Shown: positions 1 to 64,000 of the stretch, piece by piece
Layout of the letters: every line of letters starts with the position of its first letter
Numbering within the stretch: the stretch's first letter is position 1
Assembly (NCBI GenBank): GCA_918797485.1
Contig: CAKKNE010000003.1
Coordinates: 3,348,001 to 3,412,000, forward strand
Reading direction: 5' to 3'
DNA from: Pelagomonas calceolata
Lineage: Eukaryota
DNA length: 64,000 nt
Translations under genes and position numbers: made by a program
Notes under the pieces: model-generated
What the model was told of the DNA's origin: nothing
The model's database searches: none
Seen by the model: the letters and a program-made list of their open reading frames with translations, nothing else

Positions 1-252
1 GGGGGGTGTCCGGGCGCCTTGTGCATTCAGCCACGGGGCCGCAACAAGCGTGAAGACAACCCAAACTTCCTGACCGCCCACCACTAGTGCGGCGGTGGAG
101 CCCAAGCTGTGGGGTATGATTCGCACCAACCCGTGTCGGCCGGACATACAATGGCGCTGAGCGCAGGACTACTCCCATTGCAGCATGAAGCGTGTGCAAA
201 ATACCGGCCATTCGATCAGACGCCGCTCAGATCCAGAAAATTTCCTGCAGCT

Positions 253-3200
253 TCACAAATTAGCAGACAGGATACGAACAAGGTCGTTTGCATCCGCCCG
301 TGCAGACGGACAAGGCTGCAGCGCAAGGCTGATGGCAGAATACATGGGCCCGATGAATCTCCTGGGTATTTTCTCAAGTATGGAGGGGAGGGGTTCGGAA
401 TGCACAGATGGCAGAGCACCGGTAAGCCACTGATAAAGGCAACAGCCAAAGGCCCAGACATCCGCTTTTGGGGAGACTGCGCGATATGATTGTAAAATCT
501 CCGGTGCAATGAGATCTCTGGAAATCGTTCCGTAGTCTGATCGACCATGTGAATAGCCGCAGTGTCTTTCACGTGCGTCCAACATGAAGAGGAAGTCATC
601 TAGAACCACGCGACCTCCATCGTCAAGGCATATCGCACCAGGATGAATGTTCTGGTGAATGAGACAATTTTGATGCAAGTTAGCTAATGCACAGACAGCT
701 TGGCGGCCCCATGCTTGGAGCATTTTGGGATTAGACCATTGATTAATTGCATCGGTTACTGAAATCCTAGCACGAGAGGTCACAATAGCGACGAGTATGC
801 AAATCTGACTACAGGTGCCGTGCAAATTGAAAGAACTAACCTCATGTGAGCAAAGGAACTGGATCTTAACAACACCAGGACAATGAAGGTTGTGGAGAGC
901 CTCAGCAATTGACATTATATATTGAGCATCTGCAACATGCTGCAGCCGCAAAAAACGCAGAAGAAGGGAGCAATTTGTGGTTTTATCGTGCATGATGTGT
1001 CCTACGGGGCGGTCGCGGCCACTCTCAATGGTCTCGGTCCATTTGAGTCGTGCGAGGAATGGAATCACATTACGTCCATTGAGCTCGGCAATAAGTTCTT
1101 GGAAAGATCCCCGAGCTTTTTCTTGCTGCATCATAATAGTATGCTCGATGCTTTTCCGTATGATTCCTACTACAGCACGCATCTGGCATTCTTCCATGGT
1201 CATTTTTTGCCGTTCAGATTCAGCCAACAAAGCGTCAGGCTCGGCCGCACGAGAAGACCACTTTCCGATGTGGCTTAAGCTAGACACTGATCGATGAGAC
1301 ATCTGCAGAGAACTGTGGCCCAAGTAAGCCCATGGCCCATCAGCGCTATCTTCAGCCCATACCGGATTTGGCGTGTTCCACTTCATTGAGGTTCGACCAA
1401 CCTCCCTGTTTTGGGCATAGATAATACAGTACATGTCTAAAGGTGTGACTTTTGATATTACGCCTTCGAGCAAAGCCAGTTTGTTGGTTTTTAATTGTAC
1501 AATCGGCTGATGTGCGATGTCATCAAAGTACGACGGAGCCAAATTCTTTGCTCTCAGGATGCATAAATGCGAAGTAGTATTTCCAGCATGATCCGACTTT
1601 AATCTTATGACAAGTGCTGGGCGTCGGCCAAGCCCTGGACTCAATTTAAGTGCCAGTGGTGTTGTTGGAGGGTACGATAGGAAAGCATCTGGAATGTTCA
1701 CATGAGCAAGAAGGCGGTCCTCGCCACAGTGAGCCTGAGCTAGGAGAGCAATGCGAACTGGCGAACTTTTGTGTTTGATCTGCAGAGCGCAGCCCAAATC
1801 GCTTTTCCAGTGGTCAAGGTACGACCTATCTGATGTTACTACCGAAGATACTGCTGCATTGAGGATGGTCGAAACAACGCAACTTCGCTTCTGTAGGGCC
1901 ATACCTCCATCTAGTACCCAGTTGTGCTTGACTTCACTTCGCGGAGTCTCCTCAAGCAAATTGACTGCTTTCGCACCGGCCTGTTGACGAGTTCGAGCGT
2001 CCTGCCACCATCCCTTCCAAAGTTCCTCAGATTTCCATGGCATTGCTGGCCTTTTAATAACGCTACTGCGAATCTGCCGACACACACTGCAGTAGCCAGA
2101 TACCGCAGCTTGTCGAATTACTATATGCTCGTGACCCTCCGCCCGACTAGCCTCAGTGTTCATTGCATGGTACCTCTTACTTGTGCTCTCAAAAGCTACA
2201 CGCGTGTTGTTGCGACTGCTAAGGGACTTTGTGGCAAGTACTTTGTTGATTTGTCTGAGCTCAGGCTCTAACTCACCCACAATGAGACCGAGGGCGACAA
2301 ATTCCTCCTCAGAAATGTGTCCTGGCTGCTCCGCGGGCATAAGGAGATAAGAAAGGGCAAACTCGTATTGCTGGAGAATAGGAGCGAGAGCTGCGGCTTG
2401 AGGAGGTTTAGTAGCCCAGCAAATTACCTTTATGTCGGAAAAAGAGCAAAAAAGATCCTGCTTTTGAATAGTCAGTTTTCCTCCATGCATACTTGTTGTA
2501 ACACTCGCCTGGCGGTACAGCCAGCGCAACGCAGTCTCGACTTCGCGATATGAGTTTCTTTGTTGTATCTGAGTGGATTCTTGCACTGGTCGCTTAGTCG
2601 AAGTTAAAGTCTCCGCTTCAAATGGCTTCTCGCGGAGAGCGTGATATGCTGTCAAGAGTGAGCTTGACCCAGGACTTAGGGATTCAATTTTTTCAATAAG
2701 CCACGAGCGCAGGACCCTCTGCTTTGCTCTCCACTTCACTGCACGGAGTCGGTGAGAATCCGATTTTGCTGGATGGCGCCAATTGCATGATATCCGAGGG
2801 GCCCGTGCCAATACCAGATCGGTAGAGGCGACGAACTTTACTCTAGGCCTCGAGCGATACCACCATGGAACTGGCTTTTGATCAATCAACTTGGCTTGCC
2901 AAGGATGCTCAGATATGCTCTTGTCCCTGAAGCTGAGAATCCCACGAATGATGTTTTTTTGTCCTTTGAGCTGCGGAACCTGCAACACTGAACTTAAATA
3001 CGGTATACTCCTTCAAGACACTGGTAGTGCTGTCATGCGTCCAGCGCCATCGCACATTGACGCCTCAGGTCTCCCGATCATCCGGTCATATATGCCCATG
3101 CCCTTGTATGCTCTCAGCTCGTGCATTACTGAGGTCTTTGATTTGGCAGGTGGAATACAACCAAGACTAGCGCCAGCCGTGGCAGAATGTTGGACGTGGC

Positions 3201-5700
3201 TTGAAGAGCGTCTCCGCAGATCATGAGTTGATGAGGGCCGTCCACTTCTATATCCAAAGTAAAGAGGCGACATAAAGAACGTCCAGTAGCTCGGCCATGC
3301 TTGTTGTCGTAGCTGCAAGGCCGCACATGCTGTGCCGTCAATGCAGCAGCAACTCACAGCCCCAAGACGCCGTAGCGGCGAACCTCCATCTCTTGCCGCT
3401 GCCGCAACAGCCGACGCAGTAGCATAGACACCAGGTAGACTGGTACCAACAAAAGTGAGCTTAGCAATGATTAGATTCTTGTGATCAGATGTCCAGCCAA
3501 GTGAACCTCGACTTTTGTGATTCTGGAGCGACATCGTGCAACCGTCCCGTGTGGTTACGGCAAAATGCATGTTTTTATTTGGTTTGGAGATAAAGCTGTT
3601 GGCAAGCGCTTGTCTTTTAGGAATGTTTGTAAGTGCTGGGTCTTGACGGACAATAACAATCTCATCAATAGCAATTCGCGATTTTGGGATGGCGGAGGTC
3701 TTGACAATATCATGGATTAAAAGACTTTCGAACCGGCTAGTGCCATTCGCATTACTATGTCCAAGCAACACGTGTTTGTTATCGTAGTGTGTGCCTGCAG
3801 ATTTTCTTTTGTCATTCAAATGCTGTGTGTTGCGCACGACTCCCGACTGCATCTCTTTTTGTGTAGTGCACAATGACTCTTGACTGCTACTGAGCCCAAG
3901 ATGTAGTGCAACTGCACATGTAAGATTCAAAGTCGATGTAAATAGCCCACTCACCTTTGTTTCTCCTGAACCTGGCTCCAATGGAAGGAGGTCGCCCCCC
4001 GAGTGTGCTAATTCGAAGCCCAAACATGGCTTTTTTTTATTAACTTTTGTGTGATCTTCAATATATGGCAGCACACTGCCGTTATCTGAACGGAATGCGT
4101 TGATATATTTTAGGTCGACACAGTTCCCACCGCGCATTATTGAACTAGAGATATGCTTCATGTAACAGCACCCCACGGTTGGATGTCGGCAGGACCTTGC
4201 AAAGTTTCTTGTGTCCCGACCTTGGCGTCCCCTTTCTACGTTAAGACAATCCTCAACATGGGTAATAATTTGAACTATAGTCCTAGCAACCGCTTCAACA
4301 TGCGAGGGAGTGGCGAGGCGACGCGTGTTCTGATCTTGTAGGCACTGCTGTATTTTTTTTTGTCCATGCTTGCGATGGCGGGTATCCGAGTCATCTTCGT
4401 ACCAGCCCCATCTCGTAAATGTTGTTCCTTGTCGTTTTCCTTTTGAAAATGCAGAGTTGTCGCGAAGCCGCCGAGCTGTGTGAAACTTTGGCCGTAAGCG
4501 AGCAAGAAAGTCAAGTTTATATTCCCAAATGCATCTTGGTCGTTTAAATGATGCAAAATTAGTATTGACATTATGCCAACACCTAATACCTGTCCTAGGG
4601 TCCTCGCCGGCCGACCAGGGGAAGGTTGCATCGTTTTCTAAAGGAGGTGGGCAATTTGCGTCAATCAAGCTCAGTTCGCCCTCTGCGAGACACAGTGCTT
4701 TGATGGATGCTGTATACTTTCGTGGTGATAGATTTACTTTTGACTCGCGAACGAGATCCATCGAGACTGAGGAGACCCGAAAGTCTATTTTAGGCACGGA
4801 CATTTGGTTTGCGGAATCAATAATATGCCTGACTGCAAGCTCGGCTGCAGCCCGATCAAATGCACGCGTCAACGTGGGTGATTCGACATGCCCTTGTTCC
4901 TTGCAAAACTCATGGGATAGGGTGCCTCTATAAGGCTCAGCACGGGCAAGGAATTCAATATACTTTCTTAGAACACTGGGCCCAACTTCGACTCTTTGAC
5001 ATTCATTCACATATTGCTCCATTGAATTGACCTAGTCAACGTGTCATCCTCGGCACTAACATGTTTTTTTAAGGAATCACACTGACGCAATACGATTATG
5101 GCATCTGTGATCGGCCAAGAAGCCTCCATTTCTTCCAGGTAAGAAAGTTCAGCGCCTCTTACCTTGTCATTATTTGGCTGTGATTTTGCTTCATGCAGGG
5201 TGATTTGGCTTGATAGACCAGCGTCCTTAAGTGCCCGCGCACTCACAGACATTGAGCACATCCCTTGTGGCTCAGCTCTACTGCCGCACCATAGATCCAG
5301 TGTGAAGCATATGGTATTTTCAAAAGCAGCATGTAAGGCCACCATCTTTATAATTGCTATACCTACAACCTAAGAGCAGTGTTGCCTAAACGAGCATAGC
5401 GCACAAAATCAGAGTTACCTTAGGAAAGGACGCCTGTTGCTGATCATGTTGGACCAAAATTGTCATCAGAGCCTCCGGTTGAGACCAATGTTCTTTGCTG
5501 ATGCGCAACTTAAGAATTTCATCCTCCCAAGTGGCTCCTGTATCGACTCTTCTTTGAATGGAACTCCTGACATATACTTTTCCAATTTGAATGATTACAA
5601 ACAGCGACTGCTTATTTTCTTCCTTCCAATTCCCTGCCAACTCTGCCATGTGTATGTTCGAGATTAAAACTTCGATCTCGGCAGGTGTGGCATGCATCAT
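253..5700 (-). CDS. Large multi-exon protein: N-terminal C2 domain, long middle region, C-terminal protein-kinase-like (probably pseudokinase) domain
   Basis: ORFs 5386-5712, 5007-5345, 3013-5022 and 253-2988 join in frame through plausible GT-AG introns (5370-5418 FPK|VVG; acceptor TTGACTAG|G near 5032; a 42-nt intron near 2980-3021). C2-like strands at the N-terminus; C-terminal HQNIHPGAI, APE and KADVWAFGC kinase subdomains. Confidence 0.7.
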
Positions 5701-7400
5701 GGCAAAAAGCACTATGTAATATTACATGCTGGTGCCAAGGGCGCGCTCTGCTAGGTAATATATATACCGTATGGGATATAAATTAGGGTAATGGGCCAAC
5801 TATTATTGGATACAGATGTACATACCGCGACAGTCGTAGAAACTTGTACCGTAGGTACCGTACGGTACGTCCGGTAGTTCCGTAGGTATTTATACTAGCA
5901 CGCCCTTAGTACCTACGGTACGTCACCAGTGCCGTATTCTGGCATTTCTTTCCTAGTCACGGTTACCGTGACACAGGAGTTGGCTATGTTTCTAGGGTAT
6001 TCCGCGTGCCTAGTATAACTTGAACTCTTGAACACGGCGAGCCTGAGGTATAATTTGAATAGTACTAAGGCCCGTGGGTCACGGTTGTGTGATACCGAGA
6101 CGAGGCAGCTGGCATTCCGTCCTGTTAATCGCAGCTTGGCAGCTTGATTCGAACTGGCGAGCACAGGCTTGAGCGCCACAGTCGGGACTCGGAGGCTCAG
6201 GTCAGAGGCAGCTCAGGTAGCCCCGAAGCATGCCAGAAAACGAAGCCCGGGATGCATACACAACGCACAAAACATGTACAGAAAGGAGGCACGGCGGCCC
6301 GCCTAGTATAAGCTCCGACTGGCAGGGTAAATCACCGTGACCGCACAACCGCGGATCGTGATGTCCCCCGGTTCAAGTTGTGCGGTTCAATCGCTCCGGG
6401 CCCCGGTTCAAGTTGTAGTTACGAGAAGTGAGAGACTGAGTTTTGACCCCCCTCGCGGAGGTTGCTTGATTATCCGAAAACCAGGGACGGGTCGGTCGAA
6501 TTGAACTGGTTCGCTGAGGGACCGATTTCTTTCTTTGCGTCGTAATTTTAATTATGTGTTTTCTTTTAGGCCTGTTCTGAGTCTCTATCATTTTCAAGAA
6601 ATTTGATTCTTCTAGTCTAGACCGCCACCTAGATGGAGGAATCACACTGCGGGTCCGGACCCTTCCACAAACAGTTTCCAACATATTAAGGGTTGCATCG
6701 CGAGGAATAGCATCGCGAGGCCCGGTAAAAAAAAAAAGACAGGATCGCCCCTGGCTTGTCACCTAAAATCGTGGTCACGGTTTAGGAGTGTAAATCTCTT
6801 TCGGGTGTGTTGTTATAGAATCTCTCAATACAGCCGGATGAATCTGTCTCTTCTAGTCCTGGATTGTGTAATGAGGAATTCTTAGCTAGGATAAGGCGTG
6901 CAAGGATGTGAGAGTGTTTCATTTGCAAGCATATGGTGTTCCTTGCCTGTGCTATCCGGTTAAAAATGGGCACGCCTTTCGGTTTTGCCTTGGAAGAAGG
7001 GCAGCCTACATAAGCAGAGATCTACAAGGTGTTCGCAACCGTGCCATGCCGCCTTGCGCAACGCTAGTTCCAAAACACCGGCACCACACACATATATAGC
7101 CAACCCTTTAATTCACATCCCATGGGCCACGAATCAACTGCAGCTGTCGTGACATCGACTCAACGAGTTCGCGGTTGCAGAGCCCAGAAGAGAGGGCAGA
7201 CTTGAGTTATGTGCAGATTCTTGGTCTGTGAAATTTCATGTACAGGAAATCGTCAGCAGCCAATCCCATGGCCATGTTTCATCCACCGGCATATCACCAA
7301 CGCATCATCCATGACTCACACCTTAAGAAAACAAATTTTGCACCGTAATAAGCGTGCCTATTGCCTCATCAGAGCCTACTTGGGGGCTTCCATCAACGCA

Positions 7401-9757
7401 CTAGACGTACTTTTTGAGCTGCGCGAGTTGTTTCTCAAAGAGGGAAAATGCAGTACGATATAGGCTCGTGTCAAGCGTGACAGCAGCATTGAGGCGCTCT
7501 ATTTTGCTTGCATCAACACCAGATGCAGATGTGTTCTGATTATGGGTGTGGACTGCCGCCATGTTCTTAGGTATGGACTTACCAGCCAAAGCAAATGCAA
7601 AGAGCATCATGGATTCTTCAAAGCGCTCAGTAATACCAATGACAGCAAACCATTCCTCCAAATGTTCCTCAACAAACCGTAGATCTGCGACATTAGCAGG
7701 GCCCTCTCTCACGCGGCGGTTTTCGATTGGGTTGATGCGTGTCTCACGGTCACGCTGGCGCCAGGGCACATAATAATTTGTACTCATTTGGTACCAGTCC
7801 TCAGGCACGAGTTGAAGAAAGTGCTCAAGCATAAAATTTCCTTTCTCTTCAGCCCACTGGGCAATGTTCAATGTGCGCATGTATACTGCTCCACGAGATC
7901 CGGCACAACATTGATCCTCAAAACTCACAGCATGGCAATACTTGTGCTCGGACAGGATTCGAGCAACAGGCTCGCGAAGGACCTGGGATGATGAGGGCTA
8001 CGTAGGAGTGAAACATATTGTCGCGCGGGTTACATGCCACATAATATGCACAGGGGGCTTGAGGGTGGCTAGCACAGGCGCCAAATGCAAATGCACCAAA
8101 GAGAACCCCATAAGGATGTTTCGCCTGTTTTTTTACGTCCCAATCTCGCCGTGTGTCTATGTGCAGAGATTGCATCTTGACTTTTGCTCCCGGATGCTGA
8201 CTGTTACGTTGCTTTAGAAGAAAACCTTTCACAAAGAGTTTTTTCACTGAGTTCCCAGCAGCTTTTGGAATATGAAGAAATATGGTAGGCGCATTCCGGT
8301 AGATGGCATCATCAGGTTCCAAGTCTTTCGCTCTCGTCGCTCTTGTTTTTGGTAAGTTAATTCCAGAAAGGTCTTTTATTATGTTGTTCTCTGGTTGTGT
8401 GCTATCATTCTTCACTAACTGCCCACCTCGGTTGCTGAAAAAGTTCGGCAAGCCAATAGGGCCTTGGGTACTCTGGCCAGAAAGTTCTCGAGAATGCAAA
8501 ACCACGCAGTCACGTATGGCACTATACGTCGATGCTTGATCCGCAACGTCCTTGACTATGTTAGGACATGCTGACAACAGTGCTAGCCTGGTTTGCTGCT
8601 CGTCCACATCCACAAAACAGCTCGATGAGACTGGCAGCTTACTGTAACTAACGCCAGAATGAAACAGGGAGGCTCTAAATGCATGTTGGCCTAGCAGCAA
8701 ATCATGCCGTGAAAGAAAGTACAATGCTAAATTCCAGTTAGCCAAGAGTCGATGTGTTGCTGATCCATTTCGCATGACCTACAGCATTATGTGCTGTTAA
8801 TATATTATATATTTGACCAAAATCACACTGCTGGTTGAAAAACCATAGTTTCGACTCTCACCTCCGGAAAGTCTGTTGGTATATCAAATACCCTAGCAAC
8901 TATGTCACCACCGTAAAAGTGACCCTTAGACACTGGAACAAAGGCCACTTGCGGCCCCTGGGAGTCAACTGTCCTAAAAAGACTATGCAAAGACTCACAG
9001 ACAATTGTTTCTACATCAAGAAACAAGATTTTATGGTAGATGTGGAGGCCAATCATCATTGCCCGTATCTTGAGGGTGTGCATGTGCCGTTTAACCACCA
9101 TTGGCCTGCTTTCATGTTCATTTTTCCAGTCTAGCATGCAGGTACCATCCTCTGGCCCACATTCTCCCTCGTAAAATTTGCGTGACCATTGCGTCTTGCG
9201 GGTAGTTACTTCATCTCTATTTGACTCCTCCCAACGCAAATAAGTGGGTTGACCGGTTTCCACAACACTGTCAAAGACTAGCGATGACCACTGTACTGTC
9301 TGTGACTTGCCTCTTGAGTCAGTCACTAGTAGCAGCCCGAATTCTGCTTGCGAGTTTCTAAGACGGACAGACCGACCTGACTTGCATGCTTTTTGTATAG
9401 CTTCCAGACCGACAGCCGAATAGATGACACCTCGCTCTTGCGTAGACAATGAGCGAGTGGATAGCTCATTTGCCAGAACTACCTATATCTCTTGTAGTGG
9501 GCAAAATTGCGTTTGGTATAAGGAATAGTGACCGATTGTATCCATTCCCTTGACAAGGCGCTCTTGTAATGTTTAAATTTGAGATTTGATTCGGTCTTTC
9601 CCGAGTGACGTCGGTGATTGGGCCCGAGTGTCGCTTGAGTATCCGCGGCCTCTACGGTGGCAAGCCATAGGACTGGCAACATACTTACAGACCTTGCGAA
9701 AGCCAAAGATTTCAGCCAGCACCCACACGCATTATTATAGCCAGATGTTATCGCCAT
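7401..9757 (-). CDS. Putative secretory-pathway glycosyltransferase-like plus sulfotransferase (Sulfotransfer_2-like) fusion protein, multi-exon
   Basis: Four consecutive minus-strand ORFs joinable by short introns. Hydrophobic N-terminal stretch; KILFLDVETIVC (DxD-like GT-A motif); FLHIPKAAGNS (5'-PSB motif); VLREPVARILS after splicing (3'-PB-like); GITERFEES. Confidence 0.65.
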
Positions 9758-10595
9758 TTGAGATTCCGATCAAATTACGGGTGGGCCATCTTTTAAGGAG
9801 TGTGTTTTGCAACTCATATGATCTATGATGAGTCAGGCTTAAAAAAAAAATAGAACACCCTGCGGCACCGCGGATACCTGCGGTACAATCTGGTACCTTA
9901 CCGTGGTACTGCTAGTAGGGTTGGAGTTGTTCGTGGTTCAAGTACAAGCTAGTAGGCCCCGGCCCGGCGTGGAAGGGTTACGAAAGAAGCGGGGAATCGG
10001 GAAGTAGCCGAATCATCCGAGTCCCAGGTCCCCTGTGAAATGAAGTAACCATGCCAGTGGCGCATTTTGGGGAACTCAGAGGCTCAGGCTGTAATAAGCC
10101 CGCGTCGCCCGAGAAAAGAAATACTTTTTTGTCCTCGGAGGTCAAGGGCAGCTGTTTGTTGCGACTCAGGCCAAATGACTCGTGGGGAATGAGGAAATGG
10201 GGAGTGCCGATCGATGGCCTGAATTGACGAAAAGTCACGCCTAGAGGTCTTCAGAAACATAAACAGCGGAAGGAGTAGCTTCGAGATCCTCATCCACTTA
10301 TATGCGCTGGCCAGGGGCGGCCTCACCTCACCTTAGTACCTTTGTTTTCTTCGTGGGAAATTTCTGGGTTGAAGCTAAAAACGGGGAAATGCCCCTTACT
10401 CTTCACTTGGCTCCAGAGTTCACGCGGTTCCACCTGCTCTTTTTCATAGACTTCGAGTGAGTCAAGGGCTATAGCAAGCGGCGCCAAATTCTGGATTGAT
10501 ATGTCAGCTTTTCATGAAGGAGGTACTCTCTTTGACAATTTTTTTTGGGTTTCGCCGATAGCCGCGATCTTCTTCGCCCTGCATAATGTCCTAAT

Positions 10596-11933
10596 CTAAG
10601 GTATATATTTACCCTCGAAACGCACCTCACCATCCGCAAAATCTTTATCCCATCTGGTCCAGTCCTGGATCCCCGACATTTTTTGGGCAAGGCGGTGACA
10701 TTTAATGTAATCAAGCGTAGCTCCAGGGACATTTGTAGCTATTGCATCGAAGTCACCAGACATAAGGGCATGGCGTATCTTGCTAGAACAACACGACTCA
10801 AGCTCAACAGAGAGCAAGGCGTTATCCTCGACCACATGCGCGACGTTTCGCCATCTGTTCCCCATTTGCCTCAGCAGGCGCTTATGCTCTTGAGGACGGC
10901 AAATAGTGATGCATTCATGCCCCGCGTCCTTAAGCTCGCCAAGATTTAGCTGCAATAATTGATCAGGCGCCACTAATAGGACAAAGCGAACTGGTGCCAT
11001 AAGATCCGGAAAGCGTTGCTCAAAGAGTTGACGAATGTGATCAAGTGTACTTAAATAGTCTAAGACTCTGCGCCGGGTAATCTCCCAGCTATCAACTGTG
11101 AGCCAGGGAGACCCACCAACAGCAGCCCGCACCATCGCAAGGCGATGCCGCGGAGTGATTATCTCTTGCGGTCGTGTTCGACATCTTTGCCTTACATCTG
11201 TGGCATGTTTTGGCACCAACAGGCCGCCAAGCACAGAAAATCTTGTGCGCTCTTCCAAGAATTGCCGCGCAATGACAAAATGACGCAGATGCATTTTGTG
11301 AATTGGATTGTATTTTCCTCGGCCCACCAAGACAACCTTTGGTCGACTACTTTTAGTAACGTGAAGTTCAGCTACACGTTGCGCCAGATGATGGCAGACA
11401 TTTTCAATCACGGGCACACCAGTGTTGGGTGTTTTACGCGAATAATTATTCTTGTTGCTTTTTTTTATTGCGGTAATAGTCACTGGTGGTTTGATGTTTG
11501 CAGGAGGATTTTCACCCTGATCTGCAGCTAGAACATGAGCTACTTCGTTGGAATTAAGGGACCACCTGTGTGCTGATAGGCCGTTACTCTTCTTATTCTT
11601 CTTACTTTGGTGCGAGTATTGCTCTTTGAAGAGTCTGATCACACTTTTTCGGAAGTCAGTAACGGCCTGCCTCGAGGACGACCCGCCAGATTGCTCCAGT
11701 TTCAACACAACGTCTCGTGCAGTCGGGTTTTTTTCTGCAAGCAGCCGATGAATATGTCGTGCATCAACCTCGTGCAGTACCTCATCTGTCACAAGTCGCT
11801 GCATCGCCTCTGCAACGGAAAATCCCAAGCTCTGTATGAATGCATTTTCGACTTGACCCATGGGGGAGTTGAAAGAAGCTACCGGGTGCGGTTTATTGAA
11901 CATGGTCCCAGCATTATCACTATACATAATCAT
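10596..11933 (-). CDS. NMNAT-like nucleotidyltransferase (HxGH superfamily) domain protein with N-terminal extension
   Basis: 445-aa ORF with VVLVGRGKYNPIHKMH, HRLAMVRAAV..SPWLTVDSWE and SSKIR, matching the NMNAT-family layout. Confidence 0.7.
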   Translation of the reverse strand: MIMYSDNAGTMFNKPHPVASFNSPMGQVENAFIQSLGFSVAEAMQRLVTDEVLHEVDARHIHRLLAEKNPTARDVVLKLEQSGGSSSRQAVTDFRKSVIRLFKEQYSHQSKKNKKSNGLSAHRWSLNSNEVAHVLAADQGENPPANIKPPVTITAIKKSNKNNYSRKTPNTGVPVIENVCHHLAQRVAELHVTKSSRPKVVLVGRGKYNPIHKMHLRHFVIARQFLEERTRFSVLGGLLVPKHATDVRQRCRTRPQEIITPRHRLAMVRAAVGGSPWLTVDSWEITRRRVLDYLSTLDHIRQLFEQRFPDLMAPVRFVLLVAPDQLLQLNLGELKDAGHECITICRPQEHKRLLRQMGNRWRNVAHVVEDNALLSVELESCCSSKIRHALMSGDFDAIATNVPGATLDYIKCHRLAQKMSGIQDWTRWDKDFADGEVRFEGKYIP

Positions 11934-12196
11934 TAACTACAGATGTGTGGCCTACTAGCTGCACATTGGCGACAAAGGTTGAGTCTTCTGCTTTGGAGCT
12001 GGGATTCACGCGGCGACAGTACAAAGTGTTAAGTTAGCGGATCCTGCTTGGGTTACTTGGGTTATGTAGTAATGTATCAATGTATCTACGTCAGGGTCGC
12101 CGCGACCGGCCGGGGGCGCGGTAACGACCTACCTTTCTCAGCCGAGAGTCGTCCTACGTGTCTCAAAGGTGGCGGAGAAGGACTAACGGCCGCACA

Positions 12197-12304
12197 CTCA
12201 GGCTCCGAGTCCGAGTCACTGGCACTGGCAGGCCTCAGGCTGTTGAGATGACTCGGAACCGTGACTTGAACGGGTACCTCAGTCTCCGAGTCCGAGTCAG
12301 GCTG
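12197..12304. repeat. Cluster of rule-generated octamers (XY-C-rc(XY)-G-XY), tandem and nested
   Basis: CTCAGGCT 12197, TCCGAGTC 12204 and 12210, CACTGGCA 12217 and 12223, CTCAGGCT 12234, GACTCGGA 12250, ACCGTGAC 12258 nested inside AACTTGAA. Confidence 0.85.
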
Positions 12305-12394
12305 AATATGAATATTAGTGGTTTAAAAGGGCAGATAGTGTACCTTTTCCTTAGCTACTATCTGCCTCCGAAGGCGCCACTTCGCGGTACAAAG

Positions 12395-15300
12395 ATGACC
12401 TCGCCTTTAGAGCAGGCCGATGATGGAGGGGGGTTAACTATATCGTCGATGGTCAAAGAATTCCAAGGGCTCAAAGACAAATTTAAGCGCGAGGACGCTG
12501 ACTCGCGTGAGTTGTCGGTCTATATATATTTTGAGTTATTGTCTCCTTACAGCTTCTCCCTTCTCCGACCTTGAAAAGGCGACGGTACTGCAAGAGTGCC
12601 GTGTTTTTTCAGACTCTAAGGTTGTGACTGAGTCGCCACGCAAGTGTTCTCAGCTTATCACTAAGTTACTGCACATAGTGACTCAGGGTGATGCCATGTC
12701 ATCCTCTGAGGTGACTGAGGTCTTCTTTGGTGTTACTAAGCTTTTCCAATCCAGCGACGCTTCCCTTCGTCGAATGATATATTTCTTCATAAAAGAGGCA
12801 ACGCTCTCTAGTATGTCATTTGCATACTGTTGTTGCCTAGGTGGCCGAAACGTGTAACCCTGACGACATAATTATAGTGACCTCTTCTTTGACTAAGGAC
12901 ATGAATTCAAAGGAAGATTTGTTTCGTGCGAATTCAATCCGTGTACTTGCTAAAATGTGCGTGAGTTATTCTATAATGAGGGATACCAAGTTGGAGTAGG
13001 ATTGATGCTACCATGCTTGGTGCAATTGAAAGGTACATCAAACAGGCTATTGTAGACAGAAATGCGATGGTATCCTCGTCTGCTCTTGTTGCAGGTAAGC
13101 ACTTGCTTCCACTTCCACTTCCAGTAACACGGATATGACCAGGCACACATTTGATACGCGGGTCACCTGATGTTGTCAGGAGATGGGTAAACGAAGTACA
13201 GGAGGCCTTACATTCATCCTCGGATATGGTCCAATTTCATGCACTTTCCCTCTTATATGAGATCAAGCAACATGATCGCCTTGCGATATCTAAACTAGTT
13301 ACGAAGTTGACAAGGGGAACAATTTCAAGTCCCCTGGCAACGTGTCTTTTGATCCGGTACATTACTACCATTGTGCGCGATTCTGGCGGGAATGCCTTGG
13401 CAAGCGCAACAGGCCGCGCTGCATACCAATTTCTGGAGTTATCCCTGCGTCACCGCTCTGAGGCAGTAATTTATGAGGCCGCTAAAGCGCTTTGCAACTT
13501 ACCCGGAATAGAAGAGCGCGATCTCGGCCCGGCTGTGGCTGTCTTGCAGCTTTTCCTGTCTTCCCCAAAGTCCACGCTTCGGCTTGCAGCGATGCGAGCT
13601 CTTTCTAGTGTTGCAATAGCCAAACCATCAGCAGTCATAAAATGTAATGACGACATGGAGTCGCTCATCGCCGATAATAATCGCTCTATTGCAACTTTTG
13701 CAATTACGACTTTATTAAAAACTGGTTCTGAATCATCTGTTGATCGTCTAATGAAACAAATTTCGTCATTTATGAATGAAATAGCAGACGAGTTCAAGAT
13801 TGTTGTCGTCACTGCGATTCGGGAGCTTTGTCTCAAATACCCTTTAAAGCACCGTGTCCTTGTTGGATTTCTTGCCAATTTTCTGCGCGAGGAAGGGGGT
13901 TTTGAATTTAAGAAAGCGATTGTTGACGCCATTATTGCTCTCATGTGCGTAATATCCGAGACCAAAGAGTCGTCGCTTTTTCATCTTTGTGAGTTCATTG
14001 AAGATTGCGAGTTCACTGCGTTGTCGACACAGATTTTGCATCTTGTTGGTATCGTGGGGCCCACAACCGTTGCACCTGCAAGATATATTCGTTTTGTCTA
14101 CAATCGTGTCATACTTGAGAATGCAGCTGTGCGTGCAGCAGCAATTACCACTCTCGCTAAGTTTGCTGCAAGACTCCCAGCATTACAAGCATCTGTGTCC
14201 GTGCTGTTACGTCGTTCACTGCGTGATGAGGACGACGAAGTCCGTGATCGTGCTACAGTCGCTCTAAGATTGCTCGGAGAGAACATTACAAAAGATGCTC
14301 CTGGCGACGGCGAGGCAGAAGGCAGCCAACGGCCCTTCAGGCAAGATGCGTTGGCAGCGGACAGTACAAGAGATCTGCCACTTCAACCAGAAATTCACTT
14401 GCTTCTTGAACCGCTGCCAATGTCTTTTGCACAGCTCTCTGCCGCACTGAAAGAGTTTGAGGTTGCAGGTAGTCGTGAAGATGATGCCCTCGCACTCAGC
14501 CTCACAACTTTGCCTGTAGTCGATTACACGAGGCCGAGCTCTCAATCAGCGGTTTGTATTCGTCGTGTACCTTCAGCATAGTGAATCTGAGTAGGTGCCA
14601 GCTAGTGCATCGCTGTCCTCGTCAAATGACTCCGCTGAGTTGTATAAAATTCCTGAACTTGCTACTTTGGGGCGTGTTCACTCTTCAACCTCTCCTATCC
14701 AACTGACTGAATCGGAGACTGAGTATGTAGTATCTTGCATCAAACATATTATGTCAGAGCATGTTGTGCTTGAGTTTGCAATTACGAACACGATTTCAGA
14801 TCAATTGCTGGTGGATGCATGTCAAAACTGCAGCGTACGGGGTAAGATGTGATAAATATATGCGCTTGTGCCAGGCATTGTTATTGAGCAGGCACCTGAT
14901 TCACCGCAGCATTATGATCATGTGGCCTCTGTGCATGCCCCCATTTTACGCTGCGGTGCCACCGAACGAGCTTGGCTGATACTGCGAGGGAGTCCTGGCT
15001 CAACGTTTGGTGCCCCTGCTCATTTCCTTGCAGAGCTCAAGTTTCGTGTCGTTGAGATTGATCCAGCCACTGGGGAATTCGAGGGGGATGAAGAAGGGTT
15101 TCCGGAGGATTACCCGCTTGAAGATATAGAAATTTCAACTGCTGATTTCGTTGCGAAGGTGAGACAATGATCCAAAGTTATCCGAGTCTTGGGCCCTAGG
15201 CGGATATAAGCAATTTTCGACAAGCCTGGGATTCACTTGAGAAAGATAAAGAAGTGCTTCAAAAGTATTCTCTCCAATTCAAAGACATGGAAGTCGCGAT

Positions 15301-15603
15301 AGATGCTGTGATATCTTGCCTTGGGATGCAGTCATATACGTAGTCTCTGACGTTTTTTTTGCCCTTTTGTTGACACATATTACTATTAAATATATCAGGC
15401 CAGAGGATGGTACGAATGAAATTGATAAAAGCAGGATAGGCATGCCGCATACTCTTCACCTCTCCGGATGTTTTGCAGGGAACCTTGACATACTGGCACG
15501 GGCTCAGCTTCAAGTTGAAGCTAAGTTGGGGTGTATTCTCAAAATCGCTGTGCGCTCACCTCAACTTGAGGTATCTGAGCTAATATCTGATTGCATAAAT
15601 TAA
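12395..15603 (+). CDS. COPG: Coatomer subunit gamma, multi-exon
   Basis: LEKATVLQECRVF, LRRMIYFFIKE, VVRRWVNEVQEA, HLCEFIEDCEF, YIRFVYNRVILENA, LTESETEYVV. Introns include a GC-AG at 12798-12840. Start could be 12395 or 12449. Confidence 0.95.
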
Positions 15604-16204
15604 ATGCAGCCTAGATGACATTCGCATTTCTTGAGCCGCAGAGCGGTGTTGAATATGCATACAACTTACCGTGGCTCACCAATGACAAAATAAGTGCCGA
15701 CAAATTGAGTCGCCGGCTGGCTGCTCCGCTGTCTCAGGGAAACGACTCGACAGCTTTTTATCTGAGTCGCTGAGTGGACTGAGATTGTGAACCAGTAAGA
15801 GCTATTAACATTTTAGATGGACGGCCCCCCACACTAAATAAACTGGCACTGCCAGAAGCCCAAAATCAGGGTGACCGGGGGGATCCCAACCCCGAATTTG
15901 CCGTATCTCTATAACAAGATCAAAACGGGCGATCCGAGTCGAAACGATAGTGTTTAGAAATTTCCGTGCCGTTTCGGGAGACCTAACTGGCACCCCATCG
16001 GGCCTACCTAGCTGGCCATAGATTAGAGCCATAAGTACCGTGACCCCCGGCCGGGCTGAGGGCTCCTGGGAGACCAAATTAGCAGCACGCTGGCCCGGGA
16101 CGTGGCCCGGGCAGAGCGAATTTCTAATTTTTCAGTCCAGAAGCTCAACAAACGACTCGGATGGCTAGGGGTCCGTCCCTGTTATTATTGGTACTGTCAC
16201 GGTA

Positions 16205-16345
16205 CTATATTGTTGGTACTGTACAAGCCTCAGGCTCTAGCCTGAGGCCCGGGCTCCCCTCGGATTTGTGACCCGGGCCCGGGCCGGCCACTGCCAGTGA
16301 GCCAAATTGGCTGTGGTTTAAGTTTGCGGTTCTCAAATTAAATTA
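16205..16345 (-). repeat. Dispersed repeat family A, copy 1 (heavily invaded by octamer words)
   Basis: Reverse complement shares CCACAGCCAATTTGGC, ATCCGAGGGGAGCC and GTACAGTA blocks, in order, with 42861-42925. Confidence 0.7.
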
Positions 16346-16737
16346 GACCCAGTGGCACCCTTGACTCGGACGAAATGAGTTAGTTAATGAGTTTGTTTCG
16401 TGCAAAAATTGTGTGTGTGTCTCAACTTGAATTGAGCCATCATGATCATGATCAAATACACCACTGGCTTTTTCAAGTTCACTGGCAAGTTCAGCTTGAA
16501 GATTTCAACTTGAAGGCCGTTCAAGTTCATGTTCATGATTTATGTGATGCCGCAATACTCCGACCCCTACTCATGCTGGCAACACACTCCGTAGCTTTCG
16601 TGCGCCCCGCGCACGCGTCCTATTTAACACCCAACCCCGATCCCTTCTAGCCCTTATTATATGTCACGGTATCTATACGCAGTACCGTTGGTAAGCCCCC
16701 GGCAGCACACCGCTTGGCAAGAAGCCAAGACACGCTA

Positions 16738-17600
16738 ATGTCCAATGTCGATCTTGAATCAGCGAAGGGTGCATCGTCCAACGATGACACTCGAGGAAAG
16801 CTCAGTACCATGTTGAAAGCCAGAATCCAGGACCTCAAACCATTTCGCGAGGAACTTCAGTGCCGTAAACACTCTAGCAAAGAGAAATTAGCCGAGAAGA
16901 TACCGGAGGTAATTTTTACGGGCGAACTAGTTCACGGAGAAGGATTTCGAGGCACGCAGCTTGGAGTTGCCTGTAGTTGGCACTTTGTGTGGGATGATCC
17001 ATGGACGCTGCTTGAGGTAACCTATCACAATAATTGTAATTCATGGATCGTACGTCAGGGTAATTTCCGAGGACAAACTCAACTCGCCGCTTCAACCGAT
17101 TGCAATGCGCCTTGGAACCATCCGCTTGATATTCATTTTGCAGCACGGTCACCACTTGGCTGGCCGAAGCTTGTAATGCAGGTGCAAGAACTTGACGAGG
17201 TATGTAATAATACACCAGAGATGTTAGAACCATACAGTTATACTTTAGCACGGATGTTCTCACGTCGCGGGTTATGGGTTTTGTCATCTTCCAGTCACAC
17301 CGGGCTCTTCAGAGCTTACTGTTTGCTGCTGGAGACCGACTGGTTCCGTGCGAGACGAGATATCTGCATATTTCCTGGGAAACACATCAAAACTAACAAG
17401 CTATGATATTATCTCGGCCAAGGCTGCCTGGGCAAACCGTTGTCGTCTCGTAACAATTCCTACTGGAAAGGTAGTTTGAATTCAGCTAGCATACAATCAT
17501 TTGTTTTATTTAATAGGTGATTCTGAACCTGAATGTGATATTGAGGAATTTTGAAGGGAATATCGATATGCTCCAGCACTCGCGTGCGCCTCCTGTATGA
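16738..17600 (+). CDS. B9D2: B9 domain-containing protein 2 (ciliary transition zone), 4 exons
   Basis: PEVIFTGEL, W..LE|G..GQTQ, WNHPLDIHFA...GWPKL, VAGYGFCHLP..PG, CWRPTGS; three GT-AG introns restore the frame. Confidence 0.85.
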
Positions 17601-17765
17601 ATTTGGGTTTTGCAAAGCAGGATAATCTCTCCTGTGACTTGAAGCCAAGCCTGAGGTCCGGGCAATTGGCAATTAGTATCCTATCGGCCCGGGTAGTCTA
17701 CCGTAGTAGCAAGGGCAGCGGTGCAATTATAGGACAGACGTGGACAGTGGCAGGCGGGGCTCCTC

Positions 17766-18937
17766 AGGCCTAGGTTGCCACTTACCCCAGGGGTTATTAA
17801 CCCCAATCGCGGCCCGGGGTCAGTAACCCGGGTAATTACCCGTTAGGACGGGTTATTAACCCCAGGATCTTATATCTAGAGGGGTAGGGGAGGCCCGGGA
17901 GGGGGCCTGGGCCGCGCCGGGCCACATGACTTGGTACTTGCCTTGGCGCACCTGTACGTATCCAAAAGCTCAACGGGCTGCTTGCGCCCATCCGCTCGTC
18001 CTGAGGGGTCTTTTGCTAATCTCACTAAAAACGGGTTTAGTCGAAACCCGTTATTGAGCGGGTTATTAACCCCGGATCCCCTCCGAGGGGTAATTAAATA
18101 ATTAAATTAATTAATAAATAAATTAAGGAAGACCTAAAAAAAGGAACAAGCCTAAGAGCCTTCTCCCTGCTCGGTCAGGATACCCAACCGGAGCTTCGAA
18201 ATAGCAATAAGATAACGATACAACGGGTTTTCAATCTCCCGGGGTGTCCCCCATGACCAGCCGACAGCGGTACTCGTCAGTCAATTGCCGTGCGAGGGGG
18301 CAAAAACCGAGTATAATCTCGCAAGAAATGCCTCCCGTTCTTCCTCAAAGGCCTCGCATCCAAACAACGTGTGTTGGATTGTTTCCGACTCGCGAGATTC
18401 GCAACAAGGGCATTGCGCGTTACGAACAAGCTGCATTCGGCAACTCGAGCTCCGGAGGTCGTGGCAACCCAATCGGAACTTCGTCTTCAATCTCCGCCCT
18501 TCCCGAAGAGACGAGGGGCACGTTCTGAGTAAATATTCCGGCAAGCCGAAACGTTCTTTCTCGGCCCAATTGCTCATGTTATGAAGGGTCGTCATTCAAG
18601 TTCTCTTGAAACCGTCGGCGAGCTCGGATACCCGGCGCGAGGCGACGAATTCATTGACGAACTTTTTCGCTGCCGGTTTTTTTAGAGGCCCGGGCCAAAT
18701 CGCTTCTAACGCAAGATTTTCCGGGAACAAAGCCCCGTTCCTCGACGATCCGCGACCTTTAGAATCATTCATCAGGCCGTCGTATACGCGGCGAACGAGG
18801 AAATCCCGAGGGTCCAACGACAAGATGTTGTTGCGGAATTTCAACGCCGCGGCGTTTATACGAGTTGCGACGGACGCGACTATAGGTTAATAACGGGTAA
18901 TTAATTAACTTGAACAGGTAAGTGGCAACCTAGGCCT
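17766..18937. mobile_element. Non-autonomous TIR DNA element with subterminal repeats, carrying a nested LINE fragment
   Basis: Perfect 21-bp inverted repeats AGGCCTAGGTTGCCACTTACC at 17766-17786 and 18917-18937; internal GGGTTATTAACCCC repeats near 17791, 17850 and 18060. The TSD is ambiguous. Confidence 0.8.
18091..18885 (-). mobile_element. 5'-truncated non-LTR retrotransposon (LINE) 3' fragment
   Basis: ORFs 18596-18844 and 18281-18595 are in the same frame and encode KFRLGCHDL...CPCC...ETIQHTLFGC, a C-terminal CCHC zinc-knuckle region typical of non-LTR RT ORFs; followed by a 3' UTR and an AT-rich tail. Confidence 0.8.
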
Positions 18938-19188
18938 ACAGAGCGGGTAAAAGGTATGGACCCCTTCAGGCTTCGCGCTTGGTGAGGGGGATTTTCATAA
19001 ACTAGGTTCCTGGGGTCTATTCCCACCTTTTGACCAAGGTCCGGGGAGAGACGAAACGGCTAGGATCTTGGAATCATAGGTGCTGACATATTAGTGGGAA
19101 TATTAGTAGGATAGTGAATAGTGTATTGAACCGCCGCCATACCGCCATAGCCGCCATAAACGGAGAAATGTAGGCACACCTCGTATTT

Positions 19189-19763
19189 TTAGTACTCGGG
19201 ATCTGGAATATCAGGCACAAATTTTTTTTTCCATTCCCTTCCATGAGTAGTCATTTTCCTATAACAACATGGATCTTGCCGATTAAAACCAGCAGAACAT
19301 ACCATACATAGTAGAATTCGATGATTTCCTTTGTCGACTTCGTCTTGACAAATCGCTGCAGCATGTGAAAGTTTTTTCCATGTAAGGCGAGTGCGCCTAC
19401 CGATGTCGTCGAAATGCTGTATGTGACAAGTGCACACCTTCAAATGTGGCAATTTCGCAAGGAGACCAAGCCTCAAAGACTAATGGTCGACGTGCGGGGG
19501 ATATCATCGCACCCAGTAGAGTAGGCCGCTCAACACGATACTCGTTCTTGGCCTGAGCCACAAATGATTGAGACCCATAGAGAATATGCTTGCCGGGTCG
19601 TTTCCATATTGCCCGTATGCTACGTGTGGAACTATGAGATCGGACACTACGGTCACGTAATCTTCGACCTATGCCGTCGTTTAACCGGCGCATGTAAATC
19701 ACGATCAACCATGCGTGATGTTCGCCAGTGGTGGTGAATGCGGTGCTTTTCCTCATCGTCCAT
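19189..19763 (-). CDS. Small SANT/Myb-like domain protein, multi-exon
   Basis: Spliced reading: FEAWSPCEIATFEG|ALALHGKNFHMLQRFVKTKSTKEIIEFYYVW|KMTTHG. Start codon uncertain. Confidence 0.75.
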
Positions 19764-19920
19764 TGTGTTTTTTTAAGGTACCGTAGGTACCCCCCTAGGG
19801 CGCAGTACGATTTCGAGAGATGCGCGCTTTGTGTTTTGAGGCGTATCTGGGTATTCTACCCCCTCATGTAGCTGCGCTAACCCTAATTAAACTGAATTTT
19901 CAAGACGGCATCGACACCAG

Positions 19921-20530
19921 GCGCCGCGCTGGCAGTGTTCATCCTCGATTTCAAGTTCACTGGCCGCAGGCTTGACTCGGATGCAAGTGCTGCCCTTCAT
20001 GAGATTCGGTCCAATACATGAGGTTCAAAAGAAAATGCGTCATATGATGCAAATTCGATGCTCTGGCGGAGCTGATGCGAAAACCTGCATTCAAGGCACA
20101 GGTGGATACTTTTACAGCAAATGCTGAGGTGGTCGATCAACTTGAAGTAAGTAAGCAAGCACGGTGTTTCCGCTTTCTTAGGAAGCGAACCGCAGCCACT
20201 AACATCGCCCGCTAGTGCTAGTGACGTAAAAGCTCATGCAGCTAGAGCCAAAGTAGACTTCAAGTTCAAGTTGGAGTACAAAAAGTACAGTGCAGAATTC
20301 TCAGGCTCTGGTCAACAGCCCTACAATCACTGGTGAACGCTGCTAGGGATCCTTCACGTCTTGCTGATGCCGTGGCCGATCTCAAAGACCCTGAGATGAT
20401 AAAAAGTGCAAGGGAAATGATGGCTCAGGCTGAGCCGGCATTTCAGGTTGAGATGCAACGGATGATGGAACAGCCTGAAATGCGCAAAGTCGTGGAGGCG
20501 TCACGTTCCTTCGTGAGATGGCAGATATGA
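19921..20530 (+). pseudogene. Frameshifted remnant of a STI1/DP-repeat-like Met-rich helical protein
   Basis: Fragments ELMRKPAFKAQVD and LQSLVNAARDPSRLADAVADLKDPEMIKSAREMM lie in different frames with stops between them, and are interrupted by several +6 octamer words. Confidence 0.55.
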
Positions 20531-21084
20531 ATGCCAGGGCCGGGAACTTGACCCAACCAATCTACTTGACGCGGAAACCTTACTATAATCCGATGTTTCT
20601 CTCAACGTAGAACTGAATCGTCCGCCCCAAGATTAGATTCAGAAGCACACGAGGACGACAGCACATGAGGACGAGATTAGGGGTTCTTATGATCCTGCAC
20701 CTCCGCCTAGCCTACTTGAGGACAACTCGGACCTAAAACTAGGCTACTTGATATATTTGAACAGGCCGTCGACTTTGCTGTGCAAAGCGTTAAACTTTGC
20801 CGAAGCAAAGCGTAATGACGTTCCGTCAGCACGTTGCGCCGCGAGAAATTCAACGTTCCGTTTGGCGAATCGAATGCTCCTCTGAACAAGCGGCGGCAGC
20901 ACAATTAGATTCCCATGGAATTCTTCAAGTTGCAGCTTGAAACAACTCTACTGGCAGCCAGGTGTCTTTGCGATGCCGCCTCAATGAAGTGAATAGAATC
21001 AAGTCCATTTCATTGGGCATCAACAATTTTCAGCAAGCAGGGGGACTTTGATTTCATCATTGGGGTTTCGACGTGAGTGCGGTC

Positions 21085-24000
21085 CTAGCTCGTTCCTTCG
21101 CTTTGGCTGGGCCACCACGCAGGCAGGTACGAGGTGTAATTAAGAGGACAGGACTGCGCAACATCTGCCAGAAGACAAGAATATCGGACCTTTTGAATAG
21201 AGCGCCATGCAGAAAAATCACCAATATGGATATATGTGTTTAAAATAGGACTCCAGTTGTGCAGCAAGATTCTATTGGAGTCATCCTCCGCGGGAGCAGG
21301 TTGACAGGTACCGTATTGTCCCATGTCGTGATCGAAATTGGCGCTGCTAGGATGAGAATTTGTTAAGAATAGACATGCCTTTCCGTGATTCTCATCATAA
21401 GTGAATGTTCGGGCGTTCAGAGTCCCGAGTACGTTGCGATGCTCAGGCTGCTGTTCAGGCTGATGCTCAGGGGACATGTTACCATCATCTATGCAATCTC
21501 TGAGCCCACCCACAGAGGTAGAAAACAAGTCTTGCTCTACCTGTGATTCTCCGTCAGCGCGGTGAGATGCAAATATATTCAATAGACCAATGCGATTCTT
21601 GTAGCTTGCGAAATGATTTTTCACTTGCGTGCCTACCTTCATAGGATTAAGATCTAGTCTAATTTTTTGTTTCGTTTGGCCTACGAGATGTCGAAATGCA
21701 GACTTTCCATTCGAGTTAGGGAGAGGCCTGAGCTCGACCACCGTCGCCGATTGGAGTCTTCTTGTCCTGGCTACACGCACGACTGAAATATTGGTTTTAG
21801 TATTCAAGGGTCTTGGTAATAATTTATCTCCACTTATTATTAGCTTGATGCCTGATCGAGAATACACCCGACTACTTCTCGGCACCAATTGGCACTCTTC
21901 AGGAGCTTCCGACGGCTGAACTTTATTCTCGTCGCAATTTCCTAATGCTTCGGGAGTGGTCTGAGTTTCAACAAATTTGCCATTGAAGACGACTGGTGTG
22001 TACATGGGCGAACAGTATTGCCTCGGTGCAGAGAAAAGTTCGCTAGGTGATGCTTCAAATCTATCATCAGTGTGAGTGCTGGCACAACGCCCTATAAGCG
22101 TGGTCTTTAGATTGCCCTCGGCAATCTGCTTGTGCGCCAAGGCGTGTAGACTTGCATGTTGTTCTAAAGTTGTACACGTCTCAAGCCCTCCCCAACTGGA
22201 ACGACCATTGGCAGTTCGCTCTTGTTGAGGTTTGGGTGTTGGTCGGCCTCCAATCACATGCTTTCCAATGGGTTGAATGGAGAGATGATCGGCCGGCAGG
22301 CGGAAGCAGACAAGATTGCGCTGAAGGTCATATTGTAACTCACCGCCAAAAACTTGCACAGCCTTGGCTGTAACATCCCAGCAGATTCGAACGCCACGAC
22401 GCCTTTGCTGATGCTCACGAAGCAGTGCTTTGTAATTTATAGCATACTTGGTGTCGTAGTAAAGCCGGGCACAGTCACACGCACGCTTGTGCATGAAGAA
22501 AGCGGCAATTTTTCCAAAGCTCTTGGGATACTGCAGAAATTTATCAACAAATATGCATTTCTCCAAGTCAGACCATTGGCGGCTCTGCGAAGAAGTAACT
22601 TCTTCAGCAAGTGGATCGGATATGTGACGGCAACTCAAGGCTGATTCGCGGAGGCGCGTGTCTTCTTGCACAACAACAGATATTGGGAGCGGAAGTGGTA
22701 GGTCGCTTTCATTAATCGAGCCACGCTCAAAACGCGCCTCCTTAGCAGAGGATGCTAAAATTTCAGACATTACACGTTCATGCTCTGAGGTTTCCTCACG
22801 TAGTGCTTTGCGAGCTCTTGTCGGTGCTCCAAGGCTGCCCGCTTCATCACTTTCTACACATGTTATTGTGTGGCCAGAAGCAGTCGACCGCAAAGAGTCG
22901 AGAGAAAAAAGGGATGAGCACGACTCCCCCCTGTGTCTAAACGTACGTTCGTTACGTTTTGTACCTTCAGGTTGGCGGGGAGGGCAAAGAGAAGTATGCC
23001 CCCTTTGATACTCGCGCGCACACAAATTTGCGCGCCATCTTGTCTCTGCATCCTTGTAGTCATTGGCTTGTTGATCCAGGTAGAAGCAGAGCCTTCGCGC
23101 ACGTTTGTGTGCGGCTGCATGTAGAGCTGGGATGAGGGCGGCGTGACTCATTTCATTGGCATGCCAAAGAGGAGACTCGTGAGGCGTTCGGTAAAGGTGT
23201 TTTGGCTCCTGAGTATTCGAAGTAAGAATCCGTTTTTCTCTCACAATTTGCTTCAGGTCATGCACGACTGTTGGAGGAACACGTGAGCAATTTCCGTTGC
23301 TACAAGTAAGTTTGCTCTGCGAGGGGCCAAGAAACGGTTCAGTTTCGTCGGACATCATGCATCCAGGTGCCCTGCGCCAGAGATCCTGCATGTTAAAGAA
23401 AGCCTCCTGGATTAAGGCGTCGAGGCGGCCAAGGCCGTGCTCCAGCGGCATGGTATTGAGATCAACATCAATCATTTGGCTGAGAGCTATGCGCAGTTCC
23501 GCATCTTCTTTTTCGCGATCAGACCGCAGCTTTGCTACACGGCCTGTAAATTGCTGCTTGCCTGTGGCATGAGCAAAGCCGTATGCCGTCAGGTAGGAAT
23601 TGTCAGCAGGCGTTGATGGCGTTGGGAGGCAGTCCATTAGGATGGCTACGGTACTAGTCTCCTCTTGGCTCTTGACTGGTATTAATGTCATGCCGTGAGC
23701 GTTATTGGGGACATTAGTGTTTGTCTCAGTTGTCATAGTTACTTGTTCATGAGCTTGCAGGTTGTATGAGGGAACCTTGGGAGGGCGGTCAGTTCCCCCA
23801 TGAGGTCCACCCAGTGGTGCGTTCCATGTTTGCCGGCGGGCGGCACATTGCTGGTCTGTCCGCCGAATAAATGCAGAAGGTGTTTTTCCTTTAAGGAAGG
23901 CAGTCTGCGATTGCCATGCCTTGTTCGGAGACCCAGCAAGGGAGCCCTTGATTCCACCGGTGGACTGATGCCAGGACACGCTCCCTCCTGAAACATTAGG

Positions 24001-24096
24001 CGTAGGACGGATTTGACCCACATTGTTTACATTTTTTCGAGGTTGACCAGGGCCATTTTCTTCCCGCTGCCGCATCGTGCTACTGCAACTCTCCAA
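21085..24096 (-). CDS. NCoR/SNT1-like SANT domain protein
   Basis: 1003-aa ORF with WSDLEKCIFVDKFLQYPKSFGKIAAFF..K...DC..LYYDTK..INYKALLR, like the NCoR/Snt1 SANT1 domain. Terminal exons uncertain. Confidence 0.75.
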   Translation of the reverse strand: MESCSSTMRQREENGPGQPRKNVNNVGQIRPTPNVSGGSVSWHQSTGGIKGSLAGSPNKAWQSQTAFLKGKTPSAFIRRTDQQCAARRQTWNAPLGGPHGGTDRPPKVPSYNLQAHEQVTMTTETNTNVPNNAHGMTLIPVKSQEETSTVAILMDCLPTPSTPADNSYLTAYGFAHATGKQQFTGRVAKLRSDREKEDAELRIALSQMIDVDLNTMPLEHGLGRLDALIQEAFFNMQDLWRRAPGCMMSDETEPFLGPSQSKLTCSNGNCSRVPPTVVHDLKQIVREKRILTSNTQEPKHLYRTPHESPLWHANEMSHAALIPALHAAAHKRARRLCFYLDQQANDYKDAETRWRANLCAREYQRGHTSLCPPRQPEGTKRNERTFRHRGESCSSLFSLDSLRSTASGHTITCVESDEAGSLGAPTRARKALREETSEHERVMSEILASSAKEARFERGSINESDLPLPLPISVVVQEDTRLRESALSCRHISDPLAEEVTSSQSRQWSDLEKCIFVDKFLQYPKSFGKIAAFFMHKRACDCARLYYDTKYAINYKALLREHQQRRRGVRICWDVTAKAVQVFGGELQYDLQRNLVCFRLPADHLSIQPIGKHVIGGRPTPKPQQERTANGRSSWGGLETCTTLEQHASLHALAHKQIAEGNLKTTLIGRCASTHTDDRFEASPSELFSAPRQYCSPMYTPVVFNGKFVETQTTPEALGNCDENKVQPSEAPEECQLVPRSSRVYSRSGIKLIISGDKLLPRPLNTKTNISVVRVARTRRLQSATVVELRPLPNSNGKSAFRHLVGQTKQKIRLDLNPMKVGTQVKNHFASYKNRIGLLNIFASHRADGESQVEQDLFSTSVGGLRDCIDDGNMSPEHQPEQQPEHRNVLGTLNARTFTYDENHGKACLFLTNSHPSSANFDHDMGQYGTCQPAPAEDDSNRILLHNWSPILNTYIHIGDFSAWRSIQKVRYSCLLADVAQSCPLNYTSYLPAWWPSQSEGTS

Positions 24097-24643
24097 ACCT
24101 ACGAGCCCATACTACCGCATTCAGCTTACCCTAATCTCCCGTACTTAAGTATGAGCTTTGTAGACAATAAATAAATAAATACATTAAAAATCGAGCACGG
24201 AGGACACGCAATGGTCCACATAAATAAATAACCATAAATTAGCCTGACTCGGAGAAATCGAGGGCGGGGGAGGCATGGGGCCTGACCCCGATACAACTTG
24301 AATGGGCCCGGGCTCAGGCGGCCGCCGCCGCGGCTGTAGTCACGGTAGCGCGGCCTCCCCATTAATAGCCCAATCCCGGAAACTAGCTGCGACTGATCCT
24401 TAGGGGGTGCCTCACATTCTGGCGGAGTGGGGGCGGCTAAAAAAGCGAAGGGCCGGAAGGGCCCCCACGCGAACGTCGCGCCAGTGGCTCCCGGGCCTTG
24501 GCCCGGCGGCGTCACGGTTACGGTCACGGTTCAAGTTCAAGTTCGTGCCAATTCAGGCGACTATTTGGGCAACCATACAACAAAGGTCATCTTGTTTGCG
24601 TATCTTATCGAATCAGGGGGTGAAAATCACATCATGATCATAT

Positions 24644-24720
24644 CGAGCAGCCTGAGGGAGAAGGCTCTTAGGAGCTTGTTCCTTTTTTTTAGGTCTTCCT
24701 TAATTAATTTATTTATTTAT
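24644..24720 (+). repeat. Short 3'-end copy of the LINE at 18091-18885
   Basis: CGAGCAG[CCTGAG]GGAGAAGGCTCTTAGG..CTTGTTCCTTTTTTTTAGGTCTTCCTTAATT plus an AT-rich tail matches the reverse complement of about 18100-18173. Confidence 0.85.
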
Positions 24721-25124
24721 CTCACCAATTTGGGGTCAGGCCTGTCGAGTGTAGACCACGACTCCTCCGCACCGAGAATTCTCGAGAAATCCTGGGTAAA
24801 CCCGAATTTACGTCGCAAAGGACCTAAACGTGTTAGCGGCTCGGGAGGCGTGGTCTAAACGCGACAGGGGTCAGGCCCCTTGAGGACTTCCTTAGGAGGC
24901 AGAGCTCTGGAGACATCTCGCTTGGCGGCCTTCGCTCCCGGACCGTGACCGCGCCGTGGCGGCCGCCGCGGCGCCCCCGAGACTTCCCGGGCGCGATAAT
25001 TGGGGATTCATCCTTTGCAAACTTGTACCCCAACTCCCGGGGCGCGCGGGGACCTAAAAGCCCCGTCACCAAGCAGCGTCACCAAACAGGAGGGGGGGGG
25101 GGGTTCAAGTTACCTGTATCATGA

Positions 25125-25290
25125 TTTTGGGGATCGCAAACCACACTCAAATTGGCTTTGTGGTCGGTAACGCAGACCTAACTCAGTGCCAGTGAGGCGA
25201 GCTAGAGACTAGTACAGTACCATTAGGGTAACTGTTCTGGCTGACTTCTAACCTCTCCTGGACTTCGATGCACTCAAAGAGATGCCCTGG
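25125..25290 (+). repeat. Dispersed repeat family A, copy 2
   Basis: Shares TTGGCTTTGTGGT, CTAGTACAGTA, AGGGTAACTGT and TGCACTCA, in order, with 42861-42985. Confidence 0.7.
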
Positions 25291-25534
25291 GTTATGTGGG
25301 CAGCCATATTTTTGTACCGCCATCTTTTTAAAGCAGGCTCGAGCGTCCTGGCATAGTATGGAGAGGCGCCAGCAGAGGAGACGGAGACGAGAAGAGCTAG
25401 GGGCGTCAACGTGAAGTAAAACCCCGGGTGGCCCTTGGATGCGCCTTGGCTTCAACATGGTGCCGTATTAGCGCCTCTTCTATGGCCCTCCCAGAAGCTG
25501 TTGGCCGCAAGCGACTCGGACCAAACAACAGTAT

Positions 25535-28500
25535 CTAGGGGGAGGAAGAGTTCAAAGAAGGCAACCGCTCGTATTGAAACGGACTACCTTTCAGCCGTCG
25601 CCAGCGAGAGTACAGGAAGCAAGCTGCGATCGGCTGCTGCGCCATGTCTGGACTGGACCACTCAACACTAATTCCAGCCGGTCCGGTCGACTTGTGAAAC
25701 TCGACAATGATGGAGTGCAAGGCACCTCTAACGAGATAGACAAATCCACTCCCCCGACGCTGGCCGGGACTGGTCTCTACGACTACTGTTTCGTCGATGA
25801 AAATGCGGGCAGCATCGTCCGGGTCTAGCAGTCCTAGCTCAAGACGGAACTGGGCGGACTCTGGCGACTCCAGCAAGCCTGTCCACCGTATCGACGTGTA
25901 GTCCGCAACACCAACAGCAATATCTTCTTGTGCCCAATCAAACCTACGGCGGAGCAAAGTGCAAATAGACCTGTCTTGGTATATATGTTGACTCACACCA
26001 GTGGGCCGAACTCCTCTCGGACAACAGAAGGAAGACCATTAAGACCGTCTGTAAAATAGTGAGCCATTAGGCTTCCACCGCCTCGTCCAATAGAGGGCTT
26101 GTGAGCCAAATCGATATGCATCAAGTGTGAGCCAGATCGATGGGGGTTCAAATCAAACGTGCTGTGGCGAATGAAATACGTTCCATCGTCGCTGTCATGT
26201 GCTATTCCAGTGGCCTAGAGCAAACTATGTGACGGAAAAATTGTTACGGAAACTCACCAGCCCGCTACCCTGGGCTCGAATTCGAACCGCTTCACCACCG
26301 ACGGGTATGCTGTTACCAAACTCATCGCGAGCCTTGACGATATATCGACCGAGCGGCTCATCACGCACGCCACTCCAACTCGCACTCATGTGTCCCGAAC
26401 GGCATTGCAATGCCACAGGGACGCCCAAAATTGAACCATTCAAGAAGACGCGGAGCTGATAGATTCCCGCCCTGCACAGGATGAATCTAATCATGAGACG
26501 ACCCCGTCTCAAACTACGAGAGGCGCGAACGCTAGAATCGGCTACCCAGGCGCGGACGTTAGAAATGCCATGTGGTTGAACTAGTTTGAGGCTCACGGAT
26601 ATATTTTTGTTCCAATCAATATGAGACAAAGCAGCATGCTCATGGAGGATGAGGTGAGCTGGAGTCCCAGCTGTTACTCCCGCAACAAGGGCCGTCCCAA
26701 CAAGCAGGGTCGAGTGCTTCGACGCCGCAGCGTGCACAAAATCTGCAGTCCAGGGGGCGTCTATCATCAAGCTTTGCCCCGACGACGAGGTCGCAGAGGA
26801 CGACTGTGGTGACCAGGCATATGCAGTGATAGTATATTTTCGAACGGCTTTGACGTATACGAGTGCCTCGTAAAGACCACTTTTGAGGTCTGTGACCACC
26901 GTAGATATATCTTCCGGGGGCGCATCGAGGTATATAGCTGGATGATCTCCTCCACGGGCCCGAAGGTTAGCACAAGAATCACGGATCTCAAAAACGGCTA
27001 CAGGACTCCAGTTTGCAACTTGATACTCTTGCCTTCGGCGTATGATGCGGCTGGCCGAGCCATCTGGAAATCCAGGGATCACATCAAAAAGGATGGGAGA
27101 AGTCCCAACGAGAGCGGTACGCGAGAAGGACGCAGATGGGATGCGTGTGAGCTCTGGCCGTTCCTTTGACGCCCAGCTACATCGCACGAAAGCCATAGGA
27201 CCACTTGCGTGCGCATACGTTAGCTCAAAAACATGGTCGCGTCTCAAAGACGATGGAGATGGAGAGAACACGCCCTCATACGTCGAACTACTACTAAAAA
27301 TGACGCGACCATCAATCTTGAGTAATGCTCGGGCGTCCGGATCGGTGTCACAACGGAGAAGGAAATCTTCGGCGCTGCGCGGAAACTGGAGGAACGCCAC
27401 AAAAATAGCAATAAACTTCGTATTCGCAAGCCTTCCGGCTGGTCTAAATGTATCATTTTGCTGGACTACGCTCTCTTGGTAACGCCGGTTCCAATTGTAG
27501 TCGATTTCAGCAGCCGTCTCAACCAACAGTACCTGTCTAGGATCAAGCATATTGTGTACGCTTACATCTATACCTGGCTGGCGCAGAAACAGATGCAATC
27601 TGTGCGCCCCGGAGATTCGTGCGAAATAAGAGATGCCGTAGAGCCCCGGCCCGATGTGCATACCATTCACAAGTAGAGTCTCTTGTCGTTCTTCCTTCTT
27701 TGAGCCGTTGTCCCCGCCGCCGCCAACGAAAACAGCAAGGAGTCGGTGGACCTCATCGAAATGCAGATTTCCCCACGAATCCCGCGTACTGACGCGTATT
27801 TGAGCGACCTGGCATGCATGGACATGCATCGCTATTCCTAGACCCTCCACGGAACATTTGCTCGCATCAACATCCCCAGCAGTAACATACAGTGATAGAC
27901 GGCTAATATTGCTCCCGAAAATTGTGTCCGTGATGAGGAGTGTATATTGACCGGCAAGAGTTGCGTTATATTCAAAATCGTATATCCCGTCGTGCGCACC
28001 TGTGGTGCGCAATCAATTAGTGAGTCGGGTGCACAATTTGAGTTACGCGCACTGGTCTCCGCGCCCGTGATTACTGCCCGTAAGAAAGGGGCCGCATAAG
28101 ACTCGTGCGTCAACGTGGCATTGTATCTCCACTTGAGAGGCGGTTCGTCGATGATATTGATAGAAGTATCATGTGCAGCGAGCGTGAAAACCGAAGTCTT
28201 GCCGGCGACTGGACGCGTGAGGCCGTCACCAGCAACTGTTGAGCGGGTACTCGTGACGCCGTCCTCAACATGCACGAGAAAAGGAGACCCACGAATCATC
28301 TCCCCCGCATATGCAACCTCAAGGCGAAGGCTTCCACTGATTGTTGGGAAGTAAGTACACAAAACCGACCCATTCGTGAACTGTAAATTACACGCGCCAT
28401 CGGCATTTAAATCAAGTTTGCAGGATAATAAAGACATGTCGATGTTCTCCACGCAGAGATTACCATACTGGTCACGGACATTAACAAGGAATCTTGCCAG

Positions 28501-31500
28501 TACATGAACGGTTGCAGTCTGGATCCCGAGACCATCCGCAGTACTCGCCTGGCCCCTCGCAGGTCCAGCCAGAACGTGAAGCGAAAACGGAGAGCCTCTG
28601 ATAGCCTGGCCATTGATCATTACCGCAAGCTTATGAGTACCGGCAGTTACTGGTCGCACAGACGCATGATAGGTACCATTCCCTGCGTCGTAAATGTTCC
28701 CCGTCACAATCAGTCTGCGTGGTGACAATTTTCTTGAGGCCTCTAGGTCGCCGACGGGTCTTCGTACGTGTTTTGATACAACAGCTATCACATCGCCACC
28801 AGCATCAACTCTGTTACGAAATTCATCGAAAGATTGTATAGTGAATCTTGATTCGGCCCCCGCGGTACCCTGATGCAGACCCTGGCCGGTCGCAGAACAT
28901 TGTCTGGCATGCGCACGAGCAGGCAAGATTTTGACCTGAAATGGGCTCCCGAAGACGTCGGCGTGTTCATGGATAGATACCCCGATCCAGCGTTGCGTCA
29001 AATTGGATTCATAGGATACAGCAAGCTGATAGGCCCCCGACTGGGTGGGGTGAGCACCACGTGCGTGACGTGTACGAGCAAGACCAGCATGCGTGGCAAT
29101 AGAGAATGCCACTGGAAACATGCCGCCTCCGCGAGCAGCAGCTTCACTTCGTAGAAGAGAAGCGTTTGCTTTTAGGCCTAGGAAACTGCGGTGGCCTAAT
29201 GCCCTCGGACGAGATGAAGCGGCGTCACACGGTCTTGCCGGCGCAGCTATTGGTAGGGAGAGACCGACATCGTCACAGCGATTGCCGAATAGATCAACAA
29301 CTAAGACTTGAAAAGCAAGAGGGCGCCCAGCCTCGCCAAGAGACAGCCCGCTGCCAAAAGCGAACGTGTTGCCTGTGGATAGGGCACTCGAAGCTACTCT
29401 GACCAGAGACGGTGATCCTTTGAGCTCATTTGAATAATGCCTGCACATATCACATGTCACGAAGATTATGTTTTAAAAAATAGATTTCTTCTCGTGTGAG
29501 AAAATAGAGGACAGGTATTTTGGAGCAATGAGAGCCCGAGACATTGAAGGAGCGGACCATTCCAAGGAAACACCCTTGCCACGAGAAGCGGCGAAGTCGG
29601 AGTAGTAGTTGTTTGAAATTCGCAATTCAAGGGCAATTGAATGCAAGTGGTATGCAGTTAGGAGCGCGGGCGTGCTGATTTCACTATGACGCCGCGTCAA
29701 AGTCCGCCATCCATCGACAAGTACTCTGCCATCAAGCCATAGTCGCACACCCAGTCCGCTGCCATGCAAGACAACATGCAAATAATAAGCACCAGTTCGG
29801 CTGGGGCGGAGATGACCAGACCATCGCACAAAGTCAAGATCTACGCCAAATGTTGACGGGGGAAAATAAGCTTTTTGAAGAAGTGCGCTGTCCCACATGA
29901 AATGAACGTGCGAGTCAATACGGTCCACCACTCTCTTTGCCATAAGGTTCGAGCCATGATGGTATTCGCCCTTGAGGCCACCAGTTGCTAGCATCCACGC
30001 ACGTTGCTTGTAAATACCGGTCCTTTTCGCAATCCATGAGCCGAAGTACGTGCCATTTCCCATGTCTGACATCGCACTGATCTCCCAGTTTGAGCCTTCT
30101 GTGTAGGGCAGCTTCAATGCTGGCGAATGGGTCAACGTGTGAGATGTGGTTGAAAAAAATATAGGCTCAAGTTCGACAAGAAAGACATCACCGCCCATTT
30201 GCATCTGTGTGCCCCTTCCGTTGTGGGCAAGGATGACGGTCGATGATGCATTACCTGCGGTGGCTATGCAATCACTCCTCAGTAGCGAAAAGAAAGCACT
30301 CGCGCGATTCATGTCGTCATCAATTACTGTTAGAAGAGCTCGTCGCTGGGATCCAAGAGAAGCTCCGCCTCTTGGCCTAATGAGTTCAATCATGGCCGTT
30401 TCATCCCCTTCACTCATACGGTCATCGTGTACCGCAAGAAGAAAGCTGAGCTCTGTCACTCCATCATCAAATTGCAGCATAGTAGATGAGGTGTATGGGG
30501 CAGACATAGCGATGTCGCTTTCTGCAGTCGTGATATGGTGGAGCATGTAGCGCACCTGGACGACTCCAATGCCCCCCCCACTTCTTTTTATCGCAACCCG
30601 TACCGTCTTTGCCCCCTCGGCAACAGAGTATTGTGTACTGGACCATGTGATCGTCCCCTCGTGTCCACAAGCACCAGGGGCCTGCTCACGAAGAGAATCG
30701 CCACAACTCCACGACGAATTACCAGACAAACCTTGCTCGCACAGCTGGGGAGGCTTGGAGTTGGGTAGTACACGAAACTGTTCATACTCATCGGAGCTGC
30801 CAATTTCGAAGGTGGCGTACACTGCGGCCGACCCAAAATTGCTTTCCAAGGTAGTTAGAAGGGGTTTTGCAGGCTGGAAGTGGGACCATACTGTTGTGTC
30901 AACGCATTTCAAACAAGAGTTTGAGTTACACACAGCACAACGCTGGCTGTGATGTGCACAAGTGTGGCACGAGCGGGAATTCTCATCCAAATAGTAGCCA
31001 TCTACGCATCCCACGCAATAACTTTGGGTGCATGCAGTGCATAGTTTATCGAAACCCATGCACTCGGAGATTGAACAGTCACCCGTCCGAGTGCTGGAAT
31101 GACATTGACACTTCCCGGTAGAATAATTGCATATCCCGGCCCCACTGCACTCTAATGAAAAGCGCCCCCCTATTGTACCGGGACAGGATCGTTTAGGGTA
31201 GCACAAATTCCCGTCCCTATAGTGCGTTGGCCCACAGGTGCTGCAATCCACCCCTTCGTAACCCGTATTGCAGTGGCATACCCCGGCGCGACGATCACAA
31301 CTCCCGAACTCTTTAGCATGACAATAATAGGCATTCGCACCCAGTGGGCCTATCATACCAGGACATATTTGGCGACCAGATGCTGGGGCCCAATTACGGG
31401 GGTGTGTGCGCGTAGATGGTGCGCCTTCCAGTACATTTTCGAGAGTACTCACGTCTGGATTATTCGCCTGCCCCACGTAGGATATTTCATAGGATGTGAA

Positions 31501-31605
31501 GTCATCATAGAGATCTACACCACGATGAAGCAGGCGAAAAGCCAAAGTACTCCGAAACCAAAGCAAGAACACACTCGACAAAAGCGCAAAGTTCAGCCCC
31601 TTCAT
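25535..31605 (-). CDS. Large secreted/surface protein with signal peptide, EGF-like and Cys-rich repeats, Calx-beta, PA14 and multiple filamin/Ig repeats; multi-exon
   Basis: N-terminal hydrophobic signal; CxCxxGYEGVDC; YSVAEGAKTVRVAIKRSGG...DETA (Calx-beta); VRWSGHLRP (PA14); GNGTY...I.GSPF filamin repeats. The ORFs join through introns near 29442-29513, 27990-28065, 26216-26258 and 25945-25996. Confidence 0.8.
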
Positions 31606-33249
31606 ATGATAACTATTGCATTGTAGGACGTCGTCAGCTCATTGAGGCGTCAGCTCTTCTCCTCCATCATATGGATTAACATCCGACAATAATGACAGGG
31701 TACCAGCTTTGTACCTACGGTATATCTACGGCATTCGAATCCACATACCGTACGGTACCAGCCTGTACCCAGTACCGCATTGCCTCCCCGTTCCAGGGGA
31801 GGGGTTAAGACGCTCAATCCCACTTTTAGTAATCGGGCACCCACCGCAGCCCACACGCGGCATCCCAAGCCACCAAATTTTGCACGCGGTGCATTTACAT
31901 ATAAATTTGGTAGGGTAGCCCGATTTTGAGCTGCAACGAAGCCCCTCGCGCTGCGCACGGACTCGATCATTTTTCGGCATGCCGCGATCTCGGCCTATAC
32001 GCGCGCTCGAGGGACGGCGGCTGCTGCGCTGGGACGCTCGACTATGCATTTCCATAGGAAGTGGCCTTTGTTTCGACGCTGCGGGCCCAGAAGGTGGCCG
32101 ATTGCGTGACTTTGTCCAGCTCTCTCTCGGTGTCGCGGGTGTCGCGGTCCAGTCTGGTGCGTGCTGCGTCAACGACGCCTGCGTGGGTAACTTCTCACTT
32201 ATGGTGGAGGGTGGTGGACGCCTCTTCCACAGGTGGGCCACCGCCACCGGGGCCCGGCCCACCCTGCGTCGCGCGCGCCACCGGGCGCGAAGCAGTCCCC
32301 GCCAACCACGTCCGGCAGAGATGGGGGTTGGTGCGGATTTACAACAAGCGAGAAGGGGAGGGCTGGGGAAACGGGAGAGAGAGTCCTCGGGGAGGCAGGC
32401 GAGCGCTGCCCAGCGAGCCATACATTACAAGTACCGTAGGCGTATCTCGGCCCTAATGGGCCTTGACGTATGTTTCCAGACGAGGTATTTCTAACCCTCT
32501 GTTGCCCAAAAGGAGAGAGATCACGGAAGCATATAGCATCGGTGAAACTGCGATCAACATTCCGGCTCTGGGCCGCGAAGGCCTCAGGCTTTAAGTTCGT
32601 CTCTTAAGTTCAAGTTCCTTTCTTTAAGGTTGACCGGGCCGCTTAATATTTTGAACTTCACTTCGACCCCTTACCCCCCCCCCCAGCCCCCCACACGCAC
32701 ACCTACCTAACAATGTCTTCCCTATCTAAGAACAGGTTGAATTTACGATGGGCCCCCGCACGATGCTAGGATGGCCGCGCACCTGGGCCGTGTCGTATAC
32801 TCAAAGCAGGTGCATCACCTGGGCTGCTCGAGCGCCCGGAAATGCGGGATACTCAGCTTTTCAGCATAATAAAAGACACACGAACCTCCACCTTCGTGCG
32901 CACGAAATCTCGCCGGGCGCGCGCAGAAGCTGTCCCACTGGCACGCACCGTGACGACTGCTACCCTGGTACGTTGGCGGCTTTAGGCTACGAGACACCGA
33001 GAGCCTGAGAACAGCAGAAGATAGTTTTTGCGGAGATCATACCTCCTTTAGAAACATATCTCCTTACCCCCCGATTTTTTCCTTTTAAACTTTAAACCCG
33101 GCGGGCCCCACAATACAAGATAGTACTTGTACTTATACCAGTAGTAGTACTTTGTATAAACTACCCCCGGGGGTCCCCGAGGTCCCTAGAACAGAAATAA
33201 CGCAACCGGAGGAGGACGCTGGCCTATCGGATATGACAGAGGGGTGGGT

Positions 33250-33600
33250 CTATTTAGTGGGCTGCCTCCACGCGCGGTTGGCCGCCGGGTCGCCCCCCTC
33301 GTCCTCCTCCAAATCGTCCTCTTCTTCTTCATCGTCTTCTTGGGCTTGCGGATGCACGCCACTGGGACGCTTTTTTGGGTATCTTGCTCACCGTCCTCAA
33401 GCAAATAATTGATCAAATAACCGCCTTTGTTCTCGACGACTTGAGCATTGTACCAACCACTTCCCCAGAGCACCTTGACCTTTCGCTCACGGCGAACTTA
33501 GCTTCACGACCCCGTTTCCCCCCGGCTCCGGCTTTTTGGCAGGTTTCGACACCGGTTTCTTCTTGGCTTGTTGCTTTTTCGCCTCGAAGCGTTTCTTAAA
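33250..33600 (-). pseudogene. Decayed Tudor/Agenet-like domain fragment with Lys-rich and acidic flanks (possibly TE-derived)
   Basis: AKFAVSE and KVKVLWGSGWYNAQVVE..YLINY.LEDG are offset by a 1-nt frameshift; the downstream EDDEEEEDDLEEDE tract needs a further frameshift. Confidence 0.5.
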
Positions 33601-33787
33601 TCCGCCAGGTCCTATGTGTAATCGTAGGGTTTGTCTTCATCGCTCAATTCAACAGCCCGTTTGCGCTCGTCCAGAGGCACGACGTCGTCGAAGACTGGGA
33701 GACTGTTTTGAAGCCATCCCTCGATTCGAATATACCCTGCACTGTTAGTTCAAGTTCGAGATGGCGTCGTTGGGATTGCCGGCTGCA

Positions 33788-36700
33788 TCAATGTGAGTCT
33801 GACAGCGCCATGTGTCGGTCGCGCGTTGCATGGCCGAACGATGGGAATGTTCGCTGCCTGAGCCTATCTAGCTCTTGTCTCAAAAACTCGACTTCTTCGG
33901 TTTGTAACTTTGCCTATTACTCGAAAGGTTACTCACTGATAGTATACACAAAAAAATAGGCGATGAGACGCACCAAGTCAATTAATCTTCGCCGCAGCGT
34001 AATTCGCTTCATATGGTATCTAGTACGTTGCTCGGCATTTGCTTCTTCAGTAAAGGAATTCAATTGTGACCTTGTAATAGCTTCCCGCACGATGATTGCA
34101 TCATTAATCTGGTTGAGCTGAAGGTGAAGGCGCTTGTTTTCGTCTTCACGGGCTTGTATCTGCTGCACGAGTTTTGAGTTTGTATTGGTTAATGTACTAA
34201 GTTTCTTCTCATTTGCTTTTATCAGTATACTAATTCTCGCCTCTTCTCTTGCTATTTGTTCTGGTGCTGCCGTGGTACTCTGATTGCCCTTAAGAACAGA
34301 CTGTAGACTTTTTGTTACATGCAGCAGCTGCAAGTCTGTGTAGTATTCTTCGAGATCATGAGATTGTGCCTTCAAGAATGAGCTTTCCCATTCCATGTAG
34401 TTGATTGACTTCCTGAAGTGTTTGATTTTGGTCAAGGTTTTGATTTGCTCCGTTCCTAGCTGGGTAATCACTTGATTTATCCCCTGTATTGTTTCCACAG
34501 GCAGAAATATTGCATCGAAGTAGTCTGTGACTGCGGCTTCCGCGTCAACTTCATTCTGTCCTTGCCTAACTTGAACCAAAATCTCGCAATTTACTTCAGA
34601 CGTTGCAAGTTCAGCTCTTATTTTTGCCTGCCGTTTGCGAAGCTTGACAATTTCTTGTTCAATATCTCCAAAGACCACTAGAGAGTTCGCATGCTTTGCT
34701 TTCAGATTGCCTAAGGTTTCTGCTGCATCACTTATCATTGCTTCCTTGGCTACTTTGTGTTTGCGCGAGGATAAGAGCATTTGCCATGTGGTGTCGTCGA
34801 ACCTCCAGTCATCAGGCTTTTCTTCTAGTGATAGATTATTCCGTCTAAAATAGCTAAGTACGAGCTTAATATCTTCTTGGACCATTTGTTTCTCAACTTG
34901 CAGGTCACGCTTCAAGTGACGATCAATATTTTTATCCTCTGCTTGAAGCCTATTAAGCCTATCAGATTCTGCACTGACCAACGATAAGCTACTAGTCACG
35001 ATGTCTGCTTGACAATCCTTTTTGAGATTCAGCGTAGATATTTGAGAGCCCAGTCGACTCAGGGTAATTAGTCGAGCTTCATTTTTAAGTAAACCAACGC
35101 ACATGCGGCTGGAGTAGAGCTCCTGTGTTGTTACAAAGTTCATTATGAAGACCCGATGATCGGCAAGGCGCTTAAGCTTATCATCAAAACTGCATGCGAT
35201 ATCACTAACTTCAGTACGAAGCTTCTTGAACTCAAGCTCGAGCGCCTTTCGATATTTTGCTTGTTGCTGCGCAAGAAGCCCCTTCGCAGTTTCGAATTCT
35301 TCTAGCTCCTTCTTTTGCTCACTCGTCAAATCATCGTGGTTCTGGTCGTCTATCCAACTTGGGGCCTGCAGGACAGTTTGAAGTCTATCAGTCTCTTTTT
35401 TTGTTTCGAGGGTACCATACATCATATCCTCTAAGGCTCGTTTGCTTGCATGGTAATCATCTGTGTTATCAGCATTTAGTCCAGTGCTCTTACGTACCAT
35501 GCATGTAGTAGCTTCTGGCGTGCTGCTGTAGATTTCTGATTTGTCAACCTGGATCATCACCTCTGGTGTCTCTTCTGGTACAGCGAATTGGTGCTTAAAG
35601 TAATCTTCCATAATGCCCAACTCTCCACAGATCCCCTGGAGTCGGTCTGTCTTCTCCAGGATGCGGCCTAGTTCGATGCGCTTTTCATCATGAAGCAAGC
35701 CGAATCGAAAATTGAAATCAGCTTGCGCTTGGCGAAGTAATTCGCCTACCAAGACGCATTGGATTCTCTTCTGAATTGAAGTGTGGAGCGCAATGGGCTG
35801 ATAAAGTTGGGTGGTAGTTAGATTTTCATCCCAAGCTTCTTCTGAGAGCCTTGCTTCTTCATCATCATTTCCATCGTTCTCCAAGGCCCCGTCAAGAAGT
35901 TTTATTGATGCTATGCTGTCGTGTTGTTCAATGTTTATTAGATCGAGTGAAGGTAGCAACTTGCCCTGATTGACCATCCAGGAGATATTGTGTGAAAGTC
36001 TACGTGACAGCACCGACGAGTCCAAACTCAAAGATATCGATGATGCACTTTGTCGCAGTGCAAGCTTCCGTAGAAAACAGACACATTCTAGACAATGCTT
36101 TTGCTTGTCAGCGCGCAGCTTAAGTGGAAAGTTTGAAGTTAGTAATCTAGGGGTAAGAAAAGAGTGACATTCAGTTGCCTGCACTTCCATGCAGTCCCAA
36201 CAGTCATGTCTTATCCGAGCGGATATAACATCACGAGCTTGCTTTTCGACCCTCAGTTGTTTCTCCAGTTCATTTGCTTTCCGTTGACTTGCGGTCAAGA
36301 CTTGTCGATGCCTCGCGCGGTCAATGATAAACTCATTGCGTTCGAGTTTTTCATTCAAACATGCATCGTTATTCTTCGCTACCAATTCCAACAGTCGACT
36401 GCGCAAGTTTGCGATGATACTGCGCTGAGCCGCCTCATGGGATTTTATCTTAAGCGCCGCTAATTTCTCTATTTGCTCCTGACACGATTCACACCAGGTA
36501 GCTTGATGAAAAGACATTGCAGGTATTGGCACATGCTGAATAGTCAACTTGGGGTGCTCGGCTTTGTGTCTCTCTGAAGGAATGGCCAGTGTTTGTGGTA
36601 CCAAAATGTTAAGACTAAAGACAGCCCCATCGCTACCGGAACTATAGAGAATAGACGTATCTAAAGAAAAATGAGTATATGCAACAGGGCCTGTATGTAG

Positions 36701-38611
36701 ATTCATTTGACACAACTTCACAAGATCCACTCCCGATTCAGTCAAGGCTCGCCACAAAGCAATCCTACCATCGACACCCCCCGTGGCCACAAGTTCCCCA
36801 CCATTGGATACGCCCAGACACATTACGCCCTTGTCATGACTTGACTCAATTTTTGAGACTACCAACTTGCCATTTCTATACATAGCATCAGATGACGCAA
36901 GCGCCATTATGTCACAGGAGATTGGGCTTGTAGCCAAGAAGGTGACACCATTTGAATCAAATTTAAGTCTTGACATTCCGGCGCAAGGAAAGTCAGTTTC
37001 AAATTTCCAAGCTGCATTTAGTGAGTGCGCGTCAGAGTCAACAAGGTATGAAATAATGCTCTGACCCGCAAATGCTACCATCAAGTAGTCATTACACCAC
37101 AATGCGCATAGGCTAGCGAGATGACCGCTAAAAGAGGTGTGTGCAAGCACACACAGCGAAATGCTACCCTTCTGAGGAGATGTGTCAACAATAAAAGCGT
37201 TAGACTCTGATATTGCAGCCAGGATGTCTTTTTCTGGGTGAAATATTACACTTGTTATTGGTTCACGGCATAGTTGCAAGTTGCCAAGTGACACAAGATC
37301 GACAAGAACATTATTTTGACTTTTTGGTTTTCCAGATAGAAGAAATATGCACCCTATCGAGGTCCCAACTGCAAAATTTGAATTGCATGGTGCAGATGTG
37401 ATCGATGTAATTGAGACCACACAATCCTCCGAATCCACATCAGAGATTTGGAATTTATGCCTTCCAACAAGGGTTCCATCACGAGTCCACACTCCCAAGG
37501 CCCCATCAGCTCCTGCAGTTACAAGCGTAGGGTCGTTTATCGACTGACAGGCCATTCCCAGGACCGGCCCATTGTGGTAGTCGATGACTGCAGCATTTGG
37601 GCCTGCAAAAATTTTACTGGATGATGCATCTGCACCATTTAAAGTCAATATTTGAATTCTTCCGGGGCCCGACAGCAGGAGACCATCTCGTCTCGGAAGC
37701 AAGCTACACCAAGAGTATTTGCTACAAGGCTCTTTAGCTACATTCAGCATAAATTCAGTTGAGCCGGACGTACTTGTCCTGATACCTTGAACTATCCCGT
37801 TAGAGAATAGCAGCAGGATTATCTCCTCTATGGCAGTGACAAATAAACATAAGGATTCTTGTAGTGCTACAGCCAATGGGAACAAGCGTGTGAGGATCCC
37901 AGAGTGGGCATCGAACTCCATTACGCTGCTTCTGCCAACAGCAAGAACGAGGTTGTTCTGCGTCCAGCACTGCGCACTTATCGAATCCAGAAGTACATTT
38001 CCGTCTTCCGCCGCATCCTCTCGACTGCCGATTACTGCGTTTATCCTCTGTAACTTGTGGTCATTGACCACTTGGACTTTCCAAAAGACCAACCCGTAAC
38101 TTCCTCCTGTGCATACCATAGAAGAATTCTTTGGACTGAATGAGCAATTATGCCAAGTGCATGGTGTTGCCAAGTTCCCGCCGATCGCAACCTTGGCGAG
38201 GGTCTGTGCAATTTCAAGAGACCATAGATACAAGTGATGATCAAATGGGCCCGAAACTGCACACAGCATTTTTGCATTATGTGATATTGCGATACTCTCA
38301 TATTCTAGATCAGTCCCGCCTCTTAAAACACTTAATGGATCCAGCTGAGGGTATTTTAAGACGTGAATGCAGGGCTCCGCTGAGCGCGGGGCAAATGCGA
38401 CGAGATGTTCGGGGACGCTAGTGGTAAATGCTGAAATGCCAAGGGGACATTCGAGATTGTTTGTCACGAACTTGGTCGGTCCAACGTTGGCTAAATCGGT
38501 CAAATCGGAGATCGCCAACCCGTTACCGTGAAGGTAGACGACAACATCCTGATCAATGAACGTAACCTCGCCACCGGCAAAGCCAAGGTGTCCCAAGATG
38601 CTGAGACCCAT
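33788..38611 (-). CDS. CFAP43: Cilia- and flagella-associated protein 43 (WD40 plus coiled coil)
   Basis: WD40-rich N-terminus, RALEDMMYGTLE, VRQGQNEV, and a last exon after one intron (about 33914-33973) giving RRRLIDL|AKLQTEEVEFLRQELDRLRQRTFPSF. Confidence 0.85.
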
Positions 38612-38818
38612 GGCGTAACGCTTAGGATTTAGCAATTAATACAGTATCTTATCTTAGCAAAGAGAATGTCGTAGCGTGTTATAATGTAGCGAGGGTCCTA
38701 GACAACGGGAGAGTGCCCCGTACCCGCGAGTATTGGGGTAAACGTCGGACTAGACTCGATGCGAAGTCAATAGAACAACAGTGGGTCGGCTCGACTCGAA
38801 AAACAAATCCGACTCGCC

Positions 38819-38857
38819 GGCCCGGGACTCCGAGTCGGACTCAGGCTCGGCCCGGGA
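38819..38857. repeat. Six nested/tandem +6 octamer insertions
   Basis: GGCCCGG-GA-C[TC-CGAG-TC]G-GA-[CT-CAGG-CT]-C-[GG-CCCG-GG]-A: 39 bp collapse to GGA after removing six hexamers by the rule. Confidence 0.85.
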
Positions 38858-39797
38858 GTCGGCAGCATTATACAATCCGAGTCCAGGGCACCAGAAGGGC
38901 CTGATTTTCCCGTGCCGTGCCGCGGCCAGTGGAAGCTTACTAGATTTTGACCGTGAATCGGACGTTTATTTCCTTGCACCCCGCCTCGGGGCCTGCACTG
39001 GCACTGTTAGTGTTATGTAGAAGTGTTATGTGGCCTTCAAGTTCGGCTAGGCAGGGCCGGAAGCCGGATATCCCCTAGCAGCCCTATATAGATATTTAAA
39101 GATGGATATTTAACGACAGGAAATAATGAGTGAAGAATTAGAGGCCGATTTCTCCAGTCTGTTGGAGCGATTGCGTTCCGGGCGGGTTTTATGTCGGACC
39201 ATCGCACCGCGTCGCAGCTGCTTTCTCAGCGCGAGGCTGCCTGCACGGTACAAAACTTCGCGCAGCCCATTATTTTAGCATACGGAACCTGCGCCTCAGC
39301 AAAATTTTCCCGCCATTGGTCGGCGCTTGGCTGTACGCTCATTGCGCCAAATACCGCAACGTCGACAATTGCGCGGGTTAACCCGCCTATGAATTTCGAA
39401 GTCTCCAAGGAGTCTTAAGCGTCGCAGGCTAATTCATTCTAATTTGAGCTAAAGGGCAACTTGGAATCGGACCTAAAAATTGGCTACTCAAGTCAGGATT
39501 CTCCCCCAAAGGACCGCCGACGGGATATGTTATCCTTCGAGATCTTGAACCCGAACGGACGCTTCTCTTAAACCATTTTGGCGAATATTTTGGCGAATGC
39601 AGGTCGCGGCGGCAATGAAAGTGGTGCTTGTAAGTTCCTCACGCGTCATGTCACGTCATGATCTCTCGCCGTCGCCTACTAGTAACTGCCAATTTCTACA
39701 CGTAGTGCATCGTGTCCGCCTCGGTAGACCCAGGGCGTGCGGGAGAGAGGAAGGACGCGTATGTGCGCGCACAGCCTTACGAAGTGAGAGGCCGGAG

Positions 39798-41000
39798 CTA
39801 CACTCGCTCGGGTATCTTCATGGCCGAAAGAATGTATCCTGCATTTCCGGACGTGGTCATGGCTGGATGAGAGCAGCTTGTTAAAACTTGGAACTCCCTT
39901 TGCCAAACTTCCGTGAGTCTTAAATTAACGGCAGCTTTAGATACCCTAAGCCAAATAAACACACGTGTGAGTGGTTCGACGTGCTCCGAATAAATCACGA
40001 ATGAGCCGCCAACACGAAGCAGAGGAAGTAGGGTTTTAAGGATGCTAAGAGGCTCGTGTCTAGAGGCAAGAACCTAAGGATAGATACATGAGAACCCCCC
40101 TTAGGACTCAGAGTCAAAAATAAAGATGGAAATTCGCTCGGTGGCAACCAGAGCATCCACCTTGCTGCGGAAATGCTGCAATCGTGGGGCTATCTCGCAA
40201 TTCTGAATTACATCAGCGGCCTCAGCGTTACGTGTTTTCAAATTAATAACTTTGGGAAGTGACGCTCTTTGGCCCATAGAGTGTACGTCTGCTTTTGAAA
40301 CAGTTTTCATTGGAGCTTGTAAGTCGCTAGGGGAAAATATGGTTTTGCCCTGTGGACCCACCAACTCTGCGACCGCACTTAGTACAACGCCATGGAATGT
40401 GTCCATCACAACAACACGACTTCCAGGCCTCGTATTACTTCGAGCTACAAGTTGTGCAATTACGTCCGGTCTGACGGCCTCTTTGTGCTTGGTCATCCGT
40501 GTAAAGTAAGCTTCGGCGAGGACAAAGGCAGTAGGTTCTAAAACCTGCACCCAAGGCATGTACTTCTTTGCCTTGCGCTTAAGCCACTTCGTTTTGGAGT
40601 ATTTGGTCTTTACACCCCATGTTGAACTCCCGAAGGCAAGAGCCTCAATTATTGCCAGACCAGAGTCACCTCTCGTTTTCATCGCCTGGAGGGTCATCGG
40701 ATTCACGATTTGAGCTTTGTTGTCATCATTCAGGTAACGATTATCGTTACTTCCCGAATGCATGCTACTCATCCTGCGATTTCCCGCTAATAATGCGCAT
40801 GGATCCAGAATGTTGCGGCTCGCTGGCATGAGCTTCCCCTCGGCTGCCACTGCGAACAAAGCACCATACTGCGATGAGATTAGTGAGTCGGCCTTACAGT
40901 TTGCTTTGCTAATTCGTAGCTTAATCCCAGTTTTACAATCGGCAAATACATAACCGCCGCCCGCAGTTAGGAGGACAACCGAATCGCCTGCAAGGGGCAT
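39798..41000 (-). CDS. TRM6: tRNA (adenine-58-N1)-methyltransferase non-catalytic subunit (Gcd10/TRM6), 2 exons
   Basis: DNRYLNDDNKAQ, STWGVKTKYSKTKWLKRKAKKY; exon 2 has LRLTEVWQREFQVL...HPAMTTSGNAGYIL. Confidence 0.9.
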
Positions 41001-41844
41001 TGCAAGGCTGTGTGTGCGATTGGCACGCCACTAGGGTTTCTTTTTACGAACTTGTGTTTTACTGTTGCGAGCTTGGATACGGCGCCAAGGGCCTCCAAAC
41101 CTACACGACGTTTGCTTCAGCCTAAGTTCAGGCCGCGAGGCTACAAGGATAGACACAGGGGGGGACTATGAAACGACATACTACATACGGAACCGGGGGC
41201 AGCGGTATTGCGGCTGCCCAAGTACCAGCGCGGGCGTCCTACGACGCCTCCACCCACCTGGTATCGTATCGACGCCAACATGACCCCGCTGATGAACACG
41301 ACGGTCTGACGTCAACACGCGGACACTCTCGTACAGCCATCCTGACCGTGAGGTCGCGATTCTCTCACGTCCGAGTCCGGCCCGCCGCGCAAACAAAATG
41401 ATGACTCGAGGCGCCAATAATGTGTCGACATGTCGACAGTCTATCTTTCGCTAATGAGCGTGAATTTGGCAGAATCGGCGACCGGGGCGGTCGATCGCGC
41501 CCCCGCTTTTGACGTAAAATGCCCCCGCTAGCCTCCAGAGCTCGCGGGTTCTACGTCTCGACAGCGTAAAGGCAGGGCGCCCTGTCATGTATGAGATTAC
41601 TAGAGACATGATGATCTATATTCCTACTAAGCTAGACACGAGATTGTCGGCCTGACGACGCCAGATCATACACTCCAGCGAGACATCCTTTTTGGGAGAG
41701 CCCACCTATATCCACATAGATCATGATTTTTCCTAACTTGATATGATTTGCAGGATTCTCTGAGCTCAGCCTCAGGCTGCTAATCCGGTGTGTTCAGCTG
41801 CCGTAAAGTCTAGCGTTCAGGGGTTGCGTTCAAATAAATTCACA

Positions 41845-42669
41845 TTAGCAGCACGCCTTGGTTTCGGCAGGCTTGGGCCTGACGCAGGGTAGTAAGAAAT
41901 TCATGCCAAAAAAACGTCAACTCTCGTTGGTACGCACGGAATTAGTGGAAATGCCTCTCGGTCTGATTGGGGTGCATGTGATGGCAACTTCTGCGCTACG
42001 CCGCCGGAGATGTGAGCCTTGATAGACAGCCCATACGTACCAATCTCATGAAAAAGTGATTTGACATTAGTATCATTCTTTGCTGATGTTTCTATGTGCA
42101 TGATTCCATTTTCTTCTGCATACTGTTGAGCTTCCTGTGACTACAAATACGCTGAGGGCAGCCGCGATCAATCACACCTGATAATCAATCTTCCGCTTGC
42201 TTTGTAAGTCTGCCTTGTTGCCAGCAAGCGCGATGACAGCATTAGGATCACCACGTCGTTGCAATTCTTTCACCCAGGACTTTGCACCATTAAATGAGTC
42301 TTTATTTGTTATATCGTAGACTACGATTGCAGCCGCCGCACCTCGATAGTACATTGGGGCGAGACTTCGATAACGCTCTATGGAAGAACTAAGCTGGAGT
42401 AACTCACAAAGTTTCCTGTCTCACCTTGTCCAGCGGTGTCCCATATCTCAAACTTGACAGTTGCAGCTCCGGTCGCAACAGATTGCGTTAAAAACGCAGC
42501 TAGGAGAGAAAATAAAAAACGCCAGCGACAAAGGGCGGGTACCTCCAATTGTTGGCTCCTGAAACTCGAAGAATTCGTCACGGACGAAACGGACGACTAG
42601 GCACGATTTCCCCACCGCCGTGTCACCGAGGAGCACTAACTTAAAGTGGCATACACGTGCAGCACTCAT
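41845..42669 (-). CDS. RAB5: Rab5-family small GTPase, multi-exon
   Basis: [55 protein letters not shown] and a C-terminal CC. Confidence 0.93.
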
Positions 42670-42840
42670 CACCTCGGGCAGCACTCGTCTCCCTAGTGGC
42701 TAGTGAAATAGCAGCTGACTAATAGTTGGGAATTTATTCTTTGCTCAGTTGCCGCCCATCGGGCCAACCAATCCCGGGGATAGGTAGTAGATCTCACCGG
42801 GGCCCCCTTCTATCAAACGGGAGGGAGGGCGGGCTAAATA

Positions 42841-43000
42841 AATCTGAGGACCGGCGTGAACCACAGCCAATTTGGCTTTGTGGTTGGCCGGAGGATCCGA
42901 GGGGAGCCTAAGGCTAGTACAGTAACCAGGGTAACTGTGCTAGCTGGCTCCTAGCCTCGCGTTAGAATTTGGTGCACTCACAGAGGTGTCCCACTGGCAG
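42841..43000 (+). repeat. Dispersed repeat family A, copy 3
   Basis: Colinear blocks shared with 16205-16345 (reverse) and 25125-25290. Confidence 0.7.
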
Positions 43001-43153
43001 CCCAAGGGGCAGCCTGAGCGGCCCACTGGCACTGCAGGAATAACCTGGGTTGTGTTTGGTGCCATAATAGACCCCATTGTGCTGGAAGCCAGCGTGGAGA
43101 AAATTTCTCAGGCACATGGTGCCTCTTTGTGTAAACGACAAATGTCACGACGG

Positions 43154-43522
43154 CAGGGTGGGACGCCAAACACTTACCAAACGTTTACTTCTCCCTCCGA
43201 GAGGCCTCCAAACACTTACCATCACGTCCCAAACACTTACAACCCGCACCCACGGTAACTTGAACCCGCGCGCGGCCGGGCGGCGGCCCATTACCGCACT
43301 CCCCGGGTGCCCCCCGCCCTGGGCAGCCCTAGCGACGTACCTGGAGTCAATTGCAGCCCGATATGCCGGTATTTCTCCGGTCTTGGCCGTTTAAACCCAC
43401 TTTTCCGAAGCAAAAACCCGTACCAAACACTTAGAATTTCGTCCAAACACTCACGTCAAACACTTAGATTCGGGCCGAGACACTTACCAAACAATCCCCA
43501 AAAGGTCTTGCGTCCCACCCTG
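43154..43522. mobile_element. hAT-superfamily MITE (369 bp)
   Basis: 13-bp TIRs CAGGGTGGGACGC (43154-43166 and 43510-43522); perfect 8-bp TSD CACGACGG (43146-43153 and 43523-43530); multiple subterminal CCAAACACTTA repeats. Confidence 0.92.
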
Positions 43523-44491
43523 CACGACGGTCGCCACAGTGTCTTGTAGCCTAGTAGTTGACTCGGAGGATGAACATATGTAAATATGACTGGGAATAAA
43601 ATACCCAGCTAGCTGAGAAATACCCAGAGGGCCCAACAGATCATGGATAGGCCCCTAGTACACTAGGCCGCTAAATACGTTGATGTGCCCCACATCGTAG
43701 CATTCCGAGTCAGCTTACCCTAGTCTCCCTAGTGGCTAGTCACGGTGACTCGGAAATAGCATATGTTGCAGCGTTACGCCGAGAACACCGAATCGGTACA
43801 CCATGGTACAACAAGTTGACCGTAGCTTCGCCCGGTCGTACCAGGGTAGCAGCCGCGCGCGGCACTGGCAGCTTGTGCGCACGCCCCGGGCCGGCGAGGT
43901 TTCGTGCGGACAAACTTGACTCGGAAGGGGATATCCGCTTCGAGTATGCGAAATAGCCTACAATACAACCTACAGAACCCTCTACCAATTCTTACGGTAA
44001 GGATTCAAGTTAAGTGTATTCATGATTGAGAGGCAAATGCCACTGGCAACGTGCTACTTGATGATATTTACCAAAACGCACATTTCAATGAAACGAACGA
44101 CAAGGATTGAGGGCGATTTTCACCCCCTTTTTCACCAAAGGGAAACAAGAGCTTACCCTTATCAAAAGGGGGAGTGCGATAAACAGGGCGAAATACCCCG
44201 GCGCCCCCCCCTATCCTATACTATATATAGTACCCTTCTTATACACTTACATCACCCTTAAGCCCGCAACGCGTAATAAACACAGTTAAACCAAAATTAC
44301 TTAGTGTATTTTAAGGTAGCTCCGCGGCAGACTATCTCAGCCGCCGCACTCCCAAAGGTGCGTACTCCTTTGGTCTTGCATTATTCGCACAGATCCCTAA
44401 CCAATCTACAATAACTATCTTATTTTATTGCATCCGTAAGAGCACCGTATGTGGAGGTTCCAGCGACAGTCATAACGTTGCCTCCAAACTC

Positions 44492-45268
44492 ATGGAGCGG
44501 ACGAATCGTTCGCGGAAGCACTTGGAAAACGTCTTGTGTCTCCAAGAAATTTGTCATCTGAATGACCGCAAGGTAGCTCTAAAGGAAGACAATTTCAAAT
44601 ACTTAATCGGGCAGATGGACTTGCGCAGCATCGTGGGAGATTTTACGGCCGCTATTCTCCTCGAAAAACCAACAAGGATATTCTCTTTTGCATCTGAGCA
44701 TTTTGCAGCGCTGAGAACCTCGACGACGCCAAGTCCGCCAATGCTAAATGAAGGAGTGCCCGCTCTTGTTGTTACTGGTGCCAGACAACTGCAGGTCTTG
44801 GATGCGTTGAACCAACAATTCCCAGGGAAATTCCTATCTCCAGTCATGACAACAACCAGACCGCCACATCGTAGTGAGCGACCGGGGATTACAATGAACT
44901 TTGTCACTCTTGAGATGATCAATGCAGACATTAGAGGCGGAAAATACCTAGAATCTGGTGCCTCAGCAGAAGTCGGCTGCAAAGGTGAGCTGATTGGAAC
45001 TACGCTGGAGGCGGTTGCACGTATTCGAGCCACAGGGGCTGTCCCATTACTCCATGTTTCATACGAACGTGCTGTCTCAGCTCGCATGTGCGGCAACATC
45101 AAGCCCACCCCCTATGCAATATTAGTGTGCAGTGAGAACGAGCCGCCCCAACAGGAACACAGGTCTAGTTTTGATAAGCTTATCTACGCGAGGAGCCTAG
45201 ATCAAGTAATTGCGGAACTAGTCGCTGTGATCAAGGCAAAGTTTCCCACTGTGGTCCGGGCTTCTTAA
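44492..45268 (+). CDS. Guanylate-kinase-like protein with an N-terminal RIIa-like docking motif
   Basis: LRSIVGDFTAAILLEKPTRIFSFASEHF (RIIa/D-D-like); TTTRPPHRSERPG...FV, GKYLES and GTTLEAV (GK-like). The P-loop is degenerate. Confidence 0.7.
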   Translation: MERTNRSRKHLENVLCLQEICHLNDRKVALKEDNFKYLIGQMDLRSIVGDFTAAILLEKPTRIFSFASEHFAALRTSTTPSPPMLNEGVPALVVTGARQLQVLDALNQQFPGKFLSPVMTTTRPPHRSERPGITMNFVTLEMINADIRGGKYLESGASAEVGCKGELIGTTLEAVARIRATGAVPLLHVSYERAVSARMCGNIKPTPYAILVCSENEPPQQEHRSSFDKLIYARSLDQVIAELVAVIKAKFPTVVRAS

Positions 45269-45934
45269 TATATGAAGGTATCTTGCGGGGTTTGTCTTGC
45301 ACTGTGGGTAATTTTGGCGCGGCATCTGCGCCGAAAATGATTCACGACGAGTAGAGTCGGCCGTCGCGGTGACAACTTGAATTGCGCGGTCGTGAATATT
45401 GCCGCGAAGCATTTTCTCACTCCGGGAGACGCAGCGGCACTACCGCGGCTCTCATTTCGCACCGTGACGAAGCCAGTCTTCTTTCGAAGTCCGGCTTCTA
45501 CTTTACTTACTGAGTACGGCTTGTTAAAGTCACAAGAAGCAGACCGGCTCGGAACACAGCCCATACTCACCGCAGCATCCCGAGCATACCACAGCTCGCG
45601 AAAGGTCCTTGTGTCGGGCCGATGCTATGTCTATCCTTTTGTCTGAGTCTAGTCGGCCCAGGGTGGAATTTGGACGCCGTCGAGACCCGAATATCCTTGT
45701 CCCCCTTGGGATGCCTGCCAAGCGGCGCGATGTAAGCCTTTGCGTCCCCTGGTCCTCGCCATGGTCTAGGGCCCGGTGTACTTATGCAACGCTCGCTGCT
45801 ATTGAGCTGCCTTTTTTTTGCCGCGGCTGCCCCCCTCTCCCGCTAAGGACGAGCAGCTGCTCTCGCAAGCACACCAACCCAAACTCTCACTCCCAAGACG
45901 AGGCCAAGCACTCCTAGGACCTACTCTACAGTCT

Positions 45935-45960
45935 CTACTGGATCTTTAAAGATCCAGTAG
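45935..45960. repeat. Perfect 26-bp palindrome
   Basis: CTACTGGATCTTTAAAGATCCAGTAG equals its own reverse complement. Confidence 0.9.
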
Positions 45961-46027
45961 CGTGATGTGGGGCTCGCTCCTCTGCCTCCTCCATCATTCG
46001 ATTTCTAATTTATTTGTTACGAGAATA

Positions 46028-46739
<712 letters not shown>

Positions 46740-47739
46740 CTGCCTCAGGAATACAGAGTCGCAGCTAAATACCGTGTATTGGCTGCAGGCTGCCTTCTAA
46801 TTGGCCAGCTTGTACTCCCTCCTTCCTGACCCTCCTCGAGGAACCTAGCGGGGCGGGTACGGTAAAGCCCGGCACCGGCACTCCTTTCGCGAGTTTCTCC
46901 ACCGCGGGGGGCGACGAGCTCGCACGACGGGGGGGGTGGGTGGGCGACAGGGTAGGGGCTCGGAAGTCGCTGGGGGCCCGTCGTGCTCGACTCCGACTAG
47001 TAGAAGGCCGACCCGTTGCCCATCGCTCGGACCCCCGCCGCCGGAGATTGATTTTGGCAGGCCGCCCGGCGCCGCGCCTCGGGGGACGCGGCGCGCTCGG
47101 CCCCAGTCAAATGTACTAAGTCACTGAGTACTAGTGGGAGTCGATCTCGGCTGGGTCGACATAAACATCGAGTAAACCCATCAACTTGAAACGAGTAATT
47201 GCCTGGCACTCAAGCGCGGACACATGCACTCAGCTTTGCCCGGTCGTACCTGGGCAGTAGCGCCACAGGCGTACAACTTTTAGCAACGTCGCGACGAGAT
47301 TTTGTGCTTACGAGAGTGGTTAACGGCTTGGAAGCCGAACCGCGGACCACGCTCGCCGCAGAAGCAACGCACTGGCCACCTGGGTGCCGATATGTGTTCC
47401 CACTTGGCCAAGGCCCGCACTGCGGGGCGCTTAGGGCAGCGAAACGACTTAGTATTTTATAAAAGGCAAGAATTACTAAATTTAGCTAAAAATCCCGCCT
47501 CCGTTCTAGTGAGTTAGGTTCGTTGTGACAACTACGTTGTGGAGGTCTGAACTTCACTATTCTGGTTTTCAAAAACCTCCTGGGTTTTCAAAAGATGCCC
47601 GAAATCCGTACTGGGTTTCCAAAGCATCTCCGAATTTCTTCAAAAGTTTACTATACCAGAATAGTCAAATCTCCCTTAATCTTCGCTCTGTTGGCCCACC
47701 GGGTGCGTCGCAAGCTTTATGAGATTGTGGGTGCCGAGT

Positions 47740-48448
47740 CTACTTCAGGAGATTTCTGATCAAAGAGCTTTGTGCCATATTTAGGGGCAGTTTGCCTTCC
47801 TTATTCACGATTCGCTTGTTGCATACACTTAAGAGAAATTGGACTGCATTTTCAAATCCCATTTGGGCAGCGAGATGGAGTGCTGTGTTGCCATCTGTGT
47901 CCTGGGCATTTATATCTGCGCCGTGCTCGGCAAGCGTTTTCAGAGACGATACATGCCCGAAGAGCGCGCCATAGTGCAGGGGGCGCATGCCAGCTGCGTT
48001 TTGTGCATTGACATCCGCATGTGATTCAATTAGGCGCGCAACAATGTTGATCGCACCACGTGCAGCAGCAACGTGGAGGGCTCTGGTACCAGTTTCATCC
48101 GAAGCGTTCGGATTTGCGTCGTGACGCAACAAAAGTGTGACCATAGTCTCGCAAGAGCAGCTGACCGCATGCTGCAGCGCTGACCAACCGCCGAAGCCTG
48201 TCGCGTTAACATCAGCCTTGATGCTAGATAGATACTTCACCGTTTCGTCGTGTCCGTTGCGTGCTCCCCAAACTAAGGGCGTCGTTTGAAATAGGTCATG
48301 GGCATCGACTTCCTGGCCATCTGTGGAATTCATGTAGCTCATTACCTCCTTCGTCTCACCGAGCCTAAAGCCATACATTTAAAGAGTCCCAGTCGCACAT
48401 GAACCTCGATAAGGCATGAATTGTATTCTTTTTGGTCGTGGAGGTCAT
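47740..48448 (-). CDS. Ankyrin repeat protein
   Basis: About five ankyrin repeats (TPLVWGA, SALQHAV, RALHVAA, RPLHYGA, TALHLAA). First exon uncertain. Confidence 0.85.
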
Positions 48449-48574
48449 ATGCTCGTTAGGTGCTTATAACCTACGGTACCTACGGTGGTAAAGATACGAG
48501 TTTATTAGCACGAGCTGCGCACGCTGAAAAAAAATGTCCGGTCACACAACGACTTCCCCGCCCCGATTTCGGTT

Positions 48575-48716
48575 GCCGTCACTGTGACTCGGAGGCTCCT
48601 CAGGGTTTGCCAGCCTGAGTGCCACTGGCAGTGACCGTGACTCTGAGTCGGACTCGGATATCCAAGTCCGACTCGGAGTCGCCGCGGCGGCCGTAGCACA
48701 GCTCCGACTGCCAGTG
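48575..48716. repeat. Octamer-word cluster with nested insertions
   Basis: TGCC[AG-CCTG-AG]TG 48608-48621, TGC[CA-CTGG-CA]GTG 48620-48633, plus ACCGTGAC, GACTCGGA three times, GCCGCGGC and TGCCAGTG. Confidence 0.8.
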
Positions 48717-49445
48717 CGCACCGGCGAGATTCCGTGCGTACACTGGCGAAGGTGGTATCCACCTGTCGCCGGATGATAGGCCCGGGGGGGGGGGGGTCGA
48801 ACTTGAAGTTTGAAGGTGGGACTGGCTTCCCCTAGCCGGAGATCGGTTAGTTCGTTGGAGTAACATTCTGCCTTCGCCTGCGACGCTTAAAACTCTGTGG
48901 AGACCTCGACATTTCTAAGGCCCGGCGGGGGGGTCACCGTGACTCGGACCGGGTCAAGTGCTAAGCCTATTAGCGTAACGTTGATTTTATTTTTTGGCGC
49001 AATGAGCGTACAGCCACGCGCCGGCCGGGTGGCGGCAAATTTTTGCTGAGGCGCAGGTTCCGTATGATAAAATAATGGGCTGTGCAGAGTTTTGTGCAGT
49101 GCGGGCAGCCTCGCGTCGAAAAATCGGCTGTGCCGCGGTAGCGCTGTCGACCTCGAACGCGCGAGCTCTGGAGGCTTGGGGCTCAGCGTCACGGTCAAGT
49201 GATTTTTAAAAGATCGTGCTGGGAGGAAAGCAGAGAATCCCCGCGTTTTTAGACGCTTCGAATAGACGATACGGCCGAAGAGTGCTCGTCAGGTACCGTT
49301 TCTTTCTTTCTTTCCCATGCTCTAGAGCCGCAGTACCCCTTGCAGTACCGGTACCACGGTCCGTCCCCCGTGACTGGCCCCCGGCAGCTCAGGAGCTGCG
49401 GTACTTCGTCCGAGGTTCCCGACCGGGTTGGCTTGCATTGAATCT

Positions 49446-53241
<3,796 letters not shown>

Positions 53242-53750
53242 CGATTTCGTTTTGGGTAGTGGCCTTTTTACACCATTTTCGAGCATCCAGAGGTCATCAC
53301 GACCTGTATTCGCTACGCTCACAGGTCATCACGACCTCTAAGCTCGAAACAGGCGCAAAAAAAGCCCAACCGAAAAAAATTCAGCATTGACCTTAATTAA
53401 TTAAGTAATCATGCCAGTGATATCAAAAAGAAAATTTGAAAACTGAACGAGCAAAGCGGCGAAGTTCGGTTCCGACTTAAGCCCTCTTACATGCCGTCCA
53501 GGCAAAACCCATACCGTCTCGACCGCCCGGGCCGGGCCGCCCACTGAAGGGCCCGGCACCCAAAGTGAGAGAATACCGTAGCTCTTCCCCTTTCATAGCT
53601 TAAACCCGCAAACTTGCTACGAACATACTTAAGGTAATGACTAATATTCACGCAAAACAGGGGCTGCAAACGGTAGGGGGGTTTGGGGTGCGCCGGCCGC
53701 GGGCAGGCCGCGGGCCGGACGGCGGAGACTCAAAGTTCCAAATCGACGTC

Positions 53751-53825
53751 GTCGTCGTCCGCATCGTCGTCGTCCGCATCGTCGTCGTCCGCATCGTCGT
53801 CGTCCGCATCGTCGTCGTCCGCATC
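53751..53825. repeat. 15-bp tandem repeat, 5 copies (GTCGTCGTCCGCATC)
   Basis: Five perfect copies; reads (DADDD)n on the minus strand. Confidence 0.9.
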
Positions 53826-54643
53826 GACTATAACCCCGCGCCGGTCCCCGGGCCCGTGGTTTCTCGCAGGAGCGCCCTCGAAGCTCTCTATTCGTCCGCG
53901 TCGACTTCGACGCGGCCGCCGCGGTGCAATGAATTCCAGCTTTTCGAGAGTGCTTGAAGTTGTCCGCGGGGCTCGGGGCATACCCACCGTACTGTCCGCA
54001 CCGTTTTTTTTGTGCAGTGGCATGCCCACATCACGTATCGCACATCATGTGGTGGGAGAGCGATTTGGCGCACCGCGAAATGTTGTGCTGCCGCGCTTTT
54101 TCTTGGCGCACCGCCTCGGCCGAATCCTTGAGCGGTCAGAAATAGCTTGGGGCTGCCTATGGGTGCGTTTAGGCCGCGCACGAGGCCAAAACAAAATCAC
54201 GTTTAATCGAGATTCACGGGTTTTTGCCGTTTTTCAGCACGCCGCTGCGCCCTAGTCCCGATCCCCGTACACCCCCCTGACCTCAGGCGGCCCTTAAGAG
54301 GGCCCTATGAGTCCCCCCGACCCAATCCGCGGGTACAGGCTAACGATGGAGCGAATCCCTATGGTGGGTGCCGGCCCCGTGCCCACTGGCACGCCGTCTC
54401 GGCAAAATGAACCATCGATTTAAAACCCGATAGCCTAGTAGTAGTTTTTTTGTGGTTTTATGAAACAACTCCTAAGTACGGGCGCATTGTGACGAGGCAG
54501 GATACTAGTAGTCACACTGGCATCCCCGCTCGCAATGAAGTACGAACTTGTGAACTTCGACTCCGAGCCTGAGTCAGTGCCCTGAAGTTTTCTGACTTGA
54601 GGTGGTCCCAGTTGCTCACCCGGTTGCTCGGGACCTCGCCGCA

Positions 54644-56317
54644 TCAGAAATATGTTCCATCCTCGCCCCCGTGATCCGGCGGTACCTTGCGATGGAATGC
54701 TCGTATTTCATTGTAAAGCATTTTCTGTAGGCAAGCCTTGTTGAGCTTTGTTGCCTCGATATCATCAACCTTAACATGAAAACCGGCATCTTGCTCGAGC
54801 TCATACTCACGAAAGTCTTCGACGTACTTATGTTTGAGTGCCCCGCGAAGAGAGATGCGACCTTTTGGGTTGAACACAAGCATGCGCGCAAGAAGATTCA
54901 GAGCATCAACATCTTCAACTTTGGGAAATTTTATTTGGAAGTTTTGGGACTTATAATCAGGGAGCTGCAGCATAAAATTCATTGCGTTTTGATTGGAGAC
55001 AAACCAGAGATCTGCTTTACGTGGGCGGCCCAGTAATTTGACAATGAGCTTCAGTTGGTGAATGTAATCATTTCCAGGAAATACAGGCTGTAAAAGAAGC
55101 ATTTCACCGAAGATACATCCAATCGACCACATGTCGATTGCCTGGTCGTACGCATGGAAGCCAAGCATGATTTCAGGTGCCCGATACCATCTAGTGACTA
55201 CATATTCGGTATATTCTTGTGACAAGACTCCATCTACTTCATTATCACTTTTTGTTATCGTATTATCATCGATCGCCTCCTTTTGACCAGTGGTGCCTCG
55301 CGCCAAACCAAAATCACATATCTGTAGGTTGCATGTTTGAATATCAATCAGTAAATTTGATGGCTTAAGATCCCGATGGAGGACAGATGAGGAATTTATG
55401 TAGTTCATACCAGCAAGTAACTGATAAACAAGATACTGCATTTGCTCGCCGGTGAGTTTTGTCTTGGAATACAAAATTTTCTGTAGGTCAGTTGACATCA
55501 GCTCCGTAACAATATATAAATCTTCGAATCCTTCGATATATGGTGGTTCCATGATATCATAAAGTTTAACGACGTTCGGATGATTAAATTGACGCATTAG
55601 TCGCACCTCGCGCAGCATGCGCTTTGCATCTACCATGTCCTCGAATGCGTTTGCCACCTTTTTTATTGCAACCTTTTTGCCGGTCAAGACCTATGGGCGT
55701 TTACGTGAATAGGAATCAGACATGAACTTTTACATCATCTGCGGCAACAACGAATCCATACGCCCCCGACCCGACTTTGTTTAACAGTTTATACCTGGAG
55801 AAGAGAACATACGGATGTAAATGGTAATCCAATTAGAAGGCACTGACTGCACTTTGGGTCAACAAACCAATCAGTGCCAGAAAACTGAGGGTGTGTCGTG
55901 GTAAATACGATAGGTGGATTAAAATACACACGTGTACCATTGTTTGGCTAACAACTATCGATATGCAATCACGAAGGCATTTTATCCACCTGTCACGGTT
56001 TTCGTGCGTCTCCGAGGCCACTTTAAGTGCGCGGCCTGCCATACATTGTAACGTCACATTGTGTTCATACTACCTTTCAAGATTACTTGGAATGCATGCG
56101 GCCTGCCAAGGAGCAAGTCGACTTTTGTATCCGAAGTTAGCACAAGTGTTGCTCTGGCGGTGTCACTAAGATGGGTCTTTTCGTCCTTGAAGTATGTCAG
56201 TTGCGCTGGTTTTGTTCCGCTCTGACACAAAATAAAATAGCGCTTTTGCCATCTCATCCCACCCTTTTTTTGCAACATCCCCTCGCACTTGATATCTTGT
56301 TCAGAGCACAGAGCCAT
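54644..56317 (-). CDS. PH-domain-containing MAP kinase (TEY activation motif), multi-exon
   Basis: N-terminal EGMLQKKGGMRWQKRYFIL...RDRWIKCL (PH), spliced to GSGAYG, VAIKK, HRDLKPSN, DFGLAR and TEYVVTRWYRAPE. Confidence 0.9.
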
Positions 56318-57170
56318 TTTCAAGGGCTCGGACAGGATATATCCCAATTCAACTATAAGATTATTTCATAAGATTATTTCACGCAAAAATACCGTCAAAG
56401 CCATATCTTCCCATCCAGCCCCACTAGCCCCACTGCCCCACTTTCTAATATCGGTGTCTATACTGTTGTTCCAACATTCACGCCGACACGGGCAGCACCA
56501 CTGGCAGTAGCCTGAGTGTCTCAGGCTCCCGTCGCAGCCTGAGCCTGAGCCTACTAGCCTCCTGAGGCCGGGACCGTGACCAGGCAGGAGGCATTGCTCG
56601 ACACCCCGGGCTTGCCCGGGTTCAAGTTATGGCCCGGGCCCGGCCCGGGGCCCACAAGGTTCCGCCTACTGACGAAGAGGTTTAGCAAAAGTTAGTAATG
56701 CCAGTGGTTAAAAGCAACAGAAAGAAAGGAACTTGAAGTCGCGGAGCAATTTGAAATCGTCACCGAGACTCGGATCAAGCAATGGAACAAGCCTGAGATG
56801 CCATGAACGGTTTAGTACAATCCTTCAAGTTGCTCTCTAATGAATGACACGGAGAACTTGGCCCTTGAAAATGACATCATCCGGGACTTCGTAGTCAAAG
56901 TTTCATTACACGAGTCGCTCGGCCATCAGACCGGGTCCCGTTCGGGGACGCCACCCCCAAAATTGGTCGCGGCAAGATTATTTGACATAACGTTTTATTG
57001 ACGAGCTTAGCCCGGGCGAAAACACCTCCGTCGAGGAGCGTTTTATCGTCGAGTTCTGGTTCGATCCAGATATTGATGCAACCGGAGCCTGGATGGCCGG
57101 AGACACGGCTATTGGGAGCCGACTTCGGACGGTATACTGTTTCCTGCACTACGTACTGCTTCCCTACGGC

Positions 57171-57218
57171 GCTTGTTCCCTATTTTAGGTCTTCCTTAAT
57201 TTGGTCTTCCTTATTATT
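57171..57218 (+). repeat. Third, shortest 3'-end copy of the LINE
   Basis: GCTTGTTCCCTATTTTAGGTCTTCCTTAATT resembles 24674-24705. Confidence 0.7.
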
Positions 57219-57696
57219 CTCATGCGCGAGCAGCCAACGGCGCGTGCGGAGTGTTGCGGAAAGCGGAGTGGCGAGAGGCAGAGCTTGCACTCGTTCATGA
57301 TGCCTACCGCTAGGATCATGCGCCCCGTGCGATGCGCCGCCCCAGGGTTTTTGGAGCCTTAAGGTTGCCCAAAACTAACTCTCCGCTGGCAAAGTTGGCC
57401 CGGCGGTGGGCGTCACACGAACATGAAGAGGGAAGAGACTTGAAGGTCACCTAGGTGCTTTGACCGTGACGACTTCTAGTACTATAGAACCCTACATCCC
57501 AACTCATCCAGACGATCATCAAACTGCCACGGTGCCTCATGGTGGACCACTAGTGCTGGAATAATCCGGTTGGAATTGCCAGTGAATTGGAAAAGAAATC
57601 GGTTGTGGCTAAAGTGCACTACCAGGCCCCGGTCTGTAGGGACCGTAGTGCACTTGCTTGAGCGTGCAATGAAGGCCAATAGTAGCTGCTAAAACC

Positions 57697-58998
57697 TCAA
57701 GTCCTGATTGTCCCAGCAGTCGCTGAATACATCATATTCGTCAGTGATGAGACAAGAGACGCCTTTAGCCCTGGATTGAAGCGATGAATGCGTTGCACGT
57801 ACATCAAAAAAGTATTGCAAATATCAAAAGTAGACTGTCGCAACTCCATCTCGATGGTCAGCAGCGCGGATAGTCTTAGCTGATTAAAACACATGAGAAT
57901 ATCATTAATGACTCTAATGAGGTCTTGTCTAATGCGAATCAACCCAATTACGTTCGTTGCCTGGGAATAATTTTTTGACAACTCAAATAACAGATAGCAT
58001 TGTCTTCTTGACTCCCGCGATTTGGTCAGTATGCAATGCAGCAACATCGAAGAAAATAAGGCACCGATGCGATTCAAGGAAGCACTGCACCGAAAGCAGG
58101 TCTCTGACCCAGGGCGCAAATTTATCGAATGGTCCCGAAACAACCTTGAGATTTGAACTCTCAGGGTCATGAGTGTGTGTCGGTACAACCACGAGACCAG
58201 CAATACGCTTGCCCCATACTGTAGGGGGAAATTTGATGTTGGTGGTCTAACTTCATTCCTGCGGGAACTGCAGAATGCTGCATGAAAAAGAGTACTCCTT
58301 TCAATCCAAAATACTTTATTCCTCTCGCTGGTACAGGTCCAAATTGAAGGTGCTGATTCTGGGCCAATATTCACATGCTGATGGGGACGAAAGAATGCTT
58401 CGTGCTGTAAAAAGTGCTGATCAGCAACACTTGCATTTCTTTGATTGTTGTAGACTGAATCGAATTTATTCAGTTTGGACAGATATTCAATGGAGACTGA
58501 GAGGTGAAAATTTTCGTTTAATGATTTCACAGCCGTCGCTCGCATTACTAGAGCAGATTCAACAATCCCTGATGTCACATCGGCCACCAGCCAATTGAAA
58601 CGCTTTGAGTGTATATGATGCTCGAGCACTTGGGATACTTTTATGAGTGGAATGACATCTTTCTGTTGCCGCACGGCGCACTGGTTAAATAGGTACTTGG
58701 CCTCCAGCAAATTTAGGAGATCATAATTTCTTGCCTCCGTGCGTCTGATTCGATTCAGGTCGGCGTGAGTCAGCGAAGCGACCGGCGTTAATTCACTGAC
58801 AATACTTAGTAGTTTAGTGCATATGTGAGATAGGTTCAGCGATAAGGGACAGAGAGTTTCCGAGATTGTTTTGGTTTGGATTGCCCGCGAGCTTGTTCTC
58901 AGATCTAAAAATGACGCCCGTTTGATTTCTTTGTTTGCGGCGTTTAACTGATTGCTTATTTTTGCTGCTTTTGGTGGGTGTTTCGAACGATCCCCCAT
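57697..58998 (-). CDS. Hypothetical protein
   Basis: 433-aa ATG-initiated ORF with composition like neighbouring genes; no domain recognised; may splice on to 57482-57679. Confidence 0.55.
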   Translation of the reverse strand: MGDRSKHPPKAAKISNQLNAANKEIKRASFLDLRTSSRAIQTKTISETLCPLSLNLSHICTKLLSIVSELTPVASLTHADLNRIRRTEARNYDLLNLLEAKYLFNQCAVRQQKDVIPLIKVSQVLEHHIHSKRFNWLVADVTSGIVESALVMRATAVKSLNENFHLSVSIEYLSKLNKFDSVYNNQRNASVADQHFLQHEAFFRPHQHVNIGPESAPSIWTCTSERNKVFWIERSTLFHAAFCSSRRNEVRPPTSNFPLQYGASVLLVSWLYRHTLMTLRVQISRLFRDHSINLRPGSETCFRCSASLNRIGALFSSMLLHCILTKSRESRRQCYLLFELSKNYSQATNVIGLIRIRQDLIRVINDILMCFNQLRLSALLTIEMELRQSTFDICNTFLMYVQRIHRFNPGLKASLVSSLTNMMYSATAGTIRT

Positions 58999-59213
58999 TG
59001 AGGAGCGAATGAAAAACGAAGCGTTTCAATTGGTGTGACAGAGCCCACGGTAGCACCAAAAGCCGAGATTAGGGATTTTGGAAATAAAAGCGCATTTCAA
59101 CGTAAGATCACGTACCGAGGAGGGGGGGCGCCGGGTTTTGGCTCCGCGGCTATAGCGGCGCCGCGTCGAAGATTTTATGCGCAAAAACCGGTCAGGGGGC
59201 GTATCTAGGCCTA

Positions 59214-60928
59214 ATCTTAATTCACACAAAGTTTGAGAAAAAATCACGAGGTTTGACAGATGTTAGGCACAAAATCACGTACTAGAAAATTCACAAAAAT
59301 TGCCTCCGCGCGTATTCCAGCCGTTGGGGGCCTCTACGCTGGCCCATGGGTGGGTCCGAACCGTTCGGACCGCTCAAAACCTCCACAACGCCGACATTCA
59401 GTGGGCCGAACGCGGCGTCGAGGCCGACTTCGTGGAGCCCAAATGGTGCCTTCCGGGCCGATTGAACCAAAACTGTGGCCACGGAGCATCTATAAGGATC
59501 GTATGCGATGGCCCGCGCACGTCAACGGGCTCGCCGCGGCGATTCGATGACATCGCGCCAGCCCATCGGCGCACCCCGAAATGCGCCATCGGATGCCGCA
59601 GCCGAACGGGCCTTATTGTTCGCTCCGGCCGTTCGACGTCGTTCGGTAGGTCCCCACGCTTGGTCCCGCGCTCGGGTTGACCGTCTCGCGCCGCGGGAGG
59701 AGCCGTCGGGAGAGGGCAGCCCTTTGCCCACTGCACTGCGCGCCGGCGTCGCCCTTTCCCACCCCCAAAAGCTGGGATGTTGGGGTCCGGGGGGTGCTCT
59801 GGCCGCACGCCGGTTTTTGCGCATATAACTTTTCAAGGGGCCGCGAACGAGCGCCCTCAATTCACGCCACTGAGACCCCGCAACCCCCTTCCTGAGGGCC
59901 GGCCTCGGAGGCTCCTCGGGCCGCCGACGGGAAGCCTCAAATCGCCAGCGGCGCATGCCAAAAGTTCAGCTAAACAAAGCTAAACGCGCAGCGCGAAGGG
60001 TGGTGGACGCCCCCAATTCACCGGTCACCGCGCCTGTTGCAGCAGAAGCGCGGCCGCAGCACGTCGCCCGTGGTTCCAGCTCCTGGGAGCGAGAGGGGCT
60101 GCCCATTTGGCTGCACATACTGCCCTCTCAGCCGCCGAGATTGCAAGAGTTAGGCAGACGATCGACGATTTTTGCTCCATCGCCATGCCTACTGACGATA
60201 ACGGCCGATGGTTCGCCTAACTGTTGAGATTTCGAGCCCACGGAGGCGCCGCGACGCGCTCCAGGCATTGCTGCTCCCCGTCGTCCTCAACACAGCCCTC
60301 CAAGCCCCTCGTATGCACACCATGGTGGCTGAGAAGGCCCCTGCCAAATCTCGCGACCCACGGGCGCGATTTTCGCCTGAAGCCAGCTCTGAAGCCGCGT
60401 TCTCGCTGTAAACGCGGACCACGCATAGACTGACATCCCACGTATCGGTGCCCCTGTTTAGTGTTTTAAATCGTCCGCGGCCACATGTTTTACGATGTCC
60501 GACACTGCGGTGGCCCGATCGGCTCGAAACGGCGCCAAAAAAGACGATCGCATGGCTTTTTGCATGGTTTTGGCCGTTTTCTCGGCGAAAGGCAGTCCTA
60601 TTGCTGCCGCGTTTTTTGCAACGCGTAGCCCGGCTGCCCGTGCCCACGACGTACACTAAGTGTTTTGCACGAGAATGCCCGCGCGCCGAGTCACGGGCGG
60701 CATTAGGCGCCTTTGTTTAGCAATTCCTAAATCCTAGTATGAAGCTACCGTGACGCGTGGGGGTCCCTAGCATAAGCTTATTCTAGGGTGGTGCCAAGAA
60801 AGGGGCAACTTATTCATCTTAATTCACCCGAAGTTTGGGACAAAATCACGAGGTTCGTCAGTCAAGTTCCGAGACCGGCAGCTGTTCGGGACAATTTGCA
60901 CACTAGAAACAAAAATCGGGGGCCTCTA
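59214..60928. repeat. GC-rich 1.7-kb block bounded by diverged direct repeats of about 120 bp
   Basis: ATCTTAATTCAC..AAGTTTG..AAAATCACGAGGTT..ACTAGAAA..GGGGGCCTCTA at 59214-59336 and 60816-60928. Confidence 0.6.
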
Positions 60929-60995
60929 TGCTGGGCGTGTGTGGCATTAGATGCCACATTCGACTGTTGTCTCACACGCGTTGAAACAATTACTA

Positions 60996-63392
60996 CTAGT
61001 ACCATTGGGCAGTCGTACTTCTAAGATTCATGATGGCAATCTTAAAAAGACCCGTGGCTATTGGATAGCTAAAACATTTCTTGAAACGGCGTATCAGCTC
61101 ATGAACGACGAGCTTGCAATCGCCATGGCACGCAAAACTATCATCCTTCTTATAGGAGGGGGCATATTTTGCAGACCAATCCAACTCAACGACGCGAGCA
61201 TTAGATGCATGCGTGCATGTTTTTTTAGGGAATCTATTGAGCCTGGCGGTCCTTATTTCATGAATGTTGTCTCCGGGACTCTGAGGCTTGGGGTCAACTA
61301 CAATGTCTTGTATATTGCCTATCAGACTCTGGCGAACTTGCCCTTGCCAAGACCCAAGGCCGTTTGGAGCATCAACCGTGAGAATGCGAGAGTAACCCCC
61401 CCAGCCAAGGATGGAACCGGCCTTTACTCTATACTGGGTAATCGTTGCTTGCGCGTCTAAAGTTGCCTCGTCTCCTGCAGAGAGTTGCGGTCCTAAATAG
61501 ATTCGACGCCATTTCCCCCAGGTCCCAGGCAAAGCGCCTGCTCGGCGGGCTTGCAAAAGGTAACGATTGATCGGCGCACCATGACAGTGGGGTTTATCCC
61601 AGGAAACGCGAAGGAATGGTGCCCGATGACCAATCGTGGACACAAAATGAGAAACCACGCCAAGAGGTACCATGGGTGCATCAGGCACTTTTGGTTTTGT
61701 TTCAACTTCCACAGGAACAGAAGTTGCAACACCAGAGACAGTTTGCAGTCGGAGACGGAAGAAATACCGTAGACCTGGTGAGAGAATTTGCGTGAGGCAA
61801 AAGGCTCCCCTGCTATGTGCGATGGTCTGAAATGTGCAAGCCATTGGATGGGTTTTGGAATCAAGCTGTGTGCCGGATAGTCCCTGGTTTTGGTCTGACG
61901 AGCACCCTCTTTGTTCAATAAAACGGAGAGCTCTCGATGATGCTACCTCGAGCGTGAATTCAACAGGGAGAAGCGACATAGCGGGATGAACATTTGAAAT
62001 ATCGAAAGCACCATCCCAAGATATGCGTGCACGATCGAGGACCGAGCATGATCTTGCAACGAGGGATACGGTAGGCGGAAGCGGTGATAATAGAACGAGA
62101 GCGGCTTTTCCGATGTGCGCTAGAAGTCTGCACGGCACTGAAGCAGATGGTACACGTAGAAGCCGAACAGTTCTACAAGTCCCTGGGAGTGTGCAATAGG
62201 AAACACCACTTTCAAAGCCAACGGCACAAAGGTCTAGCGCTGGGGCAAATGTAGTGAATGTAGTCAGGTATGTGTCTGTTTGGCATGAGTAAATTTGGAT
62301 TTGGTAAGCAGGAGGTTCCTGTTGCTTGATACCCAGAGCGCATGACCAAGATAGTTTGAGACATGGTGGCTGCGACACGCGATTACTGGCCATGCCACGG
62401 ATTATTGGAGGATTTGGCAAAGTTGCTACTTCAAGGACATTTGACGTGTCCCAGTAAAAATGACTGGCGCCAAGCGCACGAAGGTCGATGCTACAGTGCA
62501 TCCTTATACCGCACCTTGTATCTGCCGGAATTCCAAGCACTGCAACAGTATCACCAATGGGTAGAGTTTGCTCACTGGCCCGTCGTTGTAATCTTTGAAA
62601 TGATGCCACTCCCTCACAACGTCCTTCTACATACTTTCGAGACTTGAGCTTTAGTGATGCAAGCACACTGCATGCATCCGTCTCATTGGGAAGGCTGAGA
62701 GTCACTTCATTGCTTCCCGCTATGCACGAAAGCAGAGTTGGTGGTTCTAAACCAGTAAACCAACGCACAGGTGACGATTTGGCTGATTTGACAGTCTCAT
62801 TTCCAGAGAGACCTTCGCCTGCACCAAAGGATTCTGTCTGAAGTGTGATCAGGTATTCTGTGTTCATCAAGAATTGTGGGAATGCCGCCAGGAGTGCCCG
62901 TGTGCCGTTTTCACTTGTGAAATTGCACCACTTCAGAGTGGTCCTGCTTTCCGGCTCAGTTTCTACGTTGCCAGTTCGCGATATACGTTGCCAGCTCGCG
63001 ATATACCGGATGTCTGATTGCTGATCTGGTGCTGTCACATCAGTTGAGACACTTGGGAAAGCTTCGCAATCCCACAGTATGCAAACATTTCGACCCATGC
63101 CCAGAACCGATGGAGCTGGCGGTGGCGTTAATATTATAATTGATGTTTTGGCATAAGGTACTTGCCCCAACTTATCGGCCAATCGAAACATATACTGAGC
63201 GCCTCGCACGGGTAAGCATACCTCCCAGCCTTCTTTCAAGGAGTGCACATTCTCCCATTGCGCCTCGCCGGGCAGCCGCGTCTGCAGCATGGGCTCCTCC
63301 GGAGTATCTTGAGCCTGAAAAAACACGGTGCCGGCCGCTAATCGTTCCACAATCAATCGCATGATTGAACAGGCGCTGTGGATACGATACAC
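60996..63392 (-). CDS. Fibronectin type III repeat protein
   Basis: 798-aa ORF with FN3-like units (PDAP..LRVSWDKPHCHGAPINRYLLQ..YRVKAGSILGWGGYS; LSPGLRYFFRLR). Ends uncertain. Confidence 0.7.
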   Translation of the reverse strand: MYRIHSACSIMRLIVERLAAGTVFFQAQDTPEEPMLQTRLPGEAQWENVHSLKEGWEVCLPVRGAQYMFRLADKLGQVPYAKTSIIILTPPPAPSVLGMGRNVCILWDCEAFPSVSTDVTAPDQQSDIRYIASWQRISRTGNVETEPESRTTLKWCNFTSENGTRALLAAFPQFLMNTEYLITLQTESFGAGEGLSGNETVKSAKSSPVRWFTGLEPPTLLSCIAGSNEVTLSLPNETDACSVLASLKLKSRKYVEGRCEGVASFQRLQRRASEQTLPIGDTVAVLGIPADTRCGIRMHCSIDLRALGASHFYWDTSNVLEVATLPNPPIIRGMASNRVSQPPCLKLSWSCALGIKQQEPPAYQIQIYSCQTDTYLTTFTTFAPALDLCAVGFESGVSYCTLPGTCRTVRLLRVPSASVPCRLLAHIGKAALVLLSPLPPTVSLVARSCSVLDRARISWDGAFDISNVHPAMSLLPVEFTLEVASSRALRFIEQRGCSSDQNQGLSGTQLDSKTHPMACTFQTIAHSRGAFCLTQILSPGLRYFFRLRLQTVSGVATSVPVEVETKPKVPDAPMVPLGVVSHFVSTIGHRAPFLRVSWDKPHCHGAPINRYLLQARRAGALPGTWGKWRRIYLGPQLSAGDEATLDAQATITQYRVKAGSILGWGGYSRILTVDAPNGLGSWQGQVRQSLIGNIQDIVVDPKPQSPGDNIHEIRTARLNRFPKKTCTHASNARVVELDWSAKYAPSYKKDDSFACHGDCKLVVHELIRRFKKCFSYPIATGLFKIAIMNLRSTTAQWY

Positions 63393-63521
63393 GCGCGGTC
63401 ATATCCGTCGCAAGTTGTACTATGTCCAGCGAAGGGTCCAACTAATGCAACTTATCCCCGCCACTGGTGTGTATAAGTGCCAGTGTATATAGGAAGCCTC
63501 AGTTAAAGGGTATAGGATACC

Positions 63522-64000
63522 GGGGGGGGGGGGGGGGGGGGGGGTAATTTCCGAGTCATCCTTTCAAAGTTCCGAGTCAAGTCAACTTGCCAGTGAAATT
63601 GAATCGCACCGTCACCGTCACCGTCACCGTCACCGTCACCGTCACCGGCGTCCGAGTCACGGTGTCAGTGACTCTCGGCGGGCCCAATCGCACCATTGGC
63701 CGTCACCGTGACCGGCGGGCCCCGGGCCCGGCCCGGGGTCCTTGAACTTGAAGTTTTTATGAGCCTGATCATGATAGAAACATTGGAGGTAGAGACTAGT
63801 CGCCCATTCTAATCCTTCGAGCACGTCACGGTCTTATATATGCGTGATTCAAGTTCAAGTTGGATCATGATGTATGAAGTTTCAAGTTCAAGTTCAGACT
63901 GCAGTCACGGTGGCCGCTGCGGGCCCGATCCCACTGCAGGATGTGGCGGCCGCGGTGCGCTCGAAACCTCGGGTGCCCGGGGCCCGAATAGTCACGGTCT
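63522..64000. repeat. Poly-G run, (CACCGT)n microsatellite and dense octamer-word cluster
   Basis: G23 at 63522-63544; six full CACCGT units plus a partial one at 63607-63647; AACT[TG-CCAG-TG]AA 63584-63597; many TTCAAGTT, GTCACGGT, ATCATGAT and GGCCCGGG words. Confidence 0.85.

Follow-up and report, generated by a model that had tools for sequence, protein, structure and literature searches.

The footprint of Tc1/mariner elements consists of TA, terminal bases of the element and TA again. At RAG coding joints a hairpin on the flank is opened off-centre to give a short inverted copy (P-nucleotides), and no base of the element is present at the apex of these hairpins. Insertion of Ac/Ds, a hAT element, duplicates 8 bp. 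P-nucleotides from hairpins and joining at microhomology are both documented for Ac/Ds, where the base at the hairpin apex is not a fixed C, being complementary to whichever flank base adjoins the element, and published hairpin footprints are heterogeneous (PMC5873905, accessible part). Pack-CACTA footprints have been called variable (PMC6379663, accessible part). The CMCT clade (EnSpm/CACTA, Mirage, Chapaev, Transib, Plavaka and ESTA), which has motifs in common with RAG1 (PMC12730594, PMC12810828), has mostly CA..TG ends and duplications of 2–5 bp (PMC12730594), and CNEST makes 2-bp duplications at TA targets only (PMC12730594, PMC12810828); the accessible parts of these two papers hold no description of CMCT footprints. 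In such literature as was accessible, no footprint data were found in print for Chlamydomonas, Cryptococcus KDZ or introner elements, or for 2-bp-duplication transposases.

The genes of the window, the 64-kb stretch of DNA analysed here, are in the same order as on chromosome 3 of Pelagomonas calceolata, one of the most abundant eukaryotes of the ocean, and the match is probably with the low-GC centromeric region of that chromosome. The intergenic DNA of the window is crowded with octamers that follow one rule, XY-C-rc(XY)-G-XY, in which a dinucleotide is followed by C, its own reverse complement, G and the same dinucleotide again.

The rule word and its enrichment

The window holds 185 rule words where 16.0–18.3 are expected from Markov models of orders 1–3, and 33.9 from order 4. 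The enrichment, about 20-fold, is a feature of non-coding DNA only: 174 words are intergenic (9 expected), and gene bodies hold 10 (9.1 expected), which is the chance level and leaves the frame-preserving character that the first-pass annotation stressed without visible consequence. Six pairs of words with non-self-complementary dinucleotides take ranks 1 and 3–7 among all canonical 8-mers. The expectation that all 16 words would be top outliers is borne out for these 12, and fails for the four self-complementary dinucleotides, whose counts are much lower (ATCATGAT 7, GCCGCGGC 7, TACTAGTA 3, CGCCGGCG 1), with the CG word near chance (2 vs 1.0); three of these words do lie where they had been reported, at 16439 (ATCATGAT), 54503 (TACTAGTA) and 48681 (GCCGCGGC). 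TA is among the rarest targets, at 2.5 per 1000 compared with 4.9–11.6 for the non-self-complementary dinucleotides.

When the middle of XY-C-NN-G-XY is left free, rc(XY) outnumbers each of the 15 other middles for 15 of the 16 dinucleotides, the exception being CG. The inverted control XY-G-rc-C-XY occurs 53 times, a number partly due to rotations of tandem copies; 19 remain against 9.1 expected once rule words are collapsed. No like enrichment is seen for other apex pairs (A..T 1.8, T..A 0.45), and the apex-less form XY-rc-XY is enriched only 1.27-fold. Among variant rules, duplications of 1 bp, of 3 bp and longer, inserts of the type CA..TG or CC..GG, and XY-CG-XY gave chance levels or 3–4 cases, and hAT-type grammars with 3–10 bp duplications chance levels or 1–2 cases only.

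Words are densest on the gene-upstream side: tandem spacers split in two have 11.3 per kb in one half and 3.1 in the other. The densest nested cluster, at 12197..12304 in the divergent promoter between a cytidylyltransferase-like gene and gamma-COP, has 10 visible words, in agreement with the ten or so originally noticed in about 110 bp, and 12 collapsible events whose removal takes its 108 bp to 36. The seven other clusters that had been named are also real, with 4 to 18 words each. Upstream of a kinase gene there are nine words (5950..6420), and upstream of the B9 gene about 22 (15930..16670, with 14 in 16230–16545), among them tandem re-hits and nested words (16276, 16480). A cluster upstream of a SANT-domain gene (24246..24660) has 10 words in 24280–24640. 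The 39-bp cluster at 38819..38857 has four words, and six successive rule removals reduce it to GGA (3 bp). Between the divergent ankyrin and MCM2 genes (48575..48950), 48575–48716 holds eight words and collapses from 142 bp to 76. About 17 words precede a PH-kinase gene (56490..56835, with 13 in 56490–56780), and 19 precede the last gene of the window (63478..64000, with 18 in 63550–64000). The notion that much of the intergenic DNA was written in this way is overstated on average, recognisable scars making up 4.7% of it, and apt locally, where they cover 72 of 108 bp and 36 of 39 bp.

Empty and filled sites

Rule words are exact +6 insertions: the empty allele has XY, the filled allele XY-C-rc(XY)-G-XY, and XY can be almost any dinucleotide, just as had been claimed. 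Empty/filled pairs occur both between haplotypes and between repeat copies. In them AG, TC, AA/TT, CA/TG, GA, CC/GG, AC or TA is present once in the empty and twice in the filled allele, only two bases being duplicated, and the doubled XY would be a target-site duplication. The +6 indels of this form that the first-pass annotation proposed looking for between haplotypes are exemplified by an empty AG site at 17864..17865, for which haplotype L001 (at 14710) has the filled allele AG-CCTG-AG; at 5954–5955 the window has a single TA and L001 has TA-CTAG-TA with a further 3 bases. Repeated GT and TT words at 24511–24544 are absent from the L014 and L015 copies of that repeat. Two words (CA, AC) at 32936..32954 are absent from the other repeat copy at 43825–43920, and a CC/GG word at 43885..43892 is absent from the copy at 32885–32985. 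Two more at 44004..44048 (44004 TT/AA, 44041 CA/TG) are absent from the L015 repeat copy, which has four of its own at other dinucleotides.

Related sequences differ by 12 distinct 6-bp indels, of which 5 are exact rule insertions; six of the other seven are in alignments of at most 75% identity. In a 430-bp repeat common to the window and L015 all six words are copy-specific, and once they are taken out the alignment scores 546 instead of 486 (30 random removals: mean 409, maximum 470). For all eight repeat pairs with words removal improves the alignment, and for six it beats every random removal. A strict ungapped search for empty sites returned 7 of 273 words, four of them self-overlaps of tandem units and three real; the words are mostly fixed, with a few still polymorphic. 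Repeated cycles at one place, another early suggestion, have left nested and tandem words: 17 of the 185 are nested inside older words, compared with a mean of 4.0 (maximum 12) in 2000 chimeric controls, and in a collapse test nesting peaks at a deletion length of 6.

Lineages and independent sequence

The same rule operates in two other pelagophyte lineages, making three in all, with different words at different sites in related species. The window and all related loci represent one orthologous, probably centromeric low-GC region, and most of the other 80 loci are short gene-only contigs. Among short sequences, L011 has 2 words in 2.4 kb of non-coding DNA and the Aureococcus-like L016 2 in 2.1 kb. 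The words are also present in independent sequencing, a check that the first-pass annotation had set: loci L001 and L020, separately assembled, carry them, and marine metagenome contigs from three other studies (X4, X7, X12) span much of 5000–24999 with few differences (a further run, X1, is maybe the source sample of the window). The indels listed against metagenome contigs (best 12 of 64) are all in high-copy repeats and so give no +6 count either way.

Of 120 viral contigs none reached the enrichment threshold for rule words, and among the best 25 of 178 none had the rule vocabulary clearly above control words. Two patterns had 0 matches in prokaryote genomes, an Rfam search returned nothing, and an atlas search with a scar-rich frame gave no usable match.

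Proposed mechanism and search for an element

The rule words are likely to be stereotyped footprints left on excision by a DNA transposon that has C...G ends and duplicates 2 bp; its family, for which the CMCT clade (EnSpm/Mirage-like) is the best guess, is about an even call. The candidate element would sit as XY-[C...G]-XY, two bases having been duplicated on insertion. At each end its transposase would nick the non-transferred strand, one base within the element, each flank would be sealed as a hairpin with the terminal C of the element at the apex, and both hairpins would be opened by host enzymes. The rc(XY) exposed on one end would always pair with the XY exposed on the other, and fill-in at this 2-base microhomology, guaranteed by the duplication, would yield one dominant product; the uniformity of the scar would be due to that guarantee. 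Which base is the true terminus of the element is model-dependent.

This model, put forward in the first-pass annotation, gives the word exactly, and the flank bias that it predicts is present. An rc(XY)-C before or a G-rc(XY) after the site would stretch the hairpin microhomology to 5 bases, and such extensions occur at 26 of 470 sides where 8.6 are expected (threefold, p ~1e-6). At the L013/L015 polymorphism the extension is already present in the empty allele; the excess could partly be decayed nested words. The inverted dinucleotide and this excess fit flank hairpins at excision, as far as sequence signs go. The +3 products predicted at self-complementary sites were found for TA (2.04 vs 0.97 in the control) and weakly for AT, with no excess overall (1.39 vs 1.33).

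Neither the window nor the related loci yielded a convincing intact XY-C...G-XY element; a scan for terminal inverted repeats in the window and six loci gave only weak 13–14 bp candidates and one LINE-tail pair. CMC, KDZ and hAT transposases were absent from 24 + 10 + 109 frames of the window and related loci. Annotation of the repeat-masked P. calceolata genome (14,639 of 16,667 genes) lists one transposase, which is Tc1-like, and none of PF02992, PF13960, PF18758, PF18759, PF05699 and PF10551 is in these rows. Since neither element nor CMC, KDZ or hAT transposase was found, it is from the footprints that we infer CMC/EnSpm identity.

Several candidates were set aside. The MITE at 17768–18935 has ends that are ambiguous among TA, GC and CTAG flanks (its terminal-repeat pattern has 17 viral matches, otherwise unlike the window). 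The sequence at 43154–43522 has an 8-bp duplication, and for 24741–24868 a duplication of 7 bp is likelier than one of 2. A LINE tail (zf-RVT, E 0.0028), with 0 matches in viral contigs, accounts for the 18106/24700/57180 family.

Tc1-like, hAT-like and introner elements occur in the genome of P. calceolata. A second scar vocabulary, TA-CCG-TA/TA-CGG-TA (16 vs 2.6 expected), corresponds to the termini of a Tc1-like element that is flanked by TA in L001; scars of excision thus do accumulate here.

Alternative explanations

Spo11/topoisomerase VI-type breaks often lie upstream of genes, which is where the words are densest. Host repair of a 2-nt staggered break of this type, by fill-in, addition of a non-templated C, hairpin or snap-back formation and joining, would give the same 2-bp duplication at any dinucleotide with no transposon, and so account for the absence of any found element; the P. 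calceolata annotation includes SPO11/TopoVI-A and a Ku protein. However, each end would have to receive the same non-templated C every time, a hairpin with a one-base loop would have to form with no transesterase, other apex pairs lack a like enrichment, and the region is probably recombination-poor (PMC9481584), which makes this route improbable. Another transposon is a poorer prospect still, whether one with hAT chemistry and a longer duplication (a 4-bp target W-XY-Z, the apex being the complements of W and Z) or one of the known Tc1-like or introner elements of this genome. Excision at C-XY-G would give the identical word, and a C precedes the word slightly more often than expected (150 vs 120.7 of 470 sides). 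However, at 112 of 239 sites the word is neither preceded by C nor followed by G, and for that reason its C and G come from outside the flank; several empty alleles also lack these flanking bases, the 3–10 bp grammars are at or near chance, and Tc1 scars are TA-specific and not inverted.

The upstream concentration could also be read as selected transcription-factor or chromatin motifs in promoters, and nine neighbouring words exactly 6 bp apart could equally be produced by slippage. Either selection of motifs or replication template switching and slippage is very unlikely; as an origin both are already refuted by the empty/filled pairs, the +6 insertions being exact, copy-specific and polymorphic. 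Nesting destroys older words, a single rule spans 12–15 unrelated words, the flank does not serve as template for C and G, and conservation of position is belied by the shared 430-bp repeat. Rule words may later have been used as regulatory motifs. A sequencing or assembly artefact has next to no likelihood and is already refuted: contigs of three other studies and separately assembled loci have the same sequence, genes are spared, and related species have other words at other sites.

Implications of the excision reading

A literature search found no description of this rule. If the transposon-footprint reading is true, a one-line rule counts, orders and undoes past excisions where the elements are gone and repeat masking sees little, and it predicts the cleavage geometry of a 2-bp-duplication transposase (a nick placed one base in from the end and a hairpin whose apex is an element base). 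Apparent promoter motifs in pelagophytes could then be mutational scars, transposon traffic would have been heavy in low-GC regions for which the P. calceolata genome paper saw no transposon accumulation, and levels of decay and polymorphism suggest a usable clock. A wider and doubtful proposal is that an unrecognised transposase or domesticated host enzyme of hybrid chemistry, with a Tc1-like cut one base inside the end and RAG/hAT-like flank hairpins, is an ongoing mutator building promoter DNA six bases at a time in centromeric gene-rich low-GC regions. The nested scars would then be an ordered record of transposon traffic, invisible to repeat annotation and readable since a deterministic scar can be reversed in silico, and the words might have been recruited as promoter vocabulary.

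Comparison with known systems

The short inverted flank copy is shared with RAG coding joints; RAG hairpins lack an element base at the apex, and the corresponding apex-less form is barely enriched here. As in Tc1/mariner footprints, there is a 2-bp duplication, terminal element bases would be left behind and scars pile up in non-coding DNA. However, rule words occur at almost any dinucleotide, with TA among the rarest, and in place of a fixed element-end insert the two middle bases follow the target, as rc(XY), whereas Tc1/mariner scars are confined to TA and have no inverted flank bases. The 8-bp duplication of hAT elements is not seen, only two bases being doubled in empty/filled pairs. Inverted flank bases at the joint, the proposed microhomology-guided repair and few dominant products recall Ac/Ds, but here 2 bp are duplicated, the apex is C/G irrespective of the flank and a single product dominates, while Ac/Ds yields many product types (PMC5873905, accessible part). 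With the CMCT clade the words share the proposed C...G termini and a duplication which, at 2 bp, is within its 2–5 bp range and falls at a variable target, and they differ from CNEST, which is limited to TA, in occurring at almost any dinucleotide.

Distribution of the octamers

Octamers in which a dinucleotide is followed by C, its reverse complement, G and the same dinucleotide again (XY-C-rc(XY)-G-XY, here rule words) number 185 in the window, where 16–18 are expected (Markov order 1–3). The intergenic density claimed in the first-pass annotation is borne out: the 23.7 kb of intergenic DNA hold 174 against 9.0 expected, and the 40.1 kb of gene bodies, introns included and with limits that are ORF-based estimates, hold 10 against 9.1. 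Its proposed test, whether the 16 words are top 8-mer outliers, gives a positive answer for the six non-self-complementary pairs (ranks 1 and 3–7 among all 8-mers of the window), but not for the self-complementary targets (AT 7, GC 7, TA 3 and CG 1 words). A 32.2-kb non-coding set (the window with related loci L004 and L015) has 221 rule words against 10.2; per 1000 dinucleotides there are 4.9–11.6 at non-self-complementary targets, 4.7 at AT, 3.9 at GC, 2.5 at TA and 0.9 at CG. The words are clustered (78 neighbours lie no more than 30 bp apart, against 32 at random), and their density is 11.3 per kb in the 5′ halves of tandem spacers, 3.1 in the 3′ halves and 4.7 in convergent spacers. They are not an artefact, since contigs of three metagenome runs from other studies match much of 5000–24999 with few differences. 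That such words make up much of the intergenic DNA is true locally, as removal of the six inserted bases (collapsing), repeated twelve times, leaves 36 of the 108 bases at 12197–12304, but overall the 185 recognisable events make up only 4.7% of the window's intergenic DNA. Six such steps reduce 38819–38857 to GGA. Once rule words are collapsed, the commonest complex 8-mer in the intergenic sequence of the window and of loci L004 and L015 is GGCTGCCC/GGGCAGCC (n=12).

Origin by insertion

Rule words originate as insertions. Some are nested: when the six bases after XY are deleted, a further rule word spanning the junction comes to light in 17 of 185 cases (chimeric controls: mean 4.0, maximum 12 in 2000 controls), and deletions of other lengths expose 0–8, apart from length 12, which gives 10. 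The 80 related loci compared include L001, L006 and L020 from the same species (L006 is identical to L001), L002–L005 from a sister species (95% amino-acid identity) and L013–L015 from a pelagophyte further removed (77%). Loci that include intergenic DNA are likewise enriched (52 against 4.8, 21–33 against 2.3–2.8, 28 against 4.9), and the gene-only L005 has no rule word. In all-against-all alignments, five of the 12 distinct 6-bp indels are exact rule insertions; of the other seven, one simply duplicates sequence and six come from alignments whose identity is at most 75%. Two of the rule insertions separate haplotypes, the window at 17864 from L001 and L013 from L015, which is the polymorphism that the first-pass annotation had proposed to look for. 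At site 5954, L001 carries a TA word together with a further three bases. In a 430-bp repeat (window 43965–44379 and L015) all six rule words are copy-specific, and two of them occupy separate TG sites at a distance of seven bases.

All 8 repeat pairs that contain rule words aligned with a higher score once these were collapsed, and in six of these the gain beat all 30 random removals (two long pairs were left out); in haplotype pairs the score fell, as expected when most rule words are shared. Words with a single mismatch at an inner position are about 34 more numerous than chance allows, summed over four positions; this amounts to a decay of about 4% per site and fits rule words that are mostly fixed with a few polymorphic.

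Genomic setting

In the gamma-COP tree the window groups with Aureococcus (support 100/99). Its gene order (kinase, cytidylyltransferase-like, gamma-COP, B9, SANT, PA14/filamin, CFAP43, Gcd10; SANT assigned by reading its ORF) is identical to Pca_3p18730–18850 in the P. calceolata annotation (PMC9481584 Supplementary Data 2). The window has 50% GC. The genome is given as 63% GC, with one gene-rich region of about 259 kb per chromosome at 52%; these regions are taken as centromeric on Hi-C evidence, and no transposon accumulation was seen there (PMC9481584). A preprint agrees (bioRxiv 10.1101/2024.10.30.620910). The window thus appears to belong to the centromeric low-GC region of chromosome 3.

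Proposed mechanism of formation

Any model has to explain three things: why two bases are duplicated, why they are also present as an inverted copy, and why the C and the G never vary. Template switching or a 4-bp hAT-type target would derive the C and G from the flank; however, 112 of 239 sites have neither a C before nor a G after, so the two bases are not flank copies and both are excluded as general causes. The simplest source of the invariant bases is an element in place as XY-[C...G]-XY, and rule words are quite probably scars of transposon excision through hairpin ends. Each end of the candidate element would be nicked one base inside, and the nicked strand would attack the opposite strand at the border, so that both flanks end in a hairpin of the form XY-C-rc(XY); on opening of both, rc(XY) would pair with XY and fill-in would complete the scar.

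Such excision predicts that rc(XY)-C before the site, or G-rc(XY) after it, gives longer microhomology from which scars form more readily. These extensions occur on 26 of 470 sides (8.6 expected, p ~1e-6), and the controls gave 5 with A, 5 with T and 17 with G, the last being partial tandem words. The empty allele in L013 already holds such an extension. While the flank bias is as the hairpin reading predicts, the +3 by-products it predicts at self-complementary targets show specificity at TA alone, with a weak sign of it at AT, so the deficit at these targets is only partly explained.

The C...G elements with 2-bp duplications and the CMC/EnSpm transposase that the first-pass annotation suggested seeking did not appear: no intact XY-C...G-XY element and no CMC, KDZ or hAT transposase was found in the window and related loci. 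This counts little against the model, as the search was confined to these sequences. Among 14,639 of the 16,667 rows of the P. calceolata annotation one transposase is named, and it is Tc1-like.

Probable Tc1-like scars and other repeats

TA-CCG-TA/TA-CGG-TA occurs 16 times against 2.6 expected. At L001:15753–18031 lies a 2.3-kb element between TA flanks; it has short inverted ends, the right one CGG, and a Tc1-like transposase frame of 422 aa with a frame break ahead of it; window 19788–19789 is the corresponding empty TA. As a parallel case, element and words support a build-up of scars in this region. The window has 20 TACCGTA/TACGGTA words, with a chain of them at 5846–5876, and the ends of this element fit them.

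The non-coding repeat at 43965–44379, in which no terminal inverted repeats were seen, is 82% identical between the window's species and the more distant pelagophyte (L015:12811–13213, L013:4093–4376), while the coding DNA of gamma-COP shows no more than about 73% identity between the two; horizontal transfer or constraint may account for this. A MITE-like high-copy element at 17768–18935 (inverted ends of about 20 bp, depth up to about 35-fold in the bin) carries an 881-bp insertion that L001 lacks. Part of this insertion is a LINE fragment from the 3′ end, with a tail of (ATTT)-like type; the tail family recurs at 24655–24720, 57168–57202 and in L015. Small inverted-repeat elements lie at 43154–43522 (8-bp, hAT-like duplication) and 24741–24868 (probable 7-bp duplication). 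A dispersed family (39100–39450, 48860–49150; L004:7009–7103 and 8709–9098), shared with the sister species at 74–87% identity, matched no protein family. Between same-species haplotypes, 16207–16369 and 19797–20534 are swapped for unrelated sequence in L001 within DNA that is 98.5–99% identical. Perfect tandem duplications of 8 bp (5 against 0.8) and 9 bp (3 against 0.1) in non-coding DNA, at 6131, 12047, 12071, 19133, 41423, 48469 and 56417, are possibly hAT- or Mutator-type scars. Scars may also seed microsatellites; a (CACCGT) array of 6.8 units at 63607–63647 is akin to the scar word for AC/GT. At 53749–53826 a 15-bp unit is repeated 5.2 times.

Comparison with known systems

Mainly open-access literature, and for CACTA footprints mostly the more recent, on the octamers, on EnSpm/CACTA footprints that involve hairpins or duplications of 2 bp, on pelagophyte elements and on Kyakuja yielded no account of the rule. 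CMC/EnSpm is an unproven candidate family. Elements of the CMCT clade (EnSpm/CACTA, Mirage, Chapaev, Transib and relatives) are described with mostly CA..TG ends and duplications of 2–5 bp (PMC12730594), the CNEST target duplication is given as TA (PMC12810828), and Pack-CACTA footprints are called variable (PMC6379663). Ac/Ds is an established case of hairpin footprints that show P-nucleotides and microhomology (PMC5873905). Rule words behave like a hairpin-type excision footprint, but in Ac/Ds, as described there, the base at the palindrome centre is complementary to that of the flank, and the products vary (PMC5873905).

Follow-up and report, generated by a model that had tools for sequence, protein, structure and literature searches.

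At positions 24644-24664 of the window, by which we mean the whole 64,000-nucleotide stretch of Pelagomonas calceolata DNA analysed here, a LINE copy reads CGAGCAG-CCTGAG-GGAGAAGG, whereas the reverse complement of positions 18159-18173 reads CGAGCAG-GGAGAAGG, without CCTGAG. The question raised by this locus is whether the six extra bases were gained by one copy or lost by the other and, if gained, what kind of process writes them. The difference had been reported in an earlier note on this DNA, and the window sequence bears it out: the sequences had been given correctly, although the positions were one base off. The reading of the change as AG becoming AG-C-CT-G-AG, a gain of six bases, is an exact fit to a general rule, in which a dinucleotide XY becomes XY-C-rc(XY)-G-XY, rc being the reverse complement. 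The description of the two copies as a direct before/after pair holds for the +6 insertion, which is real, but not for the copies themselves. That at 18159 has a private 2-base loss near 18150, at bases which the other 124 of the 125 copies listed have in some form, and this rules it out as parent or precursor of the focal copy. The two are independent paralogs, neither descended from the other, and it is the family that supplies the polarity.

The LINE family and the polarity of the insertion

The repeat is a LINE (APE-type non-LTR retrotransposon), as identified by its ORF2: the ORF end of the sister copy in locus L013 is 40% identical, over the whole query (E 6.9e-37), to P0096, a protein of 1486 residues that has PF03372 and PF00078 (AP endonuclease and reverse transcriptase). 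Among at least 125 copies, a 3' end with a simple-repeat tail is common to all and the 5' truncation is variable. The summed contig depth of the tail is 150-170x that of unique DNA in two runs, which is not a copy number and is taken to mean only "many copies". No match to the LINE pattern was found in viral or prokaryote collections.

In the copy at 24644 no more than 7 bases remain between the 5' truncation and the indel, and the reading frame of the last ORF2 codons is preserved by the +6 at 24651-24656, so the two-copy pair alone cannot give polarity. The family copies were therefore fetched with a pattern situated just downstream of the insertion site, the site itself being excluded, which returned at least 125 family 3'-end matches (123 in 120 metagenome loci and 2 in the window). 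CCTGAG is absent from 121 of the 125 3' ends among the matches listed. Grouped by 3' flank, an approximate procedure given that 18 matches have short flanks, the listed matches form 88 clusters, of which 81 lack CCTGAG with a good anchor and 5 are uninformative. The clusters with CCTGAG among the matches listed are the focal locus (the window, L006 and L103) and L089, which has it behind a 3-base anchor only and may represent a second CCTGAG event. The metagenome loci L006 and L103 share the same insertion at the same locus with the window, so CCTGAG is no assembly error.

As 81 of the 83 informative loci among the matches listed lack CCTGAG, the family consensus lacks it too; the comparison of LINE 3' ends that the earlier note had proposed as a check thus comes out in its favour, the insertion reading stands and the deletion reading falls. 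CCTGAG is confirmed as a true insertion into an old retrotransposon copy. About 0.09% of simulated insertions of random 6-mers obey the rule.

Other repeats lie close to the two LINE copies. A 126-bp MITE at 24742-24867, with CTGTCG..CGACAG ends and a 9-bp duplication, adjoins the focal LINE tail; it is presumably Mutator-like, judging by TSD length, and copies of the same family in L061 and L070 are also flanked by 9-bp duplications. The long LINE fragment is bracketed by a 21-bp perfect inverted pair (17766-17786 and 18917-18937), and GGGTTATTAACCC words recur between the two arms; the LINE may have inserted into a MITE here.

Table 1. Positions of the LINE copies, scars and related sites in the window
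Feature	Position	Strand	Remarks
Scar-built intergenic stretch	12197..12300	.	10 words start in ~100 bases
CA scar nested within a tandem TT scar	16480..16487	.	Absent from part of the contigs, two marine metagenomes
Longer LINE 3' fragment without CCTGAG	18096..18840	-	ORF2 end with Cys/His knuckle, tail
Unscarred GA	18131..18132	.	Orthologous locus L100 carries a +6 scar here
Scar on AA/TT in LINE ORF	18595..18602	.	Creates an in-frame stop; three sister copies without the stop
Second scar class TA-CCG-TA-GG-TA (+9 at TA)	19779..19789	.	
Scar-shaped word on AT	24631..24638	.	Just upstream of the truncated LINE copy; assigned by shape; no empty allele seen
Short 5'-truncated LINE copy holding the focal scar	24644..24720	+	Last ORF2 codons, 3' UTR, AT-rich tail
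Scar AG-C-CT-G-AG	24649..24656	.	Inserted bases 24651-24656
Third LINE fragment, tail only	57171..57202	+	Too short to span the insertion site

One exact rule for +6 scars and a second scar at TA

A single exact rule, XY to XY-C-rc(XY)-G-XY with a net gain of six bases, is observed in its product, polarity, fixed centre bases, nesting and polymorphism. The window holds 185 rule words against 18.3±4.4 expected from 30 dinucleotide shuffles, and each of the other 15 centre pairs gives only 6-63 words compared with these 185 for C/G. In the window and loci taken together (331,780 non-redundant bases) there are 891 rule words versus 190 in shuffles, and all 16 dinucleotides occur as XY. Among three-part words with arms of 3-9 bases, no further class stands out once nested scars, the TA scar described below and the background in GC-rich sequence are set aside. 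When perfect words are removed, one-mismatch words still number 384 against 179 expected, and this persisting excess indicates a process that is old as well as recent.

The words are distributed very unevenly, with 7 in the 32,019 ORF bases of the window and 178 in the other 31,981, which corresponds to 5.6 per kb between genes versus 0.22 per kb in ORFs; this scarcity in ORFs can be explained by purifying selection alone. Scars are present in high-GC loci too. Per 1000 sites of scar-rich DNA, the rates are about 20 for AA, AG, AT, CA and GA, 16 for AC and 12 for CC, down to 6.7 for TA, 4.4 for GC and 0.5 for CG. The near avoidance of CG by the +6 scar, in DNA below 60% GC, amounts to 1 event in 1906 sites. 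Methylation may lie behind the low CG, GC and TA rates, or palindromic targets may favour shorter joins that compete with the +6 product. Products of +3 at palindromic targets (TA 110 vs 57, AT 77 vs 44) suit the model set out below but equally the decay of old scars, and were for this reason left out of its support.

That the rule words are insertions into pre-existing sequence, as the earlier note had proposed for them in general, is upheld by other LINE copies. Comparison with a LINE family reference (88 clusters from the matches listed, 13,538 matched bases) gave 11 distinct 6-bp insertions, a count from which a 10-base anchor filter left out the focal event; eight fit the rule exactly, two with one mismatch, and one does not fit. 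There was a single 6-bp deletion in the same comparison, and in one 12-bp insertion a second scar sits inside the first. One and the same TC site in the LINE 3' UTR is scarred in L028, L046, L073 and L065 and in L100, apparently two unrelated loci, and in L065 a second scar is nested in the first.

Indels were also compared between 55 near-identical pairs of loci, some of which may have arisen by recent duplication and not be allelic. The pairs comprise 156,326 columns (redundant) with 794 substitutions and 176 distinct indels, of which the 94 with clean flanks were retained; three of the events are shared with the LINE set. Among these clean indels the rule fits 7 of 8 six-bp and 2 of 3 twelve-bp events (P ~2e-11 at a chance of 2.1% each, the proportion of random 6-base deletions in non-coding DNA of the window that fit the rule, 681/31,834), and the rule scar is the commonest 6-bp indel in the data set. 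Two of the entries among 12 of the 30 metagenome indels are 6 letters long; one, at 16480, fits the rule, the other belongs to a complex insertion at 10179-10180, and the remaining ten are of other sizes. Scars are thus polymorphic in wild Pelagomonas and still segregating. Second scars occur at every internal dinucleotide step of a first one (26, in tandem, then 7, 5, 13, 9 and 6), as would be expected if the events were repeated, independent and nearly free in their target.

A second scar class, TA-CCG-TA-GG-TA, occurs 38 times against 0 in shuffles, and a 9-bp indel between L036 and L070 is such a scar. It stacks into arrays at the regenerated TA sites in many loci, for example L005, L062 and L074, and a search with the array gave no match among viral contigs. 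The class shares the three-part shape of the +6 scar, but its loops are longer and its target is strictly TA, and this combination points to transposase-like target rules that are easier to obtain with transposases than without them. Perfect fold-back insertions without a centre base are also seen, of 8 and 10 bases, in the L054/L063 LINE copy and in the window at ~24775-24790; they are a separate, rarer hairpin or template-switch product.

A probable excision footprint and its alternatives

Both RAG, through RAG1, and Transib leave the flanking DNA in hairpin form, and opening takes place a few bases beyond the hairpin tip. The +6 scar is probably the excision footprint of a CACTA/CMCT-like transposon with a 2-bp TSD and C...G ends, formed through flank hairpins and TSD microhomology. 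We infer all steps, from the element through the hairpin. The element would insert at almost any dinucleotide, duplicating XY; at excision, the 5' strand would be nicked one base inside each element end, leaving the terminal C on the flanks; the 3'-OH would then be joined across to the other strand, at the position where the element truly ends, turning each flank into a hairpin XY-C-rc(XY). If each hairpin were opened at least 2 bases past the C, the 3' tails ending in rc(XY) and XY, which are complementary because XY was duplicated, could anneal, and fill-in would give XY-C-rc(XY)-G-XY regardless of the flanks. The duplication of a nearly free 2-bp target is seen in the use of all 16 dinucleotides and in the empty alleles.

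The CMCT clade fits the scar on ends and TSD length. According to the accessible parts of the literature, some of its families combine C...G ends with 2-bp duplications, CA..TG ends, TSDs of 2-5 bp and kinship with RAG1 are characteristic of the clade (PMC12730594), and CAC..GTG elements with a 2-bp TSD exist (PMC6004678). A high excision rate and footprints have been described for a CACTA element (bioRxiv 447870, available part), and the related alga Aureococcus harbours an active RAG-like element, which differs in having 5-bp rather than 2-bp duplications (PMC9435367, available part). A published description of a +6-type footprint in the CMCT clade, or a published demonstration of a nick one base inside the element together with a flank hairpin, was not found.

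Footprints of Ac/Ds (hAT) offer a close parallel in hairpin and microhomology repair, which is established at their excision sites: in the available part of PMC5873905, odd palindromes on one unpaired base stand on both sides of the join and microhomology biases the outcome. The Ac/Ds footprints of that source differ in having a centre that is the complement of the flank base, where here it is always C and G, and in being varied (28 types in 128 clones), where here there is one dominant product with a 2-bp duplication. In the proposed excision of a C...G-ended element the duplication would force a single product, which would make the scar far more uniform than Ac/Ds footprints. The focal site itself reads C-AG-G and would suit a hAT-type footprint on a C-XY-G target, given the Ac/Ds palindromes centred on the complement of the base adjoining the element (PMC5873905, available part). 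However, C at -1 with G at +1 occurs in just 63 of 547 words, so the centre C and G are not derived from the flanks and a centre complementary to the flank base is rejected, and the polarised events have other flanks. A hAT duplication of ~8 bp was likewise rejected, there being no excess of three-part words with 7-9 bp arms. Replication template switching draws on local bases and so offers no route to an invariant C and G. Were the words a selected binding motif, neither the use of all 16 dinucleotides, nor nesting at each step, nor the disruption of a LINE ORF would be expected. We hold it very improbable that a hAT-type footprint, template switching or selected binding motifs account for the scar.

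Tc1/mariner elements are known as TA-specific. Excision might also proceed without a hairpin-forming transposase: a mariner-like enzyme with no target preference would leave each flank with a 3' overhang of a single C, which host repair would close or fold back into a hairpin. The TA scar would then come from the same repair at ordinary Tc1/mariner ends, where the overhangs would be of 3 and 2 bases. Such an origin appears unlikely, although several observations agree with it. Tc1/mariner and Stowaway footprints keep the 2-bp TSD on both sides together with terminal or terminal-like element bases (PMC4561436, available part), and one Tc1-like transposase is annotated in the species among the table entries listed (PMC9481584 supplement, available part); the TA class shows the three-part shape, its loops being longer, and there are plain fold-back insertions as well. 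XY-CG-XY, the direct join expected if no hairpin forms, shows no enrichment (118 vs 124±10), so fold-back would need to be near obligatory, and TA is among the rarest +6 targets, at the 6.7 per 1000 given above against ~20. Compared with Tc1/mariner and Stowaway as described in the accessible literature, the scar also takes any dinucleotide, retains one base per side and carries an inverted target copy in the middle. A plain Tc1/mariner footprint was rejected: TA is rare for the +6 scar and only the separate +9 scar is TA-specific, and what lies between the two target copies is an inverted copy of the target, not element-end bases alone. For mPing (PIF/Harbinger), the duplication itself is the microhomology that fixes the repair product, a likeness to the excision scheme proposed here, but repair restores the empty site, whereas here the net change is +6 (PMC4561436, available part).

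The element predicted by the excision model was sought in the window and 120 loci, ~1% of the genome, by inverted-repeat scans and repeat clustering, and no C...G-ended element with a 2-bp duplication was found there; the locus contigs, being short-read, tend to break at repeats. The scans gave the 9-bp-TSD MITE and several long-TIR or TA-flanked families, and the sole repeated C...G element in the window and 120 loci has 9-bp duplications. Of the ORFs compared with transposase families, 24 from the window and 144 out of 587 from the loci (drawn from 170 with GC <62%), none gave a match, and neither a CMCT element nor a CMCT transposase was found in this material. No large 2-bp-TSD insertion polymorphism occurs among the 55 near-identical pairs, whose short-read contigs break at repeats. 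Three candidates were set aside. A CAC..GTG sequence with a CG duplication in L021 is single-copy and inside a long ORF and was taken as chance, and a 1.7-kb insert in the same locus is without C..G ends. The third is a difference at 20537, where the window is without ~673 bp present in L006 and run X5 and a gene-like upstream frame is cut; it has no TIR and no 2-bp duplication. EnSpm, Plavaka, Harbinger and MULE proteins are likewise absent among the annotation-table entries listed (PMC9481584 supplement, available part), the gene prediction having been run on a repeat-masked genome (bioRxiv 2021.10.25.465678, available part). The genome is repeat-poor, ~6% (pangenome preprint), so a small element family must have jumped very often.

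Spo11 breaks have a 2-base stagger. A transposon-free origin would start from a host break of this kind (Spo11/topoisomerase VI type), whose fill-in duplicates XY; a dCMP transferase would add one C to each 3' end, and the ends would close as hairpins and rejoin on the 2-base microhomology. The lack of an element in the window and 120 loci accords with this, as does the clustering of scars between genes with little target preference, but that search covered only ~1% of the genome and purifying selection alone can account for the absence of scars from ORFs. SPO11/TopoVI-A, Ku70-like and Rev1-like genes, the components such a route calls for, are annotated in this species (PMC9481584 supplement, available part). 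Genes of these kinds are widespread, whereas the scar is not known from other organisms possessing them. The TA-specific CCG/GG scar is left unexplained, and we consider a transposon-free origin quite improbable. The same low expectation attaches to the broader proposition that a host nuclease with a 2-base stagger, together with a polymerase that adds C and the repair of hairpins, inserts one invariant six-base word into open DNA so frequently that much intergenic DNA is built of it; no description of a transposon-free mutator of such kind was found in any organism.

Genomic setting and significance

The window belongs to a gene-bearing part of the genome of ~50% GC, with the core genes CFAP43, a B9 domain protein, adaptin-N, a Rab-like GTPase and a MAP kinase; the kinase encoded at 54644-55687 shares 99% identity with a cluster that includes a Pelagomonas calceolata protein. 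The GC content fits the low-GC putative centromeric regions of P. calceolata (bioRxiv 2021.10.25.465678, available part). No earlier report of the +6 pattern was found in literature that leaves out most subscription journals. The main text of the genome paper (bioRxiv 2021.10.25.465678) makes no mention of footprints or palindromes, and that of the pangenome preprint none of transposons or indels. The scar is likely a very regular and very dense hairpin-type excision footprint, and its pattern likely new.

These scars represent a mutation type with a fixed, readable product in one of the most abundant ocean eukaryotes, and they fill whole intergenic stretches. Since the product is directional and nestable, it provides a clean marker for ordering strains and dating intergenic DNA. 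If the scar is a footprint, it reveals cut positions, one base inside the element with a hairpin on the flank, for a class of transposases for which no comparable data were found in the papers retrieved, and the element to seek has a 2-bp TSD and C...G ends. It would then also be a record of past jumps, by rough inference on the order of ten thousand per genome, of elements that are themselves gone.

Follow-up and report, generated by a model that had tools for sequence, protein, structure and literature searches.

The non-coding DNA of this 64-kb region of Pelagomonas calceolata (the window, by which we mean the whole stretch analyzed) carries many copies of one short word, XY-C-rc(XY)-G-XY, in which a dinucleotide is followed by C, its own inverted copy, G, and the dinucleotide again. 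Some of these words lie inside one another, and this nesting is the product of sequential insertion at hotspots. A complete word adds six bases (+6) to a single XY, and a shorter form that adds three (+3), XY-C/G-XY, segregates at palindromic XY. The geometry of the scars is very probably of the hairpin type. We hypothesize, with a probability of about two in three, that the words are the footprints left when a cut-and-paste transposon, having C...G ends and a 2-bp target duplication, was excised.

The window is gene-dense with a GC content of ~50%, and its genes include CFAP43, B9 (flagellar), Rab, MCM and adaptin. Its TRM6 protein shows 98% identity to a protein cluster that includes a P. 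calceolata member. The P. calceolata genome has a mean GC of 63%, and each chromosome has one region of 52% GC which, in the available text of the genome studies, is read as centromeric with support from Hi-C (PMC9481584; 10.1101/2021.10.25.465678; 10.1101/2024.10.30.620910). The window probably sits inside such a low-GC, centromeric-type region. The locus was present in 20 public runs, and ten loci (L001–L010) were extracted, eight of them from the same species as the window. Wild alleles of the scar locus were compared in eight contigs and four runs. Alignments comprised 4 of 24 records on positions 38400–57900 and 4 of 24 on 32350–39100. The alleles, including those prefixed X below, come from metagenome contigs, among which mosaics are possible, and L006 looks mosaic. 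L009 is a sister-species locus, ~89% identical, that has no alignment at the scar stack described below.

Automatic collapse found 185 words in its first round, 178 of them outside the 25 coding intervals that were listed by hand; the seven inside are no excess over other spacer pairs (mean 10.3). The 27,166 non-coding bases hold 177 raw words, compared to a mean of 8.2 and a maximum of 18 in 200 dinucleotide shuffles. Words that follow the rule top the list of 8-mers, and all 16 dinucleotides are represented as XY. When the two spacers were varied, the C/G rule gave the 177 matches and the other 15 spacer pairs gave 3–48, the higher-scoring of these mostly having C or G letters in common with it. 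Words with one mismatch numbered 295, versus 148–183 for four decoy rules, which indicates that older, decayed words exist. In 15 kb of L009 there are 26 words, one of them nested, which is more than for any of the other 15 spacer pairs; L010 showed no enrichment (7 words versus 0–9 for decoys). A general scan for other hairpin-scar geometries (n 2–9) found no second abundant class. The words are concentrated upstream of genes (10.8 per kb versus 3.9, with gene ends set by hand). No account of the word was found in titles and the starts of abstracts, and a term search did not find it in the P. calceolata genome paper, the preprint text and the supplements, of which one was a picture-only PDF and the gene table was partial (PMC9481584).

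Comparison of alleles defines the product directly. Empty alleles have XY once and scarred alleles have it twice, so that the target duplication is 2 bp; both XY copies are intact, and a C and a G that are not target letters have been gained. A C before and a G after the word were present in only 13 of 90 isolated words. This shows that the C/G spacers did not come from the target, and a reading of the word as a 4-bp C-XY-G target was ruled out on the same count.

The deepest series of nested words lies upstream of CFAP43. The initial annotation had reported that positions 38819–38857 reduce to GGA on removal of six words, which we reproduced; as a measure of depth its six layers hold as far as they go, but they are an undercount, as three older layers surround that stretch. 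The features of this region are:

33929–38611, minus strand: CFAP43 gene, its ATG ~200–250 bp from the scar stack, which is upstream
38808–38860: whole scar stack, 53 bp from which nine removals (eight +6, one +3) leave one TC
38815–38819: +3 scar CG-C-CG, within the oldest GA word (start 38811)
38819–38826: GG word, absent in L002, L005, L007, L008 and X12, and with another GG word nested inside it in L004 and X11
38826–38839: GA word with a central TC word (38829–38836), the TC absent in L001 and L003
38838–38857: GA word that holds a CT word (38840–38847) and a GG word (38849–38856)
38918–38931: GC word nested in a TG word, in the same promoter region as the stack
38982–38984: site empty in the window, with GC +6 in L001, L004, X5 and X11 and CG +3 in L002
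38996–39003: CA word, absent in X12

Peeled from the outside, the stack consists of a TC word with three GA words at its center and, inside these, the CG +3, GG, TC, CT and GG scars. Its three outer layers (TC, first GA, CG +3) are common to all eight same-species loci, so these layers come from the parsing and not from allele differences. Among the alleles, L006, X5 and X6 are the same as the window at the stack, and L001 is the window minus the TC word exactly. L004 and X11 are identical to each other and equal L001 plus two other inner words, a GG inside the first GG and, within the GA word at 38826–38839, a CT at another offset in place of the TC. L003 has the L001 state plus ten upstream bases that read by eye as a CC word, enlarged by one G, and a CG +3. 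Three words, the first GG, the TC and the CT, are missing from L002 and X12, which have a private TC word and a second GG word (38849–38856) one base short, and also from L005, L007 and L008, in which that GG word and the third GA word are unparsed. No allele was observed to have an inner word without its outer word, except for these decayed or unparsed copies in L002 and L005/L007/L008. The site at 38982–38984, empty in the window, carries in L003 a CG +3 with a nested GG +6. The composite of a GA word with an inner CG +3 also recurs as a presence/absence difference at ~33000 in L007 and L008.

Five close haplotypes differ by 1–8 SNPs per 2,901 coding bases and by ~7–8 scar events in the 53 bp of the stack, and no indel of 3–16 bp was found in the CFAP43 ORF among the eight alleles. 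Between the window and the eight loci, the aligned DNA contains 262 SNP positions and 82 distinct indels; 14 of the indels are 6 bp in length, and nine of these 14 are exact rule words. Private words were found in every lineage, which suggests gain, and stepwise gain of the +6 product is demonstrated by the alleles, though in single cases loss between XY copies is possible. Polarity is taken from these private words and not from a tree, because the CFAP43 tree left the alleles unrooted (support of 0.11 at the outgroup node, with conflicting sites).

Further scar sites in the window are:

12190–12310: cluster of 12 words, 121 bp reducing to 49, holding A[AC-CGTG-AC]TTGAA at 12257–12270
16420–16545: cluster of 8 words, holding the [CA-CTGG-CA]AGTT example at 16472–16491
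32985–33200: second polymorphic hotspot, where L007/L008 have about eight scars absent from the window, two of them nested
48590–48720: cluster of 10 words, holding 48608–48633 and 48667–48680
63545–63915: clusters of 17 words in two blocks, holding AACT[TG-CCAG-TG]AA at 63584–63597

In the third of these clusters, nested words are present at 48608–48621 (TGCC[AG-CCTG-AG]TG) and 48620–48633 (TGC[CA-CTGG-CA]GTG). All six nested stretches quoted in the initial annotation were found in place and recovered by automatic collapse. In the densest clusters 40–60% of the bases are scar, which makes this process a main source of promoter sequence here.

Words that became visible only after the first collapse numbered 16 without overlaps and 17 with overlaps. 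Such second-round words had a mean of 0.04 and a maximum of 1 in 200 dinucleotide shuffles, and a mean of 0.71 and a maximum of 4 under 63 decoy rules. When the same words were kept and placed at once near their own sites, only 0–0.09 nested words formed (maximum of 2), and at each of three jitter widths none of 500 runs reached 16. The excess of nesting over shuffled controls that the initial annotation had expected is therefore borne out in the window. Of 19 hidden words that matched on the long side, 14 also matched on the short side (offsets 1, 2, 4 and 5), and inner words occupy all five internal offsets (counts of 4, 2, 4, 4 and 4). The initial annotation's proposal of sequential insertion is likewise backed by the alleles as well as by the parsing.

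The sites of insertion must be narrow. Sequential insertion simulated evenly over the whole window gave 3.0 nested words, and simulated per intergenic segment it gave 4.8 (maximum of 11 in 300 runs), which bears out the strong local hotspots that had been proposed. With sites jittered by 500–50 bp, simulated insertion gave 6.2–9.9 nested words and 0 to 1 of 150 runs reached 17; with jitter of 25–6 bp it gave 11–14 and 7–15% of runs reached 17, a null built from the observed sites and thus circular at small widths. As 17 was reached in >5% of runs only with sites redrawn within ≤25 bp, the hotspots are tens of bases wide; the existence of hotspots is demonstrated. There was no sign that a scar draws the next insertion more than does the DNA within ~10 bp. 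The suggestion that the scars form a readable, ordered record holds for inner after outer; words that lie side by side are not orderable from one sequence and need alleles for their order.

Palindromic targets behave differently. Words of +6 were about threefold rarer there (17 per 6,519 palindromic sites versus 160 per 19,495 others; p 3e-7), and the +3 form is demonstrated by three clean 3-bp indels (TA-C-TA, CG-G-CG and AT-C-AT). Three +9 indels are +3/+6 composites. Clean +3 indels were found at palindromic XY only, the sole non-palindromic case being a plain tandem duplication. Near scars, palindromic XY-[C/G]-XY numbered 86 versus 54 for XY-[A/T]-XY; far from scars the counts were 223 versus 207. 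Inside rule words the 40 +3 patterns had five matches, two of which allow a second parse, versus none for 40 A/T controls. In bulk 5-mer counts, +3 was clear for TA (1.74 versus 1.08) and weak for AT, with no support for CG or GC. The +3 prediction was tested when the low counts at palindromic sites and some indels of three bases were already known, and so was not blind.

The following steps would account for both products. Insertion of the putative element would give XY-C...G-XY. At excision the first nick, by a putative transposase, would fall one base within the element, and each flank would be sealed as a hairpin that retains the C. A host nuclease would then open this putative hairpin two bases beyond the C, so that the 3' overhangs would read XY-C-rc(XY), and pairing of the last two overhang bases followed by gap filling would produce the +6 word. 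Because two five-base overhangs can pair fully only if XY is palindromic, the model ties the +6/+3 split to palindromy: at such sites, full pairing around a C:C mismatch would yield XY-C-XY or XY-G-XY. Subsequent insertions at the same open promoter would fall in older scars. Other TIR elements in the window indicate that cut-and-paste elements have been active here, and promoter insertions in a haploid may be purged unless they are excised, which would leave scars without resident elements. The low-GC regions are reported, in the available text of the genome paper, to show no accumulation of transposons (PMC9481584).

TIR scans of the 64-kb window and ten loci gave no unambiguous case of an element with C...G ends and a 2-bp duplication, and Pfam scans of 33 + 137 translated frames gave no transposase domain. 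Among the available entries of the P. calceolata gene table a single transposase is named, of the Tc1-like type, and CACTA is absent; transposases are often lost in annotation pipelines. Several candidates for the agent were rejected. The TIR pair at 17770–18933 reads equally as having a 4-bp GGCC or a 6-bp duplication, GGCC being favored by a +7 scar at another GGCC site; the element at 43154–43522 has an 8-bp duplication and belongs to another family; and other C...G pairs with 2-bp duplications turned out to be longer hairpins or to have longer duplications.

For hAT, Transib, MULE and RAG, the opening of flank hairpins by host enzymes is established (PMC5499845). The scars resemble the footprints of hAT elements (Ac/Ds, Tam3, Hermes) and V(D)J coding joints in having an inverted flank copy at the joint and in microhomology joining. 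They differ in that hAT elements make an 8-bp duplication rather than one of 2 bp and, in the available text of the sources, leave mixed footprints that center on, and usually lose, the base next to the element, whereas here one extra base is kept per side. Ds footprints comprise palindromic insertions and microhomology joins, with 28 types in 128 events (PMC5873905), and only 8 of 94 rice excision footprints were perfect. The scars consist essentially of two products, +6 and +3, in stacks nine deep; known excision footprints are far more mixed, which counts against the transposon reading. The portions of the transposon literature examined contain no description of a flank hairpin combined with a nick one base inside an element.

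Tc1/mariner footprints, which come from 3' overhangs of the TIRs, resemble the scars in having a 2-bp duplication with letters of the element ends between the copies. Mariner is TA-specific, however, whereas all 16 dinucleotides serve here and TA accounts for only 3 of the 185 +6 words; clean +3 scars occur at palindromic XY only, and the inverted XY copy requires a further step. The scars appear to share their mode of repair with hAT, Transib and RAG while falling outside both hAT and mariner. The duplication length and ends suggest that the CMCT clade (EnSpm/CACTA, Mirage, Chapaev, Transib, Plavaka and ESTA) is the best fit for the putative agent. Its members encode a DDE transposase with C(2)C and H(3-4)H motifs and mostly have 5'-CA..TG-3' ends and 2–5 bp duplications (PMC12730594), a range that includes the 2 bp found here, and Transib makes flank hairpins; of the CA..TG termini, only the terminal C and G would be visible in scars. 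No report of this footprint was found in the CACTA literature (titles and starts of abstracts). The comparison also draws on the available parts of PMC9860276 and PMC4423477.

The transposon reading demands very strong re-targeting and short residence, given ~7–8 events in 53 bp among five haplotypes. Many independent events at one 50-bp site would be explained more simply without an element, if a host enzyme of the Spo11/topoisomerase VI type, leaving a two-base 5' overhang, cut open promoters of the centromeric domain, and the ends were filled, given one C each by a Rev1-like activity, sealed as hairpins and rejoined in the same way; an abortive transposase reaction would act alike. The P. 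calceolata annotation contains SPO11, Ku and a Rev1-like gene, there is a slight excess of C directly before XY (63 of 180; p 0.01, uncorrected), and the words are denser near gene 5' ends (123 in 11,343 bases nearer 5' ends versus 52 in 13,388 nearer 3' ends). Promoter bias fits transposons too, and the two-base stagger with this 5' bias fits Spo11/TopoVI and a transposon equally. Mouse SPO11 is similar in its 2-bp 5' overhangs and in the repeated cutting and end joining of narrow hotspots, but its products, in the available text, are deletions, duplications and fragment insertions with no fixed +6 word (PMC12918824). A pathway that adds exactly one C per end with a hairpin is not described in the portions of the literature examined, and recombination is thought to be low in centromeric regions (PMC9481584). 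We consider such a host mutator, which would write an ordered, self-nesting tape of +6/+3 words, to be possible but doubtful.

Fold-back synthesis gives inverted, locally templated insertions, and template switching or polymerase-theta-type synthesis at spontaneous breaks would dispense with a hairpin-forming enzyme. Such synthesis would not account for a constant two-base arm or for constant C/G spacers (177 versus 3–48), and the split of +3 and +6 by palindromy requires symmetric five-base overhangs; we regard it as improbable. Selected promoter motifs or slippage, with nesting as a by-product of word overlap, would agree with the clustering of words upstream of genes and with ten tandem pairs where local nulls have 5–7, and the repeated CT-in-GA unit of L004 and X11 may owe something to slippage or conversion. 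However, one algebraic rule spans all 16 dinucleotides, inner words destroy outer words, and slippage offers no source for rc(XY), C or G. Words are present or absent among haplotypes only 0.03–0.3% apart, and controls that keep the words without sequential order gave <0.1 nested words. As the initial annotation had argued, the nesting is not predicted in this way; the alleles and word-kept controls refute it for nesting, and as an account of the words it is very improbable.

Their uniformity allows the scars to be parsed by rule, and they thus provide a countable history of breaks in the non-coding DNA of this very abundant marine alga. Scars can be used to order alleles, as a fast marker for population structure, and scarring may be relevant to the low conservation described for these centromeric regions (10.1101/2024.10.30.620910). 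Under the transposon reading, the +6/+3 pair would fix the positions of the enzymes, the nick one base inside the element and the hairpin opening two bases beyond it. Should there be no element, the scars would point to an undescribed repair-mutation pathway, and the host mutator, unlikely as we judge it, would be a natural sequential DNA recorder that, at the hottest sites, outpaces point mutation >10x.

During these analyses we noted other repeats. A second, TA-centered scar family comprises TA-CCG-TA and TA-CGG-TA (ten each), TA-CAG-TA (five) and TA-CTG-TA (three), with examples at 5847, 5856, 5910, 19779, 31712 and 31746; TA-CCG-TA-GG-TA is a +9 presence/absence difference in L003 (window 44400). 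These scars possibly come from a TA-targeting element with CCG ends, and the gene table lists the one Tc1-like transposase. The 369-bp element at 43154–43522 has 13-bp TIRs and a perfect 8-bp duplication, a hAT-like MITE by duplication length, and its region is missing from L003, L007 and L008. The TIR element at 17771–18932, possibly Academ-like, has TAGG...CCTA ends and a palindromic site, and holds an A-tailed LINE-like fragment that is also found at 24655–24720, at 57171–57202 and in L009. Alleles differ at ~32240 by a +7 scar, GGCC-NAA-GGCC.

A 219-bp repeat at 44174–44392, at ~170x single-copy depth in X2, starts with GT, ends with AG and has short terminal inverted repeats. By these features it is likely an intergenic Introner copy. 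Another copy has a loose end that terminates in CAG, and the repeat is a possible C...G-ended candidate agent; a 23-base pattern from the high-copy repeat had no matches in viral contigs. At 32535–32985, 41341–41527 and 42686–44236, alleles differ by intergenic replacements of 100–1,400 bp with flanking genes 99% alike. The intergenic segments 19400–19855 (minus strand) and 20200–20560 (plus strand) are gene-fragment-like, the first SANT-like by eye with no Pfam match. Polymorphic 9–10 bp duplications with 3–5 base spacers (+13, +14) at 39008–39030 and 39084–39106 are possibly footprints of a long-duplication element. By eye, L009 has a ~90-bp hairpin element (CAT...ATG, 3-bp duplication) at ~90–200 in its own coordinates, and the window has a 128-bp TIR element with a 7-bp duplication at 24741–24868.
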